A stretch of DNA of 64,000 bases from an uncultured virus (IMG/VR IMGVR_UViG_3300042691_048032) (lineage: Duplodnaviria > Heunggongvirae > Uroviricota > Caudoviricetes). How positions within the stretch are numbered: the stretch's first letter is position 1; each line of letters begins with the position of its first letter. Below the pieces are notes generated by a model that had not been told where the DNA came from, did not search any database, and saw nothing but the letters and a program-made list of their open reading frames with translations. Positions 1 to 64,000 of this stretch are shown piece after piece. The translations under genes were made by a program, and so were the position numbers. The stretch is from the IMG/VR virus record IMGVR_UViG_3300042691_048032, one strand, 5' to 3'.

Positions 1-281
1 GTGTCGAGGCGCCGGTGCCACCACTCGATGGTGAAGTTGCCGGCCAGGCGGAAGTCGATCGAGGCCGGGATGCTCACGTACGTGTCCGGGCCGGAGGTGC
101 TGAAGCCGATGCTGCCGCCGGGATCCGTTGGGGTCGGCAGCGGGGTGTAGTTGTTGCCCGACGGCGGGGGCGGGGGCGTGACTTCTGCCGGGGTCCCGCT
201 GACGGTGACTCGGCCGATGCCGTTCCCGGGGGAGGCGTGAGCGATCCTGATGCCCGAGCCGTCGTCGACCCGGACACGCAT
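1..281 (-). CDS. LamG/ConA-like domain virion protein, N-terminal part (runs off the window edge)
   Basis: Manual translation MRVRVDDGSG...SIPASIDFRLAGNFTIEWWHRR; the FTIEWW motif is typical of LamG-like jelly rolls; TGATG coupling to the upstream gene. Confidence 0.6.
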   Translation of the reverse strand, partial: MRVRVDDGSGIRIAHASPGNGIGRVTVSGTPAEVTPPPPPSGNNYTPLPTPTDPGGSIGFSTSGPDTYVSIPASIDFRLAGNFTIEWWHRRLD

Positions 282-559
282 CAGGAGTACATCCTCATGA
301 CCGCGACGGTCGACTCGCCGCTCGAGACGGCGTAGAAGGGGGCGCTTCTCGACACGTTCTCGAACGATGCCACGGCACCCGGTGCGAGGCGGATCCCGTA
401 GGTCGTGTCGGACACGCCATTCGTGCCGATGTAGACGAGGGCCGTCGGGTCGATGTTCTGGACGCTGAAGCTGACCGAGTACTGGACTTCGTCGCCGTTG
501 TCGATCAGGATCTGGGTTGGTGTGCTGCTGAGGTTCACGTGGCCGTGCTGGATGTTCAT
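281..559 (-). CDS. small beta-rich hypothetical (probable virion protein)
   Basis: GGAGG RBS before MNIQHGH; SVQNID-x-x-x-x-VYIG...GIRLAPG pattern seen in small phage structural proteins. Confidence 0.6.
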   Translation of the reverse strand: MNIQHGHVNLSSTPTQILIDNGDEVQYSVSFSVQNIDPTALVYIGTNGVSDTTYGIRLAPGAVASFENVSRSAPFYAVSSGESTVAVMRMYS

Positions 560-645
560 GTCTGCCTCCGGGTCGAGGCCCATCATACATCGGCCCGCCC
601 GGCGGGAAGCCCCTGACCCCGCCAGGCCCGTGTATTCTTGACCGC

Positions 646-1566
646 ATGATCACACAACCGGACCTCGACAGGCTTGCGATGGCGGAGGCCGACGTGCAGG
701 CCCTGAGCAAGGAGGCCCGCCTCGCCCGCATGCACGAGTTGCTCGCCGAGAGTCACGCGCTCCTCGACTGGGGGATCGAGTCGATGATCACGGGGGAGGG
801 GAAGTCGCTGGCCGGCATCGCCGTCCTCTACTCGGGCGGCAACGACTCGACCTGCCTGGCCCACATCTTCCGGGGCCGTGCCGACGTGGCCATCCACGCG
901 AACACGACGATTGGCATCGAGGAGACCCGTGACTTCGTGCGAAAGACGTGCCGGGATTGGGGCCTCGAGCTCAGGGAGTACTACCCGCCGGCCGGGTCGA
1001 CATACAGGGAACTCGTCGTCGACCAGGGTTTCCCCGGCCCCGGACACCACTGGAAGATGTACCAGCGGCTCAAGGAGCGCTGCCTCCGCCAGGCCCGAGC
1101 CCAGATCGTGTCGAACCCGCGCAGGGAACGGGTCGTCTTCCTCGCCGGCCGTCGTCGAACCGAGTCGGCCCGCCGGGCCAGCGTCCCGGAGATGAGCCGG
1201 GAGGGGTCGGTCGTGTGGGTGTCGCCGCTCGTGAACTGGACGAAGACGGACCTGTACACCTACCGTGACTGGGCGGGCGACGTGCCGCGCAACCGGGTCT
1301 CCGACCTGATCCACATGTCCGGGGAGTGCCTCTGCGGGGCCTTCGCGCACAAGGACGAGCTGGCCGAGGTCGAGATGTTCTTCCCGGAGGTGGCGGCCCA
1401 GATCCGGGAACTCGAGGTCGAGGTCGCCGCCGCTGGACATCCGGAGAAGATCTGCAGGTGGGGCTGGGGCGCGACCGAGAAGCTGACCCCGGAGGAGATG
1501 AAGTCGGGCCCCCTCTGCTCGAGCTGCGAGTACCGGCAGGAAGTCACGGCCAGCGCGACCGACTGA
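646..1566 (+). CDS. phosphoadenosine phosphosulfate (PAPS) reductase family protein
   Basis: PP-loop SGGNDS, LKER, GRRRTESARR, SPLVNWT, SGECLCG and C-terminal CSSC. Confidence 0.85.
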   Translation: MITQPDLDRLAMAEADVQALSKEARLARMHELLAESHALLDWGIESMITGEGKSLAGIAVLYSGGNDSTCLAHIFRGRADVAIHANTTIGIEETRDFVRKTCRDWGLELREYYPPAGSTYRELVVDQGFPGPGHHWKMYQRLKERCLRQARAQIVSNPRRERVVFLAGRRRTESARRASVPEMSREGSVVWVSPLVNWTKTDLYTYRDWAGDVPRNRVSDLIHMSGECLCGAFAHKDELAEVEMFFPEVAAQIRELEVEVAAAGHPEKICRWGWGATEKLTPEEMKSGPLCSSCEYRQEVTASATD

Positions 1567-1576
1567 GCGTATCCGC

Positions 1577-2419
1577 TTAGTCCCGGGCACCGGATGCGGC
1601 GGCCCAGGCCGACGCCTTCGCCCGGACGACCCAGCCGCCCTCGTCGAGGGAGATGTCGGCCCTGTCTTCGGGGACGCCGGGCCTGTCCACGTCGAGCCAG
1701 CGGCACACCGTGACTAGCGCCGACCACGAGTCGAACGACCCCCCGGAGCGGGTCGCCCACGCGGCGGCGAGCGTGTCGAGGACGTCCCGACGGTTCTCCT
1801 CGCGCCGCTTCGTCTTCTCGCGGGCCGGGAACATCCCGGAACAGGCGTCGACGAATGACGCCGGGTCGAGACGGGTCCCCGACATTCGGTCGATCGAGCG
1901 CCTCGACCCCCCCGCCCACTCGGAGATCCACCCAGCAGTGTCGGCCCAGCCGCCGATGCGGGCCTCGAGGGTCGGCCCGTGCGGCCAGCTCCTGCCCGGC
2001 TTCGACCCGATCCGGACGAGCGCGCCGTCCTGCTCTGCGTAGGGAGTCACGGTCAGCCCGCCGCTGCCGGTGTGGGCCGAGGTGACCACGAGGCAGAAGG
2101 GTGGGTCGAGGGCGACCCTGGCCCAGAACCTCCGCCCGGCCCCGCACGGCCCGGAGCTGCTCACCTCGCCGCGGACCGCCCGGGCTATCTCCCCGGCGAT
2201 CCCCACGACCTCCCGGTTCTGCACCGGGTGCCATCTCGACCCGACGATGTCGAGCGCGCGCCCGCCGGCCATCACCACGTTCCTGCCCGGGACCTCGACG
2301 AGGCCCTCGGGGCCGAGGCCGAAGGCGGGGGACAGCGTGACATCCCAGTCGTGGGCGGGGTCGATGGCGGGCCCCGCCGACCCGGAGGAGAAGACCAGGG
2401 CCTCTGGTTCGCGCTTCAC
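1577..2419 (-). CDS. DUF932-like phage/plasmid protein
   Basis: DWDV...VPGRNVV...LDIVGSRWHPVQN...GRRFW...SAHTGSG pattern; start codon uncertain. Confidence 0.6.
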   Translation of the reverse strand: MKREPEALVFSSGSAGPAIDPAHDWDVTLSPAFGLGPEGLVEVPGRNVVMAGGRALDIVGSRWHPVQNREVVGIAGEIARAVRGEVSSSGPCGAGRRFWARVALDPPFCLVVTSAHTGSGGLTVTPYAEQDGALVRIGSKPGRSWPHGPTLEARIGGWADTAGWISEWAGGSRRSIDRMSGTRLDPASFVDACSGMFPAREKTKRREENRRDVLDTLAAAWATRSGGSFDSWSALVTVCRWLDVDRPGVPEDRADISLDEGGWVVRAKASAWAAASGARD

Positions 2420-2498
2420 CCGGTCGATGATACGGCCCCGGTGGAGGAACCGCGCACGGGCCTTGCGCCGGCCCCGCCGCCGTCGTACCATTCCGGGC

Positions 2499-2723
2499 GT
2501 GAACAGGCCCGCGGCGAACCCCAGAACCCACCGATGCTCCTCGACGCTCGACTACTCGGGCGTGGGCTCCGGCAAGATCCTCTGCACCGAGTGCGGCCGG
2601 GAGTGGCTGCTGATGGTCAAGGAGGGCCGCAACGGGGGCGAGTTCGCTAACTGGGTGCCGTCGCCGTGCCCCGGGTGCTCGAGGACGGGCGGTTACTGCT
2701 CGTGCCGGTCGAGGAAGTGGTGA
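2499..2723 (+). CDS. small Cys-rich (Zn-finger-like) hypothetical
   Basis: CTECG and CPGC motifs; TACCAT -10 element 7 nt upstream of GTG. Confidence 0.55.
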   Translation: MNRPAANPRTHRCSSTLDYSGVGSGKILCTECGREWLLMVKEGRNGGEFANWVPSPCPGCSRTGGYCSCRSRKW

Positions 2724-2992
2724 TGCACGTCGTCGTGCACGTGAAGGACCTGTTCGGGAGGCGCGAGCCGGCGTGCGCGTGGGACGACCACGAGTCACGG
2801 ACGCAGCTCGAGGCGGCCGACCGGGCGTGGAGGATCTGCAACGGGTTCTTCGGCAACCTCGCCGGCTGGGAACTCGAGGCCCGCGGCTCGTTCGACGCCG
2901 CCGCTCGGGGCCTGTCGATCGGCCCGGGCGACTTCGTCGAGGTCGACGGCGTCAGGTGGGTGTGCCGCCGCGTCGGCTTCGAGCGCGGCTAG
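2723..2992 (+). CDS. hypothetical protein (YodL-like GDxVxVDG motif)
   Basis: SIGPGDFVEVDGVRWVCRRVGF; TGATG coupling. Confidence 0.55.
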   Translation: MHVVVHVKDLFGRREPACAWDDHESRTQLEAADRAWRICNGFFGNLAGWELEARGSFDAAARGLSIGPGDFVEVDGVRWVCRRVGFERG

Positions 2993-3213
2993 GCGCCGAG
3001 GATCGAGAGCGCGAAGAGCACGCGCCCGGCCGGGTCGAGGCCCGCCGGCTCGAGGCCCATCTCGTCGACGATGATCGTGGCCATGTCGATCAGGTCGGCC
3101 TCCTGCTCGGCGATCTCCTCGGGCGTGACTCCCGAAGCGTCGAGGCTTGCCTCGAGCGACAGCTTCACCCGGCGGATGAGCTCGAGTCGGGTGCTTGGGT
3201 CGATTGGTTCCAT
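2989..3213 (-). CDS. hypothetical protein
   Basis: Good codon bias; leaderless start 7 nt below a TTGACA-17-TACCGT promoter. Confidence 0.65.
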   Translation of the reverse strand: MEPIDPSTRLELIRRVKLSLEASLDASGVTPEEIAEQEADLIDMATIIVDEMGLEPAGLDPAGRVLFALSILGA

Positions 3214-3220
3214 GCCGCCG

Positions 3221-3249
3221 ACGGTATCCGCTGGGCCGGGACGTGTCAA
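3221..3249 (-). promoter_or_regulatory. sigma-A-like promoter
   Basis: TTGACA-17 nt-TACCGT. Confidence 0.65.
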
Positions 3250-3286
3250 GCGGTCGCAACATCCTCGAGAAAGTTTGCGAATGGGC

Positions 3287-3316
3287 TTGACGCAACGCTG
3301 GCCGTGCGTGTAGGGT
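3287..3316 (+). promoter_or_regulatory. sigma-A-like promoter of ssb
   Basis: TTGACG-18 nt-TAGGGT. Confidence 0.6.
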
Positions 3317-3365
3317 CGGCATCCCTAACGGCGGGAGAACCCGTCCACGAGAGAAGGAGCCTGAC

Positions 3366-3860
3366 ATGGCGAATGGAATACAGACAACTATCGGCGGCAA
3401 CTTGACCGCCGACCCGGAACTCCAGGTCCTGGGGTCCGGCACACCGAAGCTGAGCTTCTCGGTCGCCGTCGAGCGGTCGTGGAAGAACGACAAGGGCGAG
3501 TGGGAGAACGAGACGTCCTTCGTCGACTGCATCGCGTGGCGACAGCTCGCCGACGACGCCGCCAACGTCCTCGAGAAGGGCATCAGGGTCATCGCCACGG
3601 GCCGCTTCGAGCAGCGCTTCTGGGACGACAAGGAGACCGGCAAGAAGCGGTCGAAGTGGGAGTTCGTCGTCGACGATGTCGCCGTCAGCACCAAAGTCCT
3701 CGAGTCGATCGTCCGCAAGCGCAAGAACGACGGCGATTCACGGGGCGATTCCCGCGGTGGCTCGTCCTCGGGCGACCGCCGCAACGCCGGCGGATCGTCG
3801 GGCGCGGCCCGTGCGGCCTCCGCCCGCCGTTCCTCGACGTCGGAAGAAGACGAGTGGTAG
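3366..3860 (+). CDS. ssb: single-stranded DNA-binding protein
   Basis: GNLTADPEL...SFVDCIAWRQLA...GRFEQR OB fold, Gly-rich linker, acidic tail; AAGGAG RBS. Confidence 0.95.
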   Translation: MANGIQTTIGGNLTADPELQVLGSGTPKLSFSVAVERSWKNDKGEWENETSFVDCIAWRQLADDAANVLEKGIRVIATGRFEQRFWDDKETGKKRSKWEFVVDDVAVSTKVLESIVRKRKNDGDSRGDSRGGSSSGDRRNAGGSSGAARAASARRSSTSEEDEW

Positions 3861-3998
3861 AATCCGCCCGCACCTAGACAAAGGTCGTCGCGCCTCGCCA
3901 CCCCCCGGCAGGCGCGGCTAGGAAACCCCGGTCGCGCGTCGCTCCTCCTTGGGACGCTGCGGCCGGGGTCTTCCGCTTTCGGGGGGAGGAGGAACGAC

Positions 3999-4334
3999 AT
4001 GGACAGGAAAGACCTACCCGACGGCCTCGAGATCGCCATCCGGGCCGGCGAGGTTGACCCGGACGAGTTCGAGCGGGCCGGGTATCCCGCGCTGAGGGAC
4101 TGGATCAACGGCGTGACCGCCGACCCGCCCGAGGATCTCGCCGAGTGGGTCGAGGCCCGACGGCGCCTGGGCGAGGAGTCCGCGCTGCTGGCGGAGGACC
4201 TCGAGCGCCCGCACTACGAGGCCGGCACCTTCCCTCGCTGGTGGGGTTGCCGCTGGCACCGCCTGCTCAGGCAACCGTGGGCCGAGGACGCCGAGTGGGC
4301 CGTCGCCGAGGCGAGGGCCGTCGAGGCCGACTGA
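3999..4334 (+). CDS. hypothetical protein
   Basis: GGAGGAGG RBS, coding bias. Confidence 0.7.
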   Translation: MDRKDLPDGLEIAIRAGEVDPDEFERAGYPALRDWINGVTADPPEDLAEWVEARRRLGEESALLAEDLERPHYEAGTFPRWWGCRWHRLLRQPWAEDAEWAVAEARAVEAD

Positions 4335-4777
4335 TGCCGTTCCTCCGGGGCGACCCGTGGAAGACGGGCGGCTACGGGACGACGGTCTGGCACAACCCGC
4401 TCGACTGCGGACACGTGCTGTCCCGGAAGAGGAGGCTGCCACCCGGGATCGAGGTCGACTGCCCGGAGTGCGACGAAGACAGCGAGACACGGGCCGCCCT
4501 GGAGGCCATGCCCGACCCGTCCGTGACTCCCGTCCTCGCCGCTGACAACACGGCGATCCTCCCCGGCTACGCGAACCCGGACGTTGACCCGGTGTCGTCG
4601 GCGCTCGAGTGGGCCGCGTTCTCGAGGGCCGCCATCGCGCACGGCCTCGGCCTCGACCCGGAGCAGGTCGACGTCGTGGCCGGGGATGCGGGCATCGAGG
4701 GCGGGATCGTGGTTCTCGGCCCGTCCGACGTGATCAACCTGGTCGACAAGTTGACACGGGGTAGGCGACAGGGTTAG
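4334..4777 (+). CDS. hypothetical protein with CGH...CPEC motif
   Basis: TGATG coupling; MPFLRGDPWK start. Confidence 0.65.
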   Translation: MPFLRGDPWKTGGYGTTVWHNPLDCGHVLSRKRRLPPGIEVDCPECDEDSETRAALEAMPDPSVTPVLAADNTAILPGYANPDVDPVSSALEWAAFSRAAIAHGLGLDPEQVDVVAGDAGIEGGIVVLGPSDVINLVDKLTRGRRQG

Positions 4778-4780
4778 CAT
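4751..4780 (+). promoter_or_regulatory. sigma-A-like promoter
   Basis: TTGACA-18 nt-TAGCAT. Confidence 0.65.
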
Positions 4781-4835
4781 CGTCGCACCGCCGAGCCTCG
4801 GCCCGGCGTTTACCACTATCTACAAGGAGAAAACG

Positions 4836-5309
4836 ATGGCGCCGAACGACATCGACGAGGAGTACAAAGAGGGCATAGCCGCCCTCATCGACAGGCACGA
4901 CGGCAACGCCTCGGCGGCGCTGGTCGACCCGGACTGGGTCCTGGTGTCCGAGAGGGCGCGGGCCCGCTACGTGCTGTTGCAGAACCCGGGGGTCGACCCG
5001 GAGAAGCTGTTCGCCACCTACGCGGTCGACAGGCGGGTCCGGGCGGAGATGCTCGGCCACGAGCCGGCCGCACCGTCACGCAAGAGGAAGGACGCGTACA
5101 AGGCGCTGATCTCCGAGTGGGCGGTGTCGAACACCGGGGCCGTGGTGACGGCGGCCGAGCTGGCGGCCATCGGCGAGACGTCGACGTCGACGGCCCGGGC
5201 GTTCACCGTCGAGAGGCCAGACCTGTTCTGGCCGGCGAAGAAGAAGGGTTCGTACGAGGTGCGCGACCCGAAGGCAGATCGAGAAGCAGAGAAGGGAAAG
5301 AAGCAATGA
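4836..5309 (+). CDS. hypothetical protein, possible C-terminal winged helix
   Basis: AAGGAG RBS; VTAAELAAIGETSTSTAR...KKGSYEV. Confidence 0.65.
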   Translation: MAPNDIDEEYKEGIAALIDRHDGNASAALVDPDWVLVSERARARYVLLQNPGVDPEKLFATYAVDRRVRAEMLGHEPAAPSRKRKDAYKALISEWAVSNTGAVVTAAELAAIGETSTSTARAFTVERPDLFWPAKKKGSYEVRDPKADREAEKGKKQ

Positions 5310-6082
5310 CCACATCGACGAACGAAGACGCGGTCTCCAGGAACGAGGCGATGGCCTCGCTGTACCTGGCCGGCAGGACGCTGCAGGAGATCGGGGACGC
5401 CCACGGCGTGACCCGCGAGCGGGTGAGGCAGATCCTCGCGTCCCAGGGCGTGTCCCGCCGGCGACCCCTCGACCAGGCCCGCCGCTCGAGGGAGACCGCC
5501 GCCTCGGCCCACGGGGACGCCATCCTCGCCGAGTTCCGTCGCACCCTCAGCATCAGGGACACCGTGGCCGCGTTCTCCGGGGTCGTCCCCGCCCGCGTCG
5601 TCCGCGACGTGCTGCGCCCGGTCGCCCACAGCCAAGTCCTTACCCGCCGCGGTTCGGACAAGGAGTTCTCGGACGACGACCTCGCCAAGGCGATCCTCGA
5701 GGCGGAGCGCGCCGGGCACACGAGCGTCGTCAAGTACAGCCAGTGGAGGGCCGCCCAGGAGAAGAGGGGCCGTCGCATCCCGTCCGTCGCGACGATCACG
5801 GTGCGTCACGGCTCGTGGTCAAACGCCCGCCGCCACGCCGGGGCCGGCGTGGTCGCCGAGCGGGCCTCGGCGTCGTGCCGGGTCTTCAGCGACGAGGAGA
5901 TCCTCGGGGCCGTCGACAGGTTCGTCCGGGCGACCCGATCCGTCGGCTCGGCCCCCACCACCAGGCGGTACGACGAGTGGTCGAGGAGGGTCGGCGGCGT
6001 GCCGTTGCTCTCGACCGTACGTGCGAGGTCCGGCCGCTCGTGGTCATCCTTGACACGGGATGCCGTGTCGCGTTACCCTTGA
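5306..6082 (+). CDS. HTH (sigma-70 region 4-like) protein with two homing-endonuclease-associated repeats
   Basis: RTLQEIGDAHGVTRERVRQI; two FSD(D/E)-x-L...Y-x-x-W...P-x-x-x-T...SWS repeats. Confidence 0.75.
   Translation: MTTSTNEDAVSRNEAMASLYLAGRTLQEIGDAHGVTRERVRQILASQGVSRRRPLDQARRSRETAASAHGDAILAEFRRTLSIRDTVAAFSGVVPARVVRDVLRPVAHSQVLTRRGSDKEFSDDDLAKAILEAERAGHTSVVKYSQWRAAQEKRGRRIPSVATITVRHGSWSNARRHAGAGVVAERASASCRVFSDEEILGAVDRFVRATRSVGSAPTTRRYDEWSRRVGGVPLLSTVRARSGRSWSSLTRDAVSRYP
6050..6079 (+). promoter_or_regulatory. sigma-A-like promoter
   Basis: TTGACA-18 nt-TACCCT. Confidence 0.6.
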
Positions 6083-6119
6083 TCCCCTTACCACTACCCA
6101 TACAGCCAAGGAGGCAGAG

Positions 6120-6653
6120 ATGACGAAGAACAAGAGATCGGGCGAAGGCCCGAGCATAATGGTGAGCACCCGTTGGGAGGCCGCCCGCTGGTGCCATTCC
6201 TACGACCACGTCCTCACGGTGTTCTCGCCGTGGTGGCACTGCGACTGGGGCCACCACGACCACAAGATCGTCGAGTTCCAAGACCGCTACCGCTACGAAG
6301 AGGGCGCGCCGACGCTCGGGCAGATCGCCGACATCCTCGAGTGGGCGGAGCCGCGCCTCGGCGGGTCGACCCTCGTCCACTGCAAGGCGGGCCAGTCCCG
6401 GTCGACCGCCGTGGCCATCGCCATGAGCGCGATGGCGGGCATGACCGAGAGCGAGGCGTTCGACCACGTGTACCTGCGTTGCCGGCCTGGCGAGAAGGTG
6501 GGGGAGCGCCCGTTCATCCCGAACCGGCGCGTCCTTGAGCACGCGGACCGCATCCTCGGCACGTCCCTCGCGTCCGAGGCCTGGAGCGCGGACGAGACGA
6601 AGGAACCCGAGTGGCTCGCAGGGTACGCCGACCTGCTGGAGGTGGAGCGGTGA
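6120..6653 (+). CDS. protein tyrosine/dual-specificity phosphatase family
   Basis: VHCKAGQSRS (HCX5R) catalytic loop, PN-x-x-V motif; AAGGAGG RBS. Confidence 0.85.
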   Translation: MTKNKRSGEGPSIMVSTRWEAARWCHSYDHVLTVFSPWWHCDWGHHDHKIVEFQDRYRYEEGAPTLGQIADILEWAEPRLGGSTLVHCKAGQSRSTAVAIAMSAMAGMTESEAFDHVYLRCRPGEKVGERPFIPNRRVLEHADRILGTSLASEAWSADETKEPEWLAGYADLLEVER

Positions 6654-6889
6654 ACGAGATGGATCTCTCCCTCGAGGAGTACGACATGTGGCGTTCCGTC
6701 ACCCGGCACAAGCAGCTCGAGATGGCCCGCGACCTCGTGGGACACCTGCGGGGCATCGTCCCCGGCATCCCCGCCGACGTCGACGAGATGGTCCTTCTCG
6801 ACGCGCTCGGTTGTGCGGGGTTGTCCCTGATCGTCGGCGAGTACGCCTCGGAGACGTTCGTCAAGATCATGGGCGGGGGCAGGCCATGA
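6650..6889 (+). CDS. hypothetical protein
   Basis: GTGA coupling, coding bias. Confidence 0.65.
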   Translation: MNEMDLSLEEYDMWRSVTRHKQLEMARDLVGHLRGIVPGIPADVDEMVLLDALGCAGLSLIVGEYASETFVKIMGGGRP

Positions 6890-7176
6890 CCGCGCCCAGG
6901 GGTGACTGGCGTGACTCGGCGGCGTGCCTCAGGTCGGGGCTCGACTTCTACCCGGCCGCGACCGGGGCCGGCAACAAGCACACCCGGCTGACCGTGAAGA
7001 CCGCGCTGAAGCGCTGCTTCGCCTGCCCGGTGCGCCTCGACTGCCTCAGGTGGGCCGTCGAGAACAAGGAGTACTACGGAATCTGGGGTGGCACCACGGA
7101 GAGGGAGCGCCGTGCGATGATCGAGAACGGCATCACGGCCGACGACGTTGTTAGCATCGTCGTCCCTGAGGGGTGA
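6886..7176 (+). CDS. whiB: WhiB family transcriptional regulator
   Basis: WRDSAAC...CFACPVRLDC...GIWGGTTERERR. Confidence 0.95.
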   Translation: MTAPRGDWRDSAACLRSGLDFYPAATGAGNKHTRLTVKTALKRCFACPVRLDCLRWAVENKEYYGIWGGTTERERRAMIENGITADDVVSIVVPEG

Positions 7177-7189
7177 AGGAGCGTGGACG

Positions 7190-7435
7190 ATGGATGGCGT
7201 GGCGACGAAACAGGCGGTGGCGAGGGCGGTCGGCGCCCCGTCAACGTCCGATGCGGCGATGTCTGGCTGGGTGTACCTCCCGGGGGAACACTCTCGGGCG
7301 CGCCGAGTCCTCGAGGCCGGGGACAGGCTCCGCGAGATACTGGAGGCGCGGCCGCTGTTGGTCGACGGGCACGGGTTGAGGGTCGCGCTCGACGAGTGGT
7401 CGGCTGCCTGCGATGGATGGCGGGCCGAGTCGTGA
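7190..7435 (+). CDS. hypothetical protein
   Basis: AAGGAG RBS, fills the operon gap. Confidence 0.5.
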   Translation: MDGVATKQAVARAVGAPSTSDAAMSGWVYLPGEHSRARRVLEAGDRLREILEARPLLVDGHGLRVALDEWSAACDGWRAES

Positions 7436-7623
7436 TGGCGATGGTCGTGTTCCTCGCCGTCCTCGGCGCGCTGTTCTCCGCGCTGTTCGTGCTGATGGCC
7501 CGCTTCTTCGAGGACACCAACGGGGAGGTCTCCGCCGGTAGGAGGGACATCCGGGAGGGCGACGACGAGCTGCTGAAGATGGTCGTCGACTGGGGGTCCA
7601 AGAAGGACGGGGGGATGCTGTGA
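7435..7623 (+). CDS. small membrane protein
   Basis: N-terminal hydrophobic helix; TGATG coupling. Confidence 0.6.
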   Translation: MAMVVFLAVLGALFSALFVLMARFFEDTNGEVSAGRRDIREGDDELLKMVVDWGSKKDGGML

Positions 7624-7799
7624 GTCACGGCGACGCGAGGTACGAGCGGGTCGACTTCCTCCGGGCGGAGAACGCCGTCCAGCTCGTCGAGGCCCTGTCC
7701 CGGCAGATCGAGGACCCGGAACTGCTCGGGTCGCTGCTGTCGAGGCTGACCGAGGCCGCCGAGGAGGTCTCGTACCGGGCGTCGAGGGGGCGGGCGTGA
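7620..7799 (+). CDS. hypothetical 59-aa protein (not in the ORF track)
   Basis: Manual translation VSHGDARYERVDFLRAENAVQL...; GTGA overlaps at both ends. Confidence 0.6.
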   Translation: MSHGDARYERVDFLRAENAVQLVEALSRQIEDPELLGSLLSRLTEAAEEVSYRASRGRA

Positions 7800-8170
7800 G
7801 CGCGGGCGAGCGGGCGGGCATCCTCGCCGAGGCGGCGGGCCTGGTCAACGGCGACCGCAACGGCACCTACGGGGAGCCGTACGACGACTACCGCAAGGTC
7901 TCGGGCATGTGGAACGCCTACATCGAGGGCGTGATGGCCCGGAGGGCGGCCGAGGGCAACCTCGGCCTGTCCGACCTGCTCGAGCCGCACGACGCGATCG
8001 CCATGATGGTCCTCCTGAAGGTCGCCCGGATCGCGAACTCGCCGGGCCACAGGGACAACTGGGTCGACATCGCCGGGTACGCGGCGTGCGGGTGGGACGC
8101 GTGGAAGGGTCTCGACGGCGGACGCCAGGCCGAGGCGGCGTCGGAGTGGCTCGCCGGGAACGAGCCGTGA
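7796..8170 (+). CDS. DUF6378-like protein
   Basis: ILAEAAGLVNGDRNGTYG...MVLLKVAR...HRDNWVDIAGYAA. Confidence 0.85.
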   Translation: MSAGERAGILAEAAGLVNGDRNGTYGEPYDDYRKVSGMWNAYIEGVMARRAAEGNLGLSDLLEPHDAIAMMVLLKVARIANSPGHRDNWVDIAGYAACGWDAWKGLDGGRQAEAASEWLAGNEP

Positions 8171-8182
8171 CCCGGGGCGGGA

Positions 8183-8389
8183 ATGGGCTGCACGCTTGAC
8201 ATCGTGGCCCTCGCCGCACGGGCCGTCGAGGCCGGCGGGGCCGTCACCATCGAGGGGATCTCCCAGTCGTGGGGGCGGAGCTACGGGTCGACGCAGCGCA
8301 TCGTCAGGCACGCCGTCGCCCTCGGGTGGCTGGAGCCGTCGACGTTCGTGCCGACCGCCTCGGGGCTGGAGGCGTGCGGGAGGATCTGA
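8183..8389 (+). CDS. small winged-helix-like protein
   Basis: VTIEGISQSWGRSYGSTQRIVRHAVALGWL. Confidence 0.45.
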   Translation: MGCTLDIVALAARAVEAGGAVTIEGISQSWGRSYGSTQRIVRHAVALGWLEPSTFVPTASGLEACGRI

Positions 8390-8425
8390 CCGCCCCGCTT
8401 GCCGGCCCCGGTGTACCATCGTGCA

Positions 8426-8587
8426 ATGGGCAAGAAGAAGTCCGGGTCAGGCTCGGGAGGCAGGAAGAGACTCAACCCCGTCACGGGGAAGGTCGAGGAG
8501 GTCGCCGGCACCAAGGCCGGCAAGAAGCGCGTCCGTGAGGCACCAGGCTCCCCGCTGAGGACCCACGACCGCGGCGGCAGGGCGTGA
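8426..8587 (+). CDS. small basic protein
   Basis: MGKKKSGSG...; TACCAT -10 element 6 nt upstream (leaderless). Confidence 0.55.
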   Translation: MGKKKSGSGSGGRKRLNPVTGKVEEVAGTKAGKKRVREAPGSPLRTHDRGGRA

Positions 8588-9159
8588 GCGCCCACCCCGT
8601 CGACATGGCCTACGCCGTCCTCAGGGCGGTCAAGGAGACCAAGGAGGACTCGGTGTCCGAGATGGGCGTGGGGACGGACATCCTCCCCTCGGTGTTCTGC
8701 TTCGACGAGGATGGCAGGGTCCTGTCCTACGCGATCCTGTTCACCCCCGGCGAGGGTCGCAGCGTCAACGTCGCCATCCTCGAGGCCGTCGCCGTCATGA
8801 GGAAGTCGTGGGGCTGCCACGCCGCCGTCTGGGCCCAGGAGAGCTACACCTCCCCGCCGACGGACGACAAGCGGCCCCTGGCGGAGAGGTTCCCGACCGA
8901 CCCCGAGGTGCGGGAGTGCATCACCTGCCTGTGCGTCACGGTCGACGGGGACGCCGCCTACATCGTCCAGCCCTACCGGGTGACCGTCCCCCGCCGGGTC
9001 GAGTGGCTGGAGTCCCGCGCCGGCGTCGGGCCGGCGGACGACCACGACGTCGCCGACCTCGCGCACCGCATCATGGGCCGCATCCCCGTCAGGCGGGATC
9101 CCGCCGACGGCGTCGAGGCACTCATGGAACTCGGGTTCGTCGCCATGCAGGGCGACTGA
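8584..9159 (+). CDS. hypothetical protein
   Basis: GTGA coupling, strong coding bias. Confidence 0.7.
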   Translation: MSAHPVDMAYAVLRAVKETKEDSVSEMGVGTDILPSVFCFDEDGRVLSYAILFTPGEGRSVNVAILEAVAVMRKSWGCHAAVWAQESYTSPPTDDKRPLAERFPTDPEVRECITCLCVTVDGDAAYIVQPYRVTVPRRVEWLESRAGVGPADDHDVADLAHRIMGRIPVRRDPADGVEALMELGFVAMQGD

Positions 9160-9163
9160 CGCC

Positions 9164-9259
9164 CTAGCCCCGACGGTTCCTGTCGTCCCGCCTGATCGCC
9201 ATCGGGGCGACGACGAAGATCACGATGGACGCCACGAGGATCACCGCCGTCTCGAACAC
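9164..9259 (-). CDS. possible 31-aa membrane peptide downstream of the tRNA
   Basis: VFETAVILVASIVIFVVAPMAIRRDDRNRRG; GAGGGG upstream. Confidence 0.3.
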   Translation of the reverse strand: MFETAVILVASIVIFVVAPMAIRRDDRNRRG

Positions 9260-9279
9260 GGGTACACAGTACCCCCTCG

Positions 9280-9352
9280 CGCCCACGGCAGGGATCGAAC
9301 CTGCGGCCTGCGGTTTAGGAAACCGTCGCTCTATCCTCTGAGCTACGCGGGC
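9280..9352 (-). tRNA. tRNA-Arg(CCU)
   Basis: GCCCGCG/CGTGGGC acceptor stem, D arm GCTC...GAGC, anticodon loop TTCCTAA, T loop TTCGATC; CCA not encoded. Confidence 0.92.
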
Positions 9353-9361
9353 AACGCCGGC

Positions 9362-9391
9362 ATCGTACGGCCCCGGGAGGGCGCGGGTCAA
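9362..9391 (-). promoter_or_regulatory. tRNA promoter
   Basis: TTGACC-18 nt-TACGAT. Confidence 0.65.
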
Positions 9392-9733
9392 GCCATCCCG
9401 TGGTATCAGTTCGATACCACCCCGCCGAGGGTCACGCCGCGGGGGCGCCGACATGGCCAGGCCCGCGGCTGGGGCGGTCGACCGGGCCGTCCCCCCGGCG
9501 GGGTGTCCGGGGCGCGCTCCGGGTGTCGGGCCGCTGGTGTCGACCGGCCGGCGCGGCTCGGCCGGCGCTGCTCGACCGGGGGTGCGGCCGGGGCGGGGGA
9601 CGACGCCCGCCGCCCCGGGAGTCACGGGGGGCCGGGGGAAAGTGTCGCGCGAACCTCCGGCGCGGGGATGCGGAAAAGGGGGGAGCGCAAGAGGGTCCCT
9701 CGCGTGTGTGCTGTTTCGGGGGTGCTGATCGGG

Positions 9734-10186
9734 CTAGTCGAGCCCCTCGACACCCGAGTGGCGGGCCGCCTCCGCCCGTGTCGCGCCGAGCCACCTCATG
9801 AGCGTCCGGGCGTAGTAGGGGTTGTTGGTGGTGGTCTCCACCCAGGTCGTGTAGCCGTCGTTGGGGTGCGTTGACGTGGTGACGCGGCTCGTGTGCGTCG
9901 CCGTCTTGATCGTCGTCGTGATCGTGTCGGCCGTGTGCGTCGGCGGGCGGTGCTTCGACCAGGGGCCGAGGATCTGGTCCGGCGTGAGCGACCAGGCCCA
10001 GTGACCCAGCGCGTCCCACTTGCCGGTGTCGTGCGGCCCGTCGTGGCTGTCCGACAGGGACGGGCAGAAGAGGAAGCGCGGCTGCCCCGAGACGTTGAGG
10101 CAGATGAACGGTTCGGGGGTGTCGATCCCCGGGTGCGACCCGCTGTTGACCGCGTAGAGGTAGCCGGTTCGTATGTTGGTTTCCAT
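9734..10186 (-). CDS. hypothetical protein
   Basis: ORF with its own TTGACC-17-TAACGT promoter (10195-10223). Confidence 0.65.
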   Translation of the reverse strand: METNIRTGYLYAVNSGSHPGIDTPEPFICLNVSGQPRFLFCPSLSDSHDGPHDTGKWDALGHWAWSLTPDQILGPWSKHRPPTHTADTITTTIKTATHTSRVTTSTHPNDGYTTWVETTTNNPYYARTLMRWLGATRAEAARHSGVEGLD

Positions 10187-10219
10187 CGGGTTCGACGTTA
10201 GGCGCTGCGCGGCCCGCGG

Positions 10220-10978
10220 TCAACTCGCCGTGAGGTTTCTCATCGTCCTGCCGGCGAAGCGCTTGTTGGCGACGGGGAGGTTGTTGGCGACGATGCCGAT
10301 CCGCGTCGTCGGCGCGGTGATCGCCAGGAGGTCGCTGTCCTCCTGGTCGTAGTAGCCGGCCCGCTCGAGTTCCCCCGCGTTCGGGAACACGTCGGCGTGC
10401 CTGTCGGTGTCGGGGTCGATGAGGTGGTCCTGCTTGCCGCCGTAGGAGAAGATGACCCTCATGTTGTGCGGGAGTCGGGTCTCCTTCAGCATGGCGACCT
10501 CCTTGGTGTACGCGTAGTGCAGGACGTGCGGGTTCTCGGCGGCGATCCGCGCCCAGCGGGAGAGGTACTCGGCGCTGTAGAAGTCGCCGGCGTCGTGGAT
10601 GCGGACGGCCTTGCCCCCGGTGGTGACCCAGTTGCTCATCCAGTCGTCCTCGGGGTCGTGGTCGAGGTCGTGCGGGATCCCCGTGGCGTTCATCCGTTTG
10701 TGGCCGATCTCGGCGCTCATCTGCCGCTCCCAGCGGTCGCCGTCGCGGAGCGTGTACTCGAGGTTGAGCAGGTGCCGCCTCCTGACGTTGGAGAACGCGT
10801 ACGTCCCCATCTTGGCGTAGCAGACCCTCCCGCACTGGCCGGCGTTGGGGCAGGTGTTGAAGCGCGTCCCGTCGGCGAGCTGGACGACGTGGGCGGGGAG
10901 CGTCCAGTTCCAGACGCCGATCCTGCGCAGCTCGCCGTTCTGCGTGAGGAGCCGCTGGGGCCATTCGGTTTCGTTCAT
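10220..10978 (-). CDS. gene product 88 (gp88)-like protein
   Basis: WTLPA...TCPNAGQCGRVCYA (CX5CX3C)...VRIHDAGDFYS...YAYTK. Confidence 0.85.
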   Translation of the reverse strand: MNETEWPQRLLTQNGELRRIGVWNWTLPAHVVQLADGTRFNTCPNAGQCGRVCYAKMGTYAFSNVRRRHLLNLEYTLRDGDRWERQMSAEIGHKRMNATGIPHDLDHDPEDDWMSNWVTTGGKAVRIHDAGDFYSAEYLSRWARIAAENPHVLHYAYTKEVAMLKETRLPHNMRVIFSYGGKQDHLIDPDTDRHADVFPNAGELERAGYYDQEDSDLLAITAPTTRIGIVANNLPVANKRFAGRTMRNLTAS

Positions 10979-11006
10979 GCCGCGAGGTTATTCGCGCCGC
11001 GGCGGT

Positions 11007-11492
11007 TCAGCAGCGGGTCGCCCACGGCCTCCAGCCGCACTTGTTGCGCTGCTGGCTGTAGTTCCACATGGCGAGGCCGGCCCGGAGGTTCGTCCTCGGG
11101 TCGTAGAGGTCGTCGCAGGCGGAGAGGATGCCCTGGGCCTGGAGCCACCCCGAGGGGTTGTACCTGTTCTTGCGGCACCAGTACCCATTGACCTGCATGA
11201 GCCCGCGGCTCCCGCCGTTGGGGTCGGTGCGGTTGTACGACAACGGGTTGCAACGTGATTCGCGGTGCAGGACGTAACTGAGCTTCGGCCACTGCGCCTC
11301 GGTCCAGCCGACCGAGATGGCGAGGTCGTGCCACTCGCCGCACCTGCCGTGGACGAGGCGGGCGAGGCCGGTCCAGTCCACCCCCGACAGGTCGACGGGA
11401 GGCCGGTCGTTGGCCCTGGCGGGCTGTGGCGTGTGGGCCAGCGGGGACGCGAGGACCGCTATGGCGGCGGCGATGACGGTCAGTCTGCGCAC
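11007..11492 (-). CDS. secreted lytic transglycosylase (SLT/lysozyme-like)
   Basis: Signal peptide; HRESRC...GLMQVN...LYDPRTNL...W-x-PW. Confidence 0.85.
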   Translation of the reverse strand: MRRLTVIAAAIAVLASPLAHTPQPARANDRPPVDLSGVDWTGLARLVHGRCGEWHDLAISVGWTEAQWPKLSYVLHRESRCNPLSYNRTDPNGGSRGLMQVNGYWCRKNRYNPSGWLQAQGILSACDDLYDPRTNLRAGLAMWNYSQQRNKCGWRPWATRC

Positions 11493-12097
11493 GGCCTGCT
11501 CCAAGCCTTGAACCCGCACTTGCCCTTGGCGTCGCGCTCGGAGTAGAGCCTCCAAGCGAACTGGAGGTTGTACAGGGGGTTCACCATCGCGTCCATGTCC
11601 CCGTAGAGCATGACGACGTACTCCTCGTGCGTCGCCCTGTTGATCTGCATGAGTCCCCAGTCGCTGCGGTTCCACAGTTCGCTGTAGTGGTTGCCCCACC
11701 TGTCGACGGTCTCGCCGTTCCAGTAGGTGGGGTACGCGCTCTCGGGCCCGATCGGCAGGCACCTCGACTCGCTGTACATCTCGTCGAGGACGTCCGGGAC
11801 GAGGTGGAGGGGCCACCCCGCCTCCACGGCGGTGTCGAACCAGTCGACGCACGGGTGCCAGTTGCGGGACCGGTACTCGGCGAGGGCGACCTGCGCCTCC
11901 GTCGGAGGGGGCGTGGTCGTCGTCGTCGTCGTGGGGGTCGTGGTCGTGGGGGCCGAAGTCGTGCTCGTCGCCCGGGGCGTGGTGGTTGTCGGGAGTGCCG
12001 TGGGGGCCGATGCCCCGTGGGCCTGGCTGGCGATGGCGATGGCGATGGTCGCCGCCGCCGCCCCAATGGCGTAGCCAAGGGTGGTGCGCTTGCGCAT
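11480..12097 (-). CDS. secreted lytic transglycosylase with Thr/Pro linker
   Basis: Signal peptide, poly-Thr linker, SESRC...GLMQIN...NPLYNL; AAGGAG RBS. Confidence 0.85.
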   Translation of the reverse strand: MRKRTTLGYAIGAAAATIAIAIASQAHGASAPTALPTTTTPRATSTTSAPTTTTPTTTTTTTPPPTEAQVALAEYRSRNWHPCVDWFDTAVEAGWPLHLVPDVLDEMYSESRCLPIGPESAYPTYWNGETVDRWGNHYSELWNRSDWGLMQINRATHEEYVVMLYGDMDAMVNPLYNLQFAWRLYSERDAKGKCGFKAWSRPCAD

Positions 12098-12288
12098 GGT
12101 GTGATCTCCTTCTGGTTCTTGCGCGGTCAGGGGGTTTCTTGGGGTGGGGGGCTTGCGCCTCCCGGCCTTACTGGCCCTTGCCGTGGCGTCCCTCCTGAGA
12201 CGCTCCAGTTGGCAACCGGCGACCTTCGTTCCCGTTGTCCTTCCCGTTCCTGTCACGGGGGTCGGCGGGGGTCTCCGTCGTTGGTGTC
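12098..12288 (-). ncRNA. candidate structured 5' leader RNA
   Basis: About 190 nt between promoter and start codon with five consecutive hairpins, one closed by a GCAA tetraloop. Confidence 0.4.
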
Positions 12289-12294
12289 GGGCTG

Positions 12295-12323
12295 ACCCTA
12301 CTGAGTCCGGCGGCGCATTTCAA
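12295..12323 (-). promoter_or_regulatory. sigma-A-like promoter of the transglycosylase operon
   Basis: TTGAAA-17 nt-TAGGGT. Confidence 0.65.
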
Positions 12324-12332
12324 GCACCCTGT

Positions 12333-12367
12333 TTGACGGCAACCCCTCCCGTGGGCTTTGCCGTCAA
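12333..12367. repeat. perfect 10-bp inverted repeat in the divergent intergenic region
   Basis: TTGACGGCAA-15 nt-TTGCCGTCAA. Confidence 0.75.
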
Positions 12368-12435
12368 TGTTGCGCCAGCGGAACCCCTGCTGGGGGTATG
12401 TTTCCGAAAGTGATTCCGACCGGAGGAAAAGTTTC

Positions 12436-14847
12436 GTGGCTGATCTGAGTTTCAAGACATTGGGCGGGCAGGTCGGCGTCGACGACGCCCTCGGCATCGT
12501 GGAGTGCTTCGTGGCCGCCATCGGCAACAAGGACAGCGTCGGCGACATCATCGTCTCCGGGGCGTTCGACAAGTCGCTCAGGCGCAGGAAGCCGAGGGTC
12601 GTGTGGGGGCACGACTGGAACCAGCCGATCGGCAAGGTCATCGACATCTTCGAGGTCGGGGCGAGCGACCCCCGCCTCCCCGGCAAGATGAAGCAGGCCG
12701 GCGTGGGCGCGGTCTACGCCCGCGTCCAGTTCAACCTCAAGTCCGAGAGGGGCAGGGAGGCCTTCTCCTTCGTCCAGTTCTTCGGCGAGGAGCAGGAGTG
12801 GTCGATCGGGTACAAGACGATCGACGCCGTGTACGACCCCAAGGCGCAGGCAAACGTCCTCAAGGAACTGGAGCTCTACGAGGTTTCCCCCGTCCTGCAC
12901 GGGGCCAACCAACTGACGTCCACCCTGTCCGTCAAGGGGGCGAAGAAGGGCGGGGACGACGGCGACGTCACCTCGTTCCGCTCCTCGAAGTGGGAGACGT
13001 TCGATCCGGCGTGGGCGATGAAGCTCCGCGAGGAGCACCCCGAGATCTGGTCGCTGGGCGGGAACATCAAGGGCAACGCCCAGTTCTCGATCCTGTCGAA
13101 GATCCACGAGCAGGGCGGCAAGGCCACGACACCCGACCAGGTCGCCGCGCTGAACCTCCGCGAGGCGTGGGTCGCCCGCCACAAGCAGGACTTCCGCATC
13201 GCCGGCGTCGTCGCGCAGATCAAGTGGCTGGCCGTGGGTACGAGGGGCGAGGGCTACATGAAGAAGCTCGTCGCCGAGGAGATCAAGAGGCGTTCCGAGA
13301 AGTGCGCCCCGATGGGGGCGATGCCGGGCGGGATGATGACCCCGAGGCCGGGGCGCCTCGACGCGGAGGAGGCCGAACTGAGGGACTCGCTCCTGAGGAT
13401 CGTGTCCGTCCACGGCAGGTTCAACGAGGACGAGGACGGCGTTTGGGCCGGCTACACCCCGGCCGACGAGAACGAGGTCGCCGACATCGGCGTGAAGTGC
13501 GCCAACTGCGTGTTCTACAACGGCGGCGGTTCGTGCGACATCATCGCCATGGACGTGGAGCCGGGGGGCAAGTGCCGCTTCGCCGTCATCCCCAAGGGCG
13601 TGGTCAACGTCGACGGCGCGATGGAGGAGGACGAGTACGACGACTTCGGCCCGTGGCTCCCGTCGGGCGACCCCGAAGAGAGGATGAAGTTCCTCGAGGA
13701 GGAGGACGACGACGAGGAGTACGGCCGCCCGATGGGCAAGGCCGCCCCCGGCGCGGACCAGCTGAACCAGATCTCCAGCATCGTCGGGATCGACGCGCCG
13801 CAGGAGCGCGTGACCGGCGACGTCATGCGGGGATACGGGCCGAGGCGCGGGAACCTGGAGAGGCTCCTCAGGTACTGGCGACCGATCATGAAGAAGCCCG
13901 GCGGCTTCCGAAGGTGCCGCGTCATCCTCGCCGACCACCCCGAGCTGTACCCGTTGGAGAACATCTGCGCGTGGCTGCACCACGAGACCACGGGCCTGTG
14001 GCCGAACGAGGGTTGCCACCACCCCGGCATGAAGAACTGCCGCAAGAAGCTCAAGAAGGGCAAGCGGATCGTCCAGGGCTCGCTGTTCAGCGACGCCGAG
14101 TTCGGCAGGAGGCTCGAGTCCCGGTTCGGCAAGTCGTACGAGGAGGCCTTCTCCGAGGGCGACGACTGGAACGACACCGACATGAAGGACTTCATGGTCG
14201 CCCTGAAGGACTTCATGGGCCTCGAGCCGAAGTTCGTCGACTACCTCCGCGACGACGACAACTGGGAGACGGAGGGCGAGGACGACGACGGCGCCACGTT
14301 CGCCGTCCCCTACATGAAGAAGCCCGGGTGCGGTTGCGGCGGCATGAAGTCCGACGGGGACGTCCTCGTCAAGGCCGGCAGGGTGCTTTCGGCGACCAAC
14401 ATCGCCAAGCTCAGGCAGGCGTCCGACCTGATCGCACAGGTGATCTCGTCCGGCGAGGTCCAGGTGAAGGATGCGTCCTACGTGTTCTCCGCCGAGGACG
14501 CCGACGACCTCGTCGACCACATCTCGCCCGTGGTGTCCAACTACGGGTTGTCGGTCTCGGTCAAGTCGCACACGGTGACCATCGGTTCGGAGAACATGAC
14601 CGACGAGGCCTCGGAGGCGATCGGCAATGCGATCGGCTCCTACCTGAGGCACTCGGGCAAGGACGTCGTCCGCGCGAAGTCGGATGTCGCCGCGACCCTC
14701 GACCAGCACAGGGAGTGGATCGCCCCGGTGGCCTCCTACCACGGAATCGGCTACACGGTGAAGGGCGACATGGTCTTCTACGACACCGCAACGGCGAGCG
14801 ACGAGGCCGTCAAGGCGATCGAGACGGCCATGAAGGTGCTGCGATGA
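12436..14847 (+). CDS. HK97-family prohead protease with long multidomain C-terminal extension
   Basis: GNKDSVGDIIVSGAF...WGHDWNQPIGK...WSIGY...LYEVSPVLHGAN; GGAGG RBS before GTG. Confidence 0.9.
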   Translation: MADLSFKTLGGQVGVDDALGIVECFVAAIGNKDSVGDIIVSGAFDKSLRRRKPRVVWGHDWNQPIGKVIDIFEVGASDPRLPGKMKQAGVGAVYARVQFNLKSERGREAFSFVQFFGEEQEWSIGYKTIDAVYDPKAQANVLKELELYEVSPVLHGANQLTSTLSVKGAKKGGDDGDVTSFRSSKWETFDPAWAMKLREEHPEIWSLGGNIKGNAQFSILSKIHEQGGKATTPDQVAALNLREAWVARHKQDFRIAGVVAQIKWLAVGTRGEGYMKKLVAEEIKRRSEKCAPMGAMPGGMMTPRPGRLDAEEAELRDSLLRIVSVHGRFNEDEDGVWAGYTPADENEVADIGVKCANCVFYNGGGSCDIIAMDVEPGGKCRFAVIPKGVVNVDGAMEEDEYDDFGPWLPSGDPEERMKFLEEEDDDEEYGRPMGKAAPGADQLNQISSIVGIDAPQERVTGDVMRGYGPRRGNLERLLRYWRPIMKKPGGFRRCRVILADHPELYPLENICAWLHHETTGLWPNEGCHHPGMKNCRKKLKKGKRIVQGSLFSDAEFGRRLESRFGKSYEEAFSEGDDWNDTDMKDFMVALKDFMGLEPKFVDYLRDDDNWETEGEDDDGATFAVPYMKKPGCGCGGMKSDGDVLVKAGRVLSATNIAKLRQASDLIAQVISSGEVQVKDASYVFSAEDADDLVDHISPVVSNYGLSVSVKSHTVTIGSENMTDEASEAIGNAIGSYLRHSGKDVVRAKSDVAATLDQHREWIAPVASYHGIGYTVKGDMVFYDTATASDEAVKAIETAMKVLR

Positions 14848-14950
14848 TGGCAAGTGGATGCTGTACAGTCTCCGTCTGCGAGACAGCGCGCCCAGCCGCC
14901 ATGGCATCCGCTCAGGAAACGAACCCCAAGGGATAGCGAAGGACAAGAAG

Positions 14951-16216
14951 ATGGACCAAGAGATCAAGCAGTTCGTGGAGGCCGAGGAGAAGCGCATGTA
15001 CTCCGAGGAGAGCCGCACCGAACTCGCCGACCAGGGAATGGCCATGCCCGACGGCTCGTACCCGATCAAGGACGAGGCCGACCTCCGCAACGCCATCCAG
15101 GCGTACGGCAGGGCGAAGGACAAGGAGGCCACCAAGGCGCACATCATCAAGCGCGCCCGCAAGCTCGGCCTGGACGAACTGATCCCGGAGGGCTGGATGG
15201 GGATGGGCAAGTCCGGCGACGAGGACGACGTGGAGGACAAGGACGAGGAGTCCGAGGACGAGAAGGCCGTCGTTCGCGTCGACGCCGCTGGGATGGTCAA
15301 GTCCTGCGCCAAGGGCAAGGTCGCCGATTGTGGCTACAAGAAGGGCGACAAGGTTTGCGGCAAGTGCGGTGCGATGGCCGTGATGACGAAGATCTCCGGT
15401 GACGCCGACTTCGGTGTCGGCATGGAGCGCGAGATGGACGAAGAGGCCCCCGACGAGGACCAGGCCCTGTCCCGCCTCAAGAAGAAGCCGAAGAAGCCGA
15501 TGGGCGACACCACCAGCGACACCACCGAGTCCGAACTCGTCCGCCAGGCCGGTGGAAGCAAGATGAGGCTCGAGAGGATGAAGAAGATCGGCGTGAAGGA
15601 CGCGTCCGACGGCCACTTCATGTGCGCCTTCGAGCGCAAGGTCCTCGCCCCCGAGTCGCCGGCGTGCGAGGGCTGCAAGGGCGGGTGCTTCCCCGTCAAG
15701 GGCGGCCTCGACATCCTCGAGATCGAGGCGATCGCGGAGAAGCAGTACGACGCAGACGTGATCGACTCGGGCTACAGCGACATCTACGACAGGTTCGTCG
15801 TCGACCTGCGCTGCAAGGACGGTCAGATCAAGGAGGCGTTCTACGACGGCTCCGGCAAGGACTGCGGCTGGCTCCCGCTCGAGGAGAACGACCTGGCGAT
15901 CGCCGAGGATGCCATCTCGCCCGACGAGGCGATCGACATCGCCGAGGGCTTCATCGAGGGCAAGAGCCTGACGATCACCGTGAGTTCGTACGAGGGTGGG
16001 ATCTCCTACTGCGTCGAACTCGAGGGCAAGGACGGCTACTCGTACGACGTGTTCGTCGACCCGGTGGAGGGCAAGGTCCTCGGGGCCGACCAGTGGGAGT
16101 ACGAGACGTCGGCCGTTTCGCCGTCGCAACAGAAGGACGACGCCATCATGGCGAGCCTGATGGAGTTCGAGGCGTTGAGCGCAGAGGAAGAACTCCGCGA
16201 GAAGGGCCTCATCTGA
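14951..16216 (+). CDS. head-associated protein: PDGSYPI domain, Cys clusters and PepSY-like repeats
   Basis: AMPDGSYPIKDEADLRNAIQAYGR; ISPDEAIDIAE...YCVELEGKDG...VFVDPVEGKVL. Confidence 0.7.
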   Translation: MDQEIKQFVEAEEKRMYSEESRTELADQGMAMPDGSYPIKDEADLRNAIQAYGRAKDKEATKAHIIKRARKLGLDELIPEGWMGMGKSGDEDDVEDKDEESEDEKAVVRVDAAGMVKSCAKGKVADCGYKKGDKVCGKCGAMAVMTKISGDADFGVGMEREMDEEAPDEDQALSRLKKKPKKPMGDTTSDTTESELVRQAGGSKMRLERMKKIGVKDASDGHFMCAFERKVLAPESPACEGCKGGCFPVKGGLDILEIEAIAEKQYDADVIDSGYSDIYDRFVVDLRCKDGQIKEAFYDGSGKDCGWLPLEENDLAIAEDAISPDEAIDIAEGFIEGKSLTITVSSYEGGISYCVELEGKDGYSYDVFVDPVEGKVLGADQWEYETSAVSPSQQKDDAIMASLMEFEALSAEEELREKGLI

Positions 16217-16229
16217 GGAAGGGAGCGTC

Positions 16230-16532
16230 ATGAAGAAGGTAATGAAGCAGGTCGCGAGGAAGGGCGAGCCGGTCGTCATCGACCTCGGCCCGTTGCCGAC
16301 CGTCGAAGCCGAGGCTGAAGAGGCCAAGGCCGAAGAGGTCGTCGCCGAGCCGAAGGCCGAGGAAACCGAGGTCGCCCCCGAAGCCGAAGCGAAGGTGGAC
16401 GAGCAGCCGGTGGCGGAACCCGCCGCCGAAGAGGCCGAGAAGCACGTGTGCGACGACGCCTGCGACCACGCAGAAGAACCGGCCCCCAAGCGTTCGCGCA
16501 AGAAGCAGGCCGAACCCTCAGACGCCGAATAG
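16230..16532 (+). CDS. acidic low-complexity protein
   Basis: AAGGGAG RBS; E/A/P-rich. Confidence 0.7.
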   Translation: MKKVMKQVARKGEPVVIDLGPLPTVEAEAEEAKAEEVVAEPKAEETEVAPEAEAKVDEQPVAEPAAEEAEKHVCDDACDHAEEPAPKRSRKKQAEPSDAE

Positions 16533-16540
16533 GCAAGGCG

Positions 16541-19339
16541 ATGGACGCCGACAGGCGCATCGAGACCGCCAGGGCGCGGTCATCCTTCGCATCCGAGTCG
16601 AGGCTCGTCGCCAAGAGGGACGAACCGATGCTCGCCGACAACCCCGAGTGCGACTTCGCGCCGGTCGACACCAAGGATCGCTGGGACATCAAGTCCGAGG
16701 CGATCGCGTCGGCTGTCTCCACGAGGACGAGGCAACTCGTCGAGTCGCTCCTCGCTAAGGCGGCGCGCCCCGGGATCGGCGCTATGAACGCCGTCAAGAA
16801 GGGCGTGGCCGTCGTCGACGAGGACGGCAGGCTGCGCTGCCCCCCGGGAACCCCGAACGCCATGGAGTTCACCGACAACCTCGGGACCAACTGTGGCATC
16901 CCCGGCGCGAGGGTCGCCGCGTCGTCGATCGGCACCGTCGCCGGAGTCGTCGGGTCGGAGAAACTCCCGAGAATCGGCGCTTCCGAGATCGCCAAGAACA
17001 GGTCGGGGGAAGTGGCAAAGCGCTCCGCCCGCACCCTGCTCGCGGAGGGTACGAGGAAGTTCCTTTCAAGGAAGAAGGGCAAGGGCGAAGACTCCTCGGC
17101 GTGGAGGGAGGCTTTCAGTTCCCTGAGCAGCCCCGGCGAGGGTTTCTCGTTCGACATCGTTCTCGGCGAGAACGCAACGGACGGGTACGCAATAGCGAGG
17201 CCGGGCAGGGGTATCGCCGTGATGGCGGAAGGGCTGTTCGACGAGAACGGCGAGCCGGCCGAGGAGGGGGCGGTTCAGTTGGCGAGGATGATCTCCGCAA
17301 ACGCCGACGAGATACTCACCCCAGCCAGCGTTGAAGTTGACGGAAAGAAAGTGACGGCCGAGAGGGTCGTCCTCGGTGGGTGGCACTCAGACAAGGCCCA
17401 CAATGCGTCCGGAGAACTCGTTGACATGGACGGAGTCGTCGTCACCGATGGCGATAAGGCCGCAGACCTCAACGAGGCGCGCGCGGCCGGGCTTGAGGTG
17501 TACGGGTTCGTCTACTTTGACGTGTCGGACGTGTTCTCGGAGGACATTGGCGACACGGGTGCGCACGAGATCGGCAAAGCAAGGAATCAACAGTCCGTCG
17601 CCAACCTCAGGCTCATCGGCGAGGGCAACTTCGACGGGGTCAACATCGACGACATCAACAACGGTCTGACCGGGGCTTTCATTGACACCAGCGGCACGGG
17701 GGCCGACCTCCTGCCCGAGGACGCCTTCGACAGGACGGTTGCGTCAGCCGTAAGGGCGTTTGCCAAGGACGGGCCGCTGGAGAAGGCGATCGGCTCGATC
17801 GGCGGGATGACCATGGACATGGACAACTTCACCCCGGAGCAGGTGGAGCAAATGCTCGGCTACCTGAGGCGGGCGCCCGGCTTCGAGTGGATCGACCCGA
17901 GCGACGAGTCCCACATGGCCGCCGCCATCTCCCAACTCGCCGACAACCTCGTGTTCCTGATGGATCAGACGACCGAAGACCAGCGCAAGACGTGGTCTAG
18001 GTGGTACGACATCGCGAAGTCATTCAACGACAGGGTGGCCAAGGAGACGGGGGTGTCCGAAAGGACGATGGCGGCGGTCATCGCCTCACTGTCGCCCCAG
18101 AAGGACTGGGACCAGAACACGGCGATGGCGGAGCACCTTGCACGCCTCCTGTCGGACGAGGACATCGAGCTGTCGGAGCGGGTTTCCGAACTCGCCCACC
18201 GGTACGCCCTCGCGGAATGGTTGAGGCGACAGGGGACAGGCAGGGGGAGTTACGGGGGCAGGATCTCGGGGCTGGAGAAGAAGATCTCCGAATCGGAGGC
18301 CAAGATCAAGGCTGCTTCCGGCAAGGACGACAGAGGGTCGGTAAGGACAGTCGCTGGCGAGACCGCCAAGATCGCCAAGATGAGGGCGGAGGTAGACGAC
18401 ATCACCCGCGAGATGGACGCGGACAAGGAACCGGTACTGGGCGACTTCCTCGGTCGCAACCTGATGGGCATGAGCGACCTCAATGCCTCGGCCGCCATCC
18501 GCGCCCACTCGGAACTCGAGGGTGGTGCCTATCTCGGTATGCCCGACTCCCCGCCGAAGACGAAGAAGAAGGGCGAAGAACAGGCATCTATGTCAAGATT
18601 GCGCCCGTACACCACCGTGTTCGGGGACGGTGCCCCAGGCGACCACACCCTCGTCCCCAAGGACGGGACGGTGATGGCGACGTCCTTCGCTACCTATGCG
18701 ACGGCCGTGAAGTTGTTCAGGTCCGATGGCGACCCGGCGACGATCGACAGGCTCCTGAACGGGAGCAAGGTGAGGTCGTTCTTTACCAACATCCTCATGC
18801 CCAACGACGAGACAAACAGGGATGTCACCATCGACACCCATGCAGTGGCGGCCGAACTCCTGACCCCCGTCAGCGCCAATCACATCATCACCGACCTTGC
18901 CTTCACGCATGTTGACGGCCTTGGTACGGCGAGGGCCTACCCCGCCATGAGGGCCGCGATGATCGCCGCGGCGATCAGGTGGCAGGATAAGACGGGTGAG
19001 AAGTACCTGCCGAGGCAGATCCAGTCCATCACGTGGGAGAAAATGCGGGACTTGATCCCGCCGTCAACGAAGAAGTTCGTTGTCGACAGGATGGCCCAGC
19101 TGCAGTCGCTCGCCAACGGCCCCAAGGCCGACCCGAGGTTCATCGGCGCGAAGAAGGGCGAGGCGGTCCTTCGGTTGGTTCGTGCCGCGACGATAGACCT
19201 GAAGCAGGCCGCGGAGGCGAGGGGCAAGAAGGTGACCAGGGAGCAGTTGTTGCTGGAGGTCGCCCAAGACCTCGGCCTCCCCGTCGGCGTCACGAAACTC
19301 CCGAGGGCGAGTAAGGCGGCCGCCCCAGAAGAAGTTTGA
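16541..19339 (+). CDS. large multidomain protein with SAM-lyase-like and HhH-glycosylase-like (DUF7178-type) regions
   Basis: LGGW...YFDVS...AHEIGKARNQQSV; WYDIA...VIASLSPQKDWDQN...KVRSFFTNI...VTIDTHA...QIQSITW. Confidence 0.6.
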   Translation: MDADRRIETARARSSFASESRLVAKRDEPMLADNPECDFAPVDTKDRWDIKSEAIASAVSTRTRQLVESLLAKAARPGIGAMNAVKKGVAVVDEDGRLRCPPGTPNAMEFTDNLGTNCGIPGARVAASSIGTVAGVVGSEKLPRIGASEIAKNRSGEVAKRSARTLLAEGTRKFLSRKKGKGEDSSAWREAFSSLSSPGEGFSFDIVLGENATDGYAIARPGRGIAVMAEGLFDENGEPAEEGAVQLARMISANADEILTPASVEVDGKKVTAERVVLGGWHSDKAHNASGELVDMDGVVVTDGDKAADLNEARAAGLEVYGFVYFDVSDVFSEDIGDTGAHEIGKARNQQSVANLRLIGEGNFDGVNIDDINNGLTGAFIDTSGTGADLLPEDAFDRTVASAVRAFAKDGPLEKAIGSIGGMTMDMDNFTPEQVEQMLGYLRRAPGFEWIDPSDESHMAAAISQLADNLVFLMDQTTEDQRKTWSRWYDIAKSFNDRVAKETGVSERTMAAVIASLSPQKDWDQNTAMAEHLARLLSDEDIELSERVSELAHRYALAEWLRRQGTGRGSYGGRISGLEKKISESEAKIKAASGKDDRGSVRTVAGETAKIAKMRAEVDDITREMDADKEPVLGDFLGRNLMGMSDLNASAAIRAHSELEGGAYLGMPDSPPKTKKKGEEQASMSRLRPYTTVFGDGAPGDHTLVPKDGTVMATSFATYATAVKLFRSDGDPATIDRLLNGSKVRSFFTNILMPNDETNRDVTIDTHAVAAELLTPVSANHIITDLAFTHVDGLGTARAYPAMRAAMIAAAIRWQDKTGEKYLPRQIQSITWEKMRDLIPPSTKKFVVDRMAQLQSLANGPKADPRFIGAKKGEAVLRLVRAATIDLKQAAEARGKKVTREQLLLEVAQDLGLPVGVTKLPRASKAAAPEEV

Positions 19340-19392
19340 CGGCTTGAATAAGTGTGCGTATCATTGACACCTGGCGACAGGGAGGAGAACCC

Positions 19393-19635
19393 ATGAACCG
19401 AGACGAAGAACCCCTCGACCACTACGACGACGACCCGTTCCACGACGTGCCGCCGCTCGGGGCGACTGACGAGGAAATGCTCGCCATGCAGGACGACGAG
19501 GACTTCCTCGCGCGTCTCCGGAAAGGCCGCGGCAACATAGACACGGACGAGGAGTTCGCCGCGCTCACCAAGCGCTTCAAGAATCGTCTCTCCGAGACCA
19601 TCGTTGCCAACAGGGAGGAATACGAAAATGGCTGA
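19393..19635 (+). CDS. small acidic protein (candidate immunity/partner)
   Basis: GGAGGAG RBS; D/E-rich. Confidence 0.7.
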   Translation: MNRDEEPLDHYDDDPFHDVPPLGATDEEMLAMQDDEDFLARLRKGRGNIDTDEEFAALTKRFKNRLSETIVANREEYENG

Positions 19636-19771
19636 TAGGAAGGGCAAGAAGAAAGCATCCGTCATCAGGATCGACGACTTTCGGGACCTTTCCGAGAAGG
19701 AGCAGGTGGGGCGCGTGAAGGACATGCTCCGCTCCCTCGGCAAGCCCGGCGGGAACGCCAAGCGGGACTAG
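19628..19771 (+). CDS. 47-aa basic protein (not in the ORF track)
   Basis: Manual translation MADRKGKKKASVIRIDDFRDLSEKEQVGRVKDMLRSLGK...; overlaps the upstream stop. Confidence 0.55.
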   Translation: MADRKGKKKASVIRIDDFRDLSEKEQVGRVKDMLRSLGKPGGNAKRD

Positions 19772-19781
19772 GATTCGCCCC

Positions 19782-21950
19782 GTGCGCACCGAGAAGATCG
19801 TCACCAGCGACCCCTACGCGGTCGTGGGCTCCGCCGTGAAGACGGTGTCTGCGACCTCCGTGCGGTCCAAGGCCGACTGCGGGTGCGGTTGTGGCGACAA
19901 GGGCAATACCGCAACGGTTGGGGCGGTATCGCGCGGGAGGATCAACCCCGACAGGGTCGCGCTCTCGCACCTCGCCAAGGGCATCGGCCCGATAGCCGGT
20001 CGCAAGAACATCGTCGACCTCAAGGTGGCCCTGAGGATCGCCGACGAGTCGGACTCGAGGACGCCCTTGCACGGCCCCGACGAGATGGTCCTGCCCGTCA
20101 GGTCAAGCCTCGTCGGCACCAAGACCGGACTTGTTTCTTCCCGCAGTAGGGCGGGCAGGGCGGCGCAGGCACTCGCCTCCTATGTCATACCCGGCGACAT
20201 GTCGAGGGTGAGGAGCCCCATCAGGTCAACCGTGTACCGCGCGCTGACGCCGGGTGGTGGCAGGGGCGGTCTCGTCGGCCGCATCGGCGGTGAGCAGATA
20301 ATCAACAGGTGTCCCCCGGGTTTCGAGCACGGCGGCAGGTTCGCAAACTCCACGTTCACGAACTGCGGGAGCCAACTCTTCGAGGCGGTCCAGGCGATAG
20401 CCGAGGCGGCCCAGGGAGCCGGGCGGGCCGGGCGATTGAGGGTCGACAACACGCCGGCGCCCTCGATCCTGCGCGGGGCACGAGTGTCCGCGGGCAAGTA
20501 CACCGGCGACGCAATCGCCATCTCCAGGGCCGCAAACGTCGCCCGCATGGGTGCGCCGTCGCCGAAGAAGAGGGACGAGTCAGTAAGGGCGGTCGTTTCC
20601 GCTGCCAACTCGTCCGAATCGGCCTTCTCAAGACTGGTGCGGGCCGACGGTGTCGTGTTCAGCCCGGTAAGCGACCTCAAGAGGATCGCGAAACAGCGCA
20701 AGAACCCCGACATGGAGGGTGCGACGTGGGTGACCGCACTCAACTCGCCCCAATCCATCGGCGGCGACGAGGTGGCCCTCCTCGGGGCCGGCATCAGGAG
20801 CATCAGGTACGCGGTCCCCGGGGACGGCGAGATCAGGGTGGACTCCACGAAGCCGCTCGGCCAGGCGCGGATCAACGCCCTCATCAGGAAGATGCAGGCG
20901 GCCCGCTCCAAGGGCGACGAGAACGGCTCGGCGCTGAGGGCCATGGTGCGAGAGTCCAACGGCGACCTCGTCTACTCGGAGTCATTCCCCAACGTCGACA
21001 AACCCAACGAGATGGTCGTGATCGCCAGGGGCAAGGAGAGGCGCACCGTGCCGAGGTGGGTGTACGAGGCTTGGTACTCCGACAAGTCGTCGGGCAAGGA
21101 CAAGTCCTCCGGCTGGACCGTGGTCGACACCGTCACCAATGTCTCCTCGCAGAACGAGGTCGGGGCGAACGTGGTCGCCGAGGCGACCGCCGAGTCGTTG
21201 TCGGCGCTCTCTTCGTTCGACAGGGGCAAGGCCATCGCCAAGGGCAAGTCATCCGACTTCGGCGCGGGCAGGAAGTCCGTTCTCATGAAGGACGGGACGA
21301 ACTGGGTCGTCCACCAGCCCGACCAGGACTCACACATCGGTGTTGTTGTCGGCAACGACATCGCAACGGCACTGGGCCTGCAGGCCCCGAACTCGTACAT
21401 CGCCGGCGATGCCAAGTCAAGGTACGCGGTCGTGGAGTCGCCGAACGAACTGAACGGCGTCAAGATCTCCAAGGACGGCTCCACGGCGGACATCCCCGGC
21501 GAGGAGCTGGCGAGGATCGCCCTCGTTGACTACCTCACGGACAACAGAGGACGAACCCCGGCGACGGTCCTCCCGTCCAAGGGCAAGGGCAACGGCGCGG
21601 TTTCGATGTCGTCGCCGAGGAACGCCCTCGCCGGGCGCGGGGGTGCGAAGAAGCCCGCGGACGCCGGGTTCGCCGACTACCTGAAGCAGGACGGCTCGAG
21701 CAAGTGGCTCGCCGAGAAAGCCGCGAAGATGGAGAGCGTGAGGCAGAAGATCGCCGCCATGTACGAACAACTCCTTGAGCGTGCCGAGCAGTTTGACTGG
21801 GATGCGTACATCGACAGGCTGTCGATCGCCGGCCTGACCGACGGCGAGAAGACCCACCTCGACACAATCAAGGTTCTGTACGAGTACAGGCTGAAGCAGA
21901 TGAGGTCGTCCAGGAAGTCGTTCCTCACGACCCTGGGGGTCGTGTCGTGA
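19782..21950 (+). CDS. large protein with C-terminal degenerate HipA/PI3K-like kinase fold
   Basis: VGNDIATALGLQAP...LARIALVDYLTDNRGRTPATV (catalytic DR-x-x-x-N motif degenerate). Confidence 0.6.
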   Translation: MRTEKIVTSDPYAVVGSAVKTVSATSVRSKADCGCGCGDKGNTATVGAVSRGRINPDRVALSHLAKGIGPIAGRKNIVDLKVALRIADESDSRTPLHGPDEMVLPVRSSLVGTKTGLVSSRSRAGRAAQALASYVIPGDMSRVRSPIRSTVYRALTPGGGRGGLVGRIGGEQIINRCPPGFEHGGRFANSTFTNCGSQLFEAVQAIAEAAQGAGRAGRLRVDNTPAPSILRGARVSAGKYTGDAIAISRAANVARMGAPSPKKRDESVRAVVSAANSSESAFSRLVRADGVVFSPVSDLKRIAKQRKNPDMEGATWVTALNSPQSIGGDEVALLGAGIRSIRYAVPGDGEIRVDSTKPLGQARINALIRKMQAARSKGDENGSALRAMVRESNGDLVYSESFPNVDKPNEMVVIARGKERRTVPRWVYEAWYSDKSSGKDKSSGWTVVDTVTNVSSQNEVGANVVAEATAESLSALSSFDRGKAIAKGKSSDFGAGRKSVLMKDGTNWVVHQPDQDSHIGVVVGNDIATALGLQAPNSYIAGDAKSRYAVVESPNELNGVKISKDGSTADIPGEELARIALVDYLTDNRGRTPATVLPSKGKGNGAVSMSSPRNALAGRGGAKKPADAGFADYLKQDGSSKWLAEKAAKMESVRQKIAAMYEQLLERAEQFDWDAYIDRLSIAGLTDGEKTHLDTIKVLYEYRLKQMRSSRKSFLTTLGVVS

Positions 21951-22231
21951 GAAAGGTCGCGTTCGTCAACAACGCCGACGGGGGCAAGTTCGCCATCCTC
22001 GTTGAGGGCGACGGGGGCGTGGACGCCATCGGGTTGTCGGGGCACGGCAAGGAGTGGGCCGCCTGGGTGGATGGTCTGCCGTTCAGGGAGCGCAGGCTCA
22101 TAAGCGACGTCCTGTGGTCCCTCTCCGAGGCGCAGTCCGTGGACGGGCCGCGAGTCCCGACCAGGACCGAGCGCACCGAGATCACCACCGTCATAAACGG
22201 GCAACAGGCGACCCGGCTGTCAGGCACTTGA
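21947..22231 (+). CDS. small hypothetical protein
   Basis: GTGA coupling to the pseudokinase gene. Confidence 0.7.
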   Translation: MRKVAFVNNADGGKFAILVEGDGGVDAIGLSGHGKEWAAWVDGLPFRERRLISDVLWSLSEAQSVDGPRVPTRTERTEITTVINGQQATRLSGT

Positions 22232-22297
22232 CATGGGCGCCACCGCGCCGGTGGTAGTGTCCTCTCGTCAAGTAACTGCTCAGGGCACAGCGGGGTC

Positions 22298-25200
22298 ATG
22301 CGGAAATCACGAGTCGAGTTCTCCGTCCTCAATCGCAAGGCGGCAATAGAAGCGTCATCCGTCGCCCTCGGCGTGCGGATGGCCAGCCGACTCTCGACGG
22401 GGCGCACGACCGCCTTCTCCCACTCCACCAAGGGAGTCCCCTTCGTCCATACGGAGCAGATTGCGTTCTCGTCCAGCAGGCCGAGCGACCGCGTCCACCA
22501 GGAGAGGTTGGAAATACTCGTCAAGTCGGCGGACGCCGAGATCGCACAGGCACGCCTACGGGTCGGCTCCGCGGAACCCCAGATCCTCCTCTGGCCCGAG
22601 AGGGACGGATCATTCGACTTCAAGAAACTCGCGTCCATCGGAAGGCGTGGCAAGAGGACCGCACAGGGCTTCGACCCCAACGCCGAGGACGCCGACGGCG
22701 ACATGCTCGTCCAGGACGGTACGCCGTGGGAGCGACCCAAGGTCCCCGGCGCATCCAAGCGTGGCAGGCGCAAGCCCGGCAAGACTCGGGTCGCCGTCGC
22801 CTCCGGCCTCGAGAGGGTCGCTGACAGGATCGACGAAGCGGCGGAGAGGCGCAGATCCCGCAGGGAGGAGCGCGGTTCGCTCAGGGAGAGGATCGCCGGC
22901 CGTCTCGAGGGAGCTGCCGACAGGCTCGACAAGAAGCCCGGCCAGAAGCCGAAGAAGGTGAGGAGGTCGCCCGGCGAGGCGTTCGGCGACTACCTGTACG
23001 GCACCGACCGGGTGAAGCCGTCGAGGGAGAGGCCCGAGGAACCGGGGGTCGCCGACGAAACCGTGGCGCCCGAAACCCCGTCCGCACCCGAGAAGCCCGA
23101 CGCCGAGGTCAAACCCGAGAAGCCGAAGACACCCGTAGAGGACGTCACGACGACCGCGACCGCCAAGGAGAAGTTGCCCGGCAGGGTCATCGGCAAGCCC
23201 GACGAGGACAAGTCGTTCGTCGCCGTGGCCGCCCGCAACGCGTCCGCGCGCAAGGAGGATGCGTACGGGAACGAGTCGCAAGCCGCATCCGTCGTCCACG
23301 TGGTGGAGAACGCCGACGGGAAGTTCGTCGCGGTGGACGACGAGAGGCTCTCCGCGATGGATGGAGCGAAGCCGTTGTTCACGTTCAGGGACGGCGGGCT
23401 GACCCACGTTGACGGCGAGAAGCGCAAGAAGAGCGGCAAGACCGTCACCAGCGAGCAGGTCGAGGCGGCCCCAGGCTGGTCGATGGACGAGACCTACAAG
23501 GGCTCCGCGATCGACCGTCTCTCCACGCTGGAGAACACGTACTTCTACAAGAACGGCGGGAAGCAGTTCGAGGAGGGCGAGAACGCCTACGTGATCGAGA
23601 CCTCCGACGGCAAGTTCTACATCGTCGACGAGGAGAAGATGCAGGCCCTCGGCGTGGAGCCGATCAGGGCCGAGAAGACCGGCAGGGGCGAGTTCATCTA
23701 CGGCACCGAGCCGAAGCAGGACTTCGTCCCCCGCAAGGTCGAGGAGCCCAAGCCGGTCGGCGAGATCCCCGGCGAGCCGCCGATGGAGAAGCCGTCGCTC
23801 CCCGACGTGGCGGAGGACGCGAAGTCGCCCAAGTCGAAGAAGCCCAAGTTGAAGGGCAAGCAGGACGGCAAGTACAAGACCGAGAAGAACGCGGCGAAGA
23901 GGGCCGACCAGCTCTCGGCGGAGGACGGGAAGACCCGGCACGTCGTGGAGGCGCCTGGCGGTGGCTACGCAGTCGTCGACCAGGAACGCCTCGACGCCAT
24001 GGGCGTTGAGGCCGTGTCAACACACAACGGGAAGAAGATTGACACACCCGTGCCACAGGGCGAACCAGAACCCGGTTTCGTCCCCCCGACGGTGGAGGAG
24101 ACTGAAGACGTACCGGTCAACCTGCCCTCGTTCCTTCAGCCGAAGCCGGGGGAACAGGAGGCGGGTGCTGGGGGGATCAAGCCGCCCGCAAAGTGGGATT
24201 GGGACGGAACGCGCGAATACGCCCAGTCGGCCATCGACGCGGCCGAAGAACTCGGCAAGCAGGGCAAGCTGGAGGAGTCAAGGGCCGTCGCCAAGGAGGC
24301 CAAGAAGAAGATCGCGGCCAACTACGCCGCCGACGAGACGACATCCGAGTCCCTCTCGGCCCTGCTCGATGAACTCGAGTACTACTCCAAGGCCAACAAG
24401 TCCCAGGTCTTGGCCAAGCTCAACGAAGACGACTCGCCCTACAGGCGATGGATGGACTTCGACTCCTCGTACAGCGAAGACTCCTCGTACGACTTGGACG
24501 AACTCAACGACGCCCTCAGGAACATCGAGGACGCCCGCAAGCAGTTGTCCGACCTCCCCAACGACGAGAAGCAGGCGCTGGACGAGTCCTACGACGACAT
24601 GATCAACCGCCTCATGGATTCCGAGGAGAAAATCGGCAAGAGGAGGGACCTGGAGGAGATCCTTCAGGAGGAAGAGGAGATCGCGTCCGCCGTCAAGGGA
24701 CCCGAGGCGAAGCCTGCCCCCGAGAAGCCCGACACCGCCGCCGGCAAGCCGCGCAAGACGATCGGCCTCGACACGGCGAAGAGCGTCATGGAGGAGCGCA
24801 TCTCCATCATCCGGGACATCGCCGAGATGGACGGCGAGGACGAGGAGGAGATCACCGACCAGGTCAAGCAGGCCTTCACGGAAACCTCCTCCTACCTCGA
24901 CACGATCGCCGCCAACTTCGACCAGATCGTCTTCGACACGCCCGGCAGCGTCGCGTCGTGGGCCGAGAGGATGCGAGAGCGCGCGGACGCCACGCCCGAC
25001 CCGCAGGAGGCCGACGCCTACAAGATCGTCGCCGAAGTCCTGGACGACAACCCCAACATGAGCAGCGCCGTCCAGGTGAAGATCCAGATCTCCGCGCTCT
25101 CCTTCGAGGTCATGTCGATGGGGGATAAGTACGAGCCCGGCGAGGACCTGCTCGGGAGCGGACCCACCAACGAATCCGTCACGAAGAAGCTCGATGAGGG

Positions 25201-28200
25201 CGCCGTCGGTCTTGCGGAAACGCTCAACGCGACGATGAGCGGCAAGTACGACGACGACACCATCGAGTCCATGCAGTCCACGTTCAAGGAAGCGGTCTAC
25301 GTCCTCGAGTCGCTCACGCCCGACGAGAAGGCCGTCATGGGCGACAACTACGACGCCGCGCTGGAAGGCGCCAAGAACAACATCGAGATCCTTGAGAGGT
25401 TGAAGGGGACCGGCGAGGACATCGGGGAAGTAGCCAAGAGGTTCTGGGAGGAGAAGGCCGAAATCCCCTCGCAGGGCGGCGACAACAACAAGGAGCAGGA
25501 AGTCCTCTCCAAGCTCGTCACCGACGGATGGCTTGACGAGAACGGCGACTTGAAGGCGACGACCGAGCAGGCGCAGGTCATGCTGAACGCCTACCGATCG
25601 GGCCTGCTGGACGGCTCATTCCCGCCCGAGACGATGGCTGCGGTCGTGGCGCTTGAGAAGGCCATCAAGGCGAAGGCCGACAAGGATCCGCTCGACGGGG
25701 ACTCACCGCTCCCGTACAAGACGTCGCAGTACATCGACGTGGCATCCCTTGAGGAGCAGGAGATCCCGGGCAGCGAGGGCGACATGTGGGATGTCGAGGG
25801 TCTCCAGGAGCAGTTCTCCGAGTTCATGGACCTGGCGAAGAAGGACCTCATCTCCTACTGGGCGGATCCCGAAAAGGGCGCTGGGGGCACCGTGTCCCTG
25901 ACGAAGTCCATGGACGACGACCAGGTCGAGCAGGAGTTCCTCAAGACCATCGCCGCCCTCGAGATGGCCGTCAATGCGGGTGTGGCGACGAACCCCGGCG
26001 GCGAGTTGCCGGTCGCCAAGCTCCAGCGGATCAAGACCCATTACCACAACTTCCAGGTGATGGCCGGCCGAGGAAAGTATTCGCCCGAGAACTCGCCCAA
26101 CCTGACGCCGATCGACAGGTTCAACCATCTCAGCCCATCCGGCCAGCAGTCCTTCCTCAAGGCGATGGAGAACAACTTCCGCGGGCTGGCCGCCGACGAC
26201 CCCGACATCTCGGAAGAGGAGATTGACGATGTCGTAAGAGAGGCCATGGTTGCCTACAACGGCATCTTGGGCAAGAAGGGCAAGGCGAAGAAGGCGAAGA
26301 AGGCGAAGCCGCCCGCCGAGCAGATGAAGGACTCTGTCGTCGACGGCCCCTCCCCCGAGCCGGCCAAGCCCAAGGCGGGCGGAAAGTCAATCAGGGTGGG
26401 GAACGGCGACACCCTCTCCGTCCTCTCCCCGGACGAGGCCGAGAAGGCCGGCGTCCCCAAGTTCGACCCGAACACGGAGGCGAAGTTCCCCGAGGGGCTG
26501 ATCGTCGGCTACATCGGGGGAGACGACCCAGACGAGGACGTCTCCGCCGCCATCATCGAGGCCCAACTGAAGGGCCACCAGCTCTTCATGCCCGGCGACT
26601 ACGAAGAGGGCTCGCTGTTCGCGTCCTCGTTCAGCACCAGCGACGGCAAGAGGGTCACCGTCCTGCTCGACAACAAGCACCCGGTCTGGGAATCCGAAGG
26701 GGGACTCGACGCGATCTTCCCCAACCTCTACGACCAGGCCGGGACCGGCGATGTCAGCAACTGGGTCAACCTCGGCGAACTGAGGCAGGACAAGTCCCCG
26801 AAGAAGGGCTCACCGCTCCACGGCAAGACCGTGGCCGACTTCGACTCCTCGGACGTCGAGGCGGCGTCGGTGAAGTTCGGCCCCGAGGCGATGGAACTCC
26901 GAGCCGCGATCAAGGCGCTCGGCGAGGACCCCTACAGCATCTTCGTCGACGACGCCACGGGCATGGCCGAGGACCTCGACAAGATCATGCAGGGCAGGTT
27001 CGGCCCGAACGGCGGCGTCCTCGTGAAGACCAAGGACGGCATGTACCACGTGGTGTCCCGGAACGACTGGCAGGAGATCACATCGGGCCTCTCGGACGAT
27101 GAGCGCGGGGAGATCGGCGAGGTCGTCCACTCCAGCAAGCCGGAGAGCATGAACTGGGCCCTGAAGAAGGACACGGGGACATGGTCGAACCCGTCGAAGA
27201 AGCTCTCCGACATCGACTGGGACTCAATCCCCAAGGACGAGGCCACGGAGGCCCTGAAGGCCTTCCTCGAGAACACGACGCAGGGCGGTGTTGGGCAGAT
27301 CGCCTTCGGGGACTCAATGAAGGCCGGTGGAATCTCGCACCCGTACGGGGGCCTCAGCGGCTACACGCTCCAGACGTTGATCGACGAACACCAGATGGCG
27401 TTCGACCAAGCCGGCGAGGAGTCCGACTCCCCAAACCCCTCCCACCCGCTGAACATCCACCAAGACGGCCGTTGGGGCGTGTTCGCGTTTGAGGTTGCGA
27501 ACCAGAGCGACCTCCCGGCCGCCGGCAAGCGCCCGGTCGTGATGCGCATCGGTGGCAAGGACCTCGACTTCGCGCTCAAGCACCCGGAGGTATTCGGCCA
27601 GCCCCTGCTCAGGTACGACAGAGACACCGCCCAGACGCTCGGCAACGCGTCCGACGGAACGGCCTCCGCCTCCTCCTTCACCGGGGACCTGTCGTCCGCG
27701 GTCGACGCGATGTTCGACGACAGCGTCGTCGGATCGGAGTTGTTGAAGAACGCCGTTGCGTGGCGCCTCAAGCTGGACAACAAGGCCTCCTCCTACGGCG
27801 GGGGCATCTCCAGCGTCGAGAAGGTCATCGGGGAAGCCGAAGACAGGCTGAAGGCCATGAGGGTGACGGTAGACGCCGCCAAGAAGATCGCCGCGGGGGA
27901 TCTGTCCAAGGACGAGGACTCCTTGACGCTGGACGACCTCAAGCCCTACCTGGCGCAGGTCTCCCCCGACATCGAGGATCCCGATGCCTTCGTCGGCAAA
28001 CTCAAGTCAACCGTTGTCCGGCTTGACGTCTCCAACCGCTATGCGGCCAACATGAGGATGGCCGAGCAAGACGGGCTCGAAACCGAGATCGGTCTCAAGG
28101 ACAGGCTCGCGAACAACCCCAAATCCGCCAAGGACATGGTCAACGAGGAGAAGGACGTCCAGAACCAACTCGACGCCGCCACGAAGGACCTGGACTCCGC

Positions 28201-31200
28201 GCTGGCCGCCCTGGACGCGGCGAAGAGCGGAGACGATGTCAAGAAGGCGTACCAGCAGATGGCGAACGCCGAGTCGCGGATAAGCAACCTCAAGGCGGTA
28301 CGGGACGCGTACGGCAACGCCCTCAAGGACTACAAGCAGAACACCGCCGTCCTGAACGTCGGCGGCGATTCGTACGACGTCCCGAAGAACACCGTCATCT
28401 CGACGGATCTGCCCAGCCTGGAGAAGGCCACCGACGTCTCGGCGGCCGTCGCGCCCATGTTCCCCGACGGAACCTCGTTGGGCATCTACAAGGATTCCTC
28501 GGGCCAGTACAGCATCATGAAGTTGGACGACGCCATCGCCGCCGGGATGCCGGCCCCCGAGGCGGTCTTCTCCAGCAACGGTGTCGGTGCGATCCCGACG
28601 GTCGACACGACGGCGTCGATGGATCTGAAGACCGCGCCCGGGATGCCCAAACTTCCGGACGGTTACAAGGGGACGCAGGTCCTCGGCGTCAACTCCTTCG
28701 ACGGAACGGCGGTCGGTCAGTACGTGCCGACACCGATGCTCCCGGACGGCTCCAACCCGCCGATCGACGAGAACCACCCCCTCGTGAAGGAGTGGGCGGC
28801 GAAGGTCTCCGACGGCACGGCAGACATCAGCGACGTCCCGAACGACCTCCTGAAGGAGGTCGTGTGGGCGAACACGCAGGGCGGCGGTGGCGGGAGTTCG
28901 GGTCGCTTCAAGCTGTTGTCGAAGGCGAGCGGTTACAACGACATCGGCAAGTCCCCCAAGGACCAGACACAGAGGTTCATGGACACGGCCACCGGCCAGA
29001 CGTTCGTCATCAAGAGCGCAACAAGGAACGACCAGGAGGGGATCCGAGAACTGTTCGGAAACCAGGTCATGCAGCTCCTCGGCTTCCCGTCATCGGGCGG
29101 GCGCACCGCCGGCCCGGTTGAGAAGTCGCCGAACAAGTTCCCGCCCGGACACCCAGAGCACGACCCCGAGGCGGAGCAGGTCGCCGTCCTCATCGAGTCA
29201 TCGGAGATGCTCTACGACGGCAAGCCGCTCGGACACGTCAGGAGCCTGCCGAAGGACGAGCGGGCCGACATCGTCGCAAGGCTTACGCCGGAGTCCGTTG
29301 GTGCCGGCCTGGTCATGGACTCCCTGTTCAGGTATTACGACCGACAGGAGGACAACTGGATCGCCGTCGAGTTGCCCGACGGGACGGTCGCGTACCACCC
29401 GATCGACCACGGCAACGCCTTTGGGCCGTTCAAGGGGCACAAGTTCTACGACAAGGACGGCAAGAAGCTCGGCAAGTCGCAGAGTTCGCCCGCCGACGAG
29501 GACAAGCTCGGACTCATGTTCTCGGGCCTCGACGGTGACGGCGTGTGGAACTTGGCGAAGGAGTCAATGACGACGCCGGAGCGGAGGTCCGCCTTCGCAG
29601 AGGGCGTACTCCACGCCGTGAGGAAGGCCGAGTCAACCGACTACGCGGAGGCCGGCGAGCGCCTCATCTCCGAGCAGAACCTGACCGGGCAGTTGGCCGA
29701 GAGGGTCAGGACATCCGCCAAGGAACTCGAAGGCAAGAAGGGGCGCCTCGACTCGTATGTCGACCCGATGCTCAGGGAGTTGGGCATGACCGACGACGAG
29801 ATCGCCTCGATCAGGGCGAAGGTTGACACGGACCTCGGCGGCGGCCTCGCCAAGGCCTCGCAGGCACCGAAGAAGGCCGTCCCCGCGTCGCCCGCGTCAA
29901 AGATGGTGTCGCCGACACCGATCAAGGGCGAGGAGGCCTTCGGGAACAGCCCGATCGCGGAGGGGGCCAAGACGGTCACGTCGTCGCTCGACAGCGCCGT
30001 CGCCCTGCCAGGCAGCGTCCACTACACGAGCGTCGGCGCCGGCAGGCAGACGAAGGACGGCGTCAGGTTCGTCTCTTGGGAGACGAACAAGCCCGGCGAG
30101 CAGGTCGTTTCGGCAGGCATGACCCTCGACAGCGAAACCGCCAAGAAGTTGGGGGCGGCACTCACGAACGGCGTTGACCTGCAGGGCAACCCGGTCGAGG
30201 TGCTCAAGTCCGGCCTTGCCCACATCGGCATCCAGCTGAAGGGCGGGAAGTGGACCTACGGGGACACCCCGCCCGACAGCGCCACGCAGGGCATCGGCGA
30301 CTACGGCCCCGCCGGCGAGAGGTTCGTCATCGCCAGGCTCCAGGACGGCACGATCGTCTCCGTCAACTACAGCAGCATCGACCCGAAGCTCGCCTCCGGC
30401 TCCTCGTACTCAACGAGGGACGTTGCCCAGGTCATCTACACCGACGGCAAGCCCTCCCCGGAAAGGGTTGCGTCCTCGCTCTCCGCGATGGGCGTTTCCG
30501 ACCTCGGTTACGCCGGCGAGAACGACTGGAAGGGGCGCGCGGCCGAACTTCTGGTGAGGACATACGACAACGAACTCGCCAACTCGGGCGATCAGATAGC
30601 CCAGAGGCTCGCCCGCATCGCCTCCGAGTACGGCGTCACCCTCAACGACGTCGAGCCCTACCACGACAGCATGGGTCGCCTGAGGTACCGCCTCACCGAG
30701 GAGGCCTGGGATCGGGTCGTCCAGAAGAAGCCCGGACTCGGCAAGACGACGCACATCGCCAAGTCCATGAACAACGTCACCGACGGCGCCAACGTCGTCC
30801 GCGTCATCACCACCGGGGGCATGCTCTCCAAGCAGGAGCAGGTCCTCAGCGGTTCCGGCCTCGTGTCGGGTGCGGCCGTGGGCGGCGGCGGCGTGGGGGC
30901 GTCCCCGGGTTCCGACCTGACGACGGGCGGGGGACTCGGTCTGTTCATGACGCCGTACTCGGGCGACAGCGACATGGGCGGCCCCAACGGCGTGCATGCG
31001 CAATCCATCAGCTACTGGGGCGGCAGCGCCGCCGTCCATGTCGTTTACGACGGGCAGGGGATGATGAGGGATCTCGGGTGGTGGGCGCACGGACCCAGCG
31101 ACGGCCCGTACGGTGCGCTCAACGCCGCCACATACCACGGGCAGGCTGCGCTGAACAACCCGCAGTACGGAGGCGACTCCATCACGGCGATGGACAAGGG

Positions 31201-31456
31201 AATGGTGTTCGAGTTCCTGCCGAACGGATCCGCCGCCCTCGACAATGCGATGGGCGTCATAGTCAGCGCAACGGTCAGGACACAGATCATCGACGCGCTG
31301 AAGGCAAAGGGCATCACGCAGGTCAACGGGATCCCGCTCGAGAAGTTCGTCGTCTCCAAGTCGGCGAAGAAGCAGTTGACGGAGATGCTCGGCCCGCGCT
31401 GGAAGAAGGACTACTTCGGCTCTGTCGGCACCAAGCAATCAACGGGTACGGTGTAG
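22298..31456 (+). CDS. 3052-aa polyvalent protein with HipA/PI3-PI4K-like kinase and putative C-terminal ADP-ribosyltransferase-like domain
   Basis: FVIKS...RELFGNQVMQLLG...DSLFRYYDRQEDNW...PIDHGNAF; C-terminal GGMLS...GLFMT...EFL. Confidence 0.75.
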   Translation: MRKSRVEFSVLNRKAAIEASSVALGVRMASRLSTGRTTAFSHSTKGVPFVHTEQIAFSSSRPSDRVHQERLEILVKSADAEIAQARLRVGSAEPQILLWPERDGSFDFKKLASIGRRGKRTAQGFDPNAEDADGDMLVQDGTPWERPKVPGASKRGRRKPGKTRVAVASGLERVADRIDEAAERRRSRREERGSLRERIAGRLEGAADRLDKKPGQKPKKVRRSPGEAFGDYLYGTDRVKPSRERPEEPGVADETVAPETPSAPEKPDAEVKPEKPKTPVEDVTTTATAKEKLPGRVIGKPDEDKSFVAVAARNASARKEDAYGNESQAASVVHVVENADGKFVAVDDERLSAMDGAKPLFTFRDGGLTHVDGEKRKKSGKTVTSEQVEAAPGWSMDETYKGSAIDRLSTLENTYFYKNGGKQFEEGENAYVIETSDGKFYIVDEEKMQALGVEPIRAEKTGRGEFIYGTEPKQDFVPRKVEEPKPVGEIPGEPPMEKPSLPDVAEDAKSPKSKKPKLKGKQDGKYKTEKNAAKRADQLSAEDGKTRHVVEAPGGGYAVVDQERLDAMGVEAVSTHNGKKIDTPVPQGEPEPGFVPPTVEETEDVPVNLPSFLQPKPGEQEAGAGGIKPPAKWDWDGTREYAQSAIDAAEELGKQGKLEESRAVAKEAKKKIAANYAADETTSESLSALLDELEYYSKANKSQVLAKLNEDDSPYRRWMDFDSSYSEDSSYDLDELNDALRNIEDARKQLSDLPNDEKQALDESYDDMINRLMDSEEKIGKRRDLEEILQEEEEIASAVKGPEAKPAPEKPDTAAGKPRKTIGLDTAKSVMEERISIIRDIAEMDGEDEEEITDQVKQAFTETSSYLDTIAANFDQIVFDTPGSVASWAERMRERADATPDPQEADAYKIVAEVLDDNPNMSSAVQVKIQISALSFEVMSMGDKYEPGEDLLGSGPTNESVTKKLDEGAVGLAETLNATMSGKYDDDTIESMQSTFKEAVYVLESLTPDEKAVMGDNYDAALEGAKNNIEILERLKGTGEDIGEVAKRFWEEKAEIPSQGGDNNKEQEVLSKLVTDGWLDENGDLKATTEQAQVMLNAYRSGLLDGSFPPETMAAVVALEKAIKAKADKDPLDGDSPLPYKTSQYIDVASLEEQEIPGSEGDMWDVEGLQEQFSEFMDLAKKDLISYWADPEKGAGGTVSLTKSMDDDQVEQEFLKTIAALEMAVNAGVATNPGGELPVAKLQRIKTHYHNFQVMAGRGKYSPENSPNLTPIDRFNHLSPSGQQSFLKAMENNFRGLAADDPDISEEEIDDVVREAMVAYNGILGKKGKAKKAKKAKPPAEQMKDSVVDGPSPEPAKPKAGGKSIRVGNGDTLSVLSPDEAEKAGVPKFDPNTEAKFPEGLIVGYIGGDDPDEDVSAAIIEAQLKGHQLFMPGDYEEGSLFASSFSTSDGKRVTVLLDNKHPVWESEGGLDAIFPNLYDQAGTGDVSNWVNLGELRQDKSPKKGSPLHGKTVADFDSSDVEAASVKFGPEAMELRAAIKALGEDPYSIFVDDATGMAEDLDKIMQGRFGPNGGVLVKTKDGMYHVVSRNDWQEITSGLSDDERGEIGEVVHSSKPESMNWALKKDTGTWSNPSKKLSDIDWDSIPKDEATEALKAFLENTTQGGVGQIAFGDSMKAGGISHPYGGLSGYTLQTLIDEHQMAFDQAGEESDSPNPSHPLNIHQDGRWGVFAFEVANQSDLPAAGKRPVVMRIGGKDLDFALKHPEVFGQPLLRYDRDTAQTLGNASDGTASASSFTGDLSSAVDAMFDDSVVGSELLKNAVAWRLKLDNKASSYGGGISSVEKVIGEAEDRLKAMRVTVDAAKKIAAGDLSKDEDSLTLDDLKPYLAQVSPDIEDPDAFVGKLKSTVVRLDVSNRYAANMRMAEQDGLETEIGLKDRLANNPKSAKDMVNEEKDVQNQLDAATKDLDSALAALDAAKSGDDVKKAYQQMANAESRISNLKAVRDAYGNALKDYKQNTAVLNVGGDSYDVPKNTVISTDLPSLEKATDVSAAVAPMFPDGTSLGIYKDSSGQYSIMKLDDAIAAGMPAPEAVFSSNGVGAIPTVDTTASMDLKTAPGMPKLPDGYKGTQVLGVNSFDGTAVGQYVPTPMLPDGSNPPIDENHPLVKEWAAKVSDGTADISDVPNDLLKEVVWANTQGGGGGSSGRFKLLSKASGYNDIGKSPKDQTQRFMDTATGQTFVIKSATRNDQEGIRELFGNQVMQLLGFPSSGGRTAGPVEKSPNKFPPGHPEHDPEAEQVAVLIESSEMLYDGKPLGHVRSLPKDERADIVARLTPESVGAGLVMDSLFRYYDRQEDNWIAVELPDGTVAYHPIDHGNAFGPFKGHKFYDKDGKKLGKSQSSPADEDKLGLMFSGLDGDGVWNLAKESMTTPERRSAFAEGVLHAVRKAESTDYAEAGERLISEQNLTGQLAERVRTSAKELEGKKGRLDSYVDPMLRELGMTDDEIASIRAKVDTDLGGGLAKASQAPKKAVPASPASKMVSPTPIKGEEAFGNSPIAEGAKTVTSSLDSAVALPGSVHYTSVGAGRQTKDGVRFVSWETNKPGEQVVSAGMTLDSETAKKLGAALTNGVDLQGNPVEVLKSGLAHIGIQLKGGKWTYGDTPPDSATQGIGDYGPAGERFVIARLQDGTIVSVNYSSIDPKLASGSSYSTRDVAQVIYTDGKPSPERVASSLSAMGVSDLGYAGENDWKGRAAELLVRTYDNELANSGDQIAQRLARIASEYGVTLNDVEPYHDSMGRLRYRLTEEAWDRVVQKKPGLGKTTHIAKSMNNVTDGANVVRVITTGGMLSKQEQVLSGSGLVSGAAVGGGGVGASPGSDLTTGGGLGLFMTPYSGDSDMGGPNGVHAQSISYWGGSAAVHVVYDGQGMMRDLGWWAHGPSDGPYGALNAATYHGQAALNNPQYGGDSITAMDKGMVFEFLPNGSAALDNAMGVIVSATVRTQIIDALKAKGITQVNGIPLEKFVVSKSAKKQLTEMLGPRWKKDYFGSVGTKQSTGTV

Positions 31457-31459
31457 GAA

Positions 31460-31912
31460 GTGGCGACGAAGAAGACTCTCGGCTTCAACGACATCGTTGA
31501 GCAGTACCAGCGCGTTGCCCCATGGCCCGCCCGCGTCGTCCAGCCCGAGGACGGGGACGACGAGAACTTCCCCGAGATGGTCGAGATGTGGGACTCGTCC
31601 CACCCCATGGTCTGTTACAGGCTGGACAGCCCAACCGCCAAGGATGTCATGACGACGGGGACGATCGTCGCTGGGAACAATGGCGATGCGTGGATGGAGA
31701 TGCCCGAGCTCAACGACAGCATCCGCAGAATGATCCGCCCGACCTCAATCTCCAAGAACCCCAACGGCCCGATCGTCATAATGACCCTCGACCGCGCGGA
31801 GGACCTTGCCATCAGGCCGCTCGTGGTCAGCGACGCCGTCTGGTTGATGGGCGAGCCCGTCAACAGCATGAAGGAACTGATCGACTACATAGGGGAGAAT
31901 GACGTCCTATGA
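31460..31912 (+). CDS. hypothetical protein (candidate immunity/partner)
   Basis: Starts 3 nt after the giant gene; acidic. Confidence 0.7.
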   Translation: MATKKTLGFNDIVEQYQRVAPWPARVVQPEDGDDENFPEMVEMWDSSHPMVCYRLDSPTAKDVMTTGTIVAGNNGDAWMEMPELNDSIRRMIRPTSISKNPNGPIVIMTLDRAEDLAIRPLVVSDAVWLMGEPVNSMKELIDYIGENDVL

Positions 31913-32211
31913 GCGACATGGTTGCCTACATCCACAACAGGAACGAAGGATCGCAGGATGGCCCACTGGCCATGATCGTGCTGGAGGGCGGTCGCCTGCA
32001 GTTCTTCGCCCCCGCCGGCTCCCCGTTCTCATCCAAGGTCAGGAGCCTGAACATCAGGTCGGTCGACCTCGACGAGGAAGAGGCCGCCGACTACTTCGAC
32101 ACGTACGTAGACAGGTGGAACGGACAGAACCTGCACGCCTCCGTCGCACCCCTCGAGGGGGCGGAGGCGAGGAAGGCCGAGGTCACCAAGGCCAAATGGA
32201 GGAAGTCGTGA
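31909..32211 (+). CDS. hypothetical protein (candidate immunity/antitoxin)
   Basis: ATGA and GTGA couplings at both ends. Confidence 0.7.
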   Translation: MSDMVAYIHNRNEGSQDGPLAMIVLEGGRLQFFAPAGSPFSSKVRSLNIRSVDLDEEEAADYFDTYVDRWNGQNLHASVAPLEGAEARKAEVTKAKWRKS

Positions 32212-35200
32212 AGCCCGTCGACCGGCGCGACGACCGCACCGCCCTCACGAGGGAGCAGGCCGTCGCCGCGGCGAGGTCAACGGGCTGCGAGGGGGCGCAC
32301 GAGGTGGAGGGCGGCTGGATGCCGTGTTCGTCGCCCGAGGAACTCAGGCGTGTTTCCGCCTCAGCGGAGAGCGACTCGTGGCTTGAGTCGTCCGTGTCCG
32401 ACAAGGGCGGGGTCTCGCCGTCGGGCAGGAGGCGCAAGAGGCGTGTCCGCCGATGGGAGAACCTGGTGGAGAGGTCCTACGGAATGACGGGCGTACCGGG
32501 TCTGGGTGTCGTTTCCGCCCCTCCCGCCAAGCCGACGTCGCCGATGGGCGACTCCTACGCCTCGGGACCGTCCGGGGTCATCACGCTGACGGCCGAGGGC
32601 AAGGCGTTCGCGCCTTTCACCCCAGAGGTCGGCGACCCCGACGTGTACACCTCCCCCGACGCGGCGAGGATGCGGGCTAGGCAGGTCGGCTGTACGGGGA
32701 TCAGGAGGTACACCACGCCGTCGGGAAGGCAGGCGTGGATGCCATGCACCACCGGTGTCACCTTCGACAGGAACATGGGATACGGGGCGTACTCTCGTAC
32801 GGGGAGCCGCCTCGAGTCGGCGAGGGTCGAGCGGGAGGTGCGCAGGCAACTGAGGGCCGCCGGGTTCAGCGGCAAGAAGTCCGCCAGAAGGCTCGCCGCT
32901 ACGCCGGCGAAGCCCTCGGAGAGGATCTCGGGCTCCTCCGTCAACAAGCCCGGCTCGTCCGCCTCGGCGAGGAGCGCATCGGGGATCGTGCTCTCGGCGG
33001 AGCAGCAGAAGGCACTCGTCGTCAAGGCGAGGGAGCACAACGCCAAGATGCGCGAGGCGGGCAAGCAGAAGTGGTCGAGGACGTCGTCCGCCACGCTCAA
33101 GGCAGTCATGAGGCGTGGCATGGGGGCGTTCAGCTCGTCCCACCGACCCGACGTCTCCTCCCGCCAGCAGTGGGGAATGGGCAGGGTGAACGCGTTCTTG
33201 GTGATGCTCGAGACGGGCAGGCCGAAGAACCCGAGATACACGACGGACAACGACCTCCTGCCCAAGGGCCACCCCTGGAAAGAACGAACGGCCGGTGGTC
33301 AGTCCACCAAGAAGGAGCCGATCGACGCAGACAGGGACGGGTGGGTCGACGAGGGCAAGCCGACGAGGAGGTTCGTCGGTTTCAGCCTCCTCGGTCGCGC
33401 CGCTAGGTCGGGCGCGGCGAGGGCGAGGACGATGGACGTCGCCGGCTCCGGCGGTTCGAGGCGCGGCAAGAGGACCGTCCGCGTCTCGGCTGGGGGCGGC
33501 ATCGCCGGCAGGGCAAGGGCTAGGAGGTTGTCCAGAGAGATCGAGGGCACGGTGTCGCGCATCTCCGAGGGGAGGACGACGCGCCCCGACTTCAAGCCGA
33601 GCATCACCGGGAACGTCCCGAAGAGGATCTCGTCCGACAGGCTGAGGAGGCTGAAGCCCCAACGCGTGAACCACAACTCGCTCGTCGCAACGCAGAGGGC
33701 CTACCCGAAGGCTCCGATGCCCGAGGGCGAACACAGGGTCACCACGCTGAAGGAGCTCGGCACCGCCCCCGGGGGCGGCATCGGCAGCACGTTCGACCAC
33801 TTCAAGATCGGCTCCGGGGAGATCCCCGCCGAGAGGAAGGCACTCCACGAGGAGATCATCCAGTCGATCCTGTTCGGCGGCGGCAAGTGGTCGCCGAAGA
33901 GGCAGGAGAAACCCGCCGTGTGGTTCATGGGCGGGGGGCCGGCCTCGGGGAAGACGTTCCTGAGGCAGGGCGGCTTCTTCGACACGCCATCCCGTGGCGA
34001 GGCGGTCCACCTCGACGCAGACGAGATCAAGCAGATGATCCCCGAGTTCGACTCGCTCGTCAAGGAACTCACGGACGCGGGCATGGACCCGACCGCCGCG
34101 GCGTCCGCCGTCCACTCCGAATCCACGTACATCCAGAGGCTTGCCATGGCCAGGGCCGCGGAGCAGGGCTTCCACATCGTCCTGGACAGCACGGGCGACG
34201 GTGGGCCGAAGAGCTTCCACTCCAAGATCGACGTCCTCAAGGCGGCCGGCTACAAGGTAAAGGGCAGGTTCGCAGACGTCTCGCTCGGGAAGGCGCTGTC
34301 GGACGCGAAGACCAGGCAGAAGGAAACGGGGCGCGGAGTACCCGACGACGTCGTCATCGACACCCACATCGACGTGGCAAGGGCGGTGCTGTACGGACTG
34401 CAGTACGACATCTTCGACGACCTGGAGATAGTCAGCAACGAAAACCACTCGTCCCCAACGACCATGGCCGCGTTCAAGGACGGCGTGCTCGTTGTCCACG
34501 ACCCCAAGAAGTGGTCAGAGTTCATCAGCAAGGCCAAACTCGCCTTCACCAATGACTACGAGAGCGACTACTTCGGTGGGGCGGACAGGGGCGCACGGGG
34601 CCGGTCGCCTCGCTCCAAGCCGAGGAAGACGAGGGTAAGTGGTGTCGACGGGGCGGACATGCTCGTCGCCGAGCCGGTTGAGTCTCTTGCTGACGCCCTC
34701 CCGAAGACGGGCATTGACTACCGCAAGGTGAAGGCAGTACCGGCGGAGAAAAGGGCCGCGATCGCGAAGGCCTACAATGGCCTGCCCGACAGGTCGCCGG
34801 AGGCGAAGGCCGCCTACGACGCCCTCGAGGCCGAGATCAGGGAGCAGTTCCGCATGTTGACCGATGACCTCGGGGTGGAGGTCCAGTTTGTCGACGAGGA
34901 CCCGTATGCCGACGCCGTGGAGATGATGGACGACGTGGAGAACAACGGTGTCCTGAAGGTGCTGAAGAGTTCTGCGACCGGTGGCCACCCGTATTGGTCG
35001 GACGAGACCAACGACATGTTCCGCGCCGTCCACGACGCCTTTGGGCATGCCGCCACGGGGCGCGGCTTTGACAGGCACGGCGAGGAGGCGGCCTACCAGG
35101 CCCACCGCTCCATGGTCAAGGACGCCCTGGCGCGTCTCGCCCTCGCCACGGAGACGAGGGGGCAGAACTCATGGCTCATCGAGAACGGTGAGTTCCCCGA

Positions 35201-35663
35201 GCAGAAGATGGCACTCCTCGACGAGGAACTCGCCAAGCAGGCCGGCGGTCTGCCGCAGATGCCGATGATGGCGGCCGTCCCCGACGTCGACCCCCAGCAA
35301 GAGGCCCAGTACGACGTCCCCGCAACGGCCGACCAAGACAACGCCTTCGAGAGCACGAGGTGCCACCACGTGTCCGGCGGCAGGAGGGTCGCAGCCACCG
35401 ATGCGGAGACCGACAGGTCGTCGCTCTACTCGTCGCTCGGCGAGGACGTCAGACTGTCCCCCGAGTCGAGGCAGAGGCTGTACGAGTTCGCCGCCCGCGG
35501 GGGTCAGACCCTCGAGGGGTCGGGCTTCGACGAATCCAACCCCAAGATCGCCGCGTACTTCAAGAGGGCGAAGAAATCGGTCAAGAAGATCGGCAAGGGC
35601 ATCGTGGCGGACATCCCGACCTCGGCGGTCGAGTCGGTCCCCGACACCATCGGTGCGGGATAG
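32208..35663 (+). CDS. multidomain protein: 2x WMPC (DUF3721-like), SHRP domain, zeta-toxin-like P-loop kinase, FRAVHD domain
   Basis: GC-x-G...WMPC twice; RRGMGAFSSSHRP...QWGMGRVNAFL; MGGGPASGKT...LDADEIK...VHSES...VLDSTG...GRGVP; NDMFRAVHDAFGH...GEE...ETRGQNS. Confidence 0.8.
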   Translation: MKPVDRRDDRTALTREQAVAAARSTGCEGAHEVEGGWMPCSSPEELRRVSASAESDSWLESSVSDKGGVSPSGRRRKRRVRRWENLVERSYGMTGVPGLGVVSAPPAKPTSPMGDSYASGPSGVITLTAEGKAFAPFTPEVGDPDVYTSPDAARMRARQVGCTGIRRYTTPSGRQAWMPCTTGVTFDRNMGYGAYSRTGSRLESARVEREVRRQLRAAGFSGKKSARRLAATPAKPSERISGSSVNKPGSSASARSASGIVLSAEQQKALVVKAREHNAKMREAGKQKWSRTSSATLKAVMRRGMGAFSSSHRPDVSSRQQWGMGRVNAFLVMLETGRPKNPRYTTDNDLLPKGHPWKERTAGGQSTKKEPIDADRDGWVDEGKPTRRFVGFSLLGRAARSGAARARTMDVAGSGGSRRGKRTVRVSAGGGIAGRARARRLSREIEGTVSRISEGRTTRPDFKPSITGNVPKRISSDRLRRLKPQRVNHNSLVATQRAYPKAPMPEGEHRVTTLKELGTAPGGGIGSTFDHFKIGSGEIPAERKALHEEIIQSILFGGGKWSPKRQEKPAVWFMGGGPASGKTFLRQGGFFDTPSRGEAVHLDADEIKQMIPEFDSLVKELTDAGMDPTAAASAVHSESTYIQRLAMARAAEQGFHIVLDSTGDGGPKSFHSKIDVLKAAGYKVKGRFADVSLGKALSDAKTRQKETGRGVPDDVVIDTHIDVARAVLYGLQYDIFDDLEIVSNENHSSPTTMAAFKDGVLVVHDPKKWSEFISKAKLAFTNDYESDYFGGADRGARGRSPRSKPRKTRVSGVDGADMLVAEPVESLADALPKTGIDYRKVKAVPAEKRAAIAKAYNGLPDRSPEAKAAYDALEAEIREQFRMLTDDLGVEVQFVDEDPYADAVEMMDDVENNGVLKVLKSSATGGHPYWSDETNDMFRAVHDAFGHAATGRGFDRHGEEAAYQAHRSMVKDALARLALATETRGQNSWLIENGEFPEQKMALLDEELAKQAGGLPQMPMMAAVPDVDPQQEAQYDVPATADQDNAFESTRCHHVSGGRRVAATDAETDRSSLYSSLGEDVRLSPESRQRLYEFAARGGQTLEGSGFDESNPKIAAYFKRAKKSVKKIGKGIVADIPTSAVESVPDTIGAG

Positions 35664-35789
35664 CACCTTTCCACTAGACACGCCACACGTCTTGCTACTC
35701 TTCGGGGCAGACAAGGAACGGCTGGGTGCTGACCTGAGCCACTGAGTCGGAAAACCGAACGCAAACAAACAAACAGGAGCAAAGCACCC

Positions 35790-37151
35790 ATGTCCAACGA
35801 CAAAGCACGAATCAGCGAACTGCAGAACGCGCTTCGCAAGAAGATGGCCGACAACAAGGCCATCGCCGATTCCTTCAAGGTCGAGGAAGGCACCGTCGTG
35901 GTGTCGACCGAGCAGAAGGCGGCCTTCGACGCCAACATGCGCGACATCAAGGAAATCAAGGGCCTGATCGAGGGCCTCGAGTCCATGGGAGAGGTCAGCT
36001 CGTGGTCGAGCGAGCCCGCCGGCGACTCGGTTGGAGCAGCCGCGGCCGCCGGTTCGGCGGCCCGCCCCTCGTACGGCGCCAAGAGCCTCGGACAGCTGTT
36101 CATCGACTCGCCCGAGTTCAAGTCGCTCAACGGCGGCAAGAACGGCGCGAACATGCCCAGCCCGTTCATCCTCAACTCCGGAGACATCACCGGATCCGGC
36201 TGGGGACAGAAGGACGTGTACAGCGGCTTGCTCGACACGACCGGCCTTTCGTTCACCGGTTTCGGAACCCGTGAGCGCGACCCGCTGGTGATCCCGCCGA
36301 TGAGGACCCGTCGCGTCCGCGACCTCTTCCCGGCCCGCACCACCACCGCGGCCGTCATCGAGTACTTCCGCCAGCTGGGCTTCACCACCCCGCCGGTGGA
36401 TCCGGCAACCGGCTACCGCGACACCAACGCCGCCGCCCCCGTGGCACAGCGCAGCGGTGGAGCCTTCGCCTCGAAGCCGCAGTCGTCCATGATCTTCGAG
36501 GGTCACCAGGCCCCCGTCCGCACGCTGGCCCACTGGGAAGCCGCGCACCGCAACGTGCTGGCCGACGAGCCCCAGCTGCGCTCGATCATCGACAACGAGC
36601 TCCTCTACGGTCTCCGTCTGCAGGAGGACTACCAGATCCTCCAGGGCGACGGCACCGGCGAGAACCTGCTCGGCGTGCTCGAGACCCCCGGCGTGCAGGA
36701 GTACGCATGGGCCGATGGAGCCACGACCCCCGTCCCGGACACCAAGGCTGACGCGCTTCGCCGCGCCGCCACCCTGGCGTTCTTGGCCTACTACGAGCCG
36801 ACCGGCGTCGTTCTCCACCCGAACGACTGGGAAGACATCGAGCTGACCAAGAACACGCAGGGCACCTACCTCATGGCCGTGTCCATGCAGGTCGGCTCCG
36901 AGGCGAGGATCTGGCGCATGCCGGTCATCGACACCCCCGCCATCCCCGAGGGCACGGCTCTCGTCGGAGCCTTCGGCACCGGCGCCCAGCTGTACGACCG
37001 CGAGCAGGCGAACATCAGGATCAGCGAGCAGCACGCGGACTTCTTCGTCCGCAACGCCATCGTCATCCTCGCCGAGCAGCGTCTGGCCCTGGCCGTCAAG
37101 CGTCCCGAGGCGTTCGTCAAGGTGGACTTCACCACCGGCGCACCCGACTGA
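35790..37151 (+). CDS. major capsid protein (HK97 fold with N-terminal delta domain)
   Basis: Coiled-coil N-terminus, RVRDLFP, KPQS, TLAHW, QILQGDGTGENLLG, VLHPNDW, FVRNAIVILAEQRLALAVKRPEAFV. Confidence 0.95.
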   Translation: MSNDKARISELQNALRKKMADNKAIADSFKVEEGTVVVSTEQKAAFDANMRDIKEIKGLIEGLESMGEVSSWSSEPAGDSVGAAAAAGSAARPSYGAKSLGQLFIDSPEFKSLNGGKNGANMPSPFILNSGDITGSGWGQKDVYSGLLDTTGLSFTGFGTRERDPLVIPPMRTRRVRDLFPARTTTAAVIEYFRQLGFTTPPVDPATGYRDTNAAAPVAQRSGGAFASKPQSSMIFEGHQAPVRTLAHWEAAHRNVLADEPQLRSIIDNELLYGLRLQEDYQILQGDGTGENLLGVLETPGVQEYAWADGATTPVPDTKADALRRAATLAFLAYYEPTGVVLHPNDWEDIELTKNTQGTYLMAVSMQVGSEARIWRMPVIDTPAIPEGTALVGAFGTGAQLYDREQANIRISEQHADFFVRNAIVILAEQRLALAVKRPEAFVKVDFTTGAPD

Positions 37152-37188
37152 CCCAGACGGAGTGAGTGGGGAGCGATCCCCCGAAGGA

Positions 37189-37216
37189 AAGGCCCCCGGA
37201 GAAATCCGGGGGCCTT
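37189..37216. terminator. hairpin terminator between convergent genes
   Basis: AAGGCCCCCGGA-GAAA-TCCGGGGGCCTT perfect 12-bp stem. Confidence 0.85.
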
Positions 37217-37229
37217 CCTCGTTCTCGGG

Positions 37230-37610
37230 CTACTGCTTCCTGCCGTTCGCTATCGCCATCGTGTCGCCGCAACCGCGGAGCAGCATGACGGCGTCCTCCG
37301 TGGTGTTGGACGGGTCGTCCTCCCACGCGTAGATGTCACCCGTCTCGGAGTCGACGCACTCCCACGCCAACAGAGCGGCGGGGCGTGTCGTCTGCGGGAC
37401 GTCCGTGGCTATTGCCTCTGGGTCATCGCTCAACTTCTTCCACGGGACGCCGGACGCGACCATGATCGCCCCGACGACGCTGACCGTCCCCGTTGCCCTG
37501 TTCCTGACCGCCCCTCTGCAGAGACCCCTCGTCGCCACCTCCCGCGCCGCGACCATGAGGATCGCCGACGCACGGGAGGTGTTCAGTTCAGAGAACGGCA
37601 CTTCGGTCAC
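37230..37610 (-). CDS. hypothetical protein (DUF6197-like)
   Basis: ILMVAAREVATRGLCRG...SVVGAI...IYAWEDDP...AVMLLR; GTGA coupling with nrdJ. Confidence 0.6.
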   Translation of the reverse strand: MTEVPFSELNTSRASAILMVAAREVATRGLCRGAVRNRATGTVSVVGAIMVASGVPWKKLSDDPEAIATDVPQTTRPAALLAWECVDSETGDIYAWEDDPSNTTEDAVMLLRGCGDTMAIANGRKQ

Positions 37611-39526
37611 TTGACGGGGCAGGCCCCAGTCGCGCAGTCGTCGAGGTCGATGGACATCAGCCCCGCCTCCTCGGAGAGGGCGACGGAGAAGTCGATCTTG
37701 GAGAAGAGCTTCTCGTACTGCTCCTTGCTGACCTCCTCGTACGGGGGGAGCGGGAAGTTGTGGTCGGCGTGCAGGAGGAAGGAGACGCTCTTGACGCTGT
37801 TGTCGTAGTTCTCCTTGAGCCACTCCTTGATGGCGGGTAGTTCCTCCTTGCGGTAGTAGACGGTGACGGAGACGGCGTTGTCGGCCCAGTCCGTCTGCAT
37901 CCGCTTGACCCACTCGAGTTGCTCGACGGCCGTCATGTCGGCGGCGAGGACGGAACCCTCGGGCGACTGGCACGGGAACTCGACGACCCATCTGGTGTGG
38001 TCCTCGCGCCCGTCGAGCCCGACGTCGGGGACGACCTTGTAGCCGCGCTTGCGACACTTGTCCACGAGCGGATCGGCGGCGCCGAACCGCACCCTGCGGA
38101 TGTAGTACTTGGCGAAGGCGGGGTGGATGCCGGGGGTGACGCCGGGCAGGAGCGAGAGTGTTCCCGACGGCTGGACCGTGGTCAGCCTCACGGACGGCGT
38201 GATGCCGGTCTGCTCCGAGAACCACTCGTCGTACTGCCTCAGGGCGTCGTACGCCTCGGGGAGCCACGAGAGTTGCTCGGGGGTGCATTGGAGGACTCCG
38301 GTGACCGACTGCCCGAGCCTGCGGTTCTTGTGGACCATCTTGGTGGTCTTCTCGTACGGGTACTCCATGGAGGTGACCGCCTTCTGCACCTTGTACAGGA
38401 GGCGCGAGATCTCCAGCAGGTCGTCCTTGGAGTTGATGTTCGGGAGGAAGATGGTTGACAGGTTGCAGGACTCGCCGTCGGCGAGGCCGATCTCGGCGCA
38501 CGGGTTGAAGCCGTCGATTGTCGGGTCGGGTCGGTTCTCGCCGAGCCTGCCGACCTTCCTGGCCAGACCCCTGTTGATGAGTCCGTACGGCTCCCCCGAT
38601 CCGTCGTAGCCGCGCCACAACTCGGAGAGGATGTGGTCGTAGGAGTCGGCGTAGACGCTGTTGTTGCTGTTTGCCCTCCACGCCGGGACGGAGCCGCTGG
38701 ACCAGTTCTTGGCCCTGAGGAACAGGACGTCGTCGGGATCGCCAATGGCGATCTGGGCAGAACGGCGGGACGAGCCGGAGATGACGATCCTGCCGATGAT
38801 GTTGCAGATGTCGAGGACGTCGACCGACCTGAGCTTCTTGCCCGCGCGGGCCTCCATGACCTTGCAGATGTCCGTGATCCCGTCGATGAGCGCGCCCGGG
38901 CCGGAGGCGGTGCCGCCGAAGGTCTTGAGGGGTGCGCCGAACTCCCTGACGAGGATCGTCGAGTAGGTGAACGACTTGCCGGTGTAGAAGTACGACTTCA
39001 GCACGGAGTGGACGAGCTTGCGCCACCCCTGCCTGCTGTCGGGGACGATGATGTCGGCGTCGTTGGTGCGTTCGTGGGCGATGGACACCCCGGTCTTCAC
39101 CTTGGGCATCTCGTGGATGCGGGAACGCTCCACGGAGTAGCCCACACCGCCACCGAGCATCAGGTAGTCGAACAGCAGCTCGAAGTCCTCAATCTTCTCC
39201 ATGTTGACGAAGTAGCAGTTGTTGAGGCTGGTCCCGTTGTACTTGTTGACGAGCGGTGTACCGAGTTGCCAGAGTGCGCGCCCGGAGAGCGAACACCTGA
39301 GGTTGAAGATGTGGTCGAAGAGCCTCTCGGCCTCGTCGTCGGTCAGGTTCGCACCGATCTGGATGGCCCCGTTGATACAGCGCTCAATCGTCTCGGGCCA
39401 GGTCTCCTTCCTCCCCTCGACGTCGCGCGCGTACGTGCGCAGGTAGACGATCTCGCCGAGGCCACTGAAGCCCCACGGTGCTTGACGGTTGGTGTAGGAG
39501 GACACGAAGTCCTTGGAGAGTGCCAT
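37607..39526 (-). CDS. nrdJ: class II (AdoCbl-dependent) ribonucleoside-triphosphate reductase
   Basis: YLRTYAR, GRALW, LNNC, GGGVG, RRSAQIAIG, NPCAEI, CNL, TTVQPSGT, C-terminal CATGACP. Confidence 0.95.
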   Translation of the reverse strand: MALSKDFVSSYTNRQAPWGFSGLGEIVYLRTYARDVEGRKETWPETIERCINGAIQIGANLTDDEAERLFDHIFNLRCSLSGRALWQLGTPLVNKYNGTSLNNCYFVNMEKIEDFELLFDYLMLGGGVGYSVERSRIHEMPKVKTGVSIAHERTNDADIIVPDSRQGWRKLVHSVLKSYFYTGKSFTYSTILVREFGAPLKTFGGTASGPGALIDGITDICKVMEARAGKKLRSVDVLDICNIIGRIVISGSSRRSAQIAIGDPDDVLFLRAKNWSSGSVPAWRANSNNSVYADSYDHILSELWRGYDGSGEPYGLINRGLARKVGRLGENRPDPTIDGFNPCAEIGLADGESCNLSTIFLPNINSKDDLLEISRLLYKVQKAVTSMEYPYEKTTKMVHKNRRLGQSVTGVLQCTPEQLSWLPEAYDALRQYDEWFSEQTGITPSVRLTTVQPSGTLSLLPGVTPGIHPAFAKYYIRRVRFGAADPLVDKCRKRGYKVVPDVGLDGREDHTRWVVEFPCQSPEGSVLAADMTAVEQLEWVKRMQTDWADNAVSVTVYYRKEELPAIKEWLKENYDNSVKSVSFLLHADHNFPLPPYEEVSKEQYEKLFSKIDFSVALSEEAGLMSIDLDDCATGACPVK

Positions 39527-39572
39527 TGGCCTGCCATCCCTTGCTGTGTTGATTGTTGGTTTGCTTGTTTCG

Positions 39573-39896
39573 TCAGATAATGCCGAGTTCCTCGGCCTTG
39601 CTCTTCGGCATGTATGCCCCCGCCTTGGCGACGAGGACGCGGGTCTTCGTCATGGAGGAAAGGGCCACCTCCCGGTAGACGTCCCTCTCGACGCGGACCA
39701 TCTGCTCCTCCGCGGTCTTCTCCGCCAAGGGGGCAAACTGTACACGGATGCTGGGCGGTGGAGGGGCGTCGGGTGAATGGCTCACGCAGTCGCCCGTCGG
39801 GTGGCCGCAGATGATGCACGGCTGCCTGTCGGCCCTCAGTATCGAGACGCCGTCAAGGATCGTTTCCGATGATCCGGAGCCGCTGGAGGAGAACAT
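39573..39896 (-). CDS. hypothetical protein with CxxCGH...C motif
   Basis: CIICGHPTGDC; start uncertain (39896 or 39989). Confidence 0.65.
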   Translation of the reverse strand: MFSSSGSGSSETILDGVSILRADRQPCIICGHPTGDCVSHSPDAPPPPSIRVQFAPLAEKTAEEQMVRVERDVYREVALSSMTKTRVLVAKAGAYMPKSKAEELGII

Positions 39897-40060
39897 GACA
39901 CCGAACTTACCGCGGTCGCTCGCGCCATCGGAAACCGAAAAGTGGTAGTGTTCGCGACCGCTTTCGCGGCGGTGAATCATTGACGCCAAACGGCTTGCGA
40001 ACCTCCGCCCGGGTGCTATTGTCGGGGGGAGCAGTACCTACCTAACCACTGAGAGGTGAC

Positions 40061-41386
40061 ATGAACAGACCCAAGGTTCTTTCGCTCTTCAGCGGCGCCG
40101 GCGGACTAGATCTCGGGCTTGAGCGGGCCGGGATGGAAGTCGTCGCGCTGTGCGAGATCGACCCCAAGGCGAAGATGGTGCTGCGCAAGCACTGGCCACA
40201 CACCCACATCTATGACGACGTAAGAGAGGTAACCCGTGAACGACTCATCGCAGACGGCATCGCCCGCCCAGACATTGTGGCAGGAGGAAGTCCCTGTCAG
40301 GACCTCTCCGTTGCCGGACGTCGTAAGGGACTTGATGGATCTCGCTCAGGGCTCTTCTGGGAGCAGTGCCGGATCTCCGACGAAATCGGGGCGGACATCC
40401 TCTGGGAGAACGTCCCCGGCGCCCTATCTAGTAACAACGGAGCCGACTTCGCTGCCGTGCTGTGGGGAATCACAGGAGCACTCGTCGAGCTGCCCCCTAA
40501 GCAGAAGTGGGCCAAGTCCGGCGTCCTGGTGGGACCAAAGCGGACAGCCATCTGGCGTGTTGCCGATGCCCAACGTTTCGGAGTTCCCCAACGACGGCGT
40601 CGTATCTACGTTGTCGGATGTTCTGGAACCGTGGCACGAGGGCTTGCGCCGCTACTGCTTGAGTGCGCGGGCGGCCAAGGGAATCATCAGGCGGGCCGAG
40701 AGGCGGGGACGAGAGCTCCCCGAACCGTTGCGGACGGCTCTGACGACTCTAGCGGCCCAGGAGCCGGACGAGGAATCACCGACGGAGGACTGACCGCCTG
40801 GGTCAAATCCAAGCGGGCATCGTCCAACACGGACGACGACACGTGGCGCGACCAGCCGGTCAGCCCGACCCTCAACGCGTTCGACAACTCCGGGGAATCG
40901 CGGGCGACCGTGCTCACCGTCCAGGAGGGGGTGCTCCCGTTCACCGAGAACAGGTTCGCCCAGTACGCCGAGGGAGTCGGGGCGTTGCGCGCCTCGGGAG
41001 GGACGCTCGGCGGCGGGTCCGAGACATTGTTGATCGACAACGCAGGGGTTGCCGCCTGCCTGAGGAGCGGGGGCGACGGCGGTGTCCCATCCAGCAGGGG
41101 GGAGAACCTCGTCGTCCAGCAGGACCGGATCGCCGACACGATCGGCTTCTCGCACACCCAGGGTCTTGACCACCAAGCGTCGACCGAGGCCTTCCCGACG
41201 CTGAGGGCCGAGGGCGGCGGGCACGCCGTCATGTACGACACCAGGTCGACCGTCCTCTTCCAGCAGAACCAGCGGGACGAGGTCAGGATCATGCCGGGGT
41301 ACGCCGGCTCGCTCAACGCCGAGAACGGCATGCACAACACCAACTTTCTCGTGCAACCGCAAGAGGACGACGGTGCCGACATCTGA
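40061..41386 (+). CDS. C5 cytosine DNA methyltransferase, N-terminal catalytic part (motifs I-VIII) plus 5 TL-type modules
   Basis: LFSGAGG, GSPCQDLS, ENVPG, QRRRRIY; motifs IX/X absent. Confidence 0.9.
   Translation: MNRPKVLSLFSGAGGLDLGLERAGMEVVALCEIDPKAKMVLRKHWPHTHIYDDVREVTRERLIADGIARPDIVAGGSPCQDLSVAGRRKGLDGSRSGLFWEQCRISDEIGADILWENVPGALSSNNGADFAAVLWGITGALVELPPKQKWAKSGVLVGPKRTAIWRVADAQRFGVPQRRRRIYVVGCSGTVARGLAPLLLECAGGQGNHQAGREAGTRAPRTVADGSDDSSGPGAGRGITDGGLTAWVKSKRASSNTDDDTWRDQPVSPTLNAFDNSGESRATVLTVQEGVLPFTENRFAQYAEGVGALRASGGTLGGGSETLLIDNAGVAACLRSGGDGGVPSSRGENLVVQQDRIADTIGFSHTQGLDHQASTEAFPTLRAEGGGHAVMYDTRSTVLFQQNQRDEVRIMPGYAGSLNAENGMHNTNFLVQPQEDDGADI
40236..40793 (+). CDS. overprinted alternate-frame methyltransferase subunit (M.EcoHK31I beta-like)
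   Basis: GAGGT RBS before GTG; C-terminus STLSDVLE...RYCLSARAAKGIIRRAERRGRELPEPLRTAL. Confidence 0.7.
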   Translation: MNDSSQTASPAQTLWQEEVPVRTSPLPDVVRDLMDLAQGSSGSSAGSPTKSGRTSSGRTSPAPYLVTTEPTSLPCCGESQEHSSSCPLSRSGPSPASWWDQSGQPSGVLPMPNVSEFPNDGVVSTLSDVLEPWHEGLRRYCLSARAAKGIIRRAERRGRELPEPLRTALTTLAAQEPDEESPTED

Positions 41387-41993
41387 TGGGTACAACAACT
41401 GTTTCACACCGTGGCCGGACATGGGGCAGGCGATCCGCGTCTACGCAGACGACGGGCCTTCGCCGACCCTTTCCTCGCACCACGTACTCGTCCTGCATCG
41501 TGTGATCGTGGCCAGCGAAGAGAACGACCCGTCCCTCTTCAGGAGGCAGAACTTCGGTTCCTACGTGGAGAGCGAACACACACAGGCACTCCTCGCCCGC
41601 GACTACAAGGAGGGGACCGACCTCGTCGTCCAGCCCGTTTGGTGGGACGGAGGGGAAACCGCCCCGACCCTGACCGCAAAGGGCTCCGACCAGAGGATGC
41701 CCGACAAGGGGCAGTTGTTCGCGGTGCTGCAGGCCGTGCCGATCCAGGACGGGCGGGAGATCGAGAAGAAGCAGAACGGCTTCGGCATAGGCGAGCCGGG
41801 CGACCCGATGTACACGCTGGACACCACCGGCGCACAGGCGGTCGGTTACGTGCTGTGCTTCGACGGCAAGCGGAACGACGACTTCAGGATGTTCGAGGAC
41901 TACTACCCGACGCTGACGCAGATGATGGGTACGGGGGGCAACAATGTCCCCATGATCATCCACGACATCCCTGGCGACGGGGTGTCCCGATGA
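41373..41993 (+). CDS. protein made only of MTase TRD-like (TL) modules
   Basis: PSPTL, ALLARDYK, APTLTA, PMYTLDTTGAQAV, PTLTQMMGTGGNNVP; overlaps the upstream stop. Confidence 0.75.
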   Translation: MPTSDGYNNCFTPWPDMGQAIRVYADDGPSPTLSSHHVLVLHRVIVASEENDPSLFRRQNFGSYVESEHTQALLARDYKEGTDLVVQPVWWDGGETAPTLTAKGSDQRMPDKGQLFAVLQAVPIQDGREIEKKQNGFGIGEPGDPMYTLDTTGAQAVGYVLCFDGKRNDDFRMFEDYYPTLTQMMGTGGNNVPMIIHDIPGDGVSR

Positions 41994-42376
41994 CCAAATA
42001 CGAAAGGGTGCCGCCAGAGGGCGATGACGACACGGTCGCCGCCCTGACGGTCTCCGACCTGGTGAAGGGACAGGGCAACAACCAGTCCATGATGTCCGGC
42101 TACCTCCAGGTGTACGCACTCCCGCAGGCGTTCTCGGTCAGGGAGGATGCGAAGGCGAACAACTTCCACGCCACCCCGACGGACACCGCGCTGTGCGTGA
42201 ACGCCCTCAGGCCGTCACCGCAGTCGCACCACGCACAGATCTTCATCGTTCAGGCGGAAGTGCCGTGCCAAGTCGACGGCTCGCCCATCGCCTCCACGCT
42301 CAGGGGTTTCGGGCACGGCTGGCAGGGCCAGCACAACTCAACCAACGCAGTCGTACAGGATGCGGAGGAGGGGTGA
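41990..42376 (+). CDS. protein made only of MTase TRD-like (TL) modules
   Basis: ATGA coupling; VAALTV, ALRPSPQSHHAQ, IASTLRG. Confidence 0.75.
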   Translation: MTKYERVPPEGDDDTVAALTVSDLVKGQGNNQSMMSGYLQVYALPQAFSVREDAKANNFHATPTDTALCVNALRPSPQSHHAQIFIVQAEVPCQVDGSPIASTLRGFGHGWQGQHNSTNAVVQDAEEG

Positions 42377-43545
42377 GCGACGTTTACGGCTACGACGAGT
42401 ACAACGACTCCATCGCCGAAGAACTACACCATTCCCTGAGGGCCGGCACGAGGCAGTCCGTCGGTGTCGTACACCCACTCCCGGATGGCGTCAAGTTATT
42501 CGAGCCGATGTCGATGCGCGAGGAGAACTGGGCCGAGAGCGAGGTCAAGAACGCCCTCAGGGCCGGTGCCTCGAAGTCGTCCCACGCCGTCGTCTGCGAG
42601 GCCGTGGAGTCGGAGGAGCCGCAGGCGATCGCCTTCACCACGGAGCAGACCCCCAAGTTCTCGCCCGACCTGGCGTTCACCCTCACGGGCGGTTCGCCGT
42701 CGGGCGGTGGCCAGCCACAGTCCGTCATGCAGCGCGTCCAGATGCTCAACTTCCAGGGGAGCAAGGGGAACACCGTCGTGTCGGACGACGGGCAGTCATT
42801 CACCCTCAACGCTATGCACGGCCACGACGTCCACGTCATCGCCTACAACATCATGGGCGCACCGCCGAGGGAGCCAGACAGGCCCAACGGCGGCTACTAC
42901 GTCAACGAGACGCAGGTGACCAAGACGCTCGACGCCTTCGGCGACGGTCTCAACCCGAGCGTCAACCAGGGCGGCCTCGCCATAGTGACCAGGTCGTGGC
43001 CTGTGTCTTTCAGGGGAAGGGACGGAGGAATGACCGCAGAACAGGGCGAGGAGGGGATCGCCAACACGATCAGGGCTGGGCAGGGCGGGAGCGTCCGCCC
43101 CCATGTCCTGATCAGCGAAGGCCCCGTGGGCACGCTCACCACGGACATGGGTACGAAGATGCAGGTCAACAACCAGTCCGTCGACAGCAATCACCTCCAG
43201 GTCTTCGCGGAAATCGTGCAAGACCCGGCAGGAACGGGTACTATCGGCACGACGGCGGGGCTGCCCGCCATAGACATGATTGACAAAGAAGGGAATGACA
43301 TGACCGCAAACTCGAACGCACTGGTAGTGAGGCGCCTGACCCCGCTGGAATGTGAGTTGCTCATGGGATGGGAGCCGGGCTGGACCGAGGTCGGCATCAC
43401 CGAGAAGGGCGAACTCGTCGAGATGGCCGACACGCATCGCTACAGGATGTGCGGCAACGGTGTCGTCTCCAATGTCGCCCACTGGATCGGGGCAAGGTAT
43501 GTCGCGTCCAAGCAGGCCGCGGGTGAATCGGTCGGTTCGTGGTAG
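42373..43545 (+). CDS. C5 DNA methyltransferase, C-terminal part (about 8 TL modules plus motifs IX-X)
   Basis: GGAGGAG RBS and GTGA coupling; VRRLTPLECELLMGWEPGWT...RYRMCGNGV. Confidence 0.88.
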   Translation: MSDVYGYDEYNDSIAEELHHSLRAGTRQSVGVVHPLPDGVKLFEPMSMREENWAESEVKNALRAGASKSSHAVVCEAVESEEPQAIAFTTEQTPKFSPDLAFTLTGGSPSGGGQPQSVMQRVQMLNFQGSKGNTVVSDDGQSFTLNAMHGHDVHVIAYNIMGAPPREPDRPNGGYYVNETQVTKTLDAFGDGLNPSVNQGGLAIVTRSWPVSFRGRDGGMTAEQGEEGIANTIRAGQGGSVRPHVLISEGPVGTLTTDMGTKMQVNNQSVDSNHLQVFAEIVQDPAGTGTIGTTAGLPAIDMIDKEGNDMTANSNALVVRRLTPLECELLMGWEPGWTEVGITEKGELVEMADTHRYRMCGNGVVSNVAHWIGARYVASKQAAGESVGSW

Positions 43546-43751
43546 GCGAGGACGACATCGTCTCCCGGGCGGAGGCGAGGGTCAACCTGGTCCTGTGGGG
43601 AGACCCGAAGGACTCCTTCTCGGCGAGGGAACTCCTGTTTGTCGTTGACCTACCCGCACTGATTGCGGAGGTGAAGAGGCTTCGCACGGCACTCGAGGAA
43701 TCGTCTTCCGAGGTTGAGACCCTCAAGAGGTTCGCCTCTTACGGCGGTTAG
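43539..43751 (+). CDS. hypothetical protein
   Basis: DLPALIAEVKRLR motif common in small phage proteins. Confidence 0.6.
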   Translation: MVGEDDIVSRAEARVNLVLWGDPKDSFSARELLFVVDLPALIAEVKRLRTALEESSSEVETLKRFASYGG

Positions 43752-45928
43752 CGGACGTCGAACCTGAGCCTGCAGCGGCAGTTGATCGTCAGGTGTGGCG
43801 GGGCCGTCGGGTCGCCGGGGAATCTCAGTTCGTACTGTCCGACCTTGAACGCGTTTGCCAACGGGATCCTGTCGCCCTCGAGGAGGCGGTGCTCGGAGCG
43901 GACCTTCTGGTCCTTGCGCGTCACCCACCGCTTGCCGACCGCTCCCGCCTGCTTGCCGCCGAACCACATCCCGGCGTTGTAGGCGGTCTGTGCCTCGTGC
44001 TCGGCGATGACCCTCTTCCTCTTGGCGAGGAGGTGGGCGAAGATGGCGATGATTGCGGCCTTCAGGAGGACATGACCCTCGTCCTCGTTGTCCTTCATCA
44101 TGGCGACCGCCGTGATGATCGCCGCGGCGATCTCGTCCTTGGTTGAGTCGTTGGACTTCTCCACGCGCGCCATCTGATCGTTGACGTACTGGTCGACCTC
44201 TTCCTCGTCCGGCTCCATGGGCATCCCGGTGCGCTCGTTGGCCGTCCTCATGGCGTCCTCAACGATGGACTTGATCAGCGGCCTGATGTCTTCCCTCATC
44301 TGCCTGTTCCACACCTCGGTGTCGAACACCTGATCAACGACCAGGGATTCCGATGCCATCGCCTTGCGGGCCTTGGCCCCGGTGGCCTTCTCGAGCACGA
44401 CTCGCTGTTGCCTCTCGAAGAACCTCTCCAGGTTCCCGTCAAGGATCTCGGCCCACCTGTCGGCGTCCGCCAGCTCCTTCGTGTCCCAAGAGTCGGTCAT
44501 TGAGTTAGCGGGGGATTGCTTGACCCCCCACTGGCCGACGCTCGCCGAGGCGGAGAGCTCGGTGTCCGGCCCTTCCCCTGCTTCGGGTGCTTGGATCATC
44601 TCCTCGGGTGTCTCGGCCGCCGCCCCCTCGGGTGTTGTCTGGTCGGCGACCGGTGCCCCGGGTGGCATCGCCCCCGGCATACCGCCCATCTGCTGGGGTG
44701 GCTCGAGCTTCTTTTCCGTGTTGCCGATGGGGGCGAGGTTGGGGTTCGCCAGCATTGAGTCGGCGAGTTCCGACTCGACCTTCTTGCGGCCCGTCCCGTC
44801 CCTGTACTCGTTGGCGGTGATCAGGCCCGACGAGAACTCCTGCATGAGGTAGCGCTCGCGCTCGTTCTTGGCAATCTGCAACACCGGCACGTTGGAAACG
44901 TCGAAGTCGAAGTATAGGTCGGGGTGCAGGGCGTCCATGCCGCGGGCGAGCATCTCGAGGTGTTGTGGCATCGTCTCAAGCCAGAACACGCGGGTCTCCT
45001 CCACGGCGTTGGAGAACGTCCTGCCGGAGGCGTTGCCGATGACGGATTCGGGGACGCCGAAGGCGGAGAGGATCTCCTCCTTGGAGATCTGCCTCATCTC
45101 AATGTAGGAGGCGTCCCTCGGCGAAGCACCCGTGTCCACGTAGTCCACCCCGTCGGACGAGGCGATGACTGATGTGCCGCCGGCCTTGCCGATGTTCCCC
45201 CTGAAGCGGGACCTCAGCTCGTCCTTGTCGTCCTCGTCCATGTCGCCCTTGACGACGAGGAGTCCGCCCGGGCGACCGTCGTTGACGAGGAAGTTCCTGT
45301 TGTAGAACTTGGCGAGCGACTCGAGTTCCACGGCGATGCCCGCCGCCTCGAGCGGGGTCATCGACAGGTACGGGTCGAGGGGGTGCGGGTGCTTGAACCA
45401 CAGCACGTTCTCGGGCTCGACATACTGGATGGGCATGTTGGGGAGCCTGACCTCAAACCTCGAGACGAACTTTTTGGGGTCGGGGATGGGCGACGTGTAC
45501 TGCGGCGGCAGGAGGTGGATGGCGACCGGGTCGCCTCCCCTACCTCTGATGATCTCGACGAAACCGCCGCGGGTTGACGTGAGGAGCTGTGCCGACAGCC
45601 TGTAGCGGAAGGCGAAGGAGTCCTCGCCGGCGTTGGCCCTCCTGTTCAGGATGTCCAGCACGGCGGCGTCCTTGACGACCTTCCCGTCGGGCTTGTTCCC
45701 TTCCCTGCCCATGATTGGCAGGCGGGCCTGGTTCCCGGCGATGGCGTCAATGCAACGGTACACCCAGGTGACCTTCTTGACCCCGTCCCGATACACCCTC
45801 TCGATGTCCCAGGAGTCGTGGTATCCCCTCACCATGTAGGTGGGGTTGGTCGACACCGGGGCGCCGGCCGGTATCGCCTTGGAGCCCTCGTTGGAGAGGG
45901 ACTTATTGCTCCCGGAGTTCCAAGCCAT
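43748..45928 (-). CDS. portal protein fused to a MuF (minor head) domain
   Basis: VYRCIDAIA, PLEAA, NDGRPGGLL, AFGVP, TANEYR; C-terminal KRWVT...VRSEH...FPGDP...INCRC. Confidence 0.92.
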   Translation of the reverse strand: MAWNSGSNKSLSNEGSKAIPAGAPVSTNPTYMVRGYHDSWDIERVYRDGVKKVTWVYRCIDAIAGNQARLPIMGREGNKPDGKVVKDAAVLDILNRRANAGEDSFAFRYRLSAQLLTSTRGGFVEIIRGRGGDPVAIHLLPPQYTSPIPDPKKFVSRFEVRLPNMPIQYVEPENVLWFKHPHPLDPYLSMTPLEAAGIAVELESLAKFYNRNFLVNDGRPGGLLVVKGDMDEDDKDELRSRFRGNIGKAGGTSVIASSDGVDYVDTGASPRDASYIEMRQISKEEILSAFGVPESVIGNASGRTFSNAVEETRVFWLETMPQHLEMLARGMDALHPDLYFDFDVSNVPVLQIAKNERERYLMQEFSSGLITANEYRDGTGRKKVESELADSMLANPNLAPIGNTEKKLEPPQQMGGMPGAMPPGAPVADQTTPEGAAAETPEEMIQAPEAGEGPDTELSASASVGQWGVKQSPANSMTDSWDTKELADADRWAEILDGNLERFFERQQRVVLEKATGAKARKAMASESLVVDQVFDTEVWNRQMREDIRPLIKSIVEDAMRTANERTGMPMEPDEEEVDQYVNDQMARVEKSNDSTKDEIAAAIITAVAMMKDNEDEGHVLLKAAIIAIFAHLLAKRKRVIAEHEAQTAYNAGMWFGGKQAGAVGKRWVTRKDQKVRSEHRLLEGDRIPLANAFKVGQYELRFPGDPTAPPHLTINCRCRLRFDVR

Positions 45929-46119
45929 CAGTCAGCCCCGAGCAGGTAGGACGCAACGAACGCACAACATCCGAGAGAGATGAACCCGGCGGCCGGCAGG
46001 ATCATGAAAACGCCGACCGGGACGCTCGCCACGAAGACGCCGAGGAGCAGGTAGGCCATGAACCTCCTCGGTCCGACTTGGTCTTTGATCTTTCGCAACG
46101 CGCGGCGCGGTAATCTCAC
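45928..46119 (-). CDS. small two-TM membrane protein upstream of portal
   Basis: Two hydrophobic segments; TGATG coupling with portal. Confidence 0.65.
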   Translation of the reverse strand: MRLPRRALRKIKDQVGPRRFMAYLLLGVFVASVPVGVFMILPAAGFISLGCCAFVASYLLGAD

Positions 46120-46178
46120 GCTACCACCTTACATTCGCAGGGGATGTGGGCAGGGCAGATGCTAGTAGATGGAGAACC

Positions 46179-47489
46179 ATGGCCAAGGACTGGGAGGAGG
46201 TACTGAGGTTCCTCAAACCAAAGGAACCCCCGTACTGCCCAGAGAAATCGTCCGTCCAGCAGCAGGTGTTCCTGAGGACCAACGCCATGGAGGCCCTGTT
46301 CGGAGGGGCGGCCGGCGGAGGCAAGTCCTCGGCCCTCCTGATGGCGGCCATGCAGTACGTGGATGTCCCCGGCTACTCGGCCCTGTTGTTCCGCCGCACC
46401 CTCCAGGACCTGACTTTGCCGGGTGCGCTCATGGATCGTTTCCGCGAATGGATCGCCCCCTACGACGACGTCCGCTGGAACGCGAACACCTACACGGCGA
46501 CCTTCCCGTCAGGGGCCAGGATCAGTTTCGGCTACCTGAACAACAAGGACGACTACCTCCGCTACAAGGGCGTTGAGGTCCAGTTCATCGGGATGGACGA
46601 AGTCACCGAGATCCGAGAGTCCGACTACCGTTACCTCTTCTCCCGTCTCCGTCGCCCGTCCTCGGGCCCGCTGTCGCAGGTCCCGCTCCGCATGAGGTGC
46701 GCCTCCAACCCCGCCCCGAACTGGGTGAGGCAGAGGTTTCTGGTTGAGGGTCCCACGCACGGCAGGATCTTCGTCCCGTCCAAGTTGACGGACAACCCGG
46801 GAATCGACCCCGAGTCCTACCGAAGGGCCCTGTCCGAACTGGACCCCATTGAGAGGAAGAGGCTGGAGGAGGGCGACTGGTGGGTCACCTCGCTCGGGTC
46901 AATGTTCCAGCGACAGGACTTCGTCATCGTTGACCCGTTCGACGTCCCCGAGTTCTCCACCAGTTCGGCGAGGGTGGTCAGGTTCTGGGACATGGCCGCC
47001 ACCGAGCCGTCGTACTCAAACCCCGACCCCGACTGGACGGTCGGGACGCTCGTGATGTTCGACAAGGGCATCGCCTGGGTCATGGACGTGAAGAGGATCC
47101 GCGCCAAGGGCGAGGCGGTCGAGAGGCTCATAGCGGAAACTGCCGCCGAGGATGGCCCGACGGTGTCGATCAGGGTCGAGCAGGAGCCGGGGTCGGCCGG
47201 CAAGAACCTCCTGGACCAGTACGCCCGGTACGTCGTGCCCGGCTACGACTTCATGGGCGTACGGGCCACGGGCGACAAGCAGACGAGGGCGAGGCCGTTC
47301 GCCGCGGCCGTCGCCAACGGCAATGTCAGGGTTCTCTCGGCGTCGTGGCTGACCGAGTGGCTTGACGAAATGTCGTCCTTCCCGGAGGCCTGCAACCACG
47401 ACGACCAGGTGGACTCCGTGGTCGGTGCTTACACTTTTCTTGCGGGGCTTGGACTTCCGCAGAGAACCCGTGCTACCATCATCGTCTGA
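46179..47489 (+). CDS. terL: terminase large subunit
   Basis: GGAAGGGKS Walker A, IGMDEVTE Walker B, ASNP, FWDMAAT, EQEPGSAGK, FP-x-x-x-x-HDDQVD. Confidence 0.95.
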   Translation: MAKDWEEVLRFLKPKEPPYCPEKSSVQQQVFLRTNAMEALFGGAAGGGKSSALLMAAMQYVDVPGYSALLFRRTLQDLTLPGALMDRFREWIAPYDDVRWNANTYTATFPSGARISFGYLNNKDDYLRYKGVEVQFIGMDEVTEIRESDYRYLFSRLRRPSSGPLSQVPLRMRCASNPAPNWVRQRFLVEGPTHGRIFVPSKLTDNPGIDPESYRRALSELDPIERKRLEEGDWWVTSLGSMFQRQDFVIVDPFDVPEFSTSSARVVRFWDMAATEPSYSNPDPDWTVGTLVMFDKGIAWVMDVKRIRAKGEAVERLIAETAAEDGPTVSIRVEQEPGSAGKNLLDQYARYVVPGYDFMGVRATGDKQTRARPFAAAVANGNVRVLSASWLTEWLDEMSSFPEACNHDDQVDSVVGAYTFLAGLGLPQRTRATIIV

Positions 47490-47518
47490 AGTACCCGTAA
47501 CCTATTGAAAGAGGAACA

Positions 47519-48040
47519 ATGGCCGACAACGGTTGGAGCCATTCCGTGGAGTCCCTCATTGAGGACGCCCGCGCGAAGGCCGAAGAACTGTCGGGCGACA
47601 AGGACGGCCTCGCCGCCCTGATCGCCGACATCCATGAGATCAGGTCAGCGATCGCCGAGCTGTGGGAGTACTGCTCCGCCATGCTGGTCGCCCTCATGGG
47701 GGACGACCCCGAGGTGGCGACGGGCAACAGCGTCATCGAGAAGAAGGTCGGGGCCCCGCGCAAGGCGTGGAGGCACGAAGAGATCTCCCGCGAGGTCGTC
47801 GATCGCATCGTCGCCTCGTCCATCGACATGGACACCGGCGAGAGGATGAAGACGACCGAGGAGATGATGCTGGAGATGCTCTCCTACGGGGCCGTCTCGT
47901 ACTGGCGGGTCAAGAACCTGTCGAAGATCGGAATCGTCGCCGACGAGTACTGCGACGTCGGCGAACCCAAGACGTCGCTGGTGGTCAGGAACATCGGCAC
48001 GGCCTTCTCGGACAAAGACAACGAGCAAGTGGAGGAATGA
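47519..48040 (+). CDS. hypothetical protein
   Basis: GAGGA RBS, coding bias, YWRV-x-x-L-x-x-x-GI motif. Confidence 0.75.
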   Translation: MADNGWSHSVESLIEDARAKAEELSGDKDGLAALIADIHEIRSAIAELWEYCSAMLVALMGDDPEVATGNSVIEKKVGAPRKAWRHEEISREVVDRIVASSIDMDTGERMKTTEEMMLEMLSYGAVSYWRVKNLSKIGIVADEYCDVGEPKTSLVVRNIGTAFSDKDNEQVEE

Positions 48041-48041
48041 C

Positions 48042-48764
48042 ATGAACAACAACAACAACAACAATGACCTGTACCTAGCACTCTCCGACCCATTCCCCGT
48101 GGAGATGGAGAGGACCGTCACCAAGAGCGGACGGTCGCTCACCTACCTCCCGATCGCCGAGGTCATCAACAAGATGAACAAGGTCGTCGGGGTCGGCAAC
48201 TGGTCGAGCGAGATCGTCTCCGTGGGCAGGGACTCCCTCGACCCGGATTGGGTCGTCGCCCACGTCAGGGTCACCGTCGCCGTCCCCAACGCCAAGTCGG
48301 ATGACCGGATCATTGCCCATTACGACGGCGTCGGCGGGCAGCAGGTGAAGCGCAAGAAGTCCGGCGAGATCGTCGACCTCGGCGACGAGTTCAAGGGCGC
48401 CGTCTCCGACGCGCTCAAGAAGGCGTTGCAGCAGATCGGCCTCGGCCTGTACCTCGCCCGCACCGAGGACGCCATCTACGCCGACGAGGCGTACGAACCC
48501 CCGACCCCCGCCCCGGAGAAGCAGGCCCCGAAGACGAAGGAGAAGCCCGCCGAGCCGTCCGAGGAGGACAAGCTCTGGGCCACGTTCGACGAACACCTGT
48601 CCGGGATGGATAAGGGCGAGAAGGCCGCGCTGGCCGAGTGGTGGCAGGACAAGTACCCCGGGGAGCCGAAGCCGAAGCGTGGCACCGCCACCAAGGCGCA
48701 GTTGAAGGACTGCGTCGCCGAGATCCTGCGCATCAAGCTCGGCGCAACCATGCGGGAGGAGTGA
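48042..48764 (+). CDS. Rad52/Sak-family single-strand annealing protein
   Basis: LTYLPIAEVINKMNKVVG-x-x-NWS...KGAVSDALKKALQQIGLGLYL. Confidence 0.85.
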   Translation: MNNNNNNNDLYLALSDPFPVEMERTVTKSGRSLTYLPIAEVINKMNKVVGVGNWSSEIVSVGRDSLDPDWVVAHVRVTVAVPNAKSDDRIIAHYDGVGGQQVKRKKSGEIVDLGDEFKGAVSDALKKALQQIGLGLYLARTEDAIYADEAYEPPTPAPEKQAPKTKEKPAEPSEEDKLWATFDEHLSGMDKGEKAALAEWWQDKYPGEPKPKRGTATKAQLKDCVAEILRIKLGATMREE

Positions 48765-49531
48765 CCGTGGCGCAGATGCCCGAGAGGCTCTCGCCGTCGT
48801 CGGTCTCCACTTGGTTGCAATGCCCCCTGAAGTTCAAGCTCAGCAGGATCGACAAGATCCCCGACGAACAGACGGAGGCGCAGGCGATCGGCAACATGAC
48901 GCACGAGGTCCTTGAGGCCCTGTTCAAGGAAGAGGCAGGCTCGAGGACGGTTGCGTTCGCCAGGGCGACCATGGTACAGATCTGGCACGACAAGTGGCAG
49001 AAGCACGCCGAGGATGTCCTGGGCCTGTCGCCGTACGCACAGCACATGATGAGGTGGAACGCCTGGCAGTGCGTCGAGAACTACTTCTCCCTAGAGGACC
49101 CGAACGGCCTCGAGCTCGCCGGGATAGAGGACGAGGTCAGGGGACATGTCGCCGGTGTCCCGATCCTCGGCTTCATCGACAGGTGGACGGTCTCCGACGG
49201 GGTCGCCACCATCGGCGACTACAAGACGGGCAAGGTGTCCAAGCCACCGTACGACAGGGACAAGAAGTTGCAGTTGATGATCTACGCCGACCTAGTCGAG
49301 GAGACGAAGGGGGTGAAAGTCGGCTCGTCGGAACTCATCTACCTCAAGGGCAAGGGCACGAGAGTAGTGTATGAGCCGACCGATGAACTCAGGTCGGAGA
49401 CCCGGGACACGGTCGCACGGATCTGGAAAGAACTACAGGAATCATGCGAGACCGACAACTTCAGCACCAACAGGACGAAGCTCTGCGACTGGTGCTCCTA
49501 CAAGCCGACGTGCCCCGCCTGGGGCAGGTGA
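48761..49531 (+). CDS. PD-(D/E)XK RecB-family exonuclease
   Basis: LSPSS...CPLK...GNMTHEVLE...GFIDR...DYKTG...QLMIY...CDWCSYKPTC. Confidence 0.9.
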   Translation: MTVAQMPERLSPSSVSTWLQCPLKFKLSRIDKIPDEQTEAQAIGNMTHEVLEALFKEEAGSRTVAFARATMVQIWHDKWQKHAEDVLGLSPYAQHMMRWNAWQCVENYFSLEDPNGLELAGIEDEVRGHVAGVPILGFIDRWTVSDGVATIGDYKTGKVSKPPYDRDKKLQLMIYADLVEETKGVKVGSSELIYLKGKGTRVVYEPTDELRSETRDTVARIWKELQESCETDNFSTNRTKLCDWCSYKPTCPAWGR

Positions 49532-49535
49532 CGCG

Positions 49536-50054
49536 ATGATGTCCGACGAGACCTTCGCCAGGCTCGTCGCCGACGACGTCAAGAACAGGGTCACCGACGA
49601 GCAGAGGCAGTACCTGAGGCTCTCGGAGAACAGGGACAGGTGGATGATCAACATCATCGCCCTGCTCAGGAACCTCGACCAGCAGGTCAGGGACATCGAG
49701 GCCCACGAGGAGAGGGACAGGGAGATCTACGGGACACTGGGCGAGGACGGCATCAGGCTGCTGGCCGAGGCGCAGGCGGCGTCGGACGAGCGCAGGAAGA
49801 AGGTCCTCCGCTTCCGCTACCACGTGGAGAAGAGGCTCGACGAGTGCGAGCGGATCAACATCGCCCACGACGACCATGACACGGAGCCGGACAGGCCCAT
49901 CCTCCGCAGGGCCATCGAGAAGCACCGGGAGATGACGGAACAGGTCGGGATCAACCCGACCGAGATCGACACCGCGCTCTGGGCGTCGCTGGGCGGAGAG
50001 TGGAAGTTCGCCGAGATCGACGTCGACAGGCTGTCGGAGGAGTTGGACGATTGA
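49536..50054 (+). CDS. hypothetical helical protein
   Basis: AGGTG RBS, coding bias. Confidence 0.7.
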   Translation: MMSDETFARLVADDVKNRVTDEQRQYLRLSENRDRWMINIIALLRNLDQQVRDIEAHEERDREIYGTLGEDGIRLLAEAQAASDERRKKVLRFRYHVEKRLDECERINIAHDDHDTEPDRPILRRAIEKHREMTEQVGINPTEIDTALWASLGGEWKFAEIDVDRLSEELDD

Positions 50055-50350
50055 GGAGGCGTTCGGCCAAGAAGGAGGCCGAGTACGTCCTGCGGAGGCC
50101 GTTGGTCGCCCGTCTGCTGGCGGAGCGCCCGTGGTGCGAGGCGTGCCCCAAGTTCGCCGCGCACGACAACCTCATGGTCTACATCCGCAGGCCGTCGGTT
50201 GACGTCCACGAACTGGTGAGGCGCTCGCAGGGCGGCTCAATACTCGAGGAGTCAAACCTCATGTGCGTCTGCAGGGAGTGCCACCGCAGGATCGGCAACG
50301 AGCCCCAGCTCGCCTTCGACCTCGGCCTGGCGAGACACGCCTACGACTGA
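50051..50350 (+). CDS. HNH endonuclease
   Basis: CEAC...DVHELVRRSQGG...NLMCVCRECH. Confidence 0.85.
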   Translation: MRRRSAKKEAEYVLRRPLVARLLAERPWCEACPKFAAHDNLMVYIRRPSVDVHELVRRSQGGSILEESNLMCVCRECHRRIGNEPQLAFDLGLARHAYD

Positions 50351-50979
50351 CCGTCGAAGGAGCCAATCCTCGGGACGATGCGGGAAGAGCCGTTGAACGC
50401 CTCGCGCACCCGCTCCCCGTCCTCCGTTGTTATCTCTCCCCCATACAGGAGTTTGCCGGGGCTGTAGCCGCCGCACGAGTTCACGAGGTCCGCCACCCCG
50501 AACATGGCGATCATGATCCTCCTCCTGCGCCAGTCGGGGTGGGTGTAGATCTGCTGGACGATCGGGTCGCCCTTCCGCCAGGTCAGTTTCGCCACGAAAC
50601 CGAACAGGTCGTCCTTTTTGACCCCAGCGTCGGCGAACTGTTGCTCCGTGAGCACGGTCCCCGTCGGGAACCTGCCGTCGGCGTAGGCCAGCAGGGCCAA
50701 GTGCGGCGGGTCGAGGTGGGCGCCGTCGAACAGGGCGAACCACAGCTTCGTCATGTTCTCGTACGGCCCGAAGACCTCCTCCCTGTGGTAGTGGGCAACC
50801 AATCGCCCGTCGTCGCCCATCTCGCACCACCCGTAGACGTCCTGCTCGGGTGGCGCCTCGCCCTGCGTGAGACCGCCGTCGCGGGTGCTGGTCTCAGACC
50901 TGACGAACCTGATGTCGGCCCACCCGTCGTCCAGCACTCGGCCGGTGTTCCAGGCGTACACGTAGGGGAACTTGCTCAT
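50341..50979 (-). CDS. GNAT-like acetyltransferase
   Basis: VQQIYTHPDWRRRRI resembles GNAT motif A; T-x-DG; leaderless TAGCAT -10 element. Confidence 0.55.
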   Translation of the reverse strand: MSKFPYVYAWNTGRVLDDGWADIRFVRSETSTRDGGLTQGEAPPEQDVYGWCEMGDDGRLVAHYHREEVFGPYENMTKLWFALFDGAHLDPPHLALLAYADGRFPTGTVLTEQQFADAGVKKDDLFGFVAKLTWRKGDPIVQQIYTHPDWRRRRIMIAMFGVADLVNSCGGYSPGKLLYGGEITTEDGERVREAFNGSSRIVPRIGSFDGQS

Positions 50980-51001
50980 GGCGGCGATGCTACAGGGGCA
51001 A

Positions 51002-51035
51002 AGGAAAAGCCCCCGGTTCCCCGGGGGCCCTTCCT
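51002..51035 (-). terminator. intrinsic terminator
   Basis: GCCCCCGG-GGAA-CCGGGGGC followed by TTTTCCTTT on the minus strand. Confidence 0.8.
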
Positions 51036-51060
51036 CGTGCCTTGTCGGGTCGGCGCTCTG

Positions 51061-51708
51061 TCAGTCCCAGATGCGGACGGGTGCGGTGAGTGTGTTGCCA
51101 CCGACGCCGGTGTACGAGACGAAGATCGTCGCCGTGCCGGTGTAGGGCGTGTACTCCGACCAGTCGCCGCCGTCCGCATACACGAACAGCGAGAGGAACT
51201 CGTCCTCGTTCATGACCGACAGGTCGGTCTTGTAGCCCTGCGGGCCGGTGTCCCAGTTCCACCACGTGGTCATGTCCTCAACCGAAGGCAGGGACTTGGT
51301 GGTGCTGCGGTATACGGCCACCGTGTCGTTGACGTCGTCGAGCTGCACCTGCTGGTCGTAGGGGTTGTTGCCGCTTCCGGCACCCGTCTCGTCGTCTCGG
51401 AAGTCGGGGTTGCCGAACCAGCACGTCGGCTTGTCGTTGCTGGCCATGTCTCCCCAGACCCAGTTGTTGTCCGACACGAAGCCGCCGGTGTTCTTGGCGT
51501 TGCGGGTCTTGATGGCCCCGAGGCGCAGGATGCGTTCGGTGCTCCACGGATTACCGTCGTCGTCCTCGCCGCTGAGTCCGTCGTCGGCGGTGAACCAGAT
51601 CTTCTCGATCTTGACGCGGAAGGGGAACGAGACGTTCACGTACTTCTTGAACTCACCGTCAACCGCGTAGTTGAGGGCGAGGATTGAGGGGGGGATGATT
51701 CCCGACAT
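51061..51708 (-). CDS. putative virion (decoration-like) protein
   Basis: AAGGA RBS; beta-rich; shares the MSGIIPxSI N-terminus with its neighbour. Confidence 0.65.
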   Translation of the reverse strand: MSGIIPPSILALNYAVDGEFKKYVNVSFPFRVKIEKIWFTADDGLSGEDDDGNPWSTERILRLGAIKTRNAKNTGGFVSDNNWVWGDMASNDKPTCWFGNPDFRDDETGAGSGNNPYDQQVQLDDVNDTVAVYRSTTKSLPSVEDMTTWWNWDTGPQGYKTDLSVMNEDEFLSLFVYADGGDWSEYTPYTGTATIFVSYTGVGGNTLTAPVRIWD

Positions 51709-51734
51709 CGGGTGTTCCTTTCCGCTTTCTGTGG

Positions 51735-52097
51735 TCAGTCGGCGACGCCGACGTACGAGATGGCGACGAGGATGCCCGCGCCGGCGGTGCCGGAGCCGAC
51801 CTGGGTGACGTCGATGTCGATGATGTTGCCCGTGCGGAAGACGAAACCGTCATCCGCGATCGTTCCGGTCGCCGTCGCCGAGAACTCGTTGGCGGGGATC
51901 GTGAAGGTTCCGATGGTGGTCGTGGCGGCCTGCATGCGGGCGATCAACGACGCTCCGGTGGGTGCGGTCTTGAGGCCGGCGGTGGCGTTGGTCATCTTGC
52001 CGTCGCACGGCATGACGATGCGCAGGACATTGTCGGCCACGCTGAGGCTTCCCTCGGCCTGGATGGTGAAGATTGACTTGGGGATGATCCCGGACAT
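51735..52097 (-). CDS. putative capsid decoration / fibre-base beta-sandwich protein
   Basis: TAPTGA...IDIDVTQVGSGTAGAG pattern of phage structural domains; AAGGAG RBS. Confidence 0.65.
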   Translation of the reverse strand: MSGIIPKSIFTIQAEGSLSVADNVLRIVMPCDGKMTNATAGLKTAPTGASLIARMQAATTTIGTFTIPANEFSATATGTIADDGFVFRTGNIIDIDVTQVGSGTAGAGILVAISYVGVAD

Positions 52098-52164
52098 GAG
52101 TTTGCTCCTTCTGACGACTTGTGTTGTCGTGGGAAATGTAGCAGTTTGGGTTCACGGCATTGGC

Positions 52165-52194
52165 TAGACAGGCGACGCCGTTAGTTGGTACGAT
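52165..52194 (+). promoter_or_regulatory. promoter of the ruvC operon
   Basis: TAGACA-18 nt-TACGAT with TG extension. Confidence 0.55.
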
Positions 52195-52203
52195 CCGCAG
52201 CGC

Positions 52204-52704
52204 ATGGATGTCGTCGGCGTTGACCTGAGCCTCACCTCAACGGGGGTGGCGACGCCGTCCGGCACTTCCGCCGTCTCGGTTGCGTCGACCGGCGTGGCCA
52301 GGCTCGTCGGCATCAGAGACTCCGTCATGTCGCTCGTGTTGTCCTGCGACAATCCGCTCGTGGTGGTGGAGGGGTACTCGTTCTCCTCCAGGAACTCGCA
52401 CGCCCACGCACTCGGGGAGCTGGGCGGCGTTTTCAGGGTTGCGCTCTTTGAGGCGCGGGTGCCGTACGTCGACGTTCCCCCGACATGTAGGGCGAAGTTC
52501 GCCACGGGGAAGGGGAACGCCGGCAAGAGCGAGGTAGTGTCTTCCGTGTCGGCCAGGACGGGAATCGTCTGGTCCGGCAAGGGGGCGGAGGACATGTGCG
52601 ACGCGTGGATCCTCCAGGAGATGGGGCTAGCGCTCCTCGGGCGGGCCAGACACGACTGGCCCAAGGAGAACCTCTCCGCGCTCGACAAGATTCAATACCA
52701 ATGA
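52204..52704 (+). CDS. ruvC: RuvC-like Holliday junction resolvase
   Basis: GVDLSLTSTG...VVEG...LGELGG...KFATGKGNAGK...DMCDA. Confidence 0.85.
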   Translation: MDVVGVDLSLTSTGVATPSGTSAVSVASTGVARLVGIRDSVMSLVLSCDNPLVVVEGYSFSSRNSHAHALGELGGVFRVALFEARVPYVDVPPTCRAKFATGKGNAGKSEVVSSVSARTGIVWSGKGAEDMCDAWILQEMGLALLGRARHDWPKENLSALDKIQYQ

Positions 52705-52714
52705 CGACTAAAGG

Positions 52715-53071
52715 ATGAACATGAAGAACGGCAGGGGAACACCCATCAGTCAAGTCGAGGTAGAGGAGGAGATACTCCGCCTCGTCGGCGACTTGGAGTC
52801 AGAGACCGAGGCCTTCGAGACGCTGTCCCTCGACGCCGCGAAGAAGGAAGCCAGATTCAAGGGGGAGTGGGCGAAGGCATACCTGTCCGCCAGCGGCTCG
52901 ATCAAGGAGAGGGAGGCGTGGGCCGACTACCAGATCTCCGACGCCCACATGGACTGGAAGATCGCCGACGGCCTGCTCAGGGCGAAGAGGGAGAAGCTTG
53001 CTAGTATCAGGTCGTCAATCGACGCGCTCAGGACTCTGAACGCAAACGTCAGGGCGCAGGTGATGTCGTGA
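52715..53071 (+). CDS. coiled-coil hypothetical protein
   Basis: Helical; T/S-x-x-EREA-x-A...LRTLNAN. Confidence 0.65.
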   Translation: MNMKNGRGTPISQVEVEEEILRLVGDLESETEAFETLSLDAAKKEARFKGEWAKAYLSASGSIKEREAWADYQISDAHMDWKIADGLLRAKREKLASIRSSIDALRTLNANVRAQVMS

Positions 53072-53844
53072 ACCACAACATCAACCCGTCCCTCGCAGAT
53101 CTTGCCCTGCCTGTCGAACTCCTCGAGCCGCTGCCCGGAAACCCGCGCATCGGTAACGTCGACGCGATCGCGGCGTCCTACAGGGAGTTCGGGCAGGTCA
53201 AGCCCATCGTCGTGAAGGAACAGCCCGGTGGCACCTATGTCGTCGTCGCCGGCAATCACCAGCTGCAGGCCGTCAAGAAACTCGGTTGGTCGCACATCGC
53301 CGCCGTGCAGATGGACGGCGATGACCAGCGCGCCGCCGCGTTCGCACTCGTGGACAACAGGGTTGCGGACCTCGGGCGCACCGACCCCGCCCTCCTCCAC
53401 GACATCCTCTCCAACGTGTTCGACGAGTTCCCGGAACTGTTCGAGCAGGTCGGATGGGACGAGTACGAGGTCGCCTCCATCGGGACAGACATCGAGGAGT
53501 TGTACAGCTCCGTCAACGGCAACGGCGCGGCCGGTGCCTACATCCCGCCCGTGCTCGTCGACCCCGTTCCCCAGATGACCGTCGAGACGAGGGACGACGG
53601 GTCCAAGCAGTACGCCGCCCCCTCAACCGTTGACCAGAAGGCCACCGCGGCCCAGGGTGCGGCCGCGGCTGGTGGGACGGGGGCCAAGCAGGCTGTGTTC
53701 TCGTTCAGCCTCGTGTTTGACGACAACGCGCAGATGAGCAGGTGGTGGGACTTCGTGAAGTGGCTGAGGGCCAACCCCGCCTACGACGGCGACACCATCG
53801 CCTCCAAGGTGATGTCGTTCATTGACGCACACAGCGAGGTCTGA
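53068..53844 (+). CDS. ParB N-terminal (ParB/Srx) domain protein
   Basis: NPR...IAASYREFGQVKPIVV...VVAGNHQLQA...LVDNR. Confidence 0.85.
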   Translation: MNHNINPSLADLALPVELLEPLPGNPRIGNVDAIAASYREFGQVKPIVVKEQPGGTYVVVAGNHQLQAVKKLGWSHIAAVQMDGDDQRAAAFALVDNRVADLGRTDPALLHDILSNVFDEFPELFEQVGWDEYEVASIGTDIEELYSSVNGNGAAGAYIPPVLVDPVPQMTVETRDDGSKQYAAPSTVDQKATAAQGAAAAGGTGAKQAVFSFSLVFDDNAQMSRWWDFVKWLRANPAYDGDTIASKVMSFIDAHSEV

Positions 53845-53845
53845 C

Positions 53846-54073
53846 ATGTGCGAGAGTTGCGAATACTGCGGTGGCGAGAGGCACGGCCCGACCGCCTGCC
53901 CTCTGGTGAAGAGCGTTGAGTTCTTCCCCGACGGGAGTGTCAAGAAGGTGGAGAAGTACGACCGCAACGTCATGCCTCGGTTCGGCACCACGACGTCCGT
54001 GTCGGGGTGGCCATCCAACCTGACGGTGCGGCTGCAGGACGGGTCGCCCAGCGACAAGGAAGAACCGCATTGA
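53846..54073 (+). CDS. small Cys-rich hypothetical
   Basis: CEYCG...CPLVKSVEFFPDGSVKKVE. Confidence 0.55.
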   Translation: MCESCEYCGGERHGPTACPLVKSVEFFPDGSVKKVEKYDRNVMPRFGTTTSVSGWPSNLTVRLQDGSPSDKEEPH

Positions 54074-54273
54074 CCGACTACTGGCGCAACAAACTTGTTG
54101 ACAGGTTCGGCCCGGAGGTCGTCGTCAAGTGCTGTCGCCTGCACAAGGGTCACTACAACGGTGGCAGGTGGGGTCTGTGCGGGGCGTGCGGGCGGAGGCC
54201 CGAGATCGTCCAGATGACGTGGGAGGAAGCCGACGCAGAGATTGCCGCGGCGAGGGGGGATGGCGATGTCTAG
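54070..54273 (+). CDS. small Cys-rich hypothetical
   Basis: AAGGA RBS, TTGA coupling; CC...CGAC. Confidence 0.5.
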   Translation: MTDYWRNKLVDRFGPEVVVKCCRLHKGHYNGGRWGLCGACGRRPEIVQMTWEEADAEIAAARGDGDV

Positions 54274-55411
54274 GCAGAGGATGTTCCTTGACATGTCGTG
54301 TGTTGACGCCGCGCGCGAGCGCATCAGGCACGTGTACGACACCTTTGACACCGTGTGCGTCCAGTTCTCCGGCGGAAAGGACTCGACCGCCGTCCTGTAC
54401 CTCGCCAAGGAAGTCCACGAGGAGCGCGGCCTCGGCCCGGTGAAGGTCATCTTCCGCGACGAGGAGATGGTCAGCCCTCTCGTCGTCGACTTCGTGGAGA
54501 GGGTTCGCAACTACGACTGGGTGGACATGGAGTGGTACTGCCTGCCGGTCGGGCAGGAGTGCTGGGTGCTGGGCAAGCGCGAGTACGTCCTGCTGTGGTC
54601 GGAGAAACGCAGGCTCGAGGGCAGACTCATCAGGCCCATGCCGCCGTGGGCGATCCACGCCGGGCACTTCGGGGCGACGGCGACGAAGCCGTTGCCCGAA
54701 CCGATCGACTACTACACGATGCAGGGGAAGAGGGGGCGCACAGCCTTCATCACGGGGGTCCGCGCCAACGAGTCAATGGTCAGGTTCCGCTCGGTGGTGA
54801 ACAAGCTCAACGAGAACTACATCACCCGCCCCTACAAGCTCCAGAAATCCATACCTCTCATGCTGGCGAAACCCATCTACGACTGGGTGGCTGCCGATGT
54901 CCTCAAGTTCCTGCAGGAGGAGCACGGTGCTGAGTGGTGCGAGTACTACGACGTCGCCGCGATGGTCGGGGGCGTGCAGAGGGTGGGCATCCCCCTCCAC
55001 TCCGTCGCCATACGCCGGCTGAGGGACTACACCGCCGCCGAGCCGTGGTGGTTCGACAGGCTGTACGACTGCTTCCCGCAGGTCGACGCGCAGTACAGGC
55101 TGTGGCCGGAGTTCGACGTCGACGCCTACATCAACGACTACGCGTCGGAGGGGTGGGACGGCGTGAAGAGGTGCATCGAGGAGAACATGCTCACCCCCGG
55201 CATCAGGAGGACGGCGATGGCGGCCGTGGCCGACTTCAGGAAGAAGCACATCAACGACCCCGTCTCCTACCCGATCTCGTGGCTCATCAGGACGCTCGTG
55301 ATGAACGAGTTCCACACGACGTCGGCGAGGCCCGTCGGCCCGAAGACCAAGGACTGGAAGAGAAAGATGGCGGCGGAGCAGGAGTACGCCGCGGAACACG
55401 AGGGTGAATGA
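54266..55411 (+). CDS. IbrA-like PAPS reductase family protein
   Basis: AARERI...FSGGKDS...FRDEE...GVRANES-x-x-R...PIYDW. Confidence 0.85.
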   Translation: MSRQRMFLDMSCVDAARERIRHVYDTFDTVCVQFSGGKDSTAVLYLAKEVHEERGLGPVKVIFRDEEMVSPLVVDFVERVRNYDWVDMEWYCLPVGQECWVLGKREYVLLWSEKRRLEGRLIRPMPPWAIHAGHFGATATKPLPEPIDYYTMQGKRGRTAFITGVRANESMVRFRSVVNKLNENYITRPYKLQKSIPLMLAKPIYDWVAADVLKFLQEEHGAEWCEYYDVAAMVGGVQRVGIPLHSVAIRRLRDYTAAEPWWFDRLYDCFPQVDAQYRLWPEFDVDAYINDYASEGWDGVKRCIEENMLTPGIRRTAMAAVADFRKKHINDPVSYPISWLIRTLVMNEFHTTSARPVGPKTKDWKRKMAAEQEYAAEHEGE

Positions 55412-55967
55412 CATGAACATTGAGACCGTGAACATCAACTCGCTGAGGCCAGCCCGCTGGGCGACCACCCACCTGCTGCGCCCCGACGAGAGACTCCTGA
55501 TCCAGTCGATGTCCGACTGGGGGTGGTTGCAACCGCTGGTCGTCCGGGCCGAGGACAGGACGATCATTGACGGGAACCTCAGGTGGGTCATCGCAAAGGA
55601 GGAGAGGCCGGTCTCGGCCAAGGTCGGCGAGGACGTCCCCGTCGTCTGGGTCTCCTGCGACGAGGTGGACGCGATGGTCCTCCATGTCCGGCTGAACAGG
55701 GCGAGGGGCATGCAGGTGGCCACCAAGCTCTCCTCGCTCCTGAAGTGGGTCGCCGCGTCCGGCAAGTACGACGCACGGGCGATCAAGAACATGCTGGTGA
55801 TGACGGGCGAGGAGTACGAGGTCCTGGCCGACGGGCAGTACCTCAAGCGCAAGTCCATCAAGGAGCACTCCTACTCAAGGGGCTGGGTCCCCGTCGAGGC
55901 CCCGAAGCCCGGGGTGGCCATCGCCGGCGAGATGCGCTTCGAGAGGCCGGCTAACAGGGACAACTGA
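55404..55967 (+). CDS. IbrB-like ParB-domain protein
   Basis: LLIQSM-x-x-WGWLQPLVV...IIDGNLR...RLNRARG...YSRGWVP. Confidence 0.8.
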   Translation: MNDMNIETVNINSLRPARWATTHLLRPDERLLIQSMSDWGWLQPLVVRAEDRTIIDGNLRWVIAKEERPVSAKVGEDVPVVWVSCDEVDAMVLHVRLNRARGMQVATKLSSLLKWVAASGKYDARAIKNMLVMTGEEYEVLADGQYLKRKSIKEHSYSRGWVPVEAPKPGVAIAGEMRFERPANRDN

Positions 55968-56028
55968 GCGGGCGGTCGCTTGTGTTACTGTGTCCTCGAC
56001 CACGCCGAGCCGACGGAGGAGCGCAGAA

Positions 56029-56409
56029 GTGCCTCAATCAAGAGTTGGAGCAGACACCGAGAGGGACATGATCATGGGCCCCGGCGTCCTGTATGACACG
56101 GGCGGCAGGGAGCCGAACGCGGTCGGCTTCGGCGCACCCGGCGAGAGCCTCCAGGCCCCGCCCGTCCCCGGGACGGGTGCCGGCAGGACGCTGGAGAACC
56201 CGCCCGGCGGGCCAGAACCGACACCGGCGCCGGCTGGCGGCGGCACGCCACGAGCCGCAGTCCCGCGCACCCCGACCGCCCCGAGGGGGACGGCGGCCCC
56301 GAGGACCTCCGGGACGAGGGCCCCGAGGAACAGCAACAGGTCCAGGAGGCAGGGCGGACTGCTTTCCCGCGCCCTGAGAGGTGTCGCCCGCAGGCTCCGC
56401 GGTCGCTGA
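56029..56409 (+). CDS. Pro/Arg-rich basic protein
   Basis: GGAGGAG RBS before GTG; Arg-rich amphipathic C-terminus. Confidence 0.6.
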   Translation: MPQSRVGADTERDMIMGPGVLYDTGGREPNAVGFGAPGESLQAPPVPGTGAGRTLENPPGGPEPTPAPAGGGTPRAAVPRTPTAPRGTAAPRTSGTRAPRNSNRSRRQGGLLSRALRGVARRLRGR

Positions 56410-56422
56410 TTAGGAGGCAGAA

Positions 56423-57046
56423 ATGCTCGTAACAGTGCGCGAGCTGGCCGCCTACATGGACCGGCAACTGACGAACAGGCAGCAGGACGCGGCCGAACTG
56501 GTGATTGCTGGCCTGCAGGCCGAGATCGAGGCGTACATCAACAGGCCGGTCGAGATCAGGGAGTTCACCGAAACGCACATCGTCCCCGAGGACACCCTGT
56601 ACATCAACACGGAGGCGTACTTCTACGACAGGGCGCTGGACACCACCAACGCCAACATCCGCGTCCTGATGCCCACATACACCATCCATCTGGCGAACGC
56701 CCCGATCACCTCGGTTTCCGAGGTCCTGCTCCACCCCTTCGGCTACCCCGCACCCAGCCCGGTGACCTTCAACGAGGGGCAGCAGTACCTGGTCAGAAAG
56801 TACGGCCTTGACCTCTACTCGGTGTGGGCCGGCGACATGATCGAGGTCACCTACGAGGCGGGTATCGCCGAGAACGCCTACATCAAGCAGATCCTCATCC
56901 GCGCCGCCTCCCGCGAGATGCAGAACATGACCGACGACGTCGTCGGCCTGAAGGACTTCCAGAACAGGGGCGCAACCGTCGCCGACATTGGTTTGATGCC
57001 GGGCGAGAAGGCCGGCCTCGACAGGTTCAGGCGGAAGAAGGTATGA
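56423..57046 (+). CDS. head-to-tail adaptor
   Basis: LVTVRELAAYM...IEAYINR...PITSVSEV...IEVTYEAG...LDRFRR. Confidence 0.75.
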   Translation: MLVTVRELAAYMDRQLTNRQQDAAELVIAGLQAEIEAYINRPVEIREFTETHIVPEDTLYINTEAYFYDRALDTTNANIRVLMPTYTIHLANAPITSVSEVLLHPFGYPAPSPVTFNEGQQYLVRKYGLDLYSVWAGDMIEVTYEAGIAENAYIKQILIRAASREMQNMTDDVVGLKDFQNRGATVADIGLMPGEKAGLDRFRRKKV

Positions 57047-57519
57047 GCACCGTCTCCATCAAGGTGACCGTCGACTACGACTCCATCACCGCCGCCCGCA
57101 AGAACATGGGTTCGTACAGGGCCCCCCTCCAGGAGGGCGTGAACTACCTGCGCACGGCCTTCCAACAGAACTTCGACTCGCAGGGAATGATGGTCGGCGG
57201 GTGGCAACCGCTGTCCCCGTTCACCAGCGCGTGGAGGGCGAGGAACGGTTACCCGCCGGTCGCCCCCATACTCGTGAACAACGGTTCGCTCAGGGCCGCC
57301 GTCCTCGCCGGGCGTGGCGACATCAGCGCCAAGGACGCCAGGCTGACGATCACCAACAGGGTGGCGAAGTTCCACCAGTACGGGAGCACCAAGACGAGAC
57401 TCCCCCAGCGTGAGATCGTGTTCGAGCCGCCCGGGTTCGCCCAGTTGATGGCGCGCCGCATAAGGGCGCACATCATGCCCAACACATTCACCGCCGACCT
57501 CAGGGCGTTGTTCCCATGA
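57043..57519 (+). CDS. virion morphogenesis (neck/tail completion) protein
   Basis: NFDSQG...WQPLSP...ILVNNGSLR...AKFHQYGS...LPQR. Confidence 0.8.
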   Translation: MSTVSIKVTVDYDSITAARKNMGSYRAPLQEGVNYLRTAFQQNFDSQGMMVGGWQPLSPFTSAWRARNGYPPVAPILVNNGSLRAAVLAGRGDISAKDARLTITNRVAKFHQYGSTKTRLPQREIVFEPPGFAQLMARRIRAHIMPNTFTADLRALFP

Positions 57520-58133
57520 TGTCTGGGCCGTGGTCCGCGAAGGAGTACGTCTCGTCGTACCTCCAGGAGGATCTGCCGAAACGCATCAACGGGTACAGGA
57601 ACCTGTGGCAACTCGACTCCGACAGGTTGCCCCTGCCCGAGAAGTACTTCTCGTACGAGCCGCCCGCCCTTGACTACTGGCCGATGCTGATCACGGTTGC
57701 TCTGGCGACCCCCTCGATGACCAGGATCGACTACACCGACGGCATGAACCCCGTGTACAGGGTTGCGTACAACATGCGGACGTACATCTGGGTGAGGCAG
57801 GATCACGCCGAACTCGCCACGGAGAGCAGGGACAGGCTGACCACCGTCGTCAGGTCGGCCCTGCTCGACAGGCAGTCGCTGGTCTCGGCGGACGACGAGG
57901 GGCACGACCTGCTCGTCGACGAGACCTCAATGAGGGAAGAGTTCTCCGACATCACGTATGTGAAGGGCGACAGGGCGGTTACGGGATCGTTCATCGCCTA
58001 CACCCTGTTGCTCAACGAAGCGATCACCCGCCCGAACCTGTTCACCCCGACGGCGACGCCGAGCAACCCGAACATCGGCACTAAGACGCAGACGATGGTC
58101 ACCTACGGGGTCCTTTCACCGGACGAGGCTTGA
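57516..58133 (+). CDS. putative tail terminator
   Basis: Position before the sheath gene; WPML-x-x-V and alternating beta strands. Confidence 0.55.
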   Translation: MMSGPWSAKEYVSSYLQEDLPKRINGYRNLWQLDSDRLPLPEKYFSYEPPALDYWPMLITVALATPSMTRIDYTDGMNPVYRVAYNMRTYIWVRQDHAELATESRDRLTTVVRSALLDRQSLVSADDEGHDLLVDETSMREEFSDITYVKGDRAVTGSFIAYTLLLNEAITRPNLFTPTATPSNPNIGTKTQTMVTYGVLSPDEA

Positions 58134-58151
58134 CTGGGTTAGGATTCCGGC

Positions 58152-58523
58152 GTGGCAAAGGTTCAGGTCTTCAACATGACGTACGGTCCTGTCGTCATCT
58201 CGTCCAACGGGGCGATCGTGAAGGCCCGTTCAACCGCGGAGGCAGACGACTCCGACCCCGCCTTGACAGCTGCTGTCAAGAAGGGTCGTGTGGTGATAAA
58301 GTCCGCGAGGCAAGAACCCAAGGCCGAAGAGCCGAAGGCGGAAGCGAAGCCGGAAGAACCGAAGCAAGAGGAAGCACAACCGTCCGAGGCGCCAGCGGAG
58401 GACGAGGAACAGGCTCCCCAGGCCGAGGAGGAGGCCGGCGAAACCGAGGGCGAACAGCCCGAGGAACCGGAAGAGAACAAGTCGAAGAGGCCAAGTAGGT
58501 CGAAAGTGGCGAAGGAGAACTGA
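58152..58523 (+). CDS. hypothetical protein with acidic tail
   Basis: TAGGAT -10 element, leaderless GTG; TGATG coupling to the sheath gene. Confidence 0.65.
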   Translation: MAKVQVFNMTYGPVVISSNGAIVKARSTAEADDSDPALTAAVKKGRVVIKSARQEPKAEEPKAEAKPEEPKQEEAQPSEAPAEDEEQAPQAEEEAGETEGEQPEEPEENKSKRPSRSKVAKEN

Positions 58524-60001
58524 TGCCCGGCGTAGTCGTCAACACAGGAGTGAGGGTCGGAGGCGTCGGCGTCGAGACCGCACCCAGCAGCACGTTCTTC
58601 GTGGTCGGGACCGCCAAGCGCGGCCGCACCTCCGCGCCCGTCGCCGTCCGCAGCATGCAGGACTTCGAGACCGAGTACGGCTCGTACGACGCGAACTGCA
58701 CCCTCCACCAGCACATCAGGACGTTCTTCGAGGAGGGCGGCATCCGCGCCGTCGTCCAGAGGGTCGTCGGCCCCGACGCGGAGAACGGAACGGTCAACCT
58801 CCAGGACGCCGATGCCGACACCTGCATCGTCCTCACGGCCGCAAACGCCGGAGCGTGGTCGTCCGACATCTCGGTTACGGTCCTCGCCGAGGCGGGCGCC
58901 TACTCCATCTCGGTCAGCCTCGACGGCGTCGAGATCCTGTTCGGTGGCGGTTTGACCACCCCCGCCGAGGCGATCACGCTGATCAACAACACGATCTCGC
59001 ACGTCCTGGTCGCCAGCGCCGGTGCGTCGAGCATCATCCCCGACAGCCAGACCGAGTCCCTCTCGGCCGGCGACGACGACATCGACAACGTGTTGTTCAC
59101 CAACGACAGCTTCGCCGCCGCCCTGGACAACTTCGGCGAGGACTACGGCACCGGTGCGGTGTCGATCCCCGAGAAGTACGGGACGACCATCTGGAACGCC
59201 CTGAGGAGCCACGCGGTCGAGTACAAGAGGATCGCCATCTGCGGTTTCGACCCGGAGGCGTCATCCACCTCGGCCATCTCCTCGGCATCGGCCTACGGCG
59301 GTGCAACCGCCGGGGCGAAGTCGCAGGGAAGCCACATGGCGTTCTACTGGCCCTCGGTCACCATCCCCGAGGACAACGGCGGCACCCTGAACATCTCCCC
59401 GGAGTCGTTCGTCGCCGCCGTCCGCGCCAGGAGCATCGTCGACAACGGTGGCCCGTGGAAGCCGGCCGCCGGCGTTGGATCCGCGGCGAGGTTCGCCGTC
59501 GGCCTGTCGAATGACGGTTCGGCCACCAAGGTGACGAAGTCCGTGGGCAACGCCCTGGACGCCGGAAGGGTCAACGCCATCAGGGTCATCGACGGCCAGA
59601 TCCGCATCTACGGAGCCCGCTCGGCGTCCGCCGACGAGACCAACTGGCGGTACATCACCTACCGCGACACGGTGAACCAAATCGCCACCAACTGCGAGAA
59701 CGCGCTCGAGCAGTTCGTGTTCAGCCCGATCGACAGCAGGAAGAACCTGTTCGGGGCCATCTCCTCGAACCTGGTCTCCATCCTCGAGGCCGTGAAGGAC
59801 CTCGGAGGCCTGTACCCGATGGTGGACGCCCTCGGTACGCAGGTCGACCGCGGCTACTCGGTCGAGGTGTCGGACGCGCTGAACCCGATCAACGATCTTG
59901 CCGAGGGCAGGATCGCCGCGAGGGTCGGCGTGCGAGTGGCCGGCGTCGCCGACCTGATCACCCTCACCATCACGAAGTCGAGCCTCACGGCCGCACTCTG
60001 A
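58523..60001 (+). CDS. tail sheath protein
   Basis: MPGVVV...FFEEGG...FYWP...GPWKPAAG...VNAIR...IYGARS...NWRYI. Confidence 0.92.
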   Translation: MPGVVVNTGVRVGGVGVETAPSSTFFVVGTAKRGRTSAPVAVRSMQDFETEYGSYDANCTLHQHIRTFFEEGGIRAVVQRVVGPDAENGTVNLQDADADTCIVLTAANAGAWSSDISVTVLAEAGAYSISVSLDGVEILFGGGLTTPAEAITLINNTISHVLVASAGASSIIPDSQTESLSAGDDDIDNVLFTNDSFAAALDNFGEDYGTGAVSIPEKYGTTIWNALRSHAVEYKRIAICGFDPEASSTSAISSASAYGGATAGAKSQGSHMAFYWPSVTIPEDNGGTLNISPESFVAAVRARSIVDNGGPWKPAAGVGSAARFAVGLSNDGSATKVTKSVGNALDAGRVNAIRVIDGQIRIYGARSASADETNWRYITYRDTVNQIATNCENALEQFVFSPIDSRKNLFGAISSNLVSILEAVKDLGGLYPMVDALGTQVDRGYSVEVSDALNPINDLAEGRIAARVGVRVAGVADLITLTITKSSLTAAL

Positions 60002-60020
60002 GCAGAAGGAACGAGAACAC

Positions 60021-60536
60021 ATGGCAAAGATCTCACAGCGCCAGGTACTGGCCAAGGTCATCCCACTGAGCGGCAAGGGGGGACAGGACCTCACGGCCAA
60101 CAACACGAAGTTCAGCTCGGCCACCCGCCCCTACTTCTCGCAGGTGTCTGGCGGAGAGATCCAGGCCTCGGTGGAGAAGGTGTACGACGGCGGATCGACC
60201 TTCCCGGAAGTGCTCCCGTCGGTCATCGAAGTGGGCGACGTCACCGTCACCCGCCACTACGACCCGTCCTCGGACGCACAAGTCATCTCGTACTACAGGG
60301 ACAAGGTCGGCAAGCAGTTCTTCAGGGTCGAGATCCTCACGCTCGACGCGGACGGCAACCAGACCGGCTACACCCGCAAGTACGAGGACTGCATCCTCGT
60401 GAACATCACCGAGCCCGACGGCGACGCCTCCTCGGGCGGCCCGGCGACATTCTCGCTGACGTTCTCGGTGAGCAAGTCGACCGACGTGGCCTACACCGGT
60501 ACGCCGAACCCGGGCGCCGCCACCGTCGTCGCCTGA
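60021..60536 (+). CDS. tail tube protein
   Basis: Follows the sheath gene; FSQVSGG...GDVTVTR...PDGDASS. Confidence 0.8.
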   Translation: MAKISQRQVLAKVIPLSGKGGQDLTANNTKFSSATRPYFSQVSGGEIQASVEKVYDGGSTFPEVLPSVIEVGDVTVTRHYDPSSDAQVISYYRDKVGKQFFRVEILTLDADGNQTGYTRKYEDCILVNITEPDGDASSGGPATFSLTFSVSKSTDVAYTGTPNPGAATVVA

Positions 60537-60601
60537 CCGAAACCGCGCACCCGGCGTGATAGTGTCCGTCGTGTCTTACCACGACACTACGGAGGCTACA
60601 C

Positions 60602-61093
60602 ATGGACAGCATCAACGATGACGAGATGTATTTGCCGTCGGCTTCGGCGGGCGAATCCACACTCGACAAGTTGCGAGCGGAACTGACGAAGCGCGTCAGG
60701 AGGCCCGAGATCTTCCTCGAGGTCCCCGAGCGGCCGAGCATCGCGGTCCGCTACTCGCCGAACATCACCCAGAACCAAGTCAGGGCCTGGCGCAGGAACT
60801 CGGGCGAGGACACCAAGAACGGGATGGACGCGACCAAGTTCGCCTGCTACGTCCTGGCCAACACCTGCACGGGCATCATGCTCGACGGGGAACTGGCCCG
60901 CAACGAGCGCGGCGAGGAACTCGTGTTCGGATCCGACGACATCATGAAGATGATGGACGCCGACCGCGTCCAGGACGCGATCCGTGCCATCTACGTCGTC
61001 GAGCCGCACATCGAGGCGACCGCCCTCGCCGTCATGGAGGCCTCCGGGTTCAACGACTCGGTGGAACAGGTGGACCCTACGAAGCAGCCCTAG
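60602..61093 (+). CDS. tail assembly chaperone
   Basis: Between tube and tape measure genes; ends VDPTKQP. Confidence 0.75.
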   Translation: MDSINDDEMYLPSASAGESTLDKLRAELTKRVRRPEIFLEVPERPSIAVRYSPNITQNQVRAWRRNSGEDTKNGMDATKFACYVLANTCTGIMLDGELARNERGEELVFGSDDIMKMMDADRVQDAIRAIYVVEPHIEATALAVMEASGFNDSVEQVDPTKQP

Positions 61094-61272
61094 ACTGGCT
61101 GCTCGAAGAACCACACATCATCTCCGCGGCCCGCATCGCCGAGATGTTCCACATCGACCCCATGACCGTTCTGGAGTCGGACGACGTCACATGGATGCTT
61201 CGCGTCGCTTGTGCTAGGGTGGTTGCGCGCGACCACGAAGAACAGGCGAACAAGATGAGGCAAGCGAACTGA
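61075..61272 (+). CDS. -1 frameshift extension of the tail assembly chaperone
   Basis: Open -1 frame PYEAALDWLLEEPHIISAARIAEMFHIDP...; no obvious dedicated start or RBS. Confidence 0.6.
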   Translation, partial: PYEAALDWLLEEPHIISAARIAEMFHIDPMTVLESDDVTWMLRVACARVVARDHEEQANKMRQAN

Positions 61273-61311
61273 CGGTCGCCGTCTTTGCGTAGGAGGTGAC
61301 CGATCTTGAGC

Positions 61312-64000
61312 ATGATCCCGAGCGGGGCTGATGCCTCGGTAAGCATCAAGGTCGACGTCGACGACGCTGGGGCGCAGGCACGGATGGCCGCCCTCGAGGC
61401 GAGGATGAAGGCCCTCGAGAAGCAGTCCGAGAGGTCCGGCAAGGCAGCCGGGAGTTACGGGCAGCGCCTCGACGACATGTCCAAGAGATCGTCGAGGGCC
61501 GACAAGTCGAACAAGGACCTGCTCAAGACGGGCGACGCCCTGAGGAAGATGTTCGGCGGCTTGGGCAAGATCGTCAAGTTCGCCACAATCGAGTTCGGGC
61601 TGATGACCGCGGCCCTCGGTGCGATGCAGTTCGCGCTGTGGGCGGGGCAGACGGCGATGAAGGGCTTCCACGCCCTCCTGCGCGCCACGGGTGCCGCGGC
61701 CGGAGTCGCCGTCGGAGCGATAGCGACCGTCCTCGGGGCACTCAGGGAACTTCAGTCGGTCAAGCTCGCACCGATCATGGGTGGAATCGTCGAGTCCAGG
61801 ACGCAGACGAACGCCTTTTTCGCCGACAGGCGGTTCGCCATGTTCGACCAGAAGACGATGGCGGGCATCCTGCAGTCGGCCGCGGAGCAGGGCAGGGTAA
61901 TCGACGCGACATTCCGCAACGAACTGGCCAAGCTCGCCAACTACTCGCTCGGCGACCCCAAGAAGCTCGCCGAGATCCAGAAGACGTTCCAGCAGATGTC
62001 GAAGGACGGCAAGGTCACCGTCAAGACCTACGAGGACCTGAGGGCCGTCTCGCCCGCGCTCGCCAAGGCCTTCGACGAGATGGCGGGGGGGACGAAGAAG
62101 GGCGAGGCAGCGGCGAGGGCAGGCTCTGTCTCGTACCAGAAGTTCTTCGACGCCGTGATGGCGGGGAACCTCGAGGCCCTCAAGCCGTTCCAGGGCGCCT
62201 TGGACAACATCAACTCAACGCTCATCGGGACGCTGAAGGGTGCGTTCGTCGGGGTGAAGGAACAGTTCACCCGCATGGGCGAACCGCTCCTCGCCGGGCT
62301 CAGGAGGCCCATCACGATCCTCGAGCGGGAGATCAGCCTGTTCGTCCTGAAGGTGAACGGGACCGTGCAGAAGGTGTTCCCGACCCTGTTCGACGTCAAA
62401 GACGAGAACAACAACACGATCACGAGGGTATTCGACAGGCTCGCCACCTCCATCAACACCAACATGGGGAAGATCTCGGGCTGGGTCGAGTCGATCAGGG
62501 GCTGGGGCAGGTCGGTCAGCGACTTCTTCGGGAAGCTCGGCAACGGCCTTAGGCACTACTCGCGGGGATGGGACAAACTGTTCGAGGGGATACTCAGGCC
62601 CTTCGGGCAGGAGTTCGTCTCCACCCTCTCGCACCTATTCGACACGTTCAACAAACTGATCGAGGACCAGCCCCTCGGCTCCTTCGAGAGGATGATCAGG
62701 GCCGTCGGGGAGGCCGTCCGCAACCTGATCACCGGGTTCGGGCAGCTCAAGGCGGCCATTGCGCCCGTTTTCGCCGCCTTCTCCAACATTCTCGGCGTGC
62801 TGGCAAAGCTCACCTCGCTGCCGGGCATCCAGTTCCTGATCCCCATGCTTCTCATGGGTAGGTTCATGCGGGGCAGGGCCGGCGGTGGCGGGGGCATGGG
62901 TGCTGTTGGTGCTGCGGCGGGGGCGTCGATGTTCGCCTCGGCCACCCCGGGCATGGGGTTGCTCGGCATGGCGGCGATGCCGCTGATGATGGGTATGAGC
63001 GGCTTCGGCACCAGGACGAGGTACGGGGCGGCCAGTGCCGGCAACTACGCGGCCAACCGTGCCGCTGGAGCGGGGAGGATCCCCTCCGCGCTGTTCTCCA
63101 GCCCCCTCGGTTTCGGATTCGCCAGCAACAGGCGCGACGGCATGGGTCGCGGTGTTTCGGCAATGTTGGCCGGCTCCGCCGCCAGGGGCGCGATGGCGCA
63201 GGGCTTCGTCGATCGGAGGGGTCGCACGATCACCGGTTCCGTCGCCGCCACCCAGCAGGCGAGGATCGACGCGCTGATGGCAAACCGGGCGCAGATGCAG
63301 AGCATCCTCGGCCAGACCGGGGCCGGGGACGACATCAGGAAGTACATGAGGAACCAGGGCTACGACTTCGTGGCCGGGGATCCCAACGCGAGGAAGGGCT
63401 CGATCACCGCGGGCGACCATTACGTGAACAGGAACGACCCCACCGCCGGCCCCATGACCGCGGCCCAGGCCAAGGCTCTGCAGTCGCAGGAGGCGAAGGA
63501 CGCCATCGCGGCTCGGAGGAGGTACAACGCCGAGCAGATAAAGCAGGGCAGGCAACAGGCCATCCAGACGGGAAAGATCCAGGGCAGGGAGGCGGGCAGG
63601 GCGTTCGTAAGGGACTCCGCCGCCAGGTTCGGCAAGGCGGCCGGCATGGTCGGTGCGACGGTCGGACTGACGATGATCGGCGGCATGCTCTCGCAAAGCG
63701 CCGGGACCAACACGGCGAAGGCCGGTCTCGGCGGGGCCATGTCCGGCATAGGAATGGGCGTGGGGATGGGCGCGGCGTTCGGCCCCGCCGGCATGGCGGC
63801 CGGCGCCCTGATCGGCGGGGCCATCGGCCTGTTCACGGGGATGGGCAACGCGAGGCAACAACGGGAGGCGGAGAAGCGCCAGGCGCGGGAGTTCGTGAAC
63901 GAGACCGTGTTCGGTGGCAAGACGTTCAACAGGTCGGAGGACTTCAGGCAAGCGCGCGCAGACGCGGCGAAACTGCAGCTCGACATCATGAAGCTCGGCG
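61312..64000 (+). CDS. tape measure protein, N-terminal part (runs off the window edge)
   Basis: AGGAGGTG RBS (alternative TTG start at 61306); long A/G-rich helical ORF MIPSGADASVSIKVDVDD... after the chaperone. Confidence 0.85.
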   Translation, partial: MIPSGADASVSIKVDVDDAGAQARMAALEARMKALEKQSERSGKAAGSYGQRLDDMSKRSSRADKSNKDLLKTGDALRKMFGGLGKIVKFATIEFGLMTAALGAMQFALWAGQTAMKGFHALLRATGAAAGVAVGAIATVLGALRELQSVKLAPIMGGIVESRTQTNAFFADRRFAMFDQKTMAGILQSAAEQGRVIDATFRNELAKLANYSLGDPKKLAEIQKTFQQMSKDGKVTVKTYEDLRAVSPALAKAFDEMAGGTKKGEAAARAGSVSYQKFFDAVMAGNLEALKPFQGALDNINSTLIGTLKGAFVGVKEQFTRMGEPLLAGLRRPITILEREISLFVLKVNGTVQKVFPTLFDVKDENNNTITRVFDRLATSINTNMGKISGWVESIRGWGRSVSDFFGKLGNGLRHYSRGWDKLFEGILRPFGQEFVSTLSHLFDTFNKLIEDQPLGSFERMIRAVGEAVRNLITGFGQLKAAIAPVFAAFSNILGVLAKLTSLPGIQFLIPMLLMGRFMRGRAGGGGGMGAVGAAAGASMFASATPGMGLLGMAAMPLMMGMSGFGTRTRYGAASAGNYAANRAAGAGRIPSALFSSPLGFGFASNRRDGMGRGVSAMLAGSAARGAMAQGFVDRRGRTITGSVAATQQARIDALMANRAQMQSILGQTGAGDDIRKYMRNQGYDFVAGDPNARKGSITAGDHYVNRNDPTAGPMTAAQAKALQSQEAKDAIAARRRYNAEQIKQGRQQAIQTGKIQGREAGRAFVRDSAARFGKAAGMVGATVGLTMIGGMLSQSAGTNTAKAGLGGAMSGIGMGVGMGAAFGPAGMAAGALIGGAIGLFTGMGNARQQREAEKRQAREFVNETVFGGKTFNRSEDFRQARADAAKLQLDIMKLG

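Follow-up and report, generated by a model that had tools for sequence, protein, structure and literature searches.

The window analysed here, 64,000 nucleotides in length, is the initial 64 kb of a virus record of 122,957 nt that has direct terminal repeats and is rated complete. Between the gene for an HK97-type prohead protease with a long tail (12367..14847, + strand; Peptidase_S78 at aa 47–189, E value 1.6e-10) and that for the major capsid protein (MCP; 35790..37151, + strand; HK97 fold, Phage_capsid, E value 1.2e-40) lie 11 co-oriented ORFs on the + strand, which together encode 6,853 amino acids. The insert of large ORFs, about 21 kb in length, that the first-pass annotation had placed between protease and MCP is found there, from 14951 to 35663. 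The GC3 values of these ORFs, protease and MCP included, range from 0.78 to 0.95. Overlaps of 4–8 nt occur at four junctions, i.e., those between the ORFs of 80 and 47, 722 and 94, 150 and 100, and 100 and 1151 amino acids, and a gap of 3 nt separates the 3052-aa and 150-aa genes. Near residue 100, the MCP has a conserved K-S/T site, which resembles the HK97 cleavage site and is likely where the delta domain is cleaved off. On the opposite strand, the portal protein (43748..45928, − strand) is fused to a MuF-type head-morphogenesis domain, as had been claimed, with matches to both portal and head-morphogenesis PHROGs and with no toxin extension. Within the interval, no MuF or head-morphogenesis match was obtained at any N-terminus.

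The phage genome includes a tail sheath gene, the complete 123-kb phage has two WhiB genes, and neither tyrosine (PF00589; 0/13) nor serine (PF07508; 0/13) integrases were found in the phage and 12 of its relatives. Based on these features, we infer a contractile-tailed phage of Actinobacteria that is probably virulent, other routes to lysogeny being possible. The closest cultured capsid proteins in the MCP search were those of Gordonia phage GMA6, Chidiebere, and Brevibacterium phage Cantare (46–48%). With the MCP as query, 335 related IMG/VR stretches were retrieved, of which 80 (65–100%) were kept. The protease search was run on 50 of these 80, mostly the longer contigs, and 45 matched; the interval was rebuilt for 33 of the 45 protease-matching records, leaving out near-duplicates and one wrapping record.

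In all 33 rebuilt relatives, the distance from the start of the protease gene to the start of the MCP gene lies between 19,400 and 36,368 nt (23,423 nt in the window genome), and because this large gap is present in every one of them, the insert is not a product of chance. A conserved skeleton is also common to all 33, and consists of the protease domain, a domain of ~190 aa, a 421-aa family (protein A), a 722-aa family (protein C), and the N-terminal ~220 aa of the last giant. In contrast, the bodies of the 932-aa (B) and 3052-aa (D) proteins were found in just two of the 33 relatives. Cargo that varies while the flanking protease and MCP stay fixed, which the first-pass annotation had named as a synteny test of its proposal, is therefore what the relatives contain. 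The variable giants occupy four slots, namely the protease tail, B, D, and E. Since much of the interval is conserved skeleton, the suggestion that the interval as a whole encodes effectors may hold for the variable giants but not for the 421-aa and 722-aa proteins, the head of E, or the 220-aa domain. Close kin differ by whole domains: B aa 155–386 are absent from the relative G002, and pentapeptide repeats are present in G001 where D aa ~620–1060 differs. A domain scan of the other slots in relatives gave matches to zeta, NUDIX, DnaJ, exonuclease, PI3/4-kinase-like and DUF3626 domains, and the slot proteins of relatives also carry a sigma-HTH domain; no domain match of any kind was obtained for 19 of 30 slot pieces in one scan and 26 of 29 in another. 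Two or more biochemically disparate domains occur on a single polypeptide in B (a cassette and DUF7178), in E (zeta and phrog_3170), and in D (a kinase and further domains). The window proteins gave no Pfam match to MPTase or ArdC-N.

The protease domain itself spans aa ~25–190 and is followed by a tail of ~630 aa, in which aa 465–652 form the ~190-aa Cys/His-rich domain that most relatives encode as a stand-alone gene of ~220 aa. This tail is the first cargo slot, and in 23 relatives it holds a polyvalent body of 2,300–4,600 aa. The protease opens a frame of 2,500–4,800 aa in 33 of the 45 protease-matching records. In a tree of 34 genomes, the 23 with a fused protease fall into one clade (99/99 support), so that the fusions count as one event; the fusion is absent in the window genome. 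Among 14 fusions that were scanned, MPTase-PolyVal together with ArdcN was found in 11, a twelfth genome having both in the next gene, and a UvrD helicase in 12. A run of 9–11 A or T nucleotides is located at codon 528–553 in 17 of the 23 fused protease genes.

Protein A (14951..16216, + strand; 421 aa) has a PepSY-like C-terminus (E value 2.5e-7) and Cys-rich segments, and its modules stand in a different order in relatives. An acidic ORF of 100 aa (16230..16532, + strand), present only in the two closest relatives, precedes the slot B giant (16541..19339, + strand; 932 aa), which comprises a two-Cys motif (aa 89–121), a cassette (aa ~155–386) that is an indel between close kin, and a DUF7178 domain (aa ~460–850). 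Along its full length, the model of aa 464–838 (pLDDT 72.5, from 17 sequences) resembles the HhH/OGG-like fold of 8-oxoguanine glycosylases and of a queuine-salvage enzyme, with Z scores of 8.7 for 3n0u (rmsd 3.8, 187/209), 8.4 for 7u07 and 7.2 for 1xqp, which are moderate for a helical fold. These were the sole full-domain matches among mostly coiled-coil rows. The VIA lists for B were dominated by a coiled coil at aa 557–631, a Foldseek search of the PDB with B returned none at E ≤ 0.001, and the BFVD rows included phage proteins of 120–139 aa with a TM of 0.59–0.69 on the target, the aligned part not being given. The model supports an HhH glycosylase fold for the DUF7178 domain, for which the corresponding activity is predicted.

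The core of the B cassette was modelled as beta-alpha-beta-beta-alpha-beta. When aa 190–380 were compared by eye with SAM lyase, using the fold of Svi3-3, the topology fitted, as did G279-x-W281, D327, and Q350/351. The Svi3-3 residues G56, Y58, E69, and Q104, as described in PMC7877911, represent a Gly-x-aromatic sequence, an acidic residue 13 positions later, and a late Gln. The same spacing of 13 is found in insertion-free homologues of the cassette, but with Asp in place of Glu. The cassette had no match to PF23780, and no SAM lyase was present among the structure-search rows listed. Homologue searches with the cassette and with the C-terminus of D found none beyond close kin, and PDB sequence searches with profiles of the cassette, the kinase, C, and CT0 (a ~320-aa domain of relatives) gave nothing significant.

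Protein C (19782..21950, + strand; 722 aa), in which the two-Cys motif is located at aa 176–198, had no match among 50,697 phage records. Its C-terminus aligns to PI3K/HipA-like domains (hhalign 75.2%, and 24.5% in another comparison) without the catalytic motifs, and is likely a pseudokinase. The slot D giant (22298..31456, + strand; 3052 aa) has a variable middle and an acidic DxDxDG-type motif at aa 118–160. The region at aa ~2200–2515 aligns with the PI3K/HipA-like kinase domains of four relatives (hhalign 92.4%, E value 5e-7), one of which scores PF00454 at 1e-6, while the direct Pfam E value of D is 0.17. A profile of the relatives' kinase domains weakly matches PI3K/mTOR catalytic loops (best E value 0.002). 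The kinase residues K2239, D2348, N2353, and D2370 are kept in D and are invariant in 3 sequences. These alignments support the assignment of aa ~2200–2515 as a PI3K/HipA-like kinase with predicted activity. An ART-like domain had been suggested as well. For the C-terminal domain at aa ~2811–3052, no Pfam, PHROG or atlas family was detected; comparison of aa 2811–3052 with a DUF3626-like domain gave 1.2%, and the pLDDT of the model is below 50 in the C-terminal region of D. The fold of aa 2196–3052, predicted from 4 sequences, had a pLDDT of 39 and no usable Foldseek or VIA match. A chain of 3052 aa would be costly to eject, which counts against injection.

The slot E giant (32208..35663, + strand) has 1151 aa, or 1155 aa if started at the ATG at 32196. 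It is composed of a conserved head of ~220 aa bearing DUF3721, a DUF5824-like segment, a zeta-toxin P-loop kinase, and a C-terminal phrog_3170 domain. The sequence match confirms the zeta kinase domain (PF06414, E value 4.5e-23; 82 bits against a cut-off of 22.3, P-loop present), and its activity is predicted. Residues 839–1042 of E match part of gp205 from Rhodococcus phage E3 (49% identity; E value 5e-42), which also weakly matches the DUF7178 domain of B (E value 9e-3) and is labelled 'structural protein' in GenBank. Of the domain labels proposed in the first-pass annotation, zeta was confirmed, and the kinase, pseudokinase, and glycosylase-like labels (the last as an HhH fold) were supported; the SAM-lyase-like label fits by eye, and ART received no support in any search.

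An iterated profile of the two-Cys motif, started from B aa 88–122, matched 78 proteins (34 B, 34 C, and 10 D), always with its start within the first 236 aa, and had 0 matches in a control of 520,309 residues. Circularity was limited by training profiles one slot at a time. A profile built from just the 10 D motifs recovered 33 of 34 B and 28 of 34 C proteins; with one built from B, 5 of 10 D but none of the 34 C proteins were recovered, and with one built from C, only C proteins. In the window genome, the motif is present only on B and C, and is missing from the D and E giants. The second, acidic DxDxDG-type motif seen on D occurs in 14 interval proteins distributed across protease tails, D, and E, and had 11 control matches, mostly just downstream of the MCP. 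Of 44 giants, 12 have an MCP-like K-S site ahead of the two-Cys motif, against ~4 expected; none of the 34 C proteins has one there, nor does the B protein of the window. The idea that the protease trims the cargo therefore has partial support. We infer that the two-Cys motif, or the heads in general, would act as a loading tag.

The small genes interleaved with the large ORFs had been proposed to encode cognate immunity proteins. In the window, 19393 and 31460/31909 are the only ones located behind a variable C-terminus, a linkage that is read from three or four close kin. The acidic 80-aa ORF (19393..19635, + strand) located after the DUF7178 C-terminus is a candidate partner, with the same pairing only in G001 and G002; it is followed by a basic ORF of 47 aa (19628..19771, + strand), which is present in 1 of 33 relatives. 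The acidic 150-aa ORF after D (31460..31912, + strand) follows the same C-terminus in G001 and G002, and in L130 a similar ORF of 144 aa is located behind it. A 100-aa ORF (31909..32211, + strand) travels with the 150-aa gene in all three of these relatives. The gene order in kin makes 31460 the best candidate for an immunity gene in the window. The immunity proposal may thus hold for 19393 and 31460/31909, but not for the 94-aa ORF (21947..22231, + strand), which hhalign and BLAST identify as a split-off N-terminal module of the D head. It aligns with the N-termini of the D giants of six relatives (hhalign 96.9%, E value 1.4e-10), where the homologous part is the N-terminal 80 aa, and this homology rules it out as an immunity gene. 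A stop readthrough that would link 21947 with the 3052-aa gene was also rejected: the window has both in one frame and no additional stop, but in G001 and G002 the frames differ.

The relatives provide a further case of linkage. CT0, which is weakly related to DUF3626 (hhalign 59.6%), is a C-terminal domain behind which a single small-gene family (s1) is found in 27 of 27 ORFs, all in relatives, a count that is inflated by kinship and corresponds to ~3 independent displacements as read from the tree. In 7 of the 27, the DUF3626-like domain stands alone, having been displaced by a new C-terminus, and the small gene is retained. The seven genomes without this domain, including that of the window, are also without the small gene. 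Among the incoming C-termini is a RelA/SpoT-type synthetase (Pfam E value 0.004; head-morphogenesis PHROG, E value 1.7e-24), which has its own small gene of ~80 aa in 3 of 3 relatives. The small genes co-vary with the C-terminal domain rather than with the head, and the 27/27 linkage appears to resemble the behaviour of polymorphic toxins. The small-gene families had no known immunity match and only a weak PHROG match (E value 0.012), and the proteins of the s1 family are basic, not acidic. That these families might be one repeated adaptor domain was not supported by hhalign (best 7.9%).

Our preferred reading, to which we assign a probability of roughly 0.6 from the comparative sequence evidence, is that the head operon encodes an array of proteins with conserved N-terminal modules and swappable bodies, which would be loaded into the prohead, trimmed, and injected, with small genes that would protect the producing cell. 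The operon would be expressed late, and the heads, or the protease fusion, would recruit the giants into the prohead alongside the maturation protease, which would trim some of them there. The fragments would then pass into the next cell, where their targets would be DNA, nucleotides, proteins, and wall precursors, such that the actinobacterial host would be disarmed or taken over, while the small partners would neutralise the toxic ends during assembly. In the window, the predicted payload includes a zeta-type sugar-nucleotide kinase, a PI3K/HipA-like kinase, an HhH glycosylase-fold domain, and possibly a SAM-cleaving cassette. Loading into the virion is favoured because polyvalent domains are fused to the protease in relatives, and because of the GenBank label of E3 gp205. 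A more far-reaching version, which we advance tentatively and consider doubtful, would be that a clade of lytic actinophages of 120–170 kb employs MuF-independent loading, via a two-Cys tag of ~25 residues or a protease fusion, for up to four giant effector polyproteins, with a pseudokinase as organiser or ejector and a turnover of toxin-immunity C-termini, which would represent the first polymorphic toxins of virulent phages.

Several other explanations need to be considered. The conserved modules could be outer capsid decorations or head-fibre anchors, with the bodies held outside and acting on the cell wall or surface; the DxDxDG-type motif does also occur just downstream of the MCP in the control matches, a zeta kinase acts on wall precursors, and the two-Cys motifs could form disulfides outside. 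However, helicase, ArdC-N, NUDIX, RelA/SpoT, exonuclease, and sigma-HTH domains all need cytoplasmic substrates, and the HK97 protease acts inside the prohead, which makes an external location distinctly improbable. A late-operon position alone is no proof of packaging, and the giants might instead be unpackaged, late intracellular effectors of superinfection exclusion or of late host-defence shutdown that lie in the head operon for its promoter. A zeta kinase could then aid lysis, and since no integrase was found in the 13 genomes, the action of immunity genes would be limited to the infected cell. Such a role is hard to reconcile with the covalent prohead-protease fusion in 23 of 34 genomes, with the 'structural protein' label on E3 gp205, and with the description of ArdC-N and MPTase domains as early-acting and co-transferred (Iyer et al. 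2017, PMC5512222), and we consider it unlikely. The cargo could also be packaged while the small genes serve as folding or loading chaperones, or are split-off domains, and have no role in immunity. This would agree with 21947 being a split head, and with an s1 family that is basic and has no immunity match beyond the weak PHROG; the tracking of the C-terminal domain by small genes, which stay after orphaning as in polymorphic toxin loci, speaks against it, and we give it very little credence.

For the MuF-independent targeting of large proteins into HK97-type heads, this clade offers a short candidate tag, which could serve to load chosen proteins into capsids. The fused and split states of the protease are a natural pair that makes targeting testable. 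The variable bodies, which account for 15–20% of each genome, would be a rich source of anti-host enzymes that are as yet uncharacterised and have likely partners, spanning a family with 335 matching IMG/VR stretches.

Polyvalent proteins have been described as giant multidomain ORFs among late genes, predicted to be packaged and injected (Iyer et al. 2017, PMC5512222). The proteins found here are likewise encoded among the virion genes of a terminase-portal phage, and the domains described in that account, i.e., MPTase with ArdC-N, helicase, zeta kinase, RelA/SpoT, GNAT, and NUDIX, recur in this group. Unlike polyvalent proteins, they occupy four cargo slots behind a conserved skeleton with a two-Cys motif, and the giants of the window are without MPTase and ArdC-N, hallmark domains that are common but not obligatory. 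By their sequence characteristics, the proteins of the interval are likely of the polyvalent type, and would be loaded without MuF.

The MuF polymorphic toxins, as characterised in PMC5576092 and PMC12226406, share with the present proteins a conserved N-terminal module, a variable C-terminus that is predicted to be toxic here, a small downstream ORF, a location in the head module, and, in three relatives, the same RelA/SpoT-type C-terminus. The RelA/SpoT end and its small gene resemble the Apk2/IapK module of MuF toxins (PMC12226406). MuF toxins are, in these accounts, confined to temperate phages (Jamet et al. 2017, PMC5576092; PMC12226406). The present proteins are not MuF toxins, as the predicted toxin domains are separate from MuF, which is bare on the portal, no integrase was found, and orphan cassettes of domain and small gene occur. 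The general traits of polymorphic toxins (N-terminal module, variable C-terminus, linked small gene, and orphans) are found in the relatives, and weakly in the window.

Among cultured actinophages, Gordonia GMA6, Chidiebere, and Streptomyces Gilgamesh (MCPs 33–48%) also have 10–15 kb of extra head-module genes, and these inserts include an annotated VIP2-like ART and an ORF of 4,624 aa. The insert of Chidiebere lies between portal and protease, unlike that of the window; those of GMA6 and Gilgamesh look alike by position, their proteases not being annotated. Microbacterium MuF-VIP2 fusions and Burro gp27 are further head-module cargo of actinophages (PMC7302621). Rhodococcus phage E3 gp205 and the gp107-like proteins of cluster C mycobacteriophages share the C-terminal domain of E, but gp205 is a single mid-size gene located beside a tail-fibre gene in E3. 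A search of the accessible literature found no account of the clade, the N-terminal protease fusions, or the two-Cys motif, although the supplements of Iyer et al. 2017 may list such fusions. With respect to these systems, the features that appear to be new are the location of the cargo behind the protease, a skeleton with several slots, the two-Cys motif, the fusion to an N-terminal protease, and the orphan cassettes in apparently lytic phages.

In 17 of the 23 genomes in which the prohead protease opens a giant frame, the protease gene carries a homopolymer run (all A or all T) of 9–11 nt at the same place, codon 528–553 (L091, L092 and L107 are among these virus stretches), and in one further fusion the run at this position is 8 nt long. 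None of the 11 unfused protease genes has a run at the corresponding position (0/11). The run is a candidate slippage site which would yield both a short protease and the long fusion.

The terminase (+) and the portal-MuF gene, which joins the portal to a MuF-type head-morphogenesis domain, form a back-to-back pair at 43748–47489, with portal-MuF on the minus strand and 6.6 kb beyond the major capsid protein (MCP) gene. In four related virus stretches (G004, G014, G039 and G044) a MuF-like C-terminus, judged by eye, lies immediately upstream of the protease, and the window's genome therefore seems to be rearranged. The D giant's acidic DxDxDG-type motif also gave 11 control hits, in ORF sequence just downstream of MCP (L062, L049, and L014 among others), which may encode a head-associated protein.

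By eye, a ribonucleoside-triphosphate-reductase-like gene (37607–39526, minus strand) comes directly downstream of MCP on the opposite strand. Cytosine-methyltransferase-like sequence at 40061–43545 is split across three or four successive ORFs, interspersed with repeated inserted segments (by eye). Consecutive ParB-like, phosphoadenosine-phosphosulfate-reductase-like, and second ParB-like ORFs (53068–55967, by eye) are possibly a DNA-modification cluster. Two WhiB-family genes, at 6907–7119 of the window and 96317–96508 of the genome, point to an actinobacterial host.

A ready cultured model for virion proteomics is Streptomyces phage Gilgamesh, whose hypothetical protein gp48 (4,624 aa; L083:16979–30853) is flanked by portal-MuF and capsid genes.

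Follow-up and report, generated by a model that had tools for sequence, protein, structure and literature searches.

The orphan C5 cytosine methyltransferases of Bacillus phages (M.SPRI, M.Phi3TI, SPbeta MtbP, and M.H2I) carry, as far as the published accounts describe them, tandem target-recognition domains (TRDs) between conserved motifs VIII and IX (PMC12707154, PMC8936443). They are single chains with few TRDs, two being shown for the 443-aa SPbeta MtbP. Two-chain C5 enzymes also occur naturally, and fragment complementation is documented (PMC3404938, PMC5944983); for M.SssI, efficient complementation has been suggested to need an intact small domain (PMC3404938). M.AquI is split in the variable region, with motifs I-VIII plus a portion of that region on one chain and the remainder with motifs IX-X on the other; it has two chains and one specificity, and its account in PMC3404938 describes neither module-only genes nor a nested chain. 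In M.EcoHK31I (YGGCCR), the second chain is encoded within the catalytic gene in a different reading frame and activity requires both chains (PMC2836561). Motif IX lies there on the beta chain and motif X on the alpha chain, with a restriction endonuclease adjoining.

The cassette described here resembles each of these systems in part. As in the Bacillus phage enzymes, it is orphan and phage-borne, with tandem modules between motifs VIII and IX; unlike them, it distributes 20 modules over four chains, two of which lack any core motif, and has the segment following motif VIII in another frame. Its TRD-type modules are not all on the core polypeptide, the cassette comprising four genes and a nested one. 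Like M.AquI, it has head and tail on separate genes that are split in the variable region, but the three extra chains would make it AquI-like in its working and not a plain member of that type. It shares a nested second chain with M.EcoHK31I, from which it differs by a beta chain without motif IX, by a separate tail gene for motifs IX-X, and by having no adjoining endonuclease. The five-chain combination was not found in the literature searched, though each ingredient has precedent, and no published case was found of a TRD acting from a chain without a core motif.

Gene layout and conservation of the split

In the window, the 64,000-nt stretch of freshwater phage DNA analyzed here, a single DNA cytosine methyltransferase is encoded in five pieces. 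The initial annotation had described a split enzyme of four genes, all of which are present at the positions given there, with lengths of 441, 206, 128, and 390 aa; the chains number five, however, since the nested +1-frame ORF had been overlooked.

40061..41386, + strand: gene 1, catalytic head of 441 aa with motifs I-VIII, then a linker of low conservation and modules A1-A5
40236..40793, + strand: nested +1-frame ORF (beta) inside gene 1, 185 aa
40283-40300, + strand: motif IV, gene 1
40403-40420, + strand: motif VI, gene 1
40586-40603, + strand: motif VIII, gene 1
41373..41993, + strand: gene 2, module-only, 206 aa; modules B1-B5
41990..42376, + strand: gene 3, module-only, 128 aa; modules C1-C3
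42373..43545, + strand: gene 4, tail of 390 aa with modules D1-D7, a private linker, and motifs IX and X
43330-43371, + strand: motif IX, gene 4
43441-43464, + strand: motif X, gene 4

Profile searches restricted motifs I-VIII to gene 1 and motifs IX-X to the end of gene 4, in agreement with the initial reading. The motifs of PF00145 are present from I to X, including the catalytic PC (IV), ENV (VI), and QxRxR (VIII), spread over genes 1 and 4. Residues 5-187 of gene 1 match Pfam DNA_methylase (E 2.6e-36), and the tail of gene 4 has a match too weak for the cut-off (E 0.0015). The predicted fold of L084, a relative with one ORF, resembles M.HhaI/M.HaeIII (best E 3e-18); its core is confident, and residues 188-229 score <50 and are hence uninformative on module placement. 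AlphaFold gave gene 2 a pLDDT of 33 and does not resolve its modules, and neither beta nor genes 2 and 4 had a significant match when compared by sequence with the PDB.

The cassette is flanked by ribonucleotide reductase and major head genes on one side and by portal and terminase genes on the other; no endonuclease gene was found next to it in the window annotation. No sigma-70-like promoter was found in 39500-43900, and the codon score of gene 3 is similar to that of the other genes. The three junctions are of the types first reported, with a Shine-Dalgarno (SD)-like word at two of them.

41373..41386, + strand: junction 1, 14-nt overlap with a GTG start inside gene 1 and GAGG upstream of it
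41990..41993, + strand: junction 2, ATGA overlap without a clear SD word
42373..42376, + strand: junction 3, GTGA overlap with an SD-like, purine-rich stretch upstream

Gap-free contigs (contigs, not raw reads) bridge all three junctions, free of indels, in four of four runs from four other studies, none of which carried a flag as the potential origin of the window. The four-gene layout is kept in five related lineages, which together with the window form one clade (support 100/95). Across these six lineages, an in-frame start lies within -30..+15 of the stop at all 18 junctions, compared with 17.5% of control positions, and an SD-like word at 13 of the 18, compared with 1.4%. The breaks always fall between modules, and the break sites shift from lineage to lineage. 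On the head tree, two-gene splits need at least seven changes, so that splits and fusions are recurrent. Many distant relatives have homologues with one continuous ORF, which had been named beforehand as a finding that would speak against a split enzyme. These homologues have the same modules in cis, however, and so support a single enzyme in pieces.

Every piece of the cassette is under purifying selection. The pN/pS values were 0.26 for gene 2 and 0.19 for gene 3, compared with 0.17 and 0.10 for the core-borne modules of head and tail, respectively; these values are biased downward because only modules aligned at E<1e-8 were included, and synonymous divergence approaches saturation.

The nested beta gene

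The beta ORF has a GTG start with GAGGT 5 nt upstream and is, by sequence comparison, homologous to the M.EcoHK31I beta chain: the beta family profile scored 50.4 bits against the beta of an EcoHK31I-type locus (from E. coli, located via a published primer), where 1000 shuffles peaked at 7.0, and the second chain lies in the +1 frame in both loci. Downstream of motif VIII, pN/pS is 0.08 in the beta frame and 2.40 in the main frame, and stops are depleted in the beta frame. Motif IX is absent from the window beta, the tail profile matching gene 4 only; the EcoHK31I arrangement, with IX on beta and X on alpha, is found in the relative L059. The similarity of beta to SPbeta MtbP, where the segment would be in cis, is weak (3.3 bits, equalled by 3 of 1000 shuffles).

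Beta was found in 35 of 37 distinct loci chosen independently of it, and the family has 5,087 representatives at E<=0.001; among the best 150 of these, 26 have beta joined directly to modules and/or tail. A scan for SD words at beta starts gave 110 of 113, without a control, and is left out of the argument. No entry matching beta was found in PHROGs or NCBIfam, and ESM Atlas led to unnamed clusters only. With the window beta as query, tblastn gave no match in plasmids or phages, while the beta of relatives did match. Phage P1 dmt and mycobacteriophage Omega gp127/gp128, like the window, have an unannotated +1-frame beta ORF inside. P1 Dmt has a B2-type module and, unlike the window, is a single chain with a fused Dam domain; Omega has two annotated methyltransferase genes, the second of which bears modules of the A5 and D6 types. 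Module-only genes and a 20-module array were seen in neither. In the records examined for P1, Omega, and E. coli, beta is not annotated; in practice, recoding the catalytic gene during cloning would destroy it.

Putative recognition modules

The initial annotation had counted 21 modules (5+5+3+8), of which 20 have homologues in other loci. The proposed eighth module of gene 4 (43216-43320) matches the window alone and was rejected; it is a private linker. A leave-one-family-out motif test, with anchors placed by eye, gave p<0.05 for 16 of the 21. The 20 modules are discrete and shuffled, with a median length of 40 aa.

40790..41362, + strand: modules A1-A5 on the head chain, starting at 40790, 40925, 41039, 41123, and 41243
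41388..41510, + strand: module B1, weakly homologous to TRD-type segment 1 of SPbeta MtbP
41736..41852, + strand: module B4, homologous to TRD-type segment 2 of SPbeta MtbP and to the EcoHK31I-type alpha variable region
42373-43215, + strand: modules D1-D7, gene 4

Homologues of A1-A5 occur in 17, 10, 8, 5, and 13 of 116 loci, respectively, the window counted. The proposed relationship of the TL-type modules to known TRDs was borne out clearly for B4, which scored 29.4 bits against the second TRD-type segment of SPbeta MtbP, and weakly for B1, which scored 12.2 bits against the first (0 of 300 shuffles in both cases); most modules match neither segment. B4 also scored 14.1 bits against the EcoHK31I-type alpha chain in its variable region (0 of 1000 shuffles). 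B4 is thus predicted to read a GGCC-containing site, and the homology of two of the 20 modules suggests that each may have its own specificity.

Genes 2 and 3 consist of modules only, as first described: neither contains a catalytic motif, and gene 2 matches neither the head nor the tail profile. Among gene 2 homologues, 21 of 113 proteins are without head and tail, with variable module content. Whole modules are gained, lost, and moved between chains, and occur in other orders in one-gene relatives; C1 is on the head chain in locus L007 and on gene 2 in L005, and A5 and D5 likewise change chains. Among the lineages, L001, L003, L005, and L007 differ by single modules. No duplicate modules were found within the locus, and no shared recombination repeat (longest exact repeat among those listed, 15 nt). 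A slippage-switched, phase-variable methyltransferase was considered and rejected, as the only two G6 runs both lie within modules and none of seven or more occurs in the five relatives.

Proposed enzyme and alternatives

We lean towards reading the cassette as an expressed and active five-chain, orphan, multispecific C5 methyltransferase of a tailed phage, with an anti-restriction role and with some of its modules acting in trans. Head (I-VIII) and tail (IX-X) would rebuild the catalytic core in the manner of the two M.AquI chains, and the nested beta would contribute the stretch that usually comes after motif VIII and begins the variable region. Some 20 interchangeable modules of 28-48 aa, each with a TL-type center flanked by two variable loops, would alternate as the TRD, as in the Bacillus phage enzymes; twelve would be tethered to head or tail, and eight, as two separate translationally coupled proteins, would reach the core in trans. 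Many motifs would then carry 5mC, which would guard against many restriction enzymes, one enzyme core probably protecting the phage genome at many different sequences. That proteins free of catalytic motifs dock in trans on a three-chain core of head, beta, and tail and reprogram its specificity, giving up to about 20 specificities gained or lost gene by gene, we hold to be an evenly balanced proposition.

The working enzyme may instead consist of head, beta, and tail with the 12 tethered modules, genes 2 and 3 being a store of spare modules that become active only once recombination or stop-codon loss joins them to the core, and that meanwhile pass ribosomes on to gene 4. The chain changes of C1, A5, and D5 and the recurrent splits and fusions on the head tree are in line with such a store, and tethering would give an advantage in local concentration. 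We nevertheless consider it unlikely: in four comparisons, the modules of genes 2 and 3 have remained separate while being kept under purifying selection over near-saturated synonymous divergence, the locus has neither a duplicated module nor a shared recombination repeat, and G/C tracts of seven or more are absent from the window and the five relatives. Selection and restart signals show only that the proteins of genes 2 and 3 matter, and with no catalytic motif they could be expressed without directing methylation, as a site-binding shield or a scaffold for the module array. This appears decidedly unlikely, as one-ORF relatives have the same module families between motifs VIII and IX and the two genes keep the ancestral place between head and tail.

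The existence of one-ORF relatives would also fit programmed frameshifting or ribosome bypass yielding a single long chain. This was rejected as highly improbable: the shift required at the same junction varies by lineage (+1 or -1), and none of the 18 junctions has a slippery heptamer, starts with SD-like words being found instead. Isolated pieces do score weakly in profile searches, the tail falling below the Pfam cut-off, as might be expected of a decaying gene or an assembly artefact; the agreement of independent contigs in four of four runs, the intact catalytic motifs, the restart codons, the recurrence in six lineages, and the purifying selection on every piece largely refute this explanation, to which we give almost no credence.

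If the module-only chains of the favored five-chain enzyme do act in trans, specificity of a C5 methyltransferase can reside in an exchangeable subunit of its own. Specificity and catalysis would then be separated in a Type II C5 enzyme much as they are in Type I systems, and TRD swapping on one core could be tested by the addition or removal of individual genes. The cassette would in that case be a naturally occurring library of DNA-reading parts of 40 residues each; its twenty modules, whose many variants have a common scaffold and a differing first loop, would yield a recognition code and parts for programmable methylation. It would also show the extent to which phages push anti-restriction methylation. 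The count of GGCC, the sequence contained in the site predicted for B4, is 662, above the 516 of dinucleotide shuffles and below the 812 of a trinucleotide model.

The split methyltransferase locus and its nested gene

The initial annotation described a four-gene C5 DNA methyltransferase with motifs I-VIII in the first gene and motifs IX-X in the last. ORF translation of the window recovered all four ORFs at the positions listed here, and the motif division was confirmed, I-VIII occurring only in gene 1 and IX-X only in gene 4. However, a fifth, nested gene, here called beta, had been overlooked, giving the following layout:

40061-41386, + strand, gene 1, catalytic head
40236-40793, + strand, +1 frame of gene 1, beta, a 185-aa ORF with a GTG start and GAGGT 5 nt upstream
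41373-41993, + strand, gene 2, module-only
41990-42376, + strand, gene 3, module-only
42373-43545, + strand, gene 4, tail

All three junctions were bridged by gap-free contigs (contigs, not raw reads) in each of the four runs examined; these four, taken from 24 listed, came from four studies, and none was flagged as a possible source. The contigs carried 0-8 substitutions per piece, and the whole stretch was spanned by no single contig. Genes 2, 3 and 4 have per-codon scores of 0.25-0.26 in their own frame, compared with about -0.6 when read out of frame. The split of the methyltransferase gene in the window is real. One contig of sequencing run X16 skips 42624-42732 and has 11 other letters in its place, which amounts to a net in-frame deletion of 96 nt across module D3 of gene 4; this observation is weak, the short side having 30 letters.

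After motif VIII, close relatives show a pN/pS of 2.40 and 65% identity in the main frame, and 0.08 and 95% in the nested frame. Among 34 loci not picked by beta, +1-frame stops after motif VIII occur at 0.21 per 100 codons; two control windows gave 3.0 and 2.8. The beta ORF was found in 35 of 37 loci not picked by beta (the window's own contig counted) and in all 50 head-bearing loci of a further 55-locus set. Matches to a published EcoHK31I primer (PMC2836561, supplement file 1) occur in 81 E. coli genomes; one matched locus encodes a 309-aa alpha chain and a 176-aa +1-frame beta chain with ends that, judged by eye, correspond to the published primers, and the beta family profile scored 50.4 bits on this beta (top of 1000 shuffles, 7.0). 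Both chains of EcoHK31I are required, with beta residues 1-42 dispensable in vitro (PMC2836561), which fits the conservation of beta in its C-terminal part only. It is quite probable that the enzyme in the window likewise requires beta. The conserved part of beta aligns weakly with the segment after motif VIII of SPbeta MtbP, and beta continues into the tail, often via modules, in 26 of the best 150 of 5,087 representatives. We infer that beta is the opening part of the variable region, detached from the rest.

Unannotated +1-frame beta ORFs also lie within the methyltransferase genes of phage P1 (dmt, L140:8711-9202) and mycobacteriophage Omega (gp127, L212:1570-2049), cultured phages that would make handy test systems. 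The nested ORF is retained in six loci with circularly permuted heads, where motif I follows the tail (L022, L039, L055, L060, L063 and L089). Loci L137 (3966-5135) and L138 (4113-5129) represent another two-frame type, with a +1 frame open for 338-389 codons, WPTP-type short repeats and motif IX; the beta profile gave no match to these frames.

Junctions and distribution of the split

The four genes are also present in five other lineages (L001, L003, L005, L007 and L146), the heads of the first four being 70-82% identical. The six lineages form one clade (support 100/95) in a tree of 84 heads, for which duplicates were removed and only one in four of the beta-selected loci was kept. Gene breaks fall between modules and shift among lineages; in L005 the first two modules of gene 3 are fused to gene 2 and the third is a one-module gene. 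An in-frame start lies within -30 to +15 of the stop at 18/18 junctions (17.5% of control positions, n=2000), and 13 of these have an SD-like word (1.4% of 2000 control positions). Together with a frame shift that varies by lineage at the same junction, a slippery heptamer at none of the 18 junctions, and no long homopolymer tracts found, these restart signals fit translational coupling, and neither phase variation nor recoding. Recoding that would join the chains is very improbable, given the variable shift and the missing heptamer.

The split is no general rule: in most of the distant relatives a single ORF holds head, modules and tail. Of 37 distinct loci selected through head, gene 2 or gene 4, 25 are of this one-ORF type, as are 74 of the 77 selected through beta. 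Another set of 55 distinct loci, which shares some members with the first, comprised 30 split, 17 one-ORF and 8 incomplete loci. Two-gene splits require at least seven changes on the head tree. In such splits (L152, L162-L165, L173-L175, L188, L195 and L198) the tail gene often has a TTG start that lies 19 or 34 nt before the head gene ends, among the codons for the last hydrophobic strand of the head. In L009 (4006-4446) and L010, the head and tail genes are separated by an unrelated ORF that has a lipoprotein-like N-terminus, so the two halves there are without direct coupling. A second small motif IX-X gene follows the complete tail at L007:5977-6276 and L148:4915-5268, possibly an alternative tail subunit. 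Unlike the window, L179 (4562-4666) and L186 (4559-4759) carry G runs at breaks beside module A1 of the head; these runs might reflect either slippage switching or errors in sequencing.

Specificity modules

The initial annotation had counted about 21 modules, which we delimited by eye (28-48 aa, mutually divergent). Twenty have homologues among 116 loci, but the last (43216-43320) has none. The TL-type centre claimed for them was borne out in 16/21 at p<0.05 (leave-one-family-out test); in M.HhaI the TL dipeptide sits between two recognition loops (PMC2790894). Modules are lost and gained as whole units, and their order differs in one-ORF relatives. Module C1 switches chain: it sits in gene 3 in the window, in L005 it belongs to gene 2, and in L007 to the head. 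Modules A5 (head) and D5 (tail) occur in gene 2 variants. Of the 113 proteins that resemble gene 2, 21 are without head and tail, many of them intact gene 2 variants with differing module sets. Against four relatives, pN/pS was 0.17 for head modules, 0.26 for gene 2, 0.19 for gene 3 and 0.10 for tail modules (pS 0.64-0.72), values biased low by counting only modules aligned at E<1e-8. Neither of two predicted folds resolved the modules.

Gene 2 and the SPbeta MtbP variable region align at 35% over 62 aa (pairwise E 2e-6). B4, its fourth module, scored 29.4 bits on the second TRD-type segment of MtbP and B1 12.2 bits on the first (each 0/300 shuffles); most other modules did not match these segments. 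B4 also scored 14.1 bits on the EcoHK31I-type alpha variable region (0/1000 shuffles). The last TRD of the SPbeta and phi3T enzymes reads GGCC. EcoHK31I recognizes YGGCCR (PMC2836561), and B4 is accordingly predicted to target a GGCC-containing site.

Putative mechanism, related enzymes and genomic setting

Judged from sequence, the locus very probably encodes an active C5 enzyme, and a multispecific one is only slightly less probable. Beta would complete the core of head and tail, on which modules would serve in turn as TRD, in the manner of the multispecific Bacillus phage enzymes, which protect against many RM systems (PMC12707154). Twelve modules are tethered to head or tail and eight lie on module-only chains; any role of the eight requires action in trans. 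An indirect case for such action comes from the selection on these modules, the restart signals and the equivalence of the modules to cis modules, and we predict with moderate confidence that the module-only chains add specificities. That genes 2 and 3 are a reserve store of modules is unlikely, and a shielding or scaffold role somewhat more so; gene decay is the most improbable reading of all.

The enzyme would resemble the Bacillus phage enzymes in its working, without their one-chain feature. It shares the nested chain with EcoHK31I, whose division of motifs IX and X is absent in the window, where beta lacks motif IX and gene 4 carries it; in L059 the same beta motif occurs together with an EcoHK31I-type layout. 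AquI has the same type of split, to which the window adds three chains, and the two-gene split of Omega gp127/gp128 is already annotated in a cultured phage. The module-only genes and the five-chain layout are apparently new, no paper on either being found by full-text searches whose coverage excludes most subscription journals and old scans.

The window belongs to a tailed phage genome, and the locus is flanked by genes for the major head protein, for ribonucleotide reductase and for portal and terminase; among the adjoining genes in the window, none was found for a restriction endonuclease. Runs with matches to the stretch are mostly labelled freshwater. The head gene region includes two further ORFs, one of 3052 aa (22298-31456) that has no match in Pfam and one of 1254 aa (31899-35663) that contains a zeta-like kinase domain. 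Two PAPS-reductase-like genes and a ParB-like gene (646-1566 and 53068-55967) possibly constitute a second DNA modification system.
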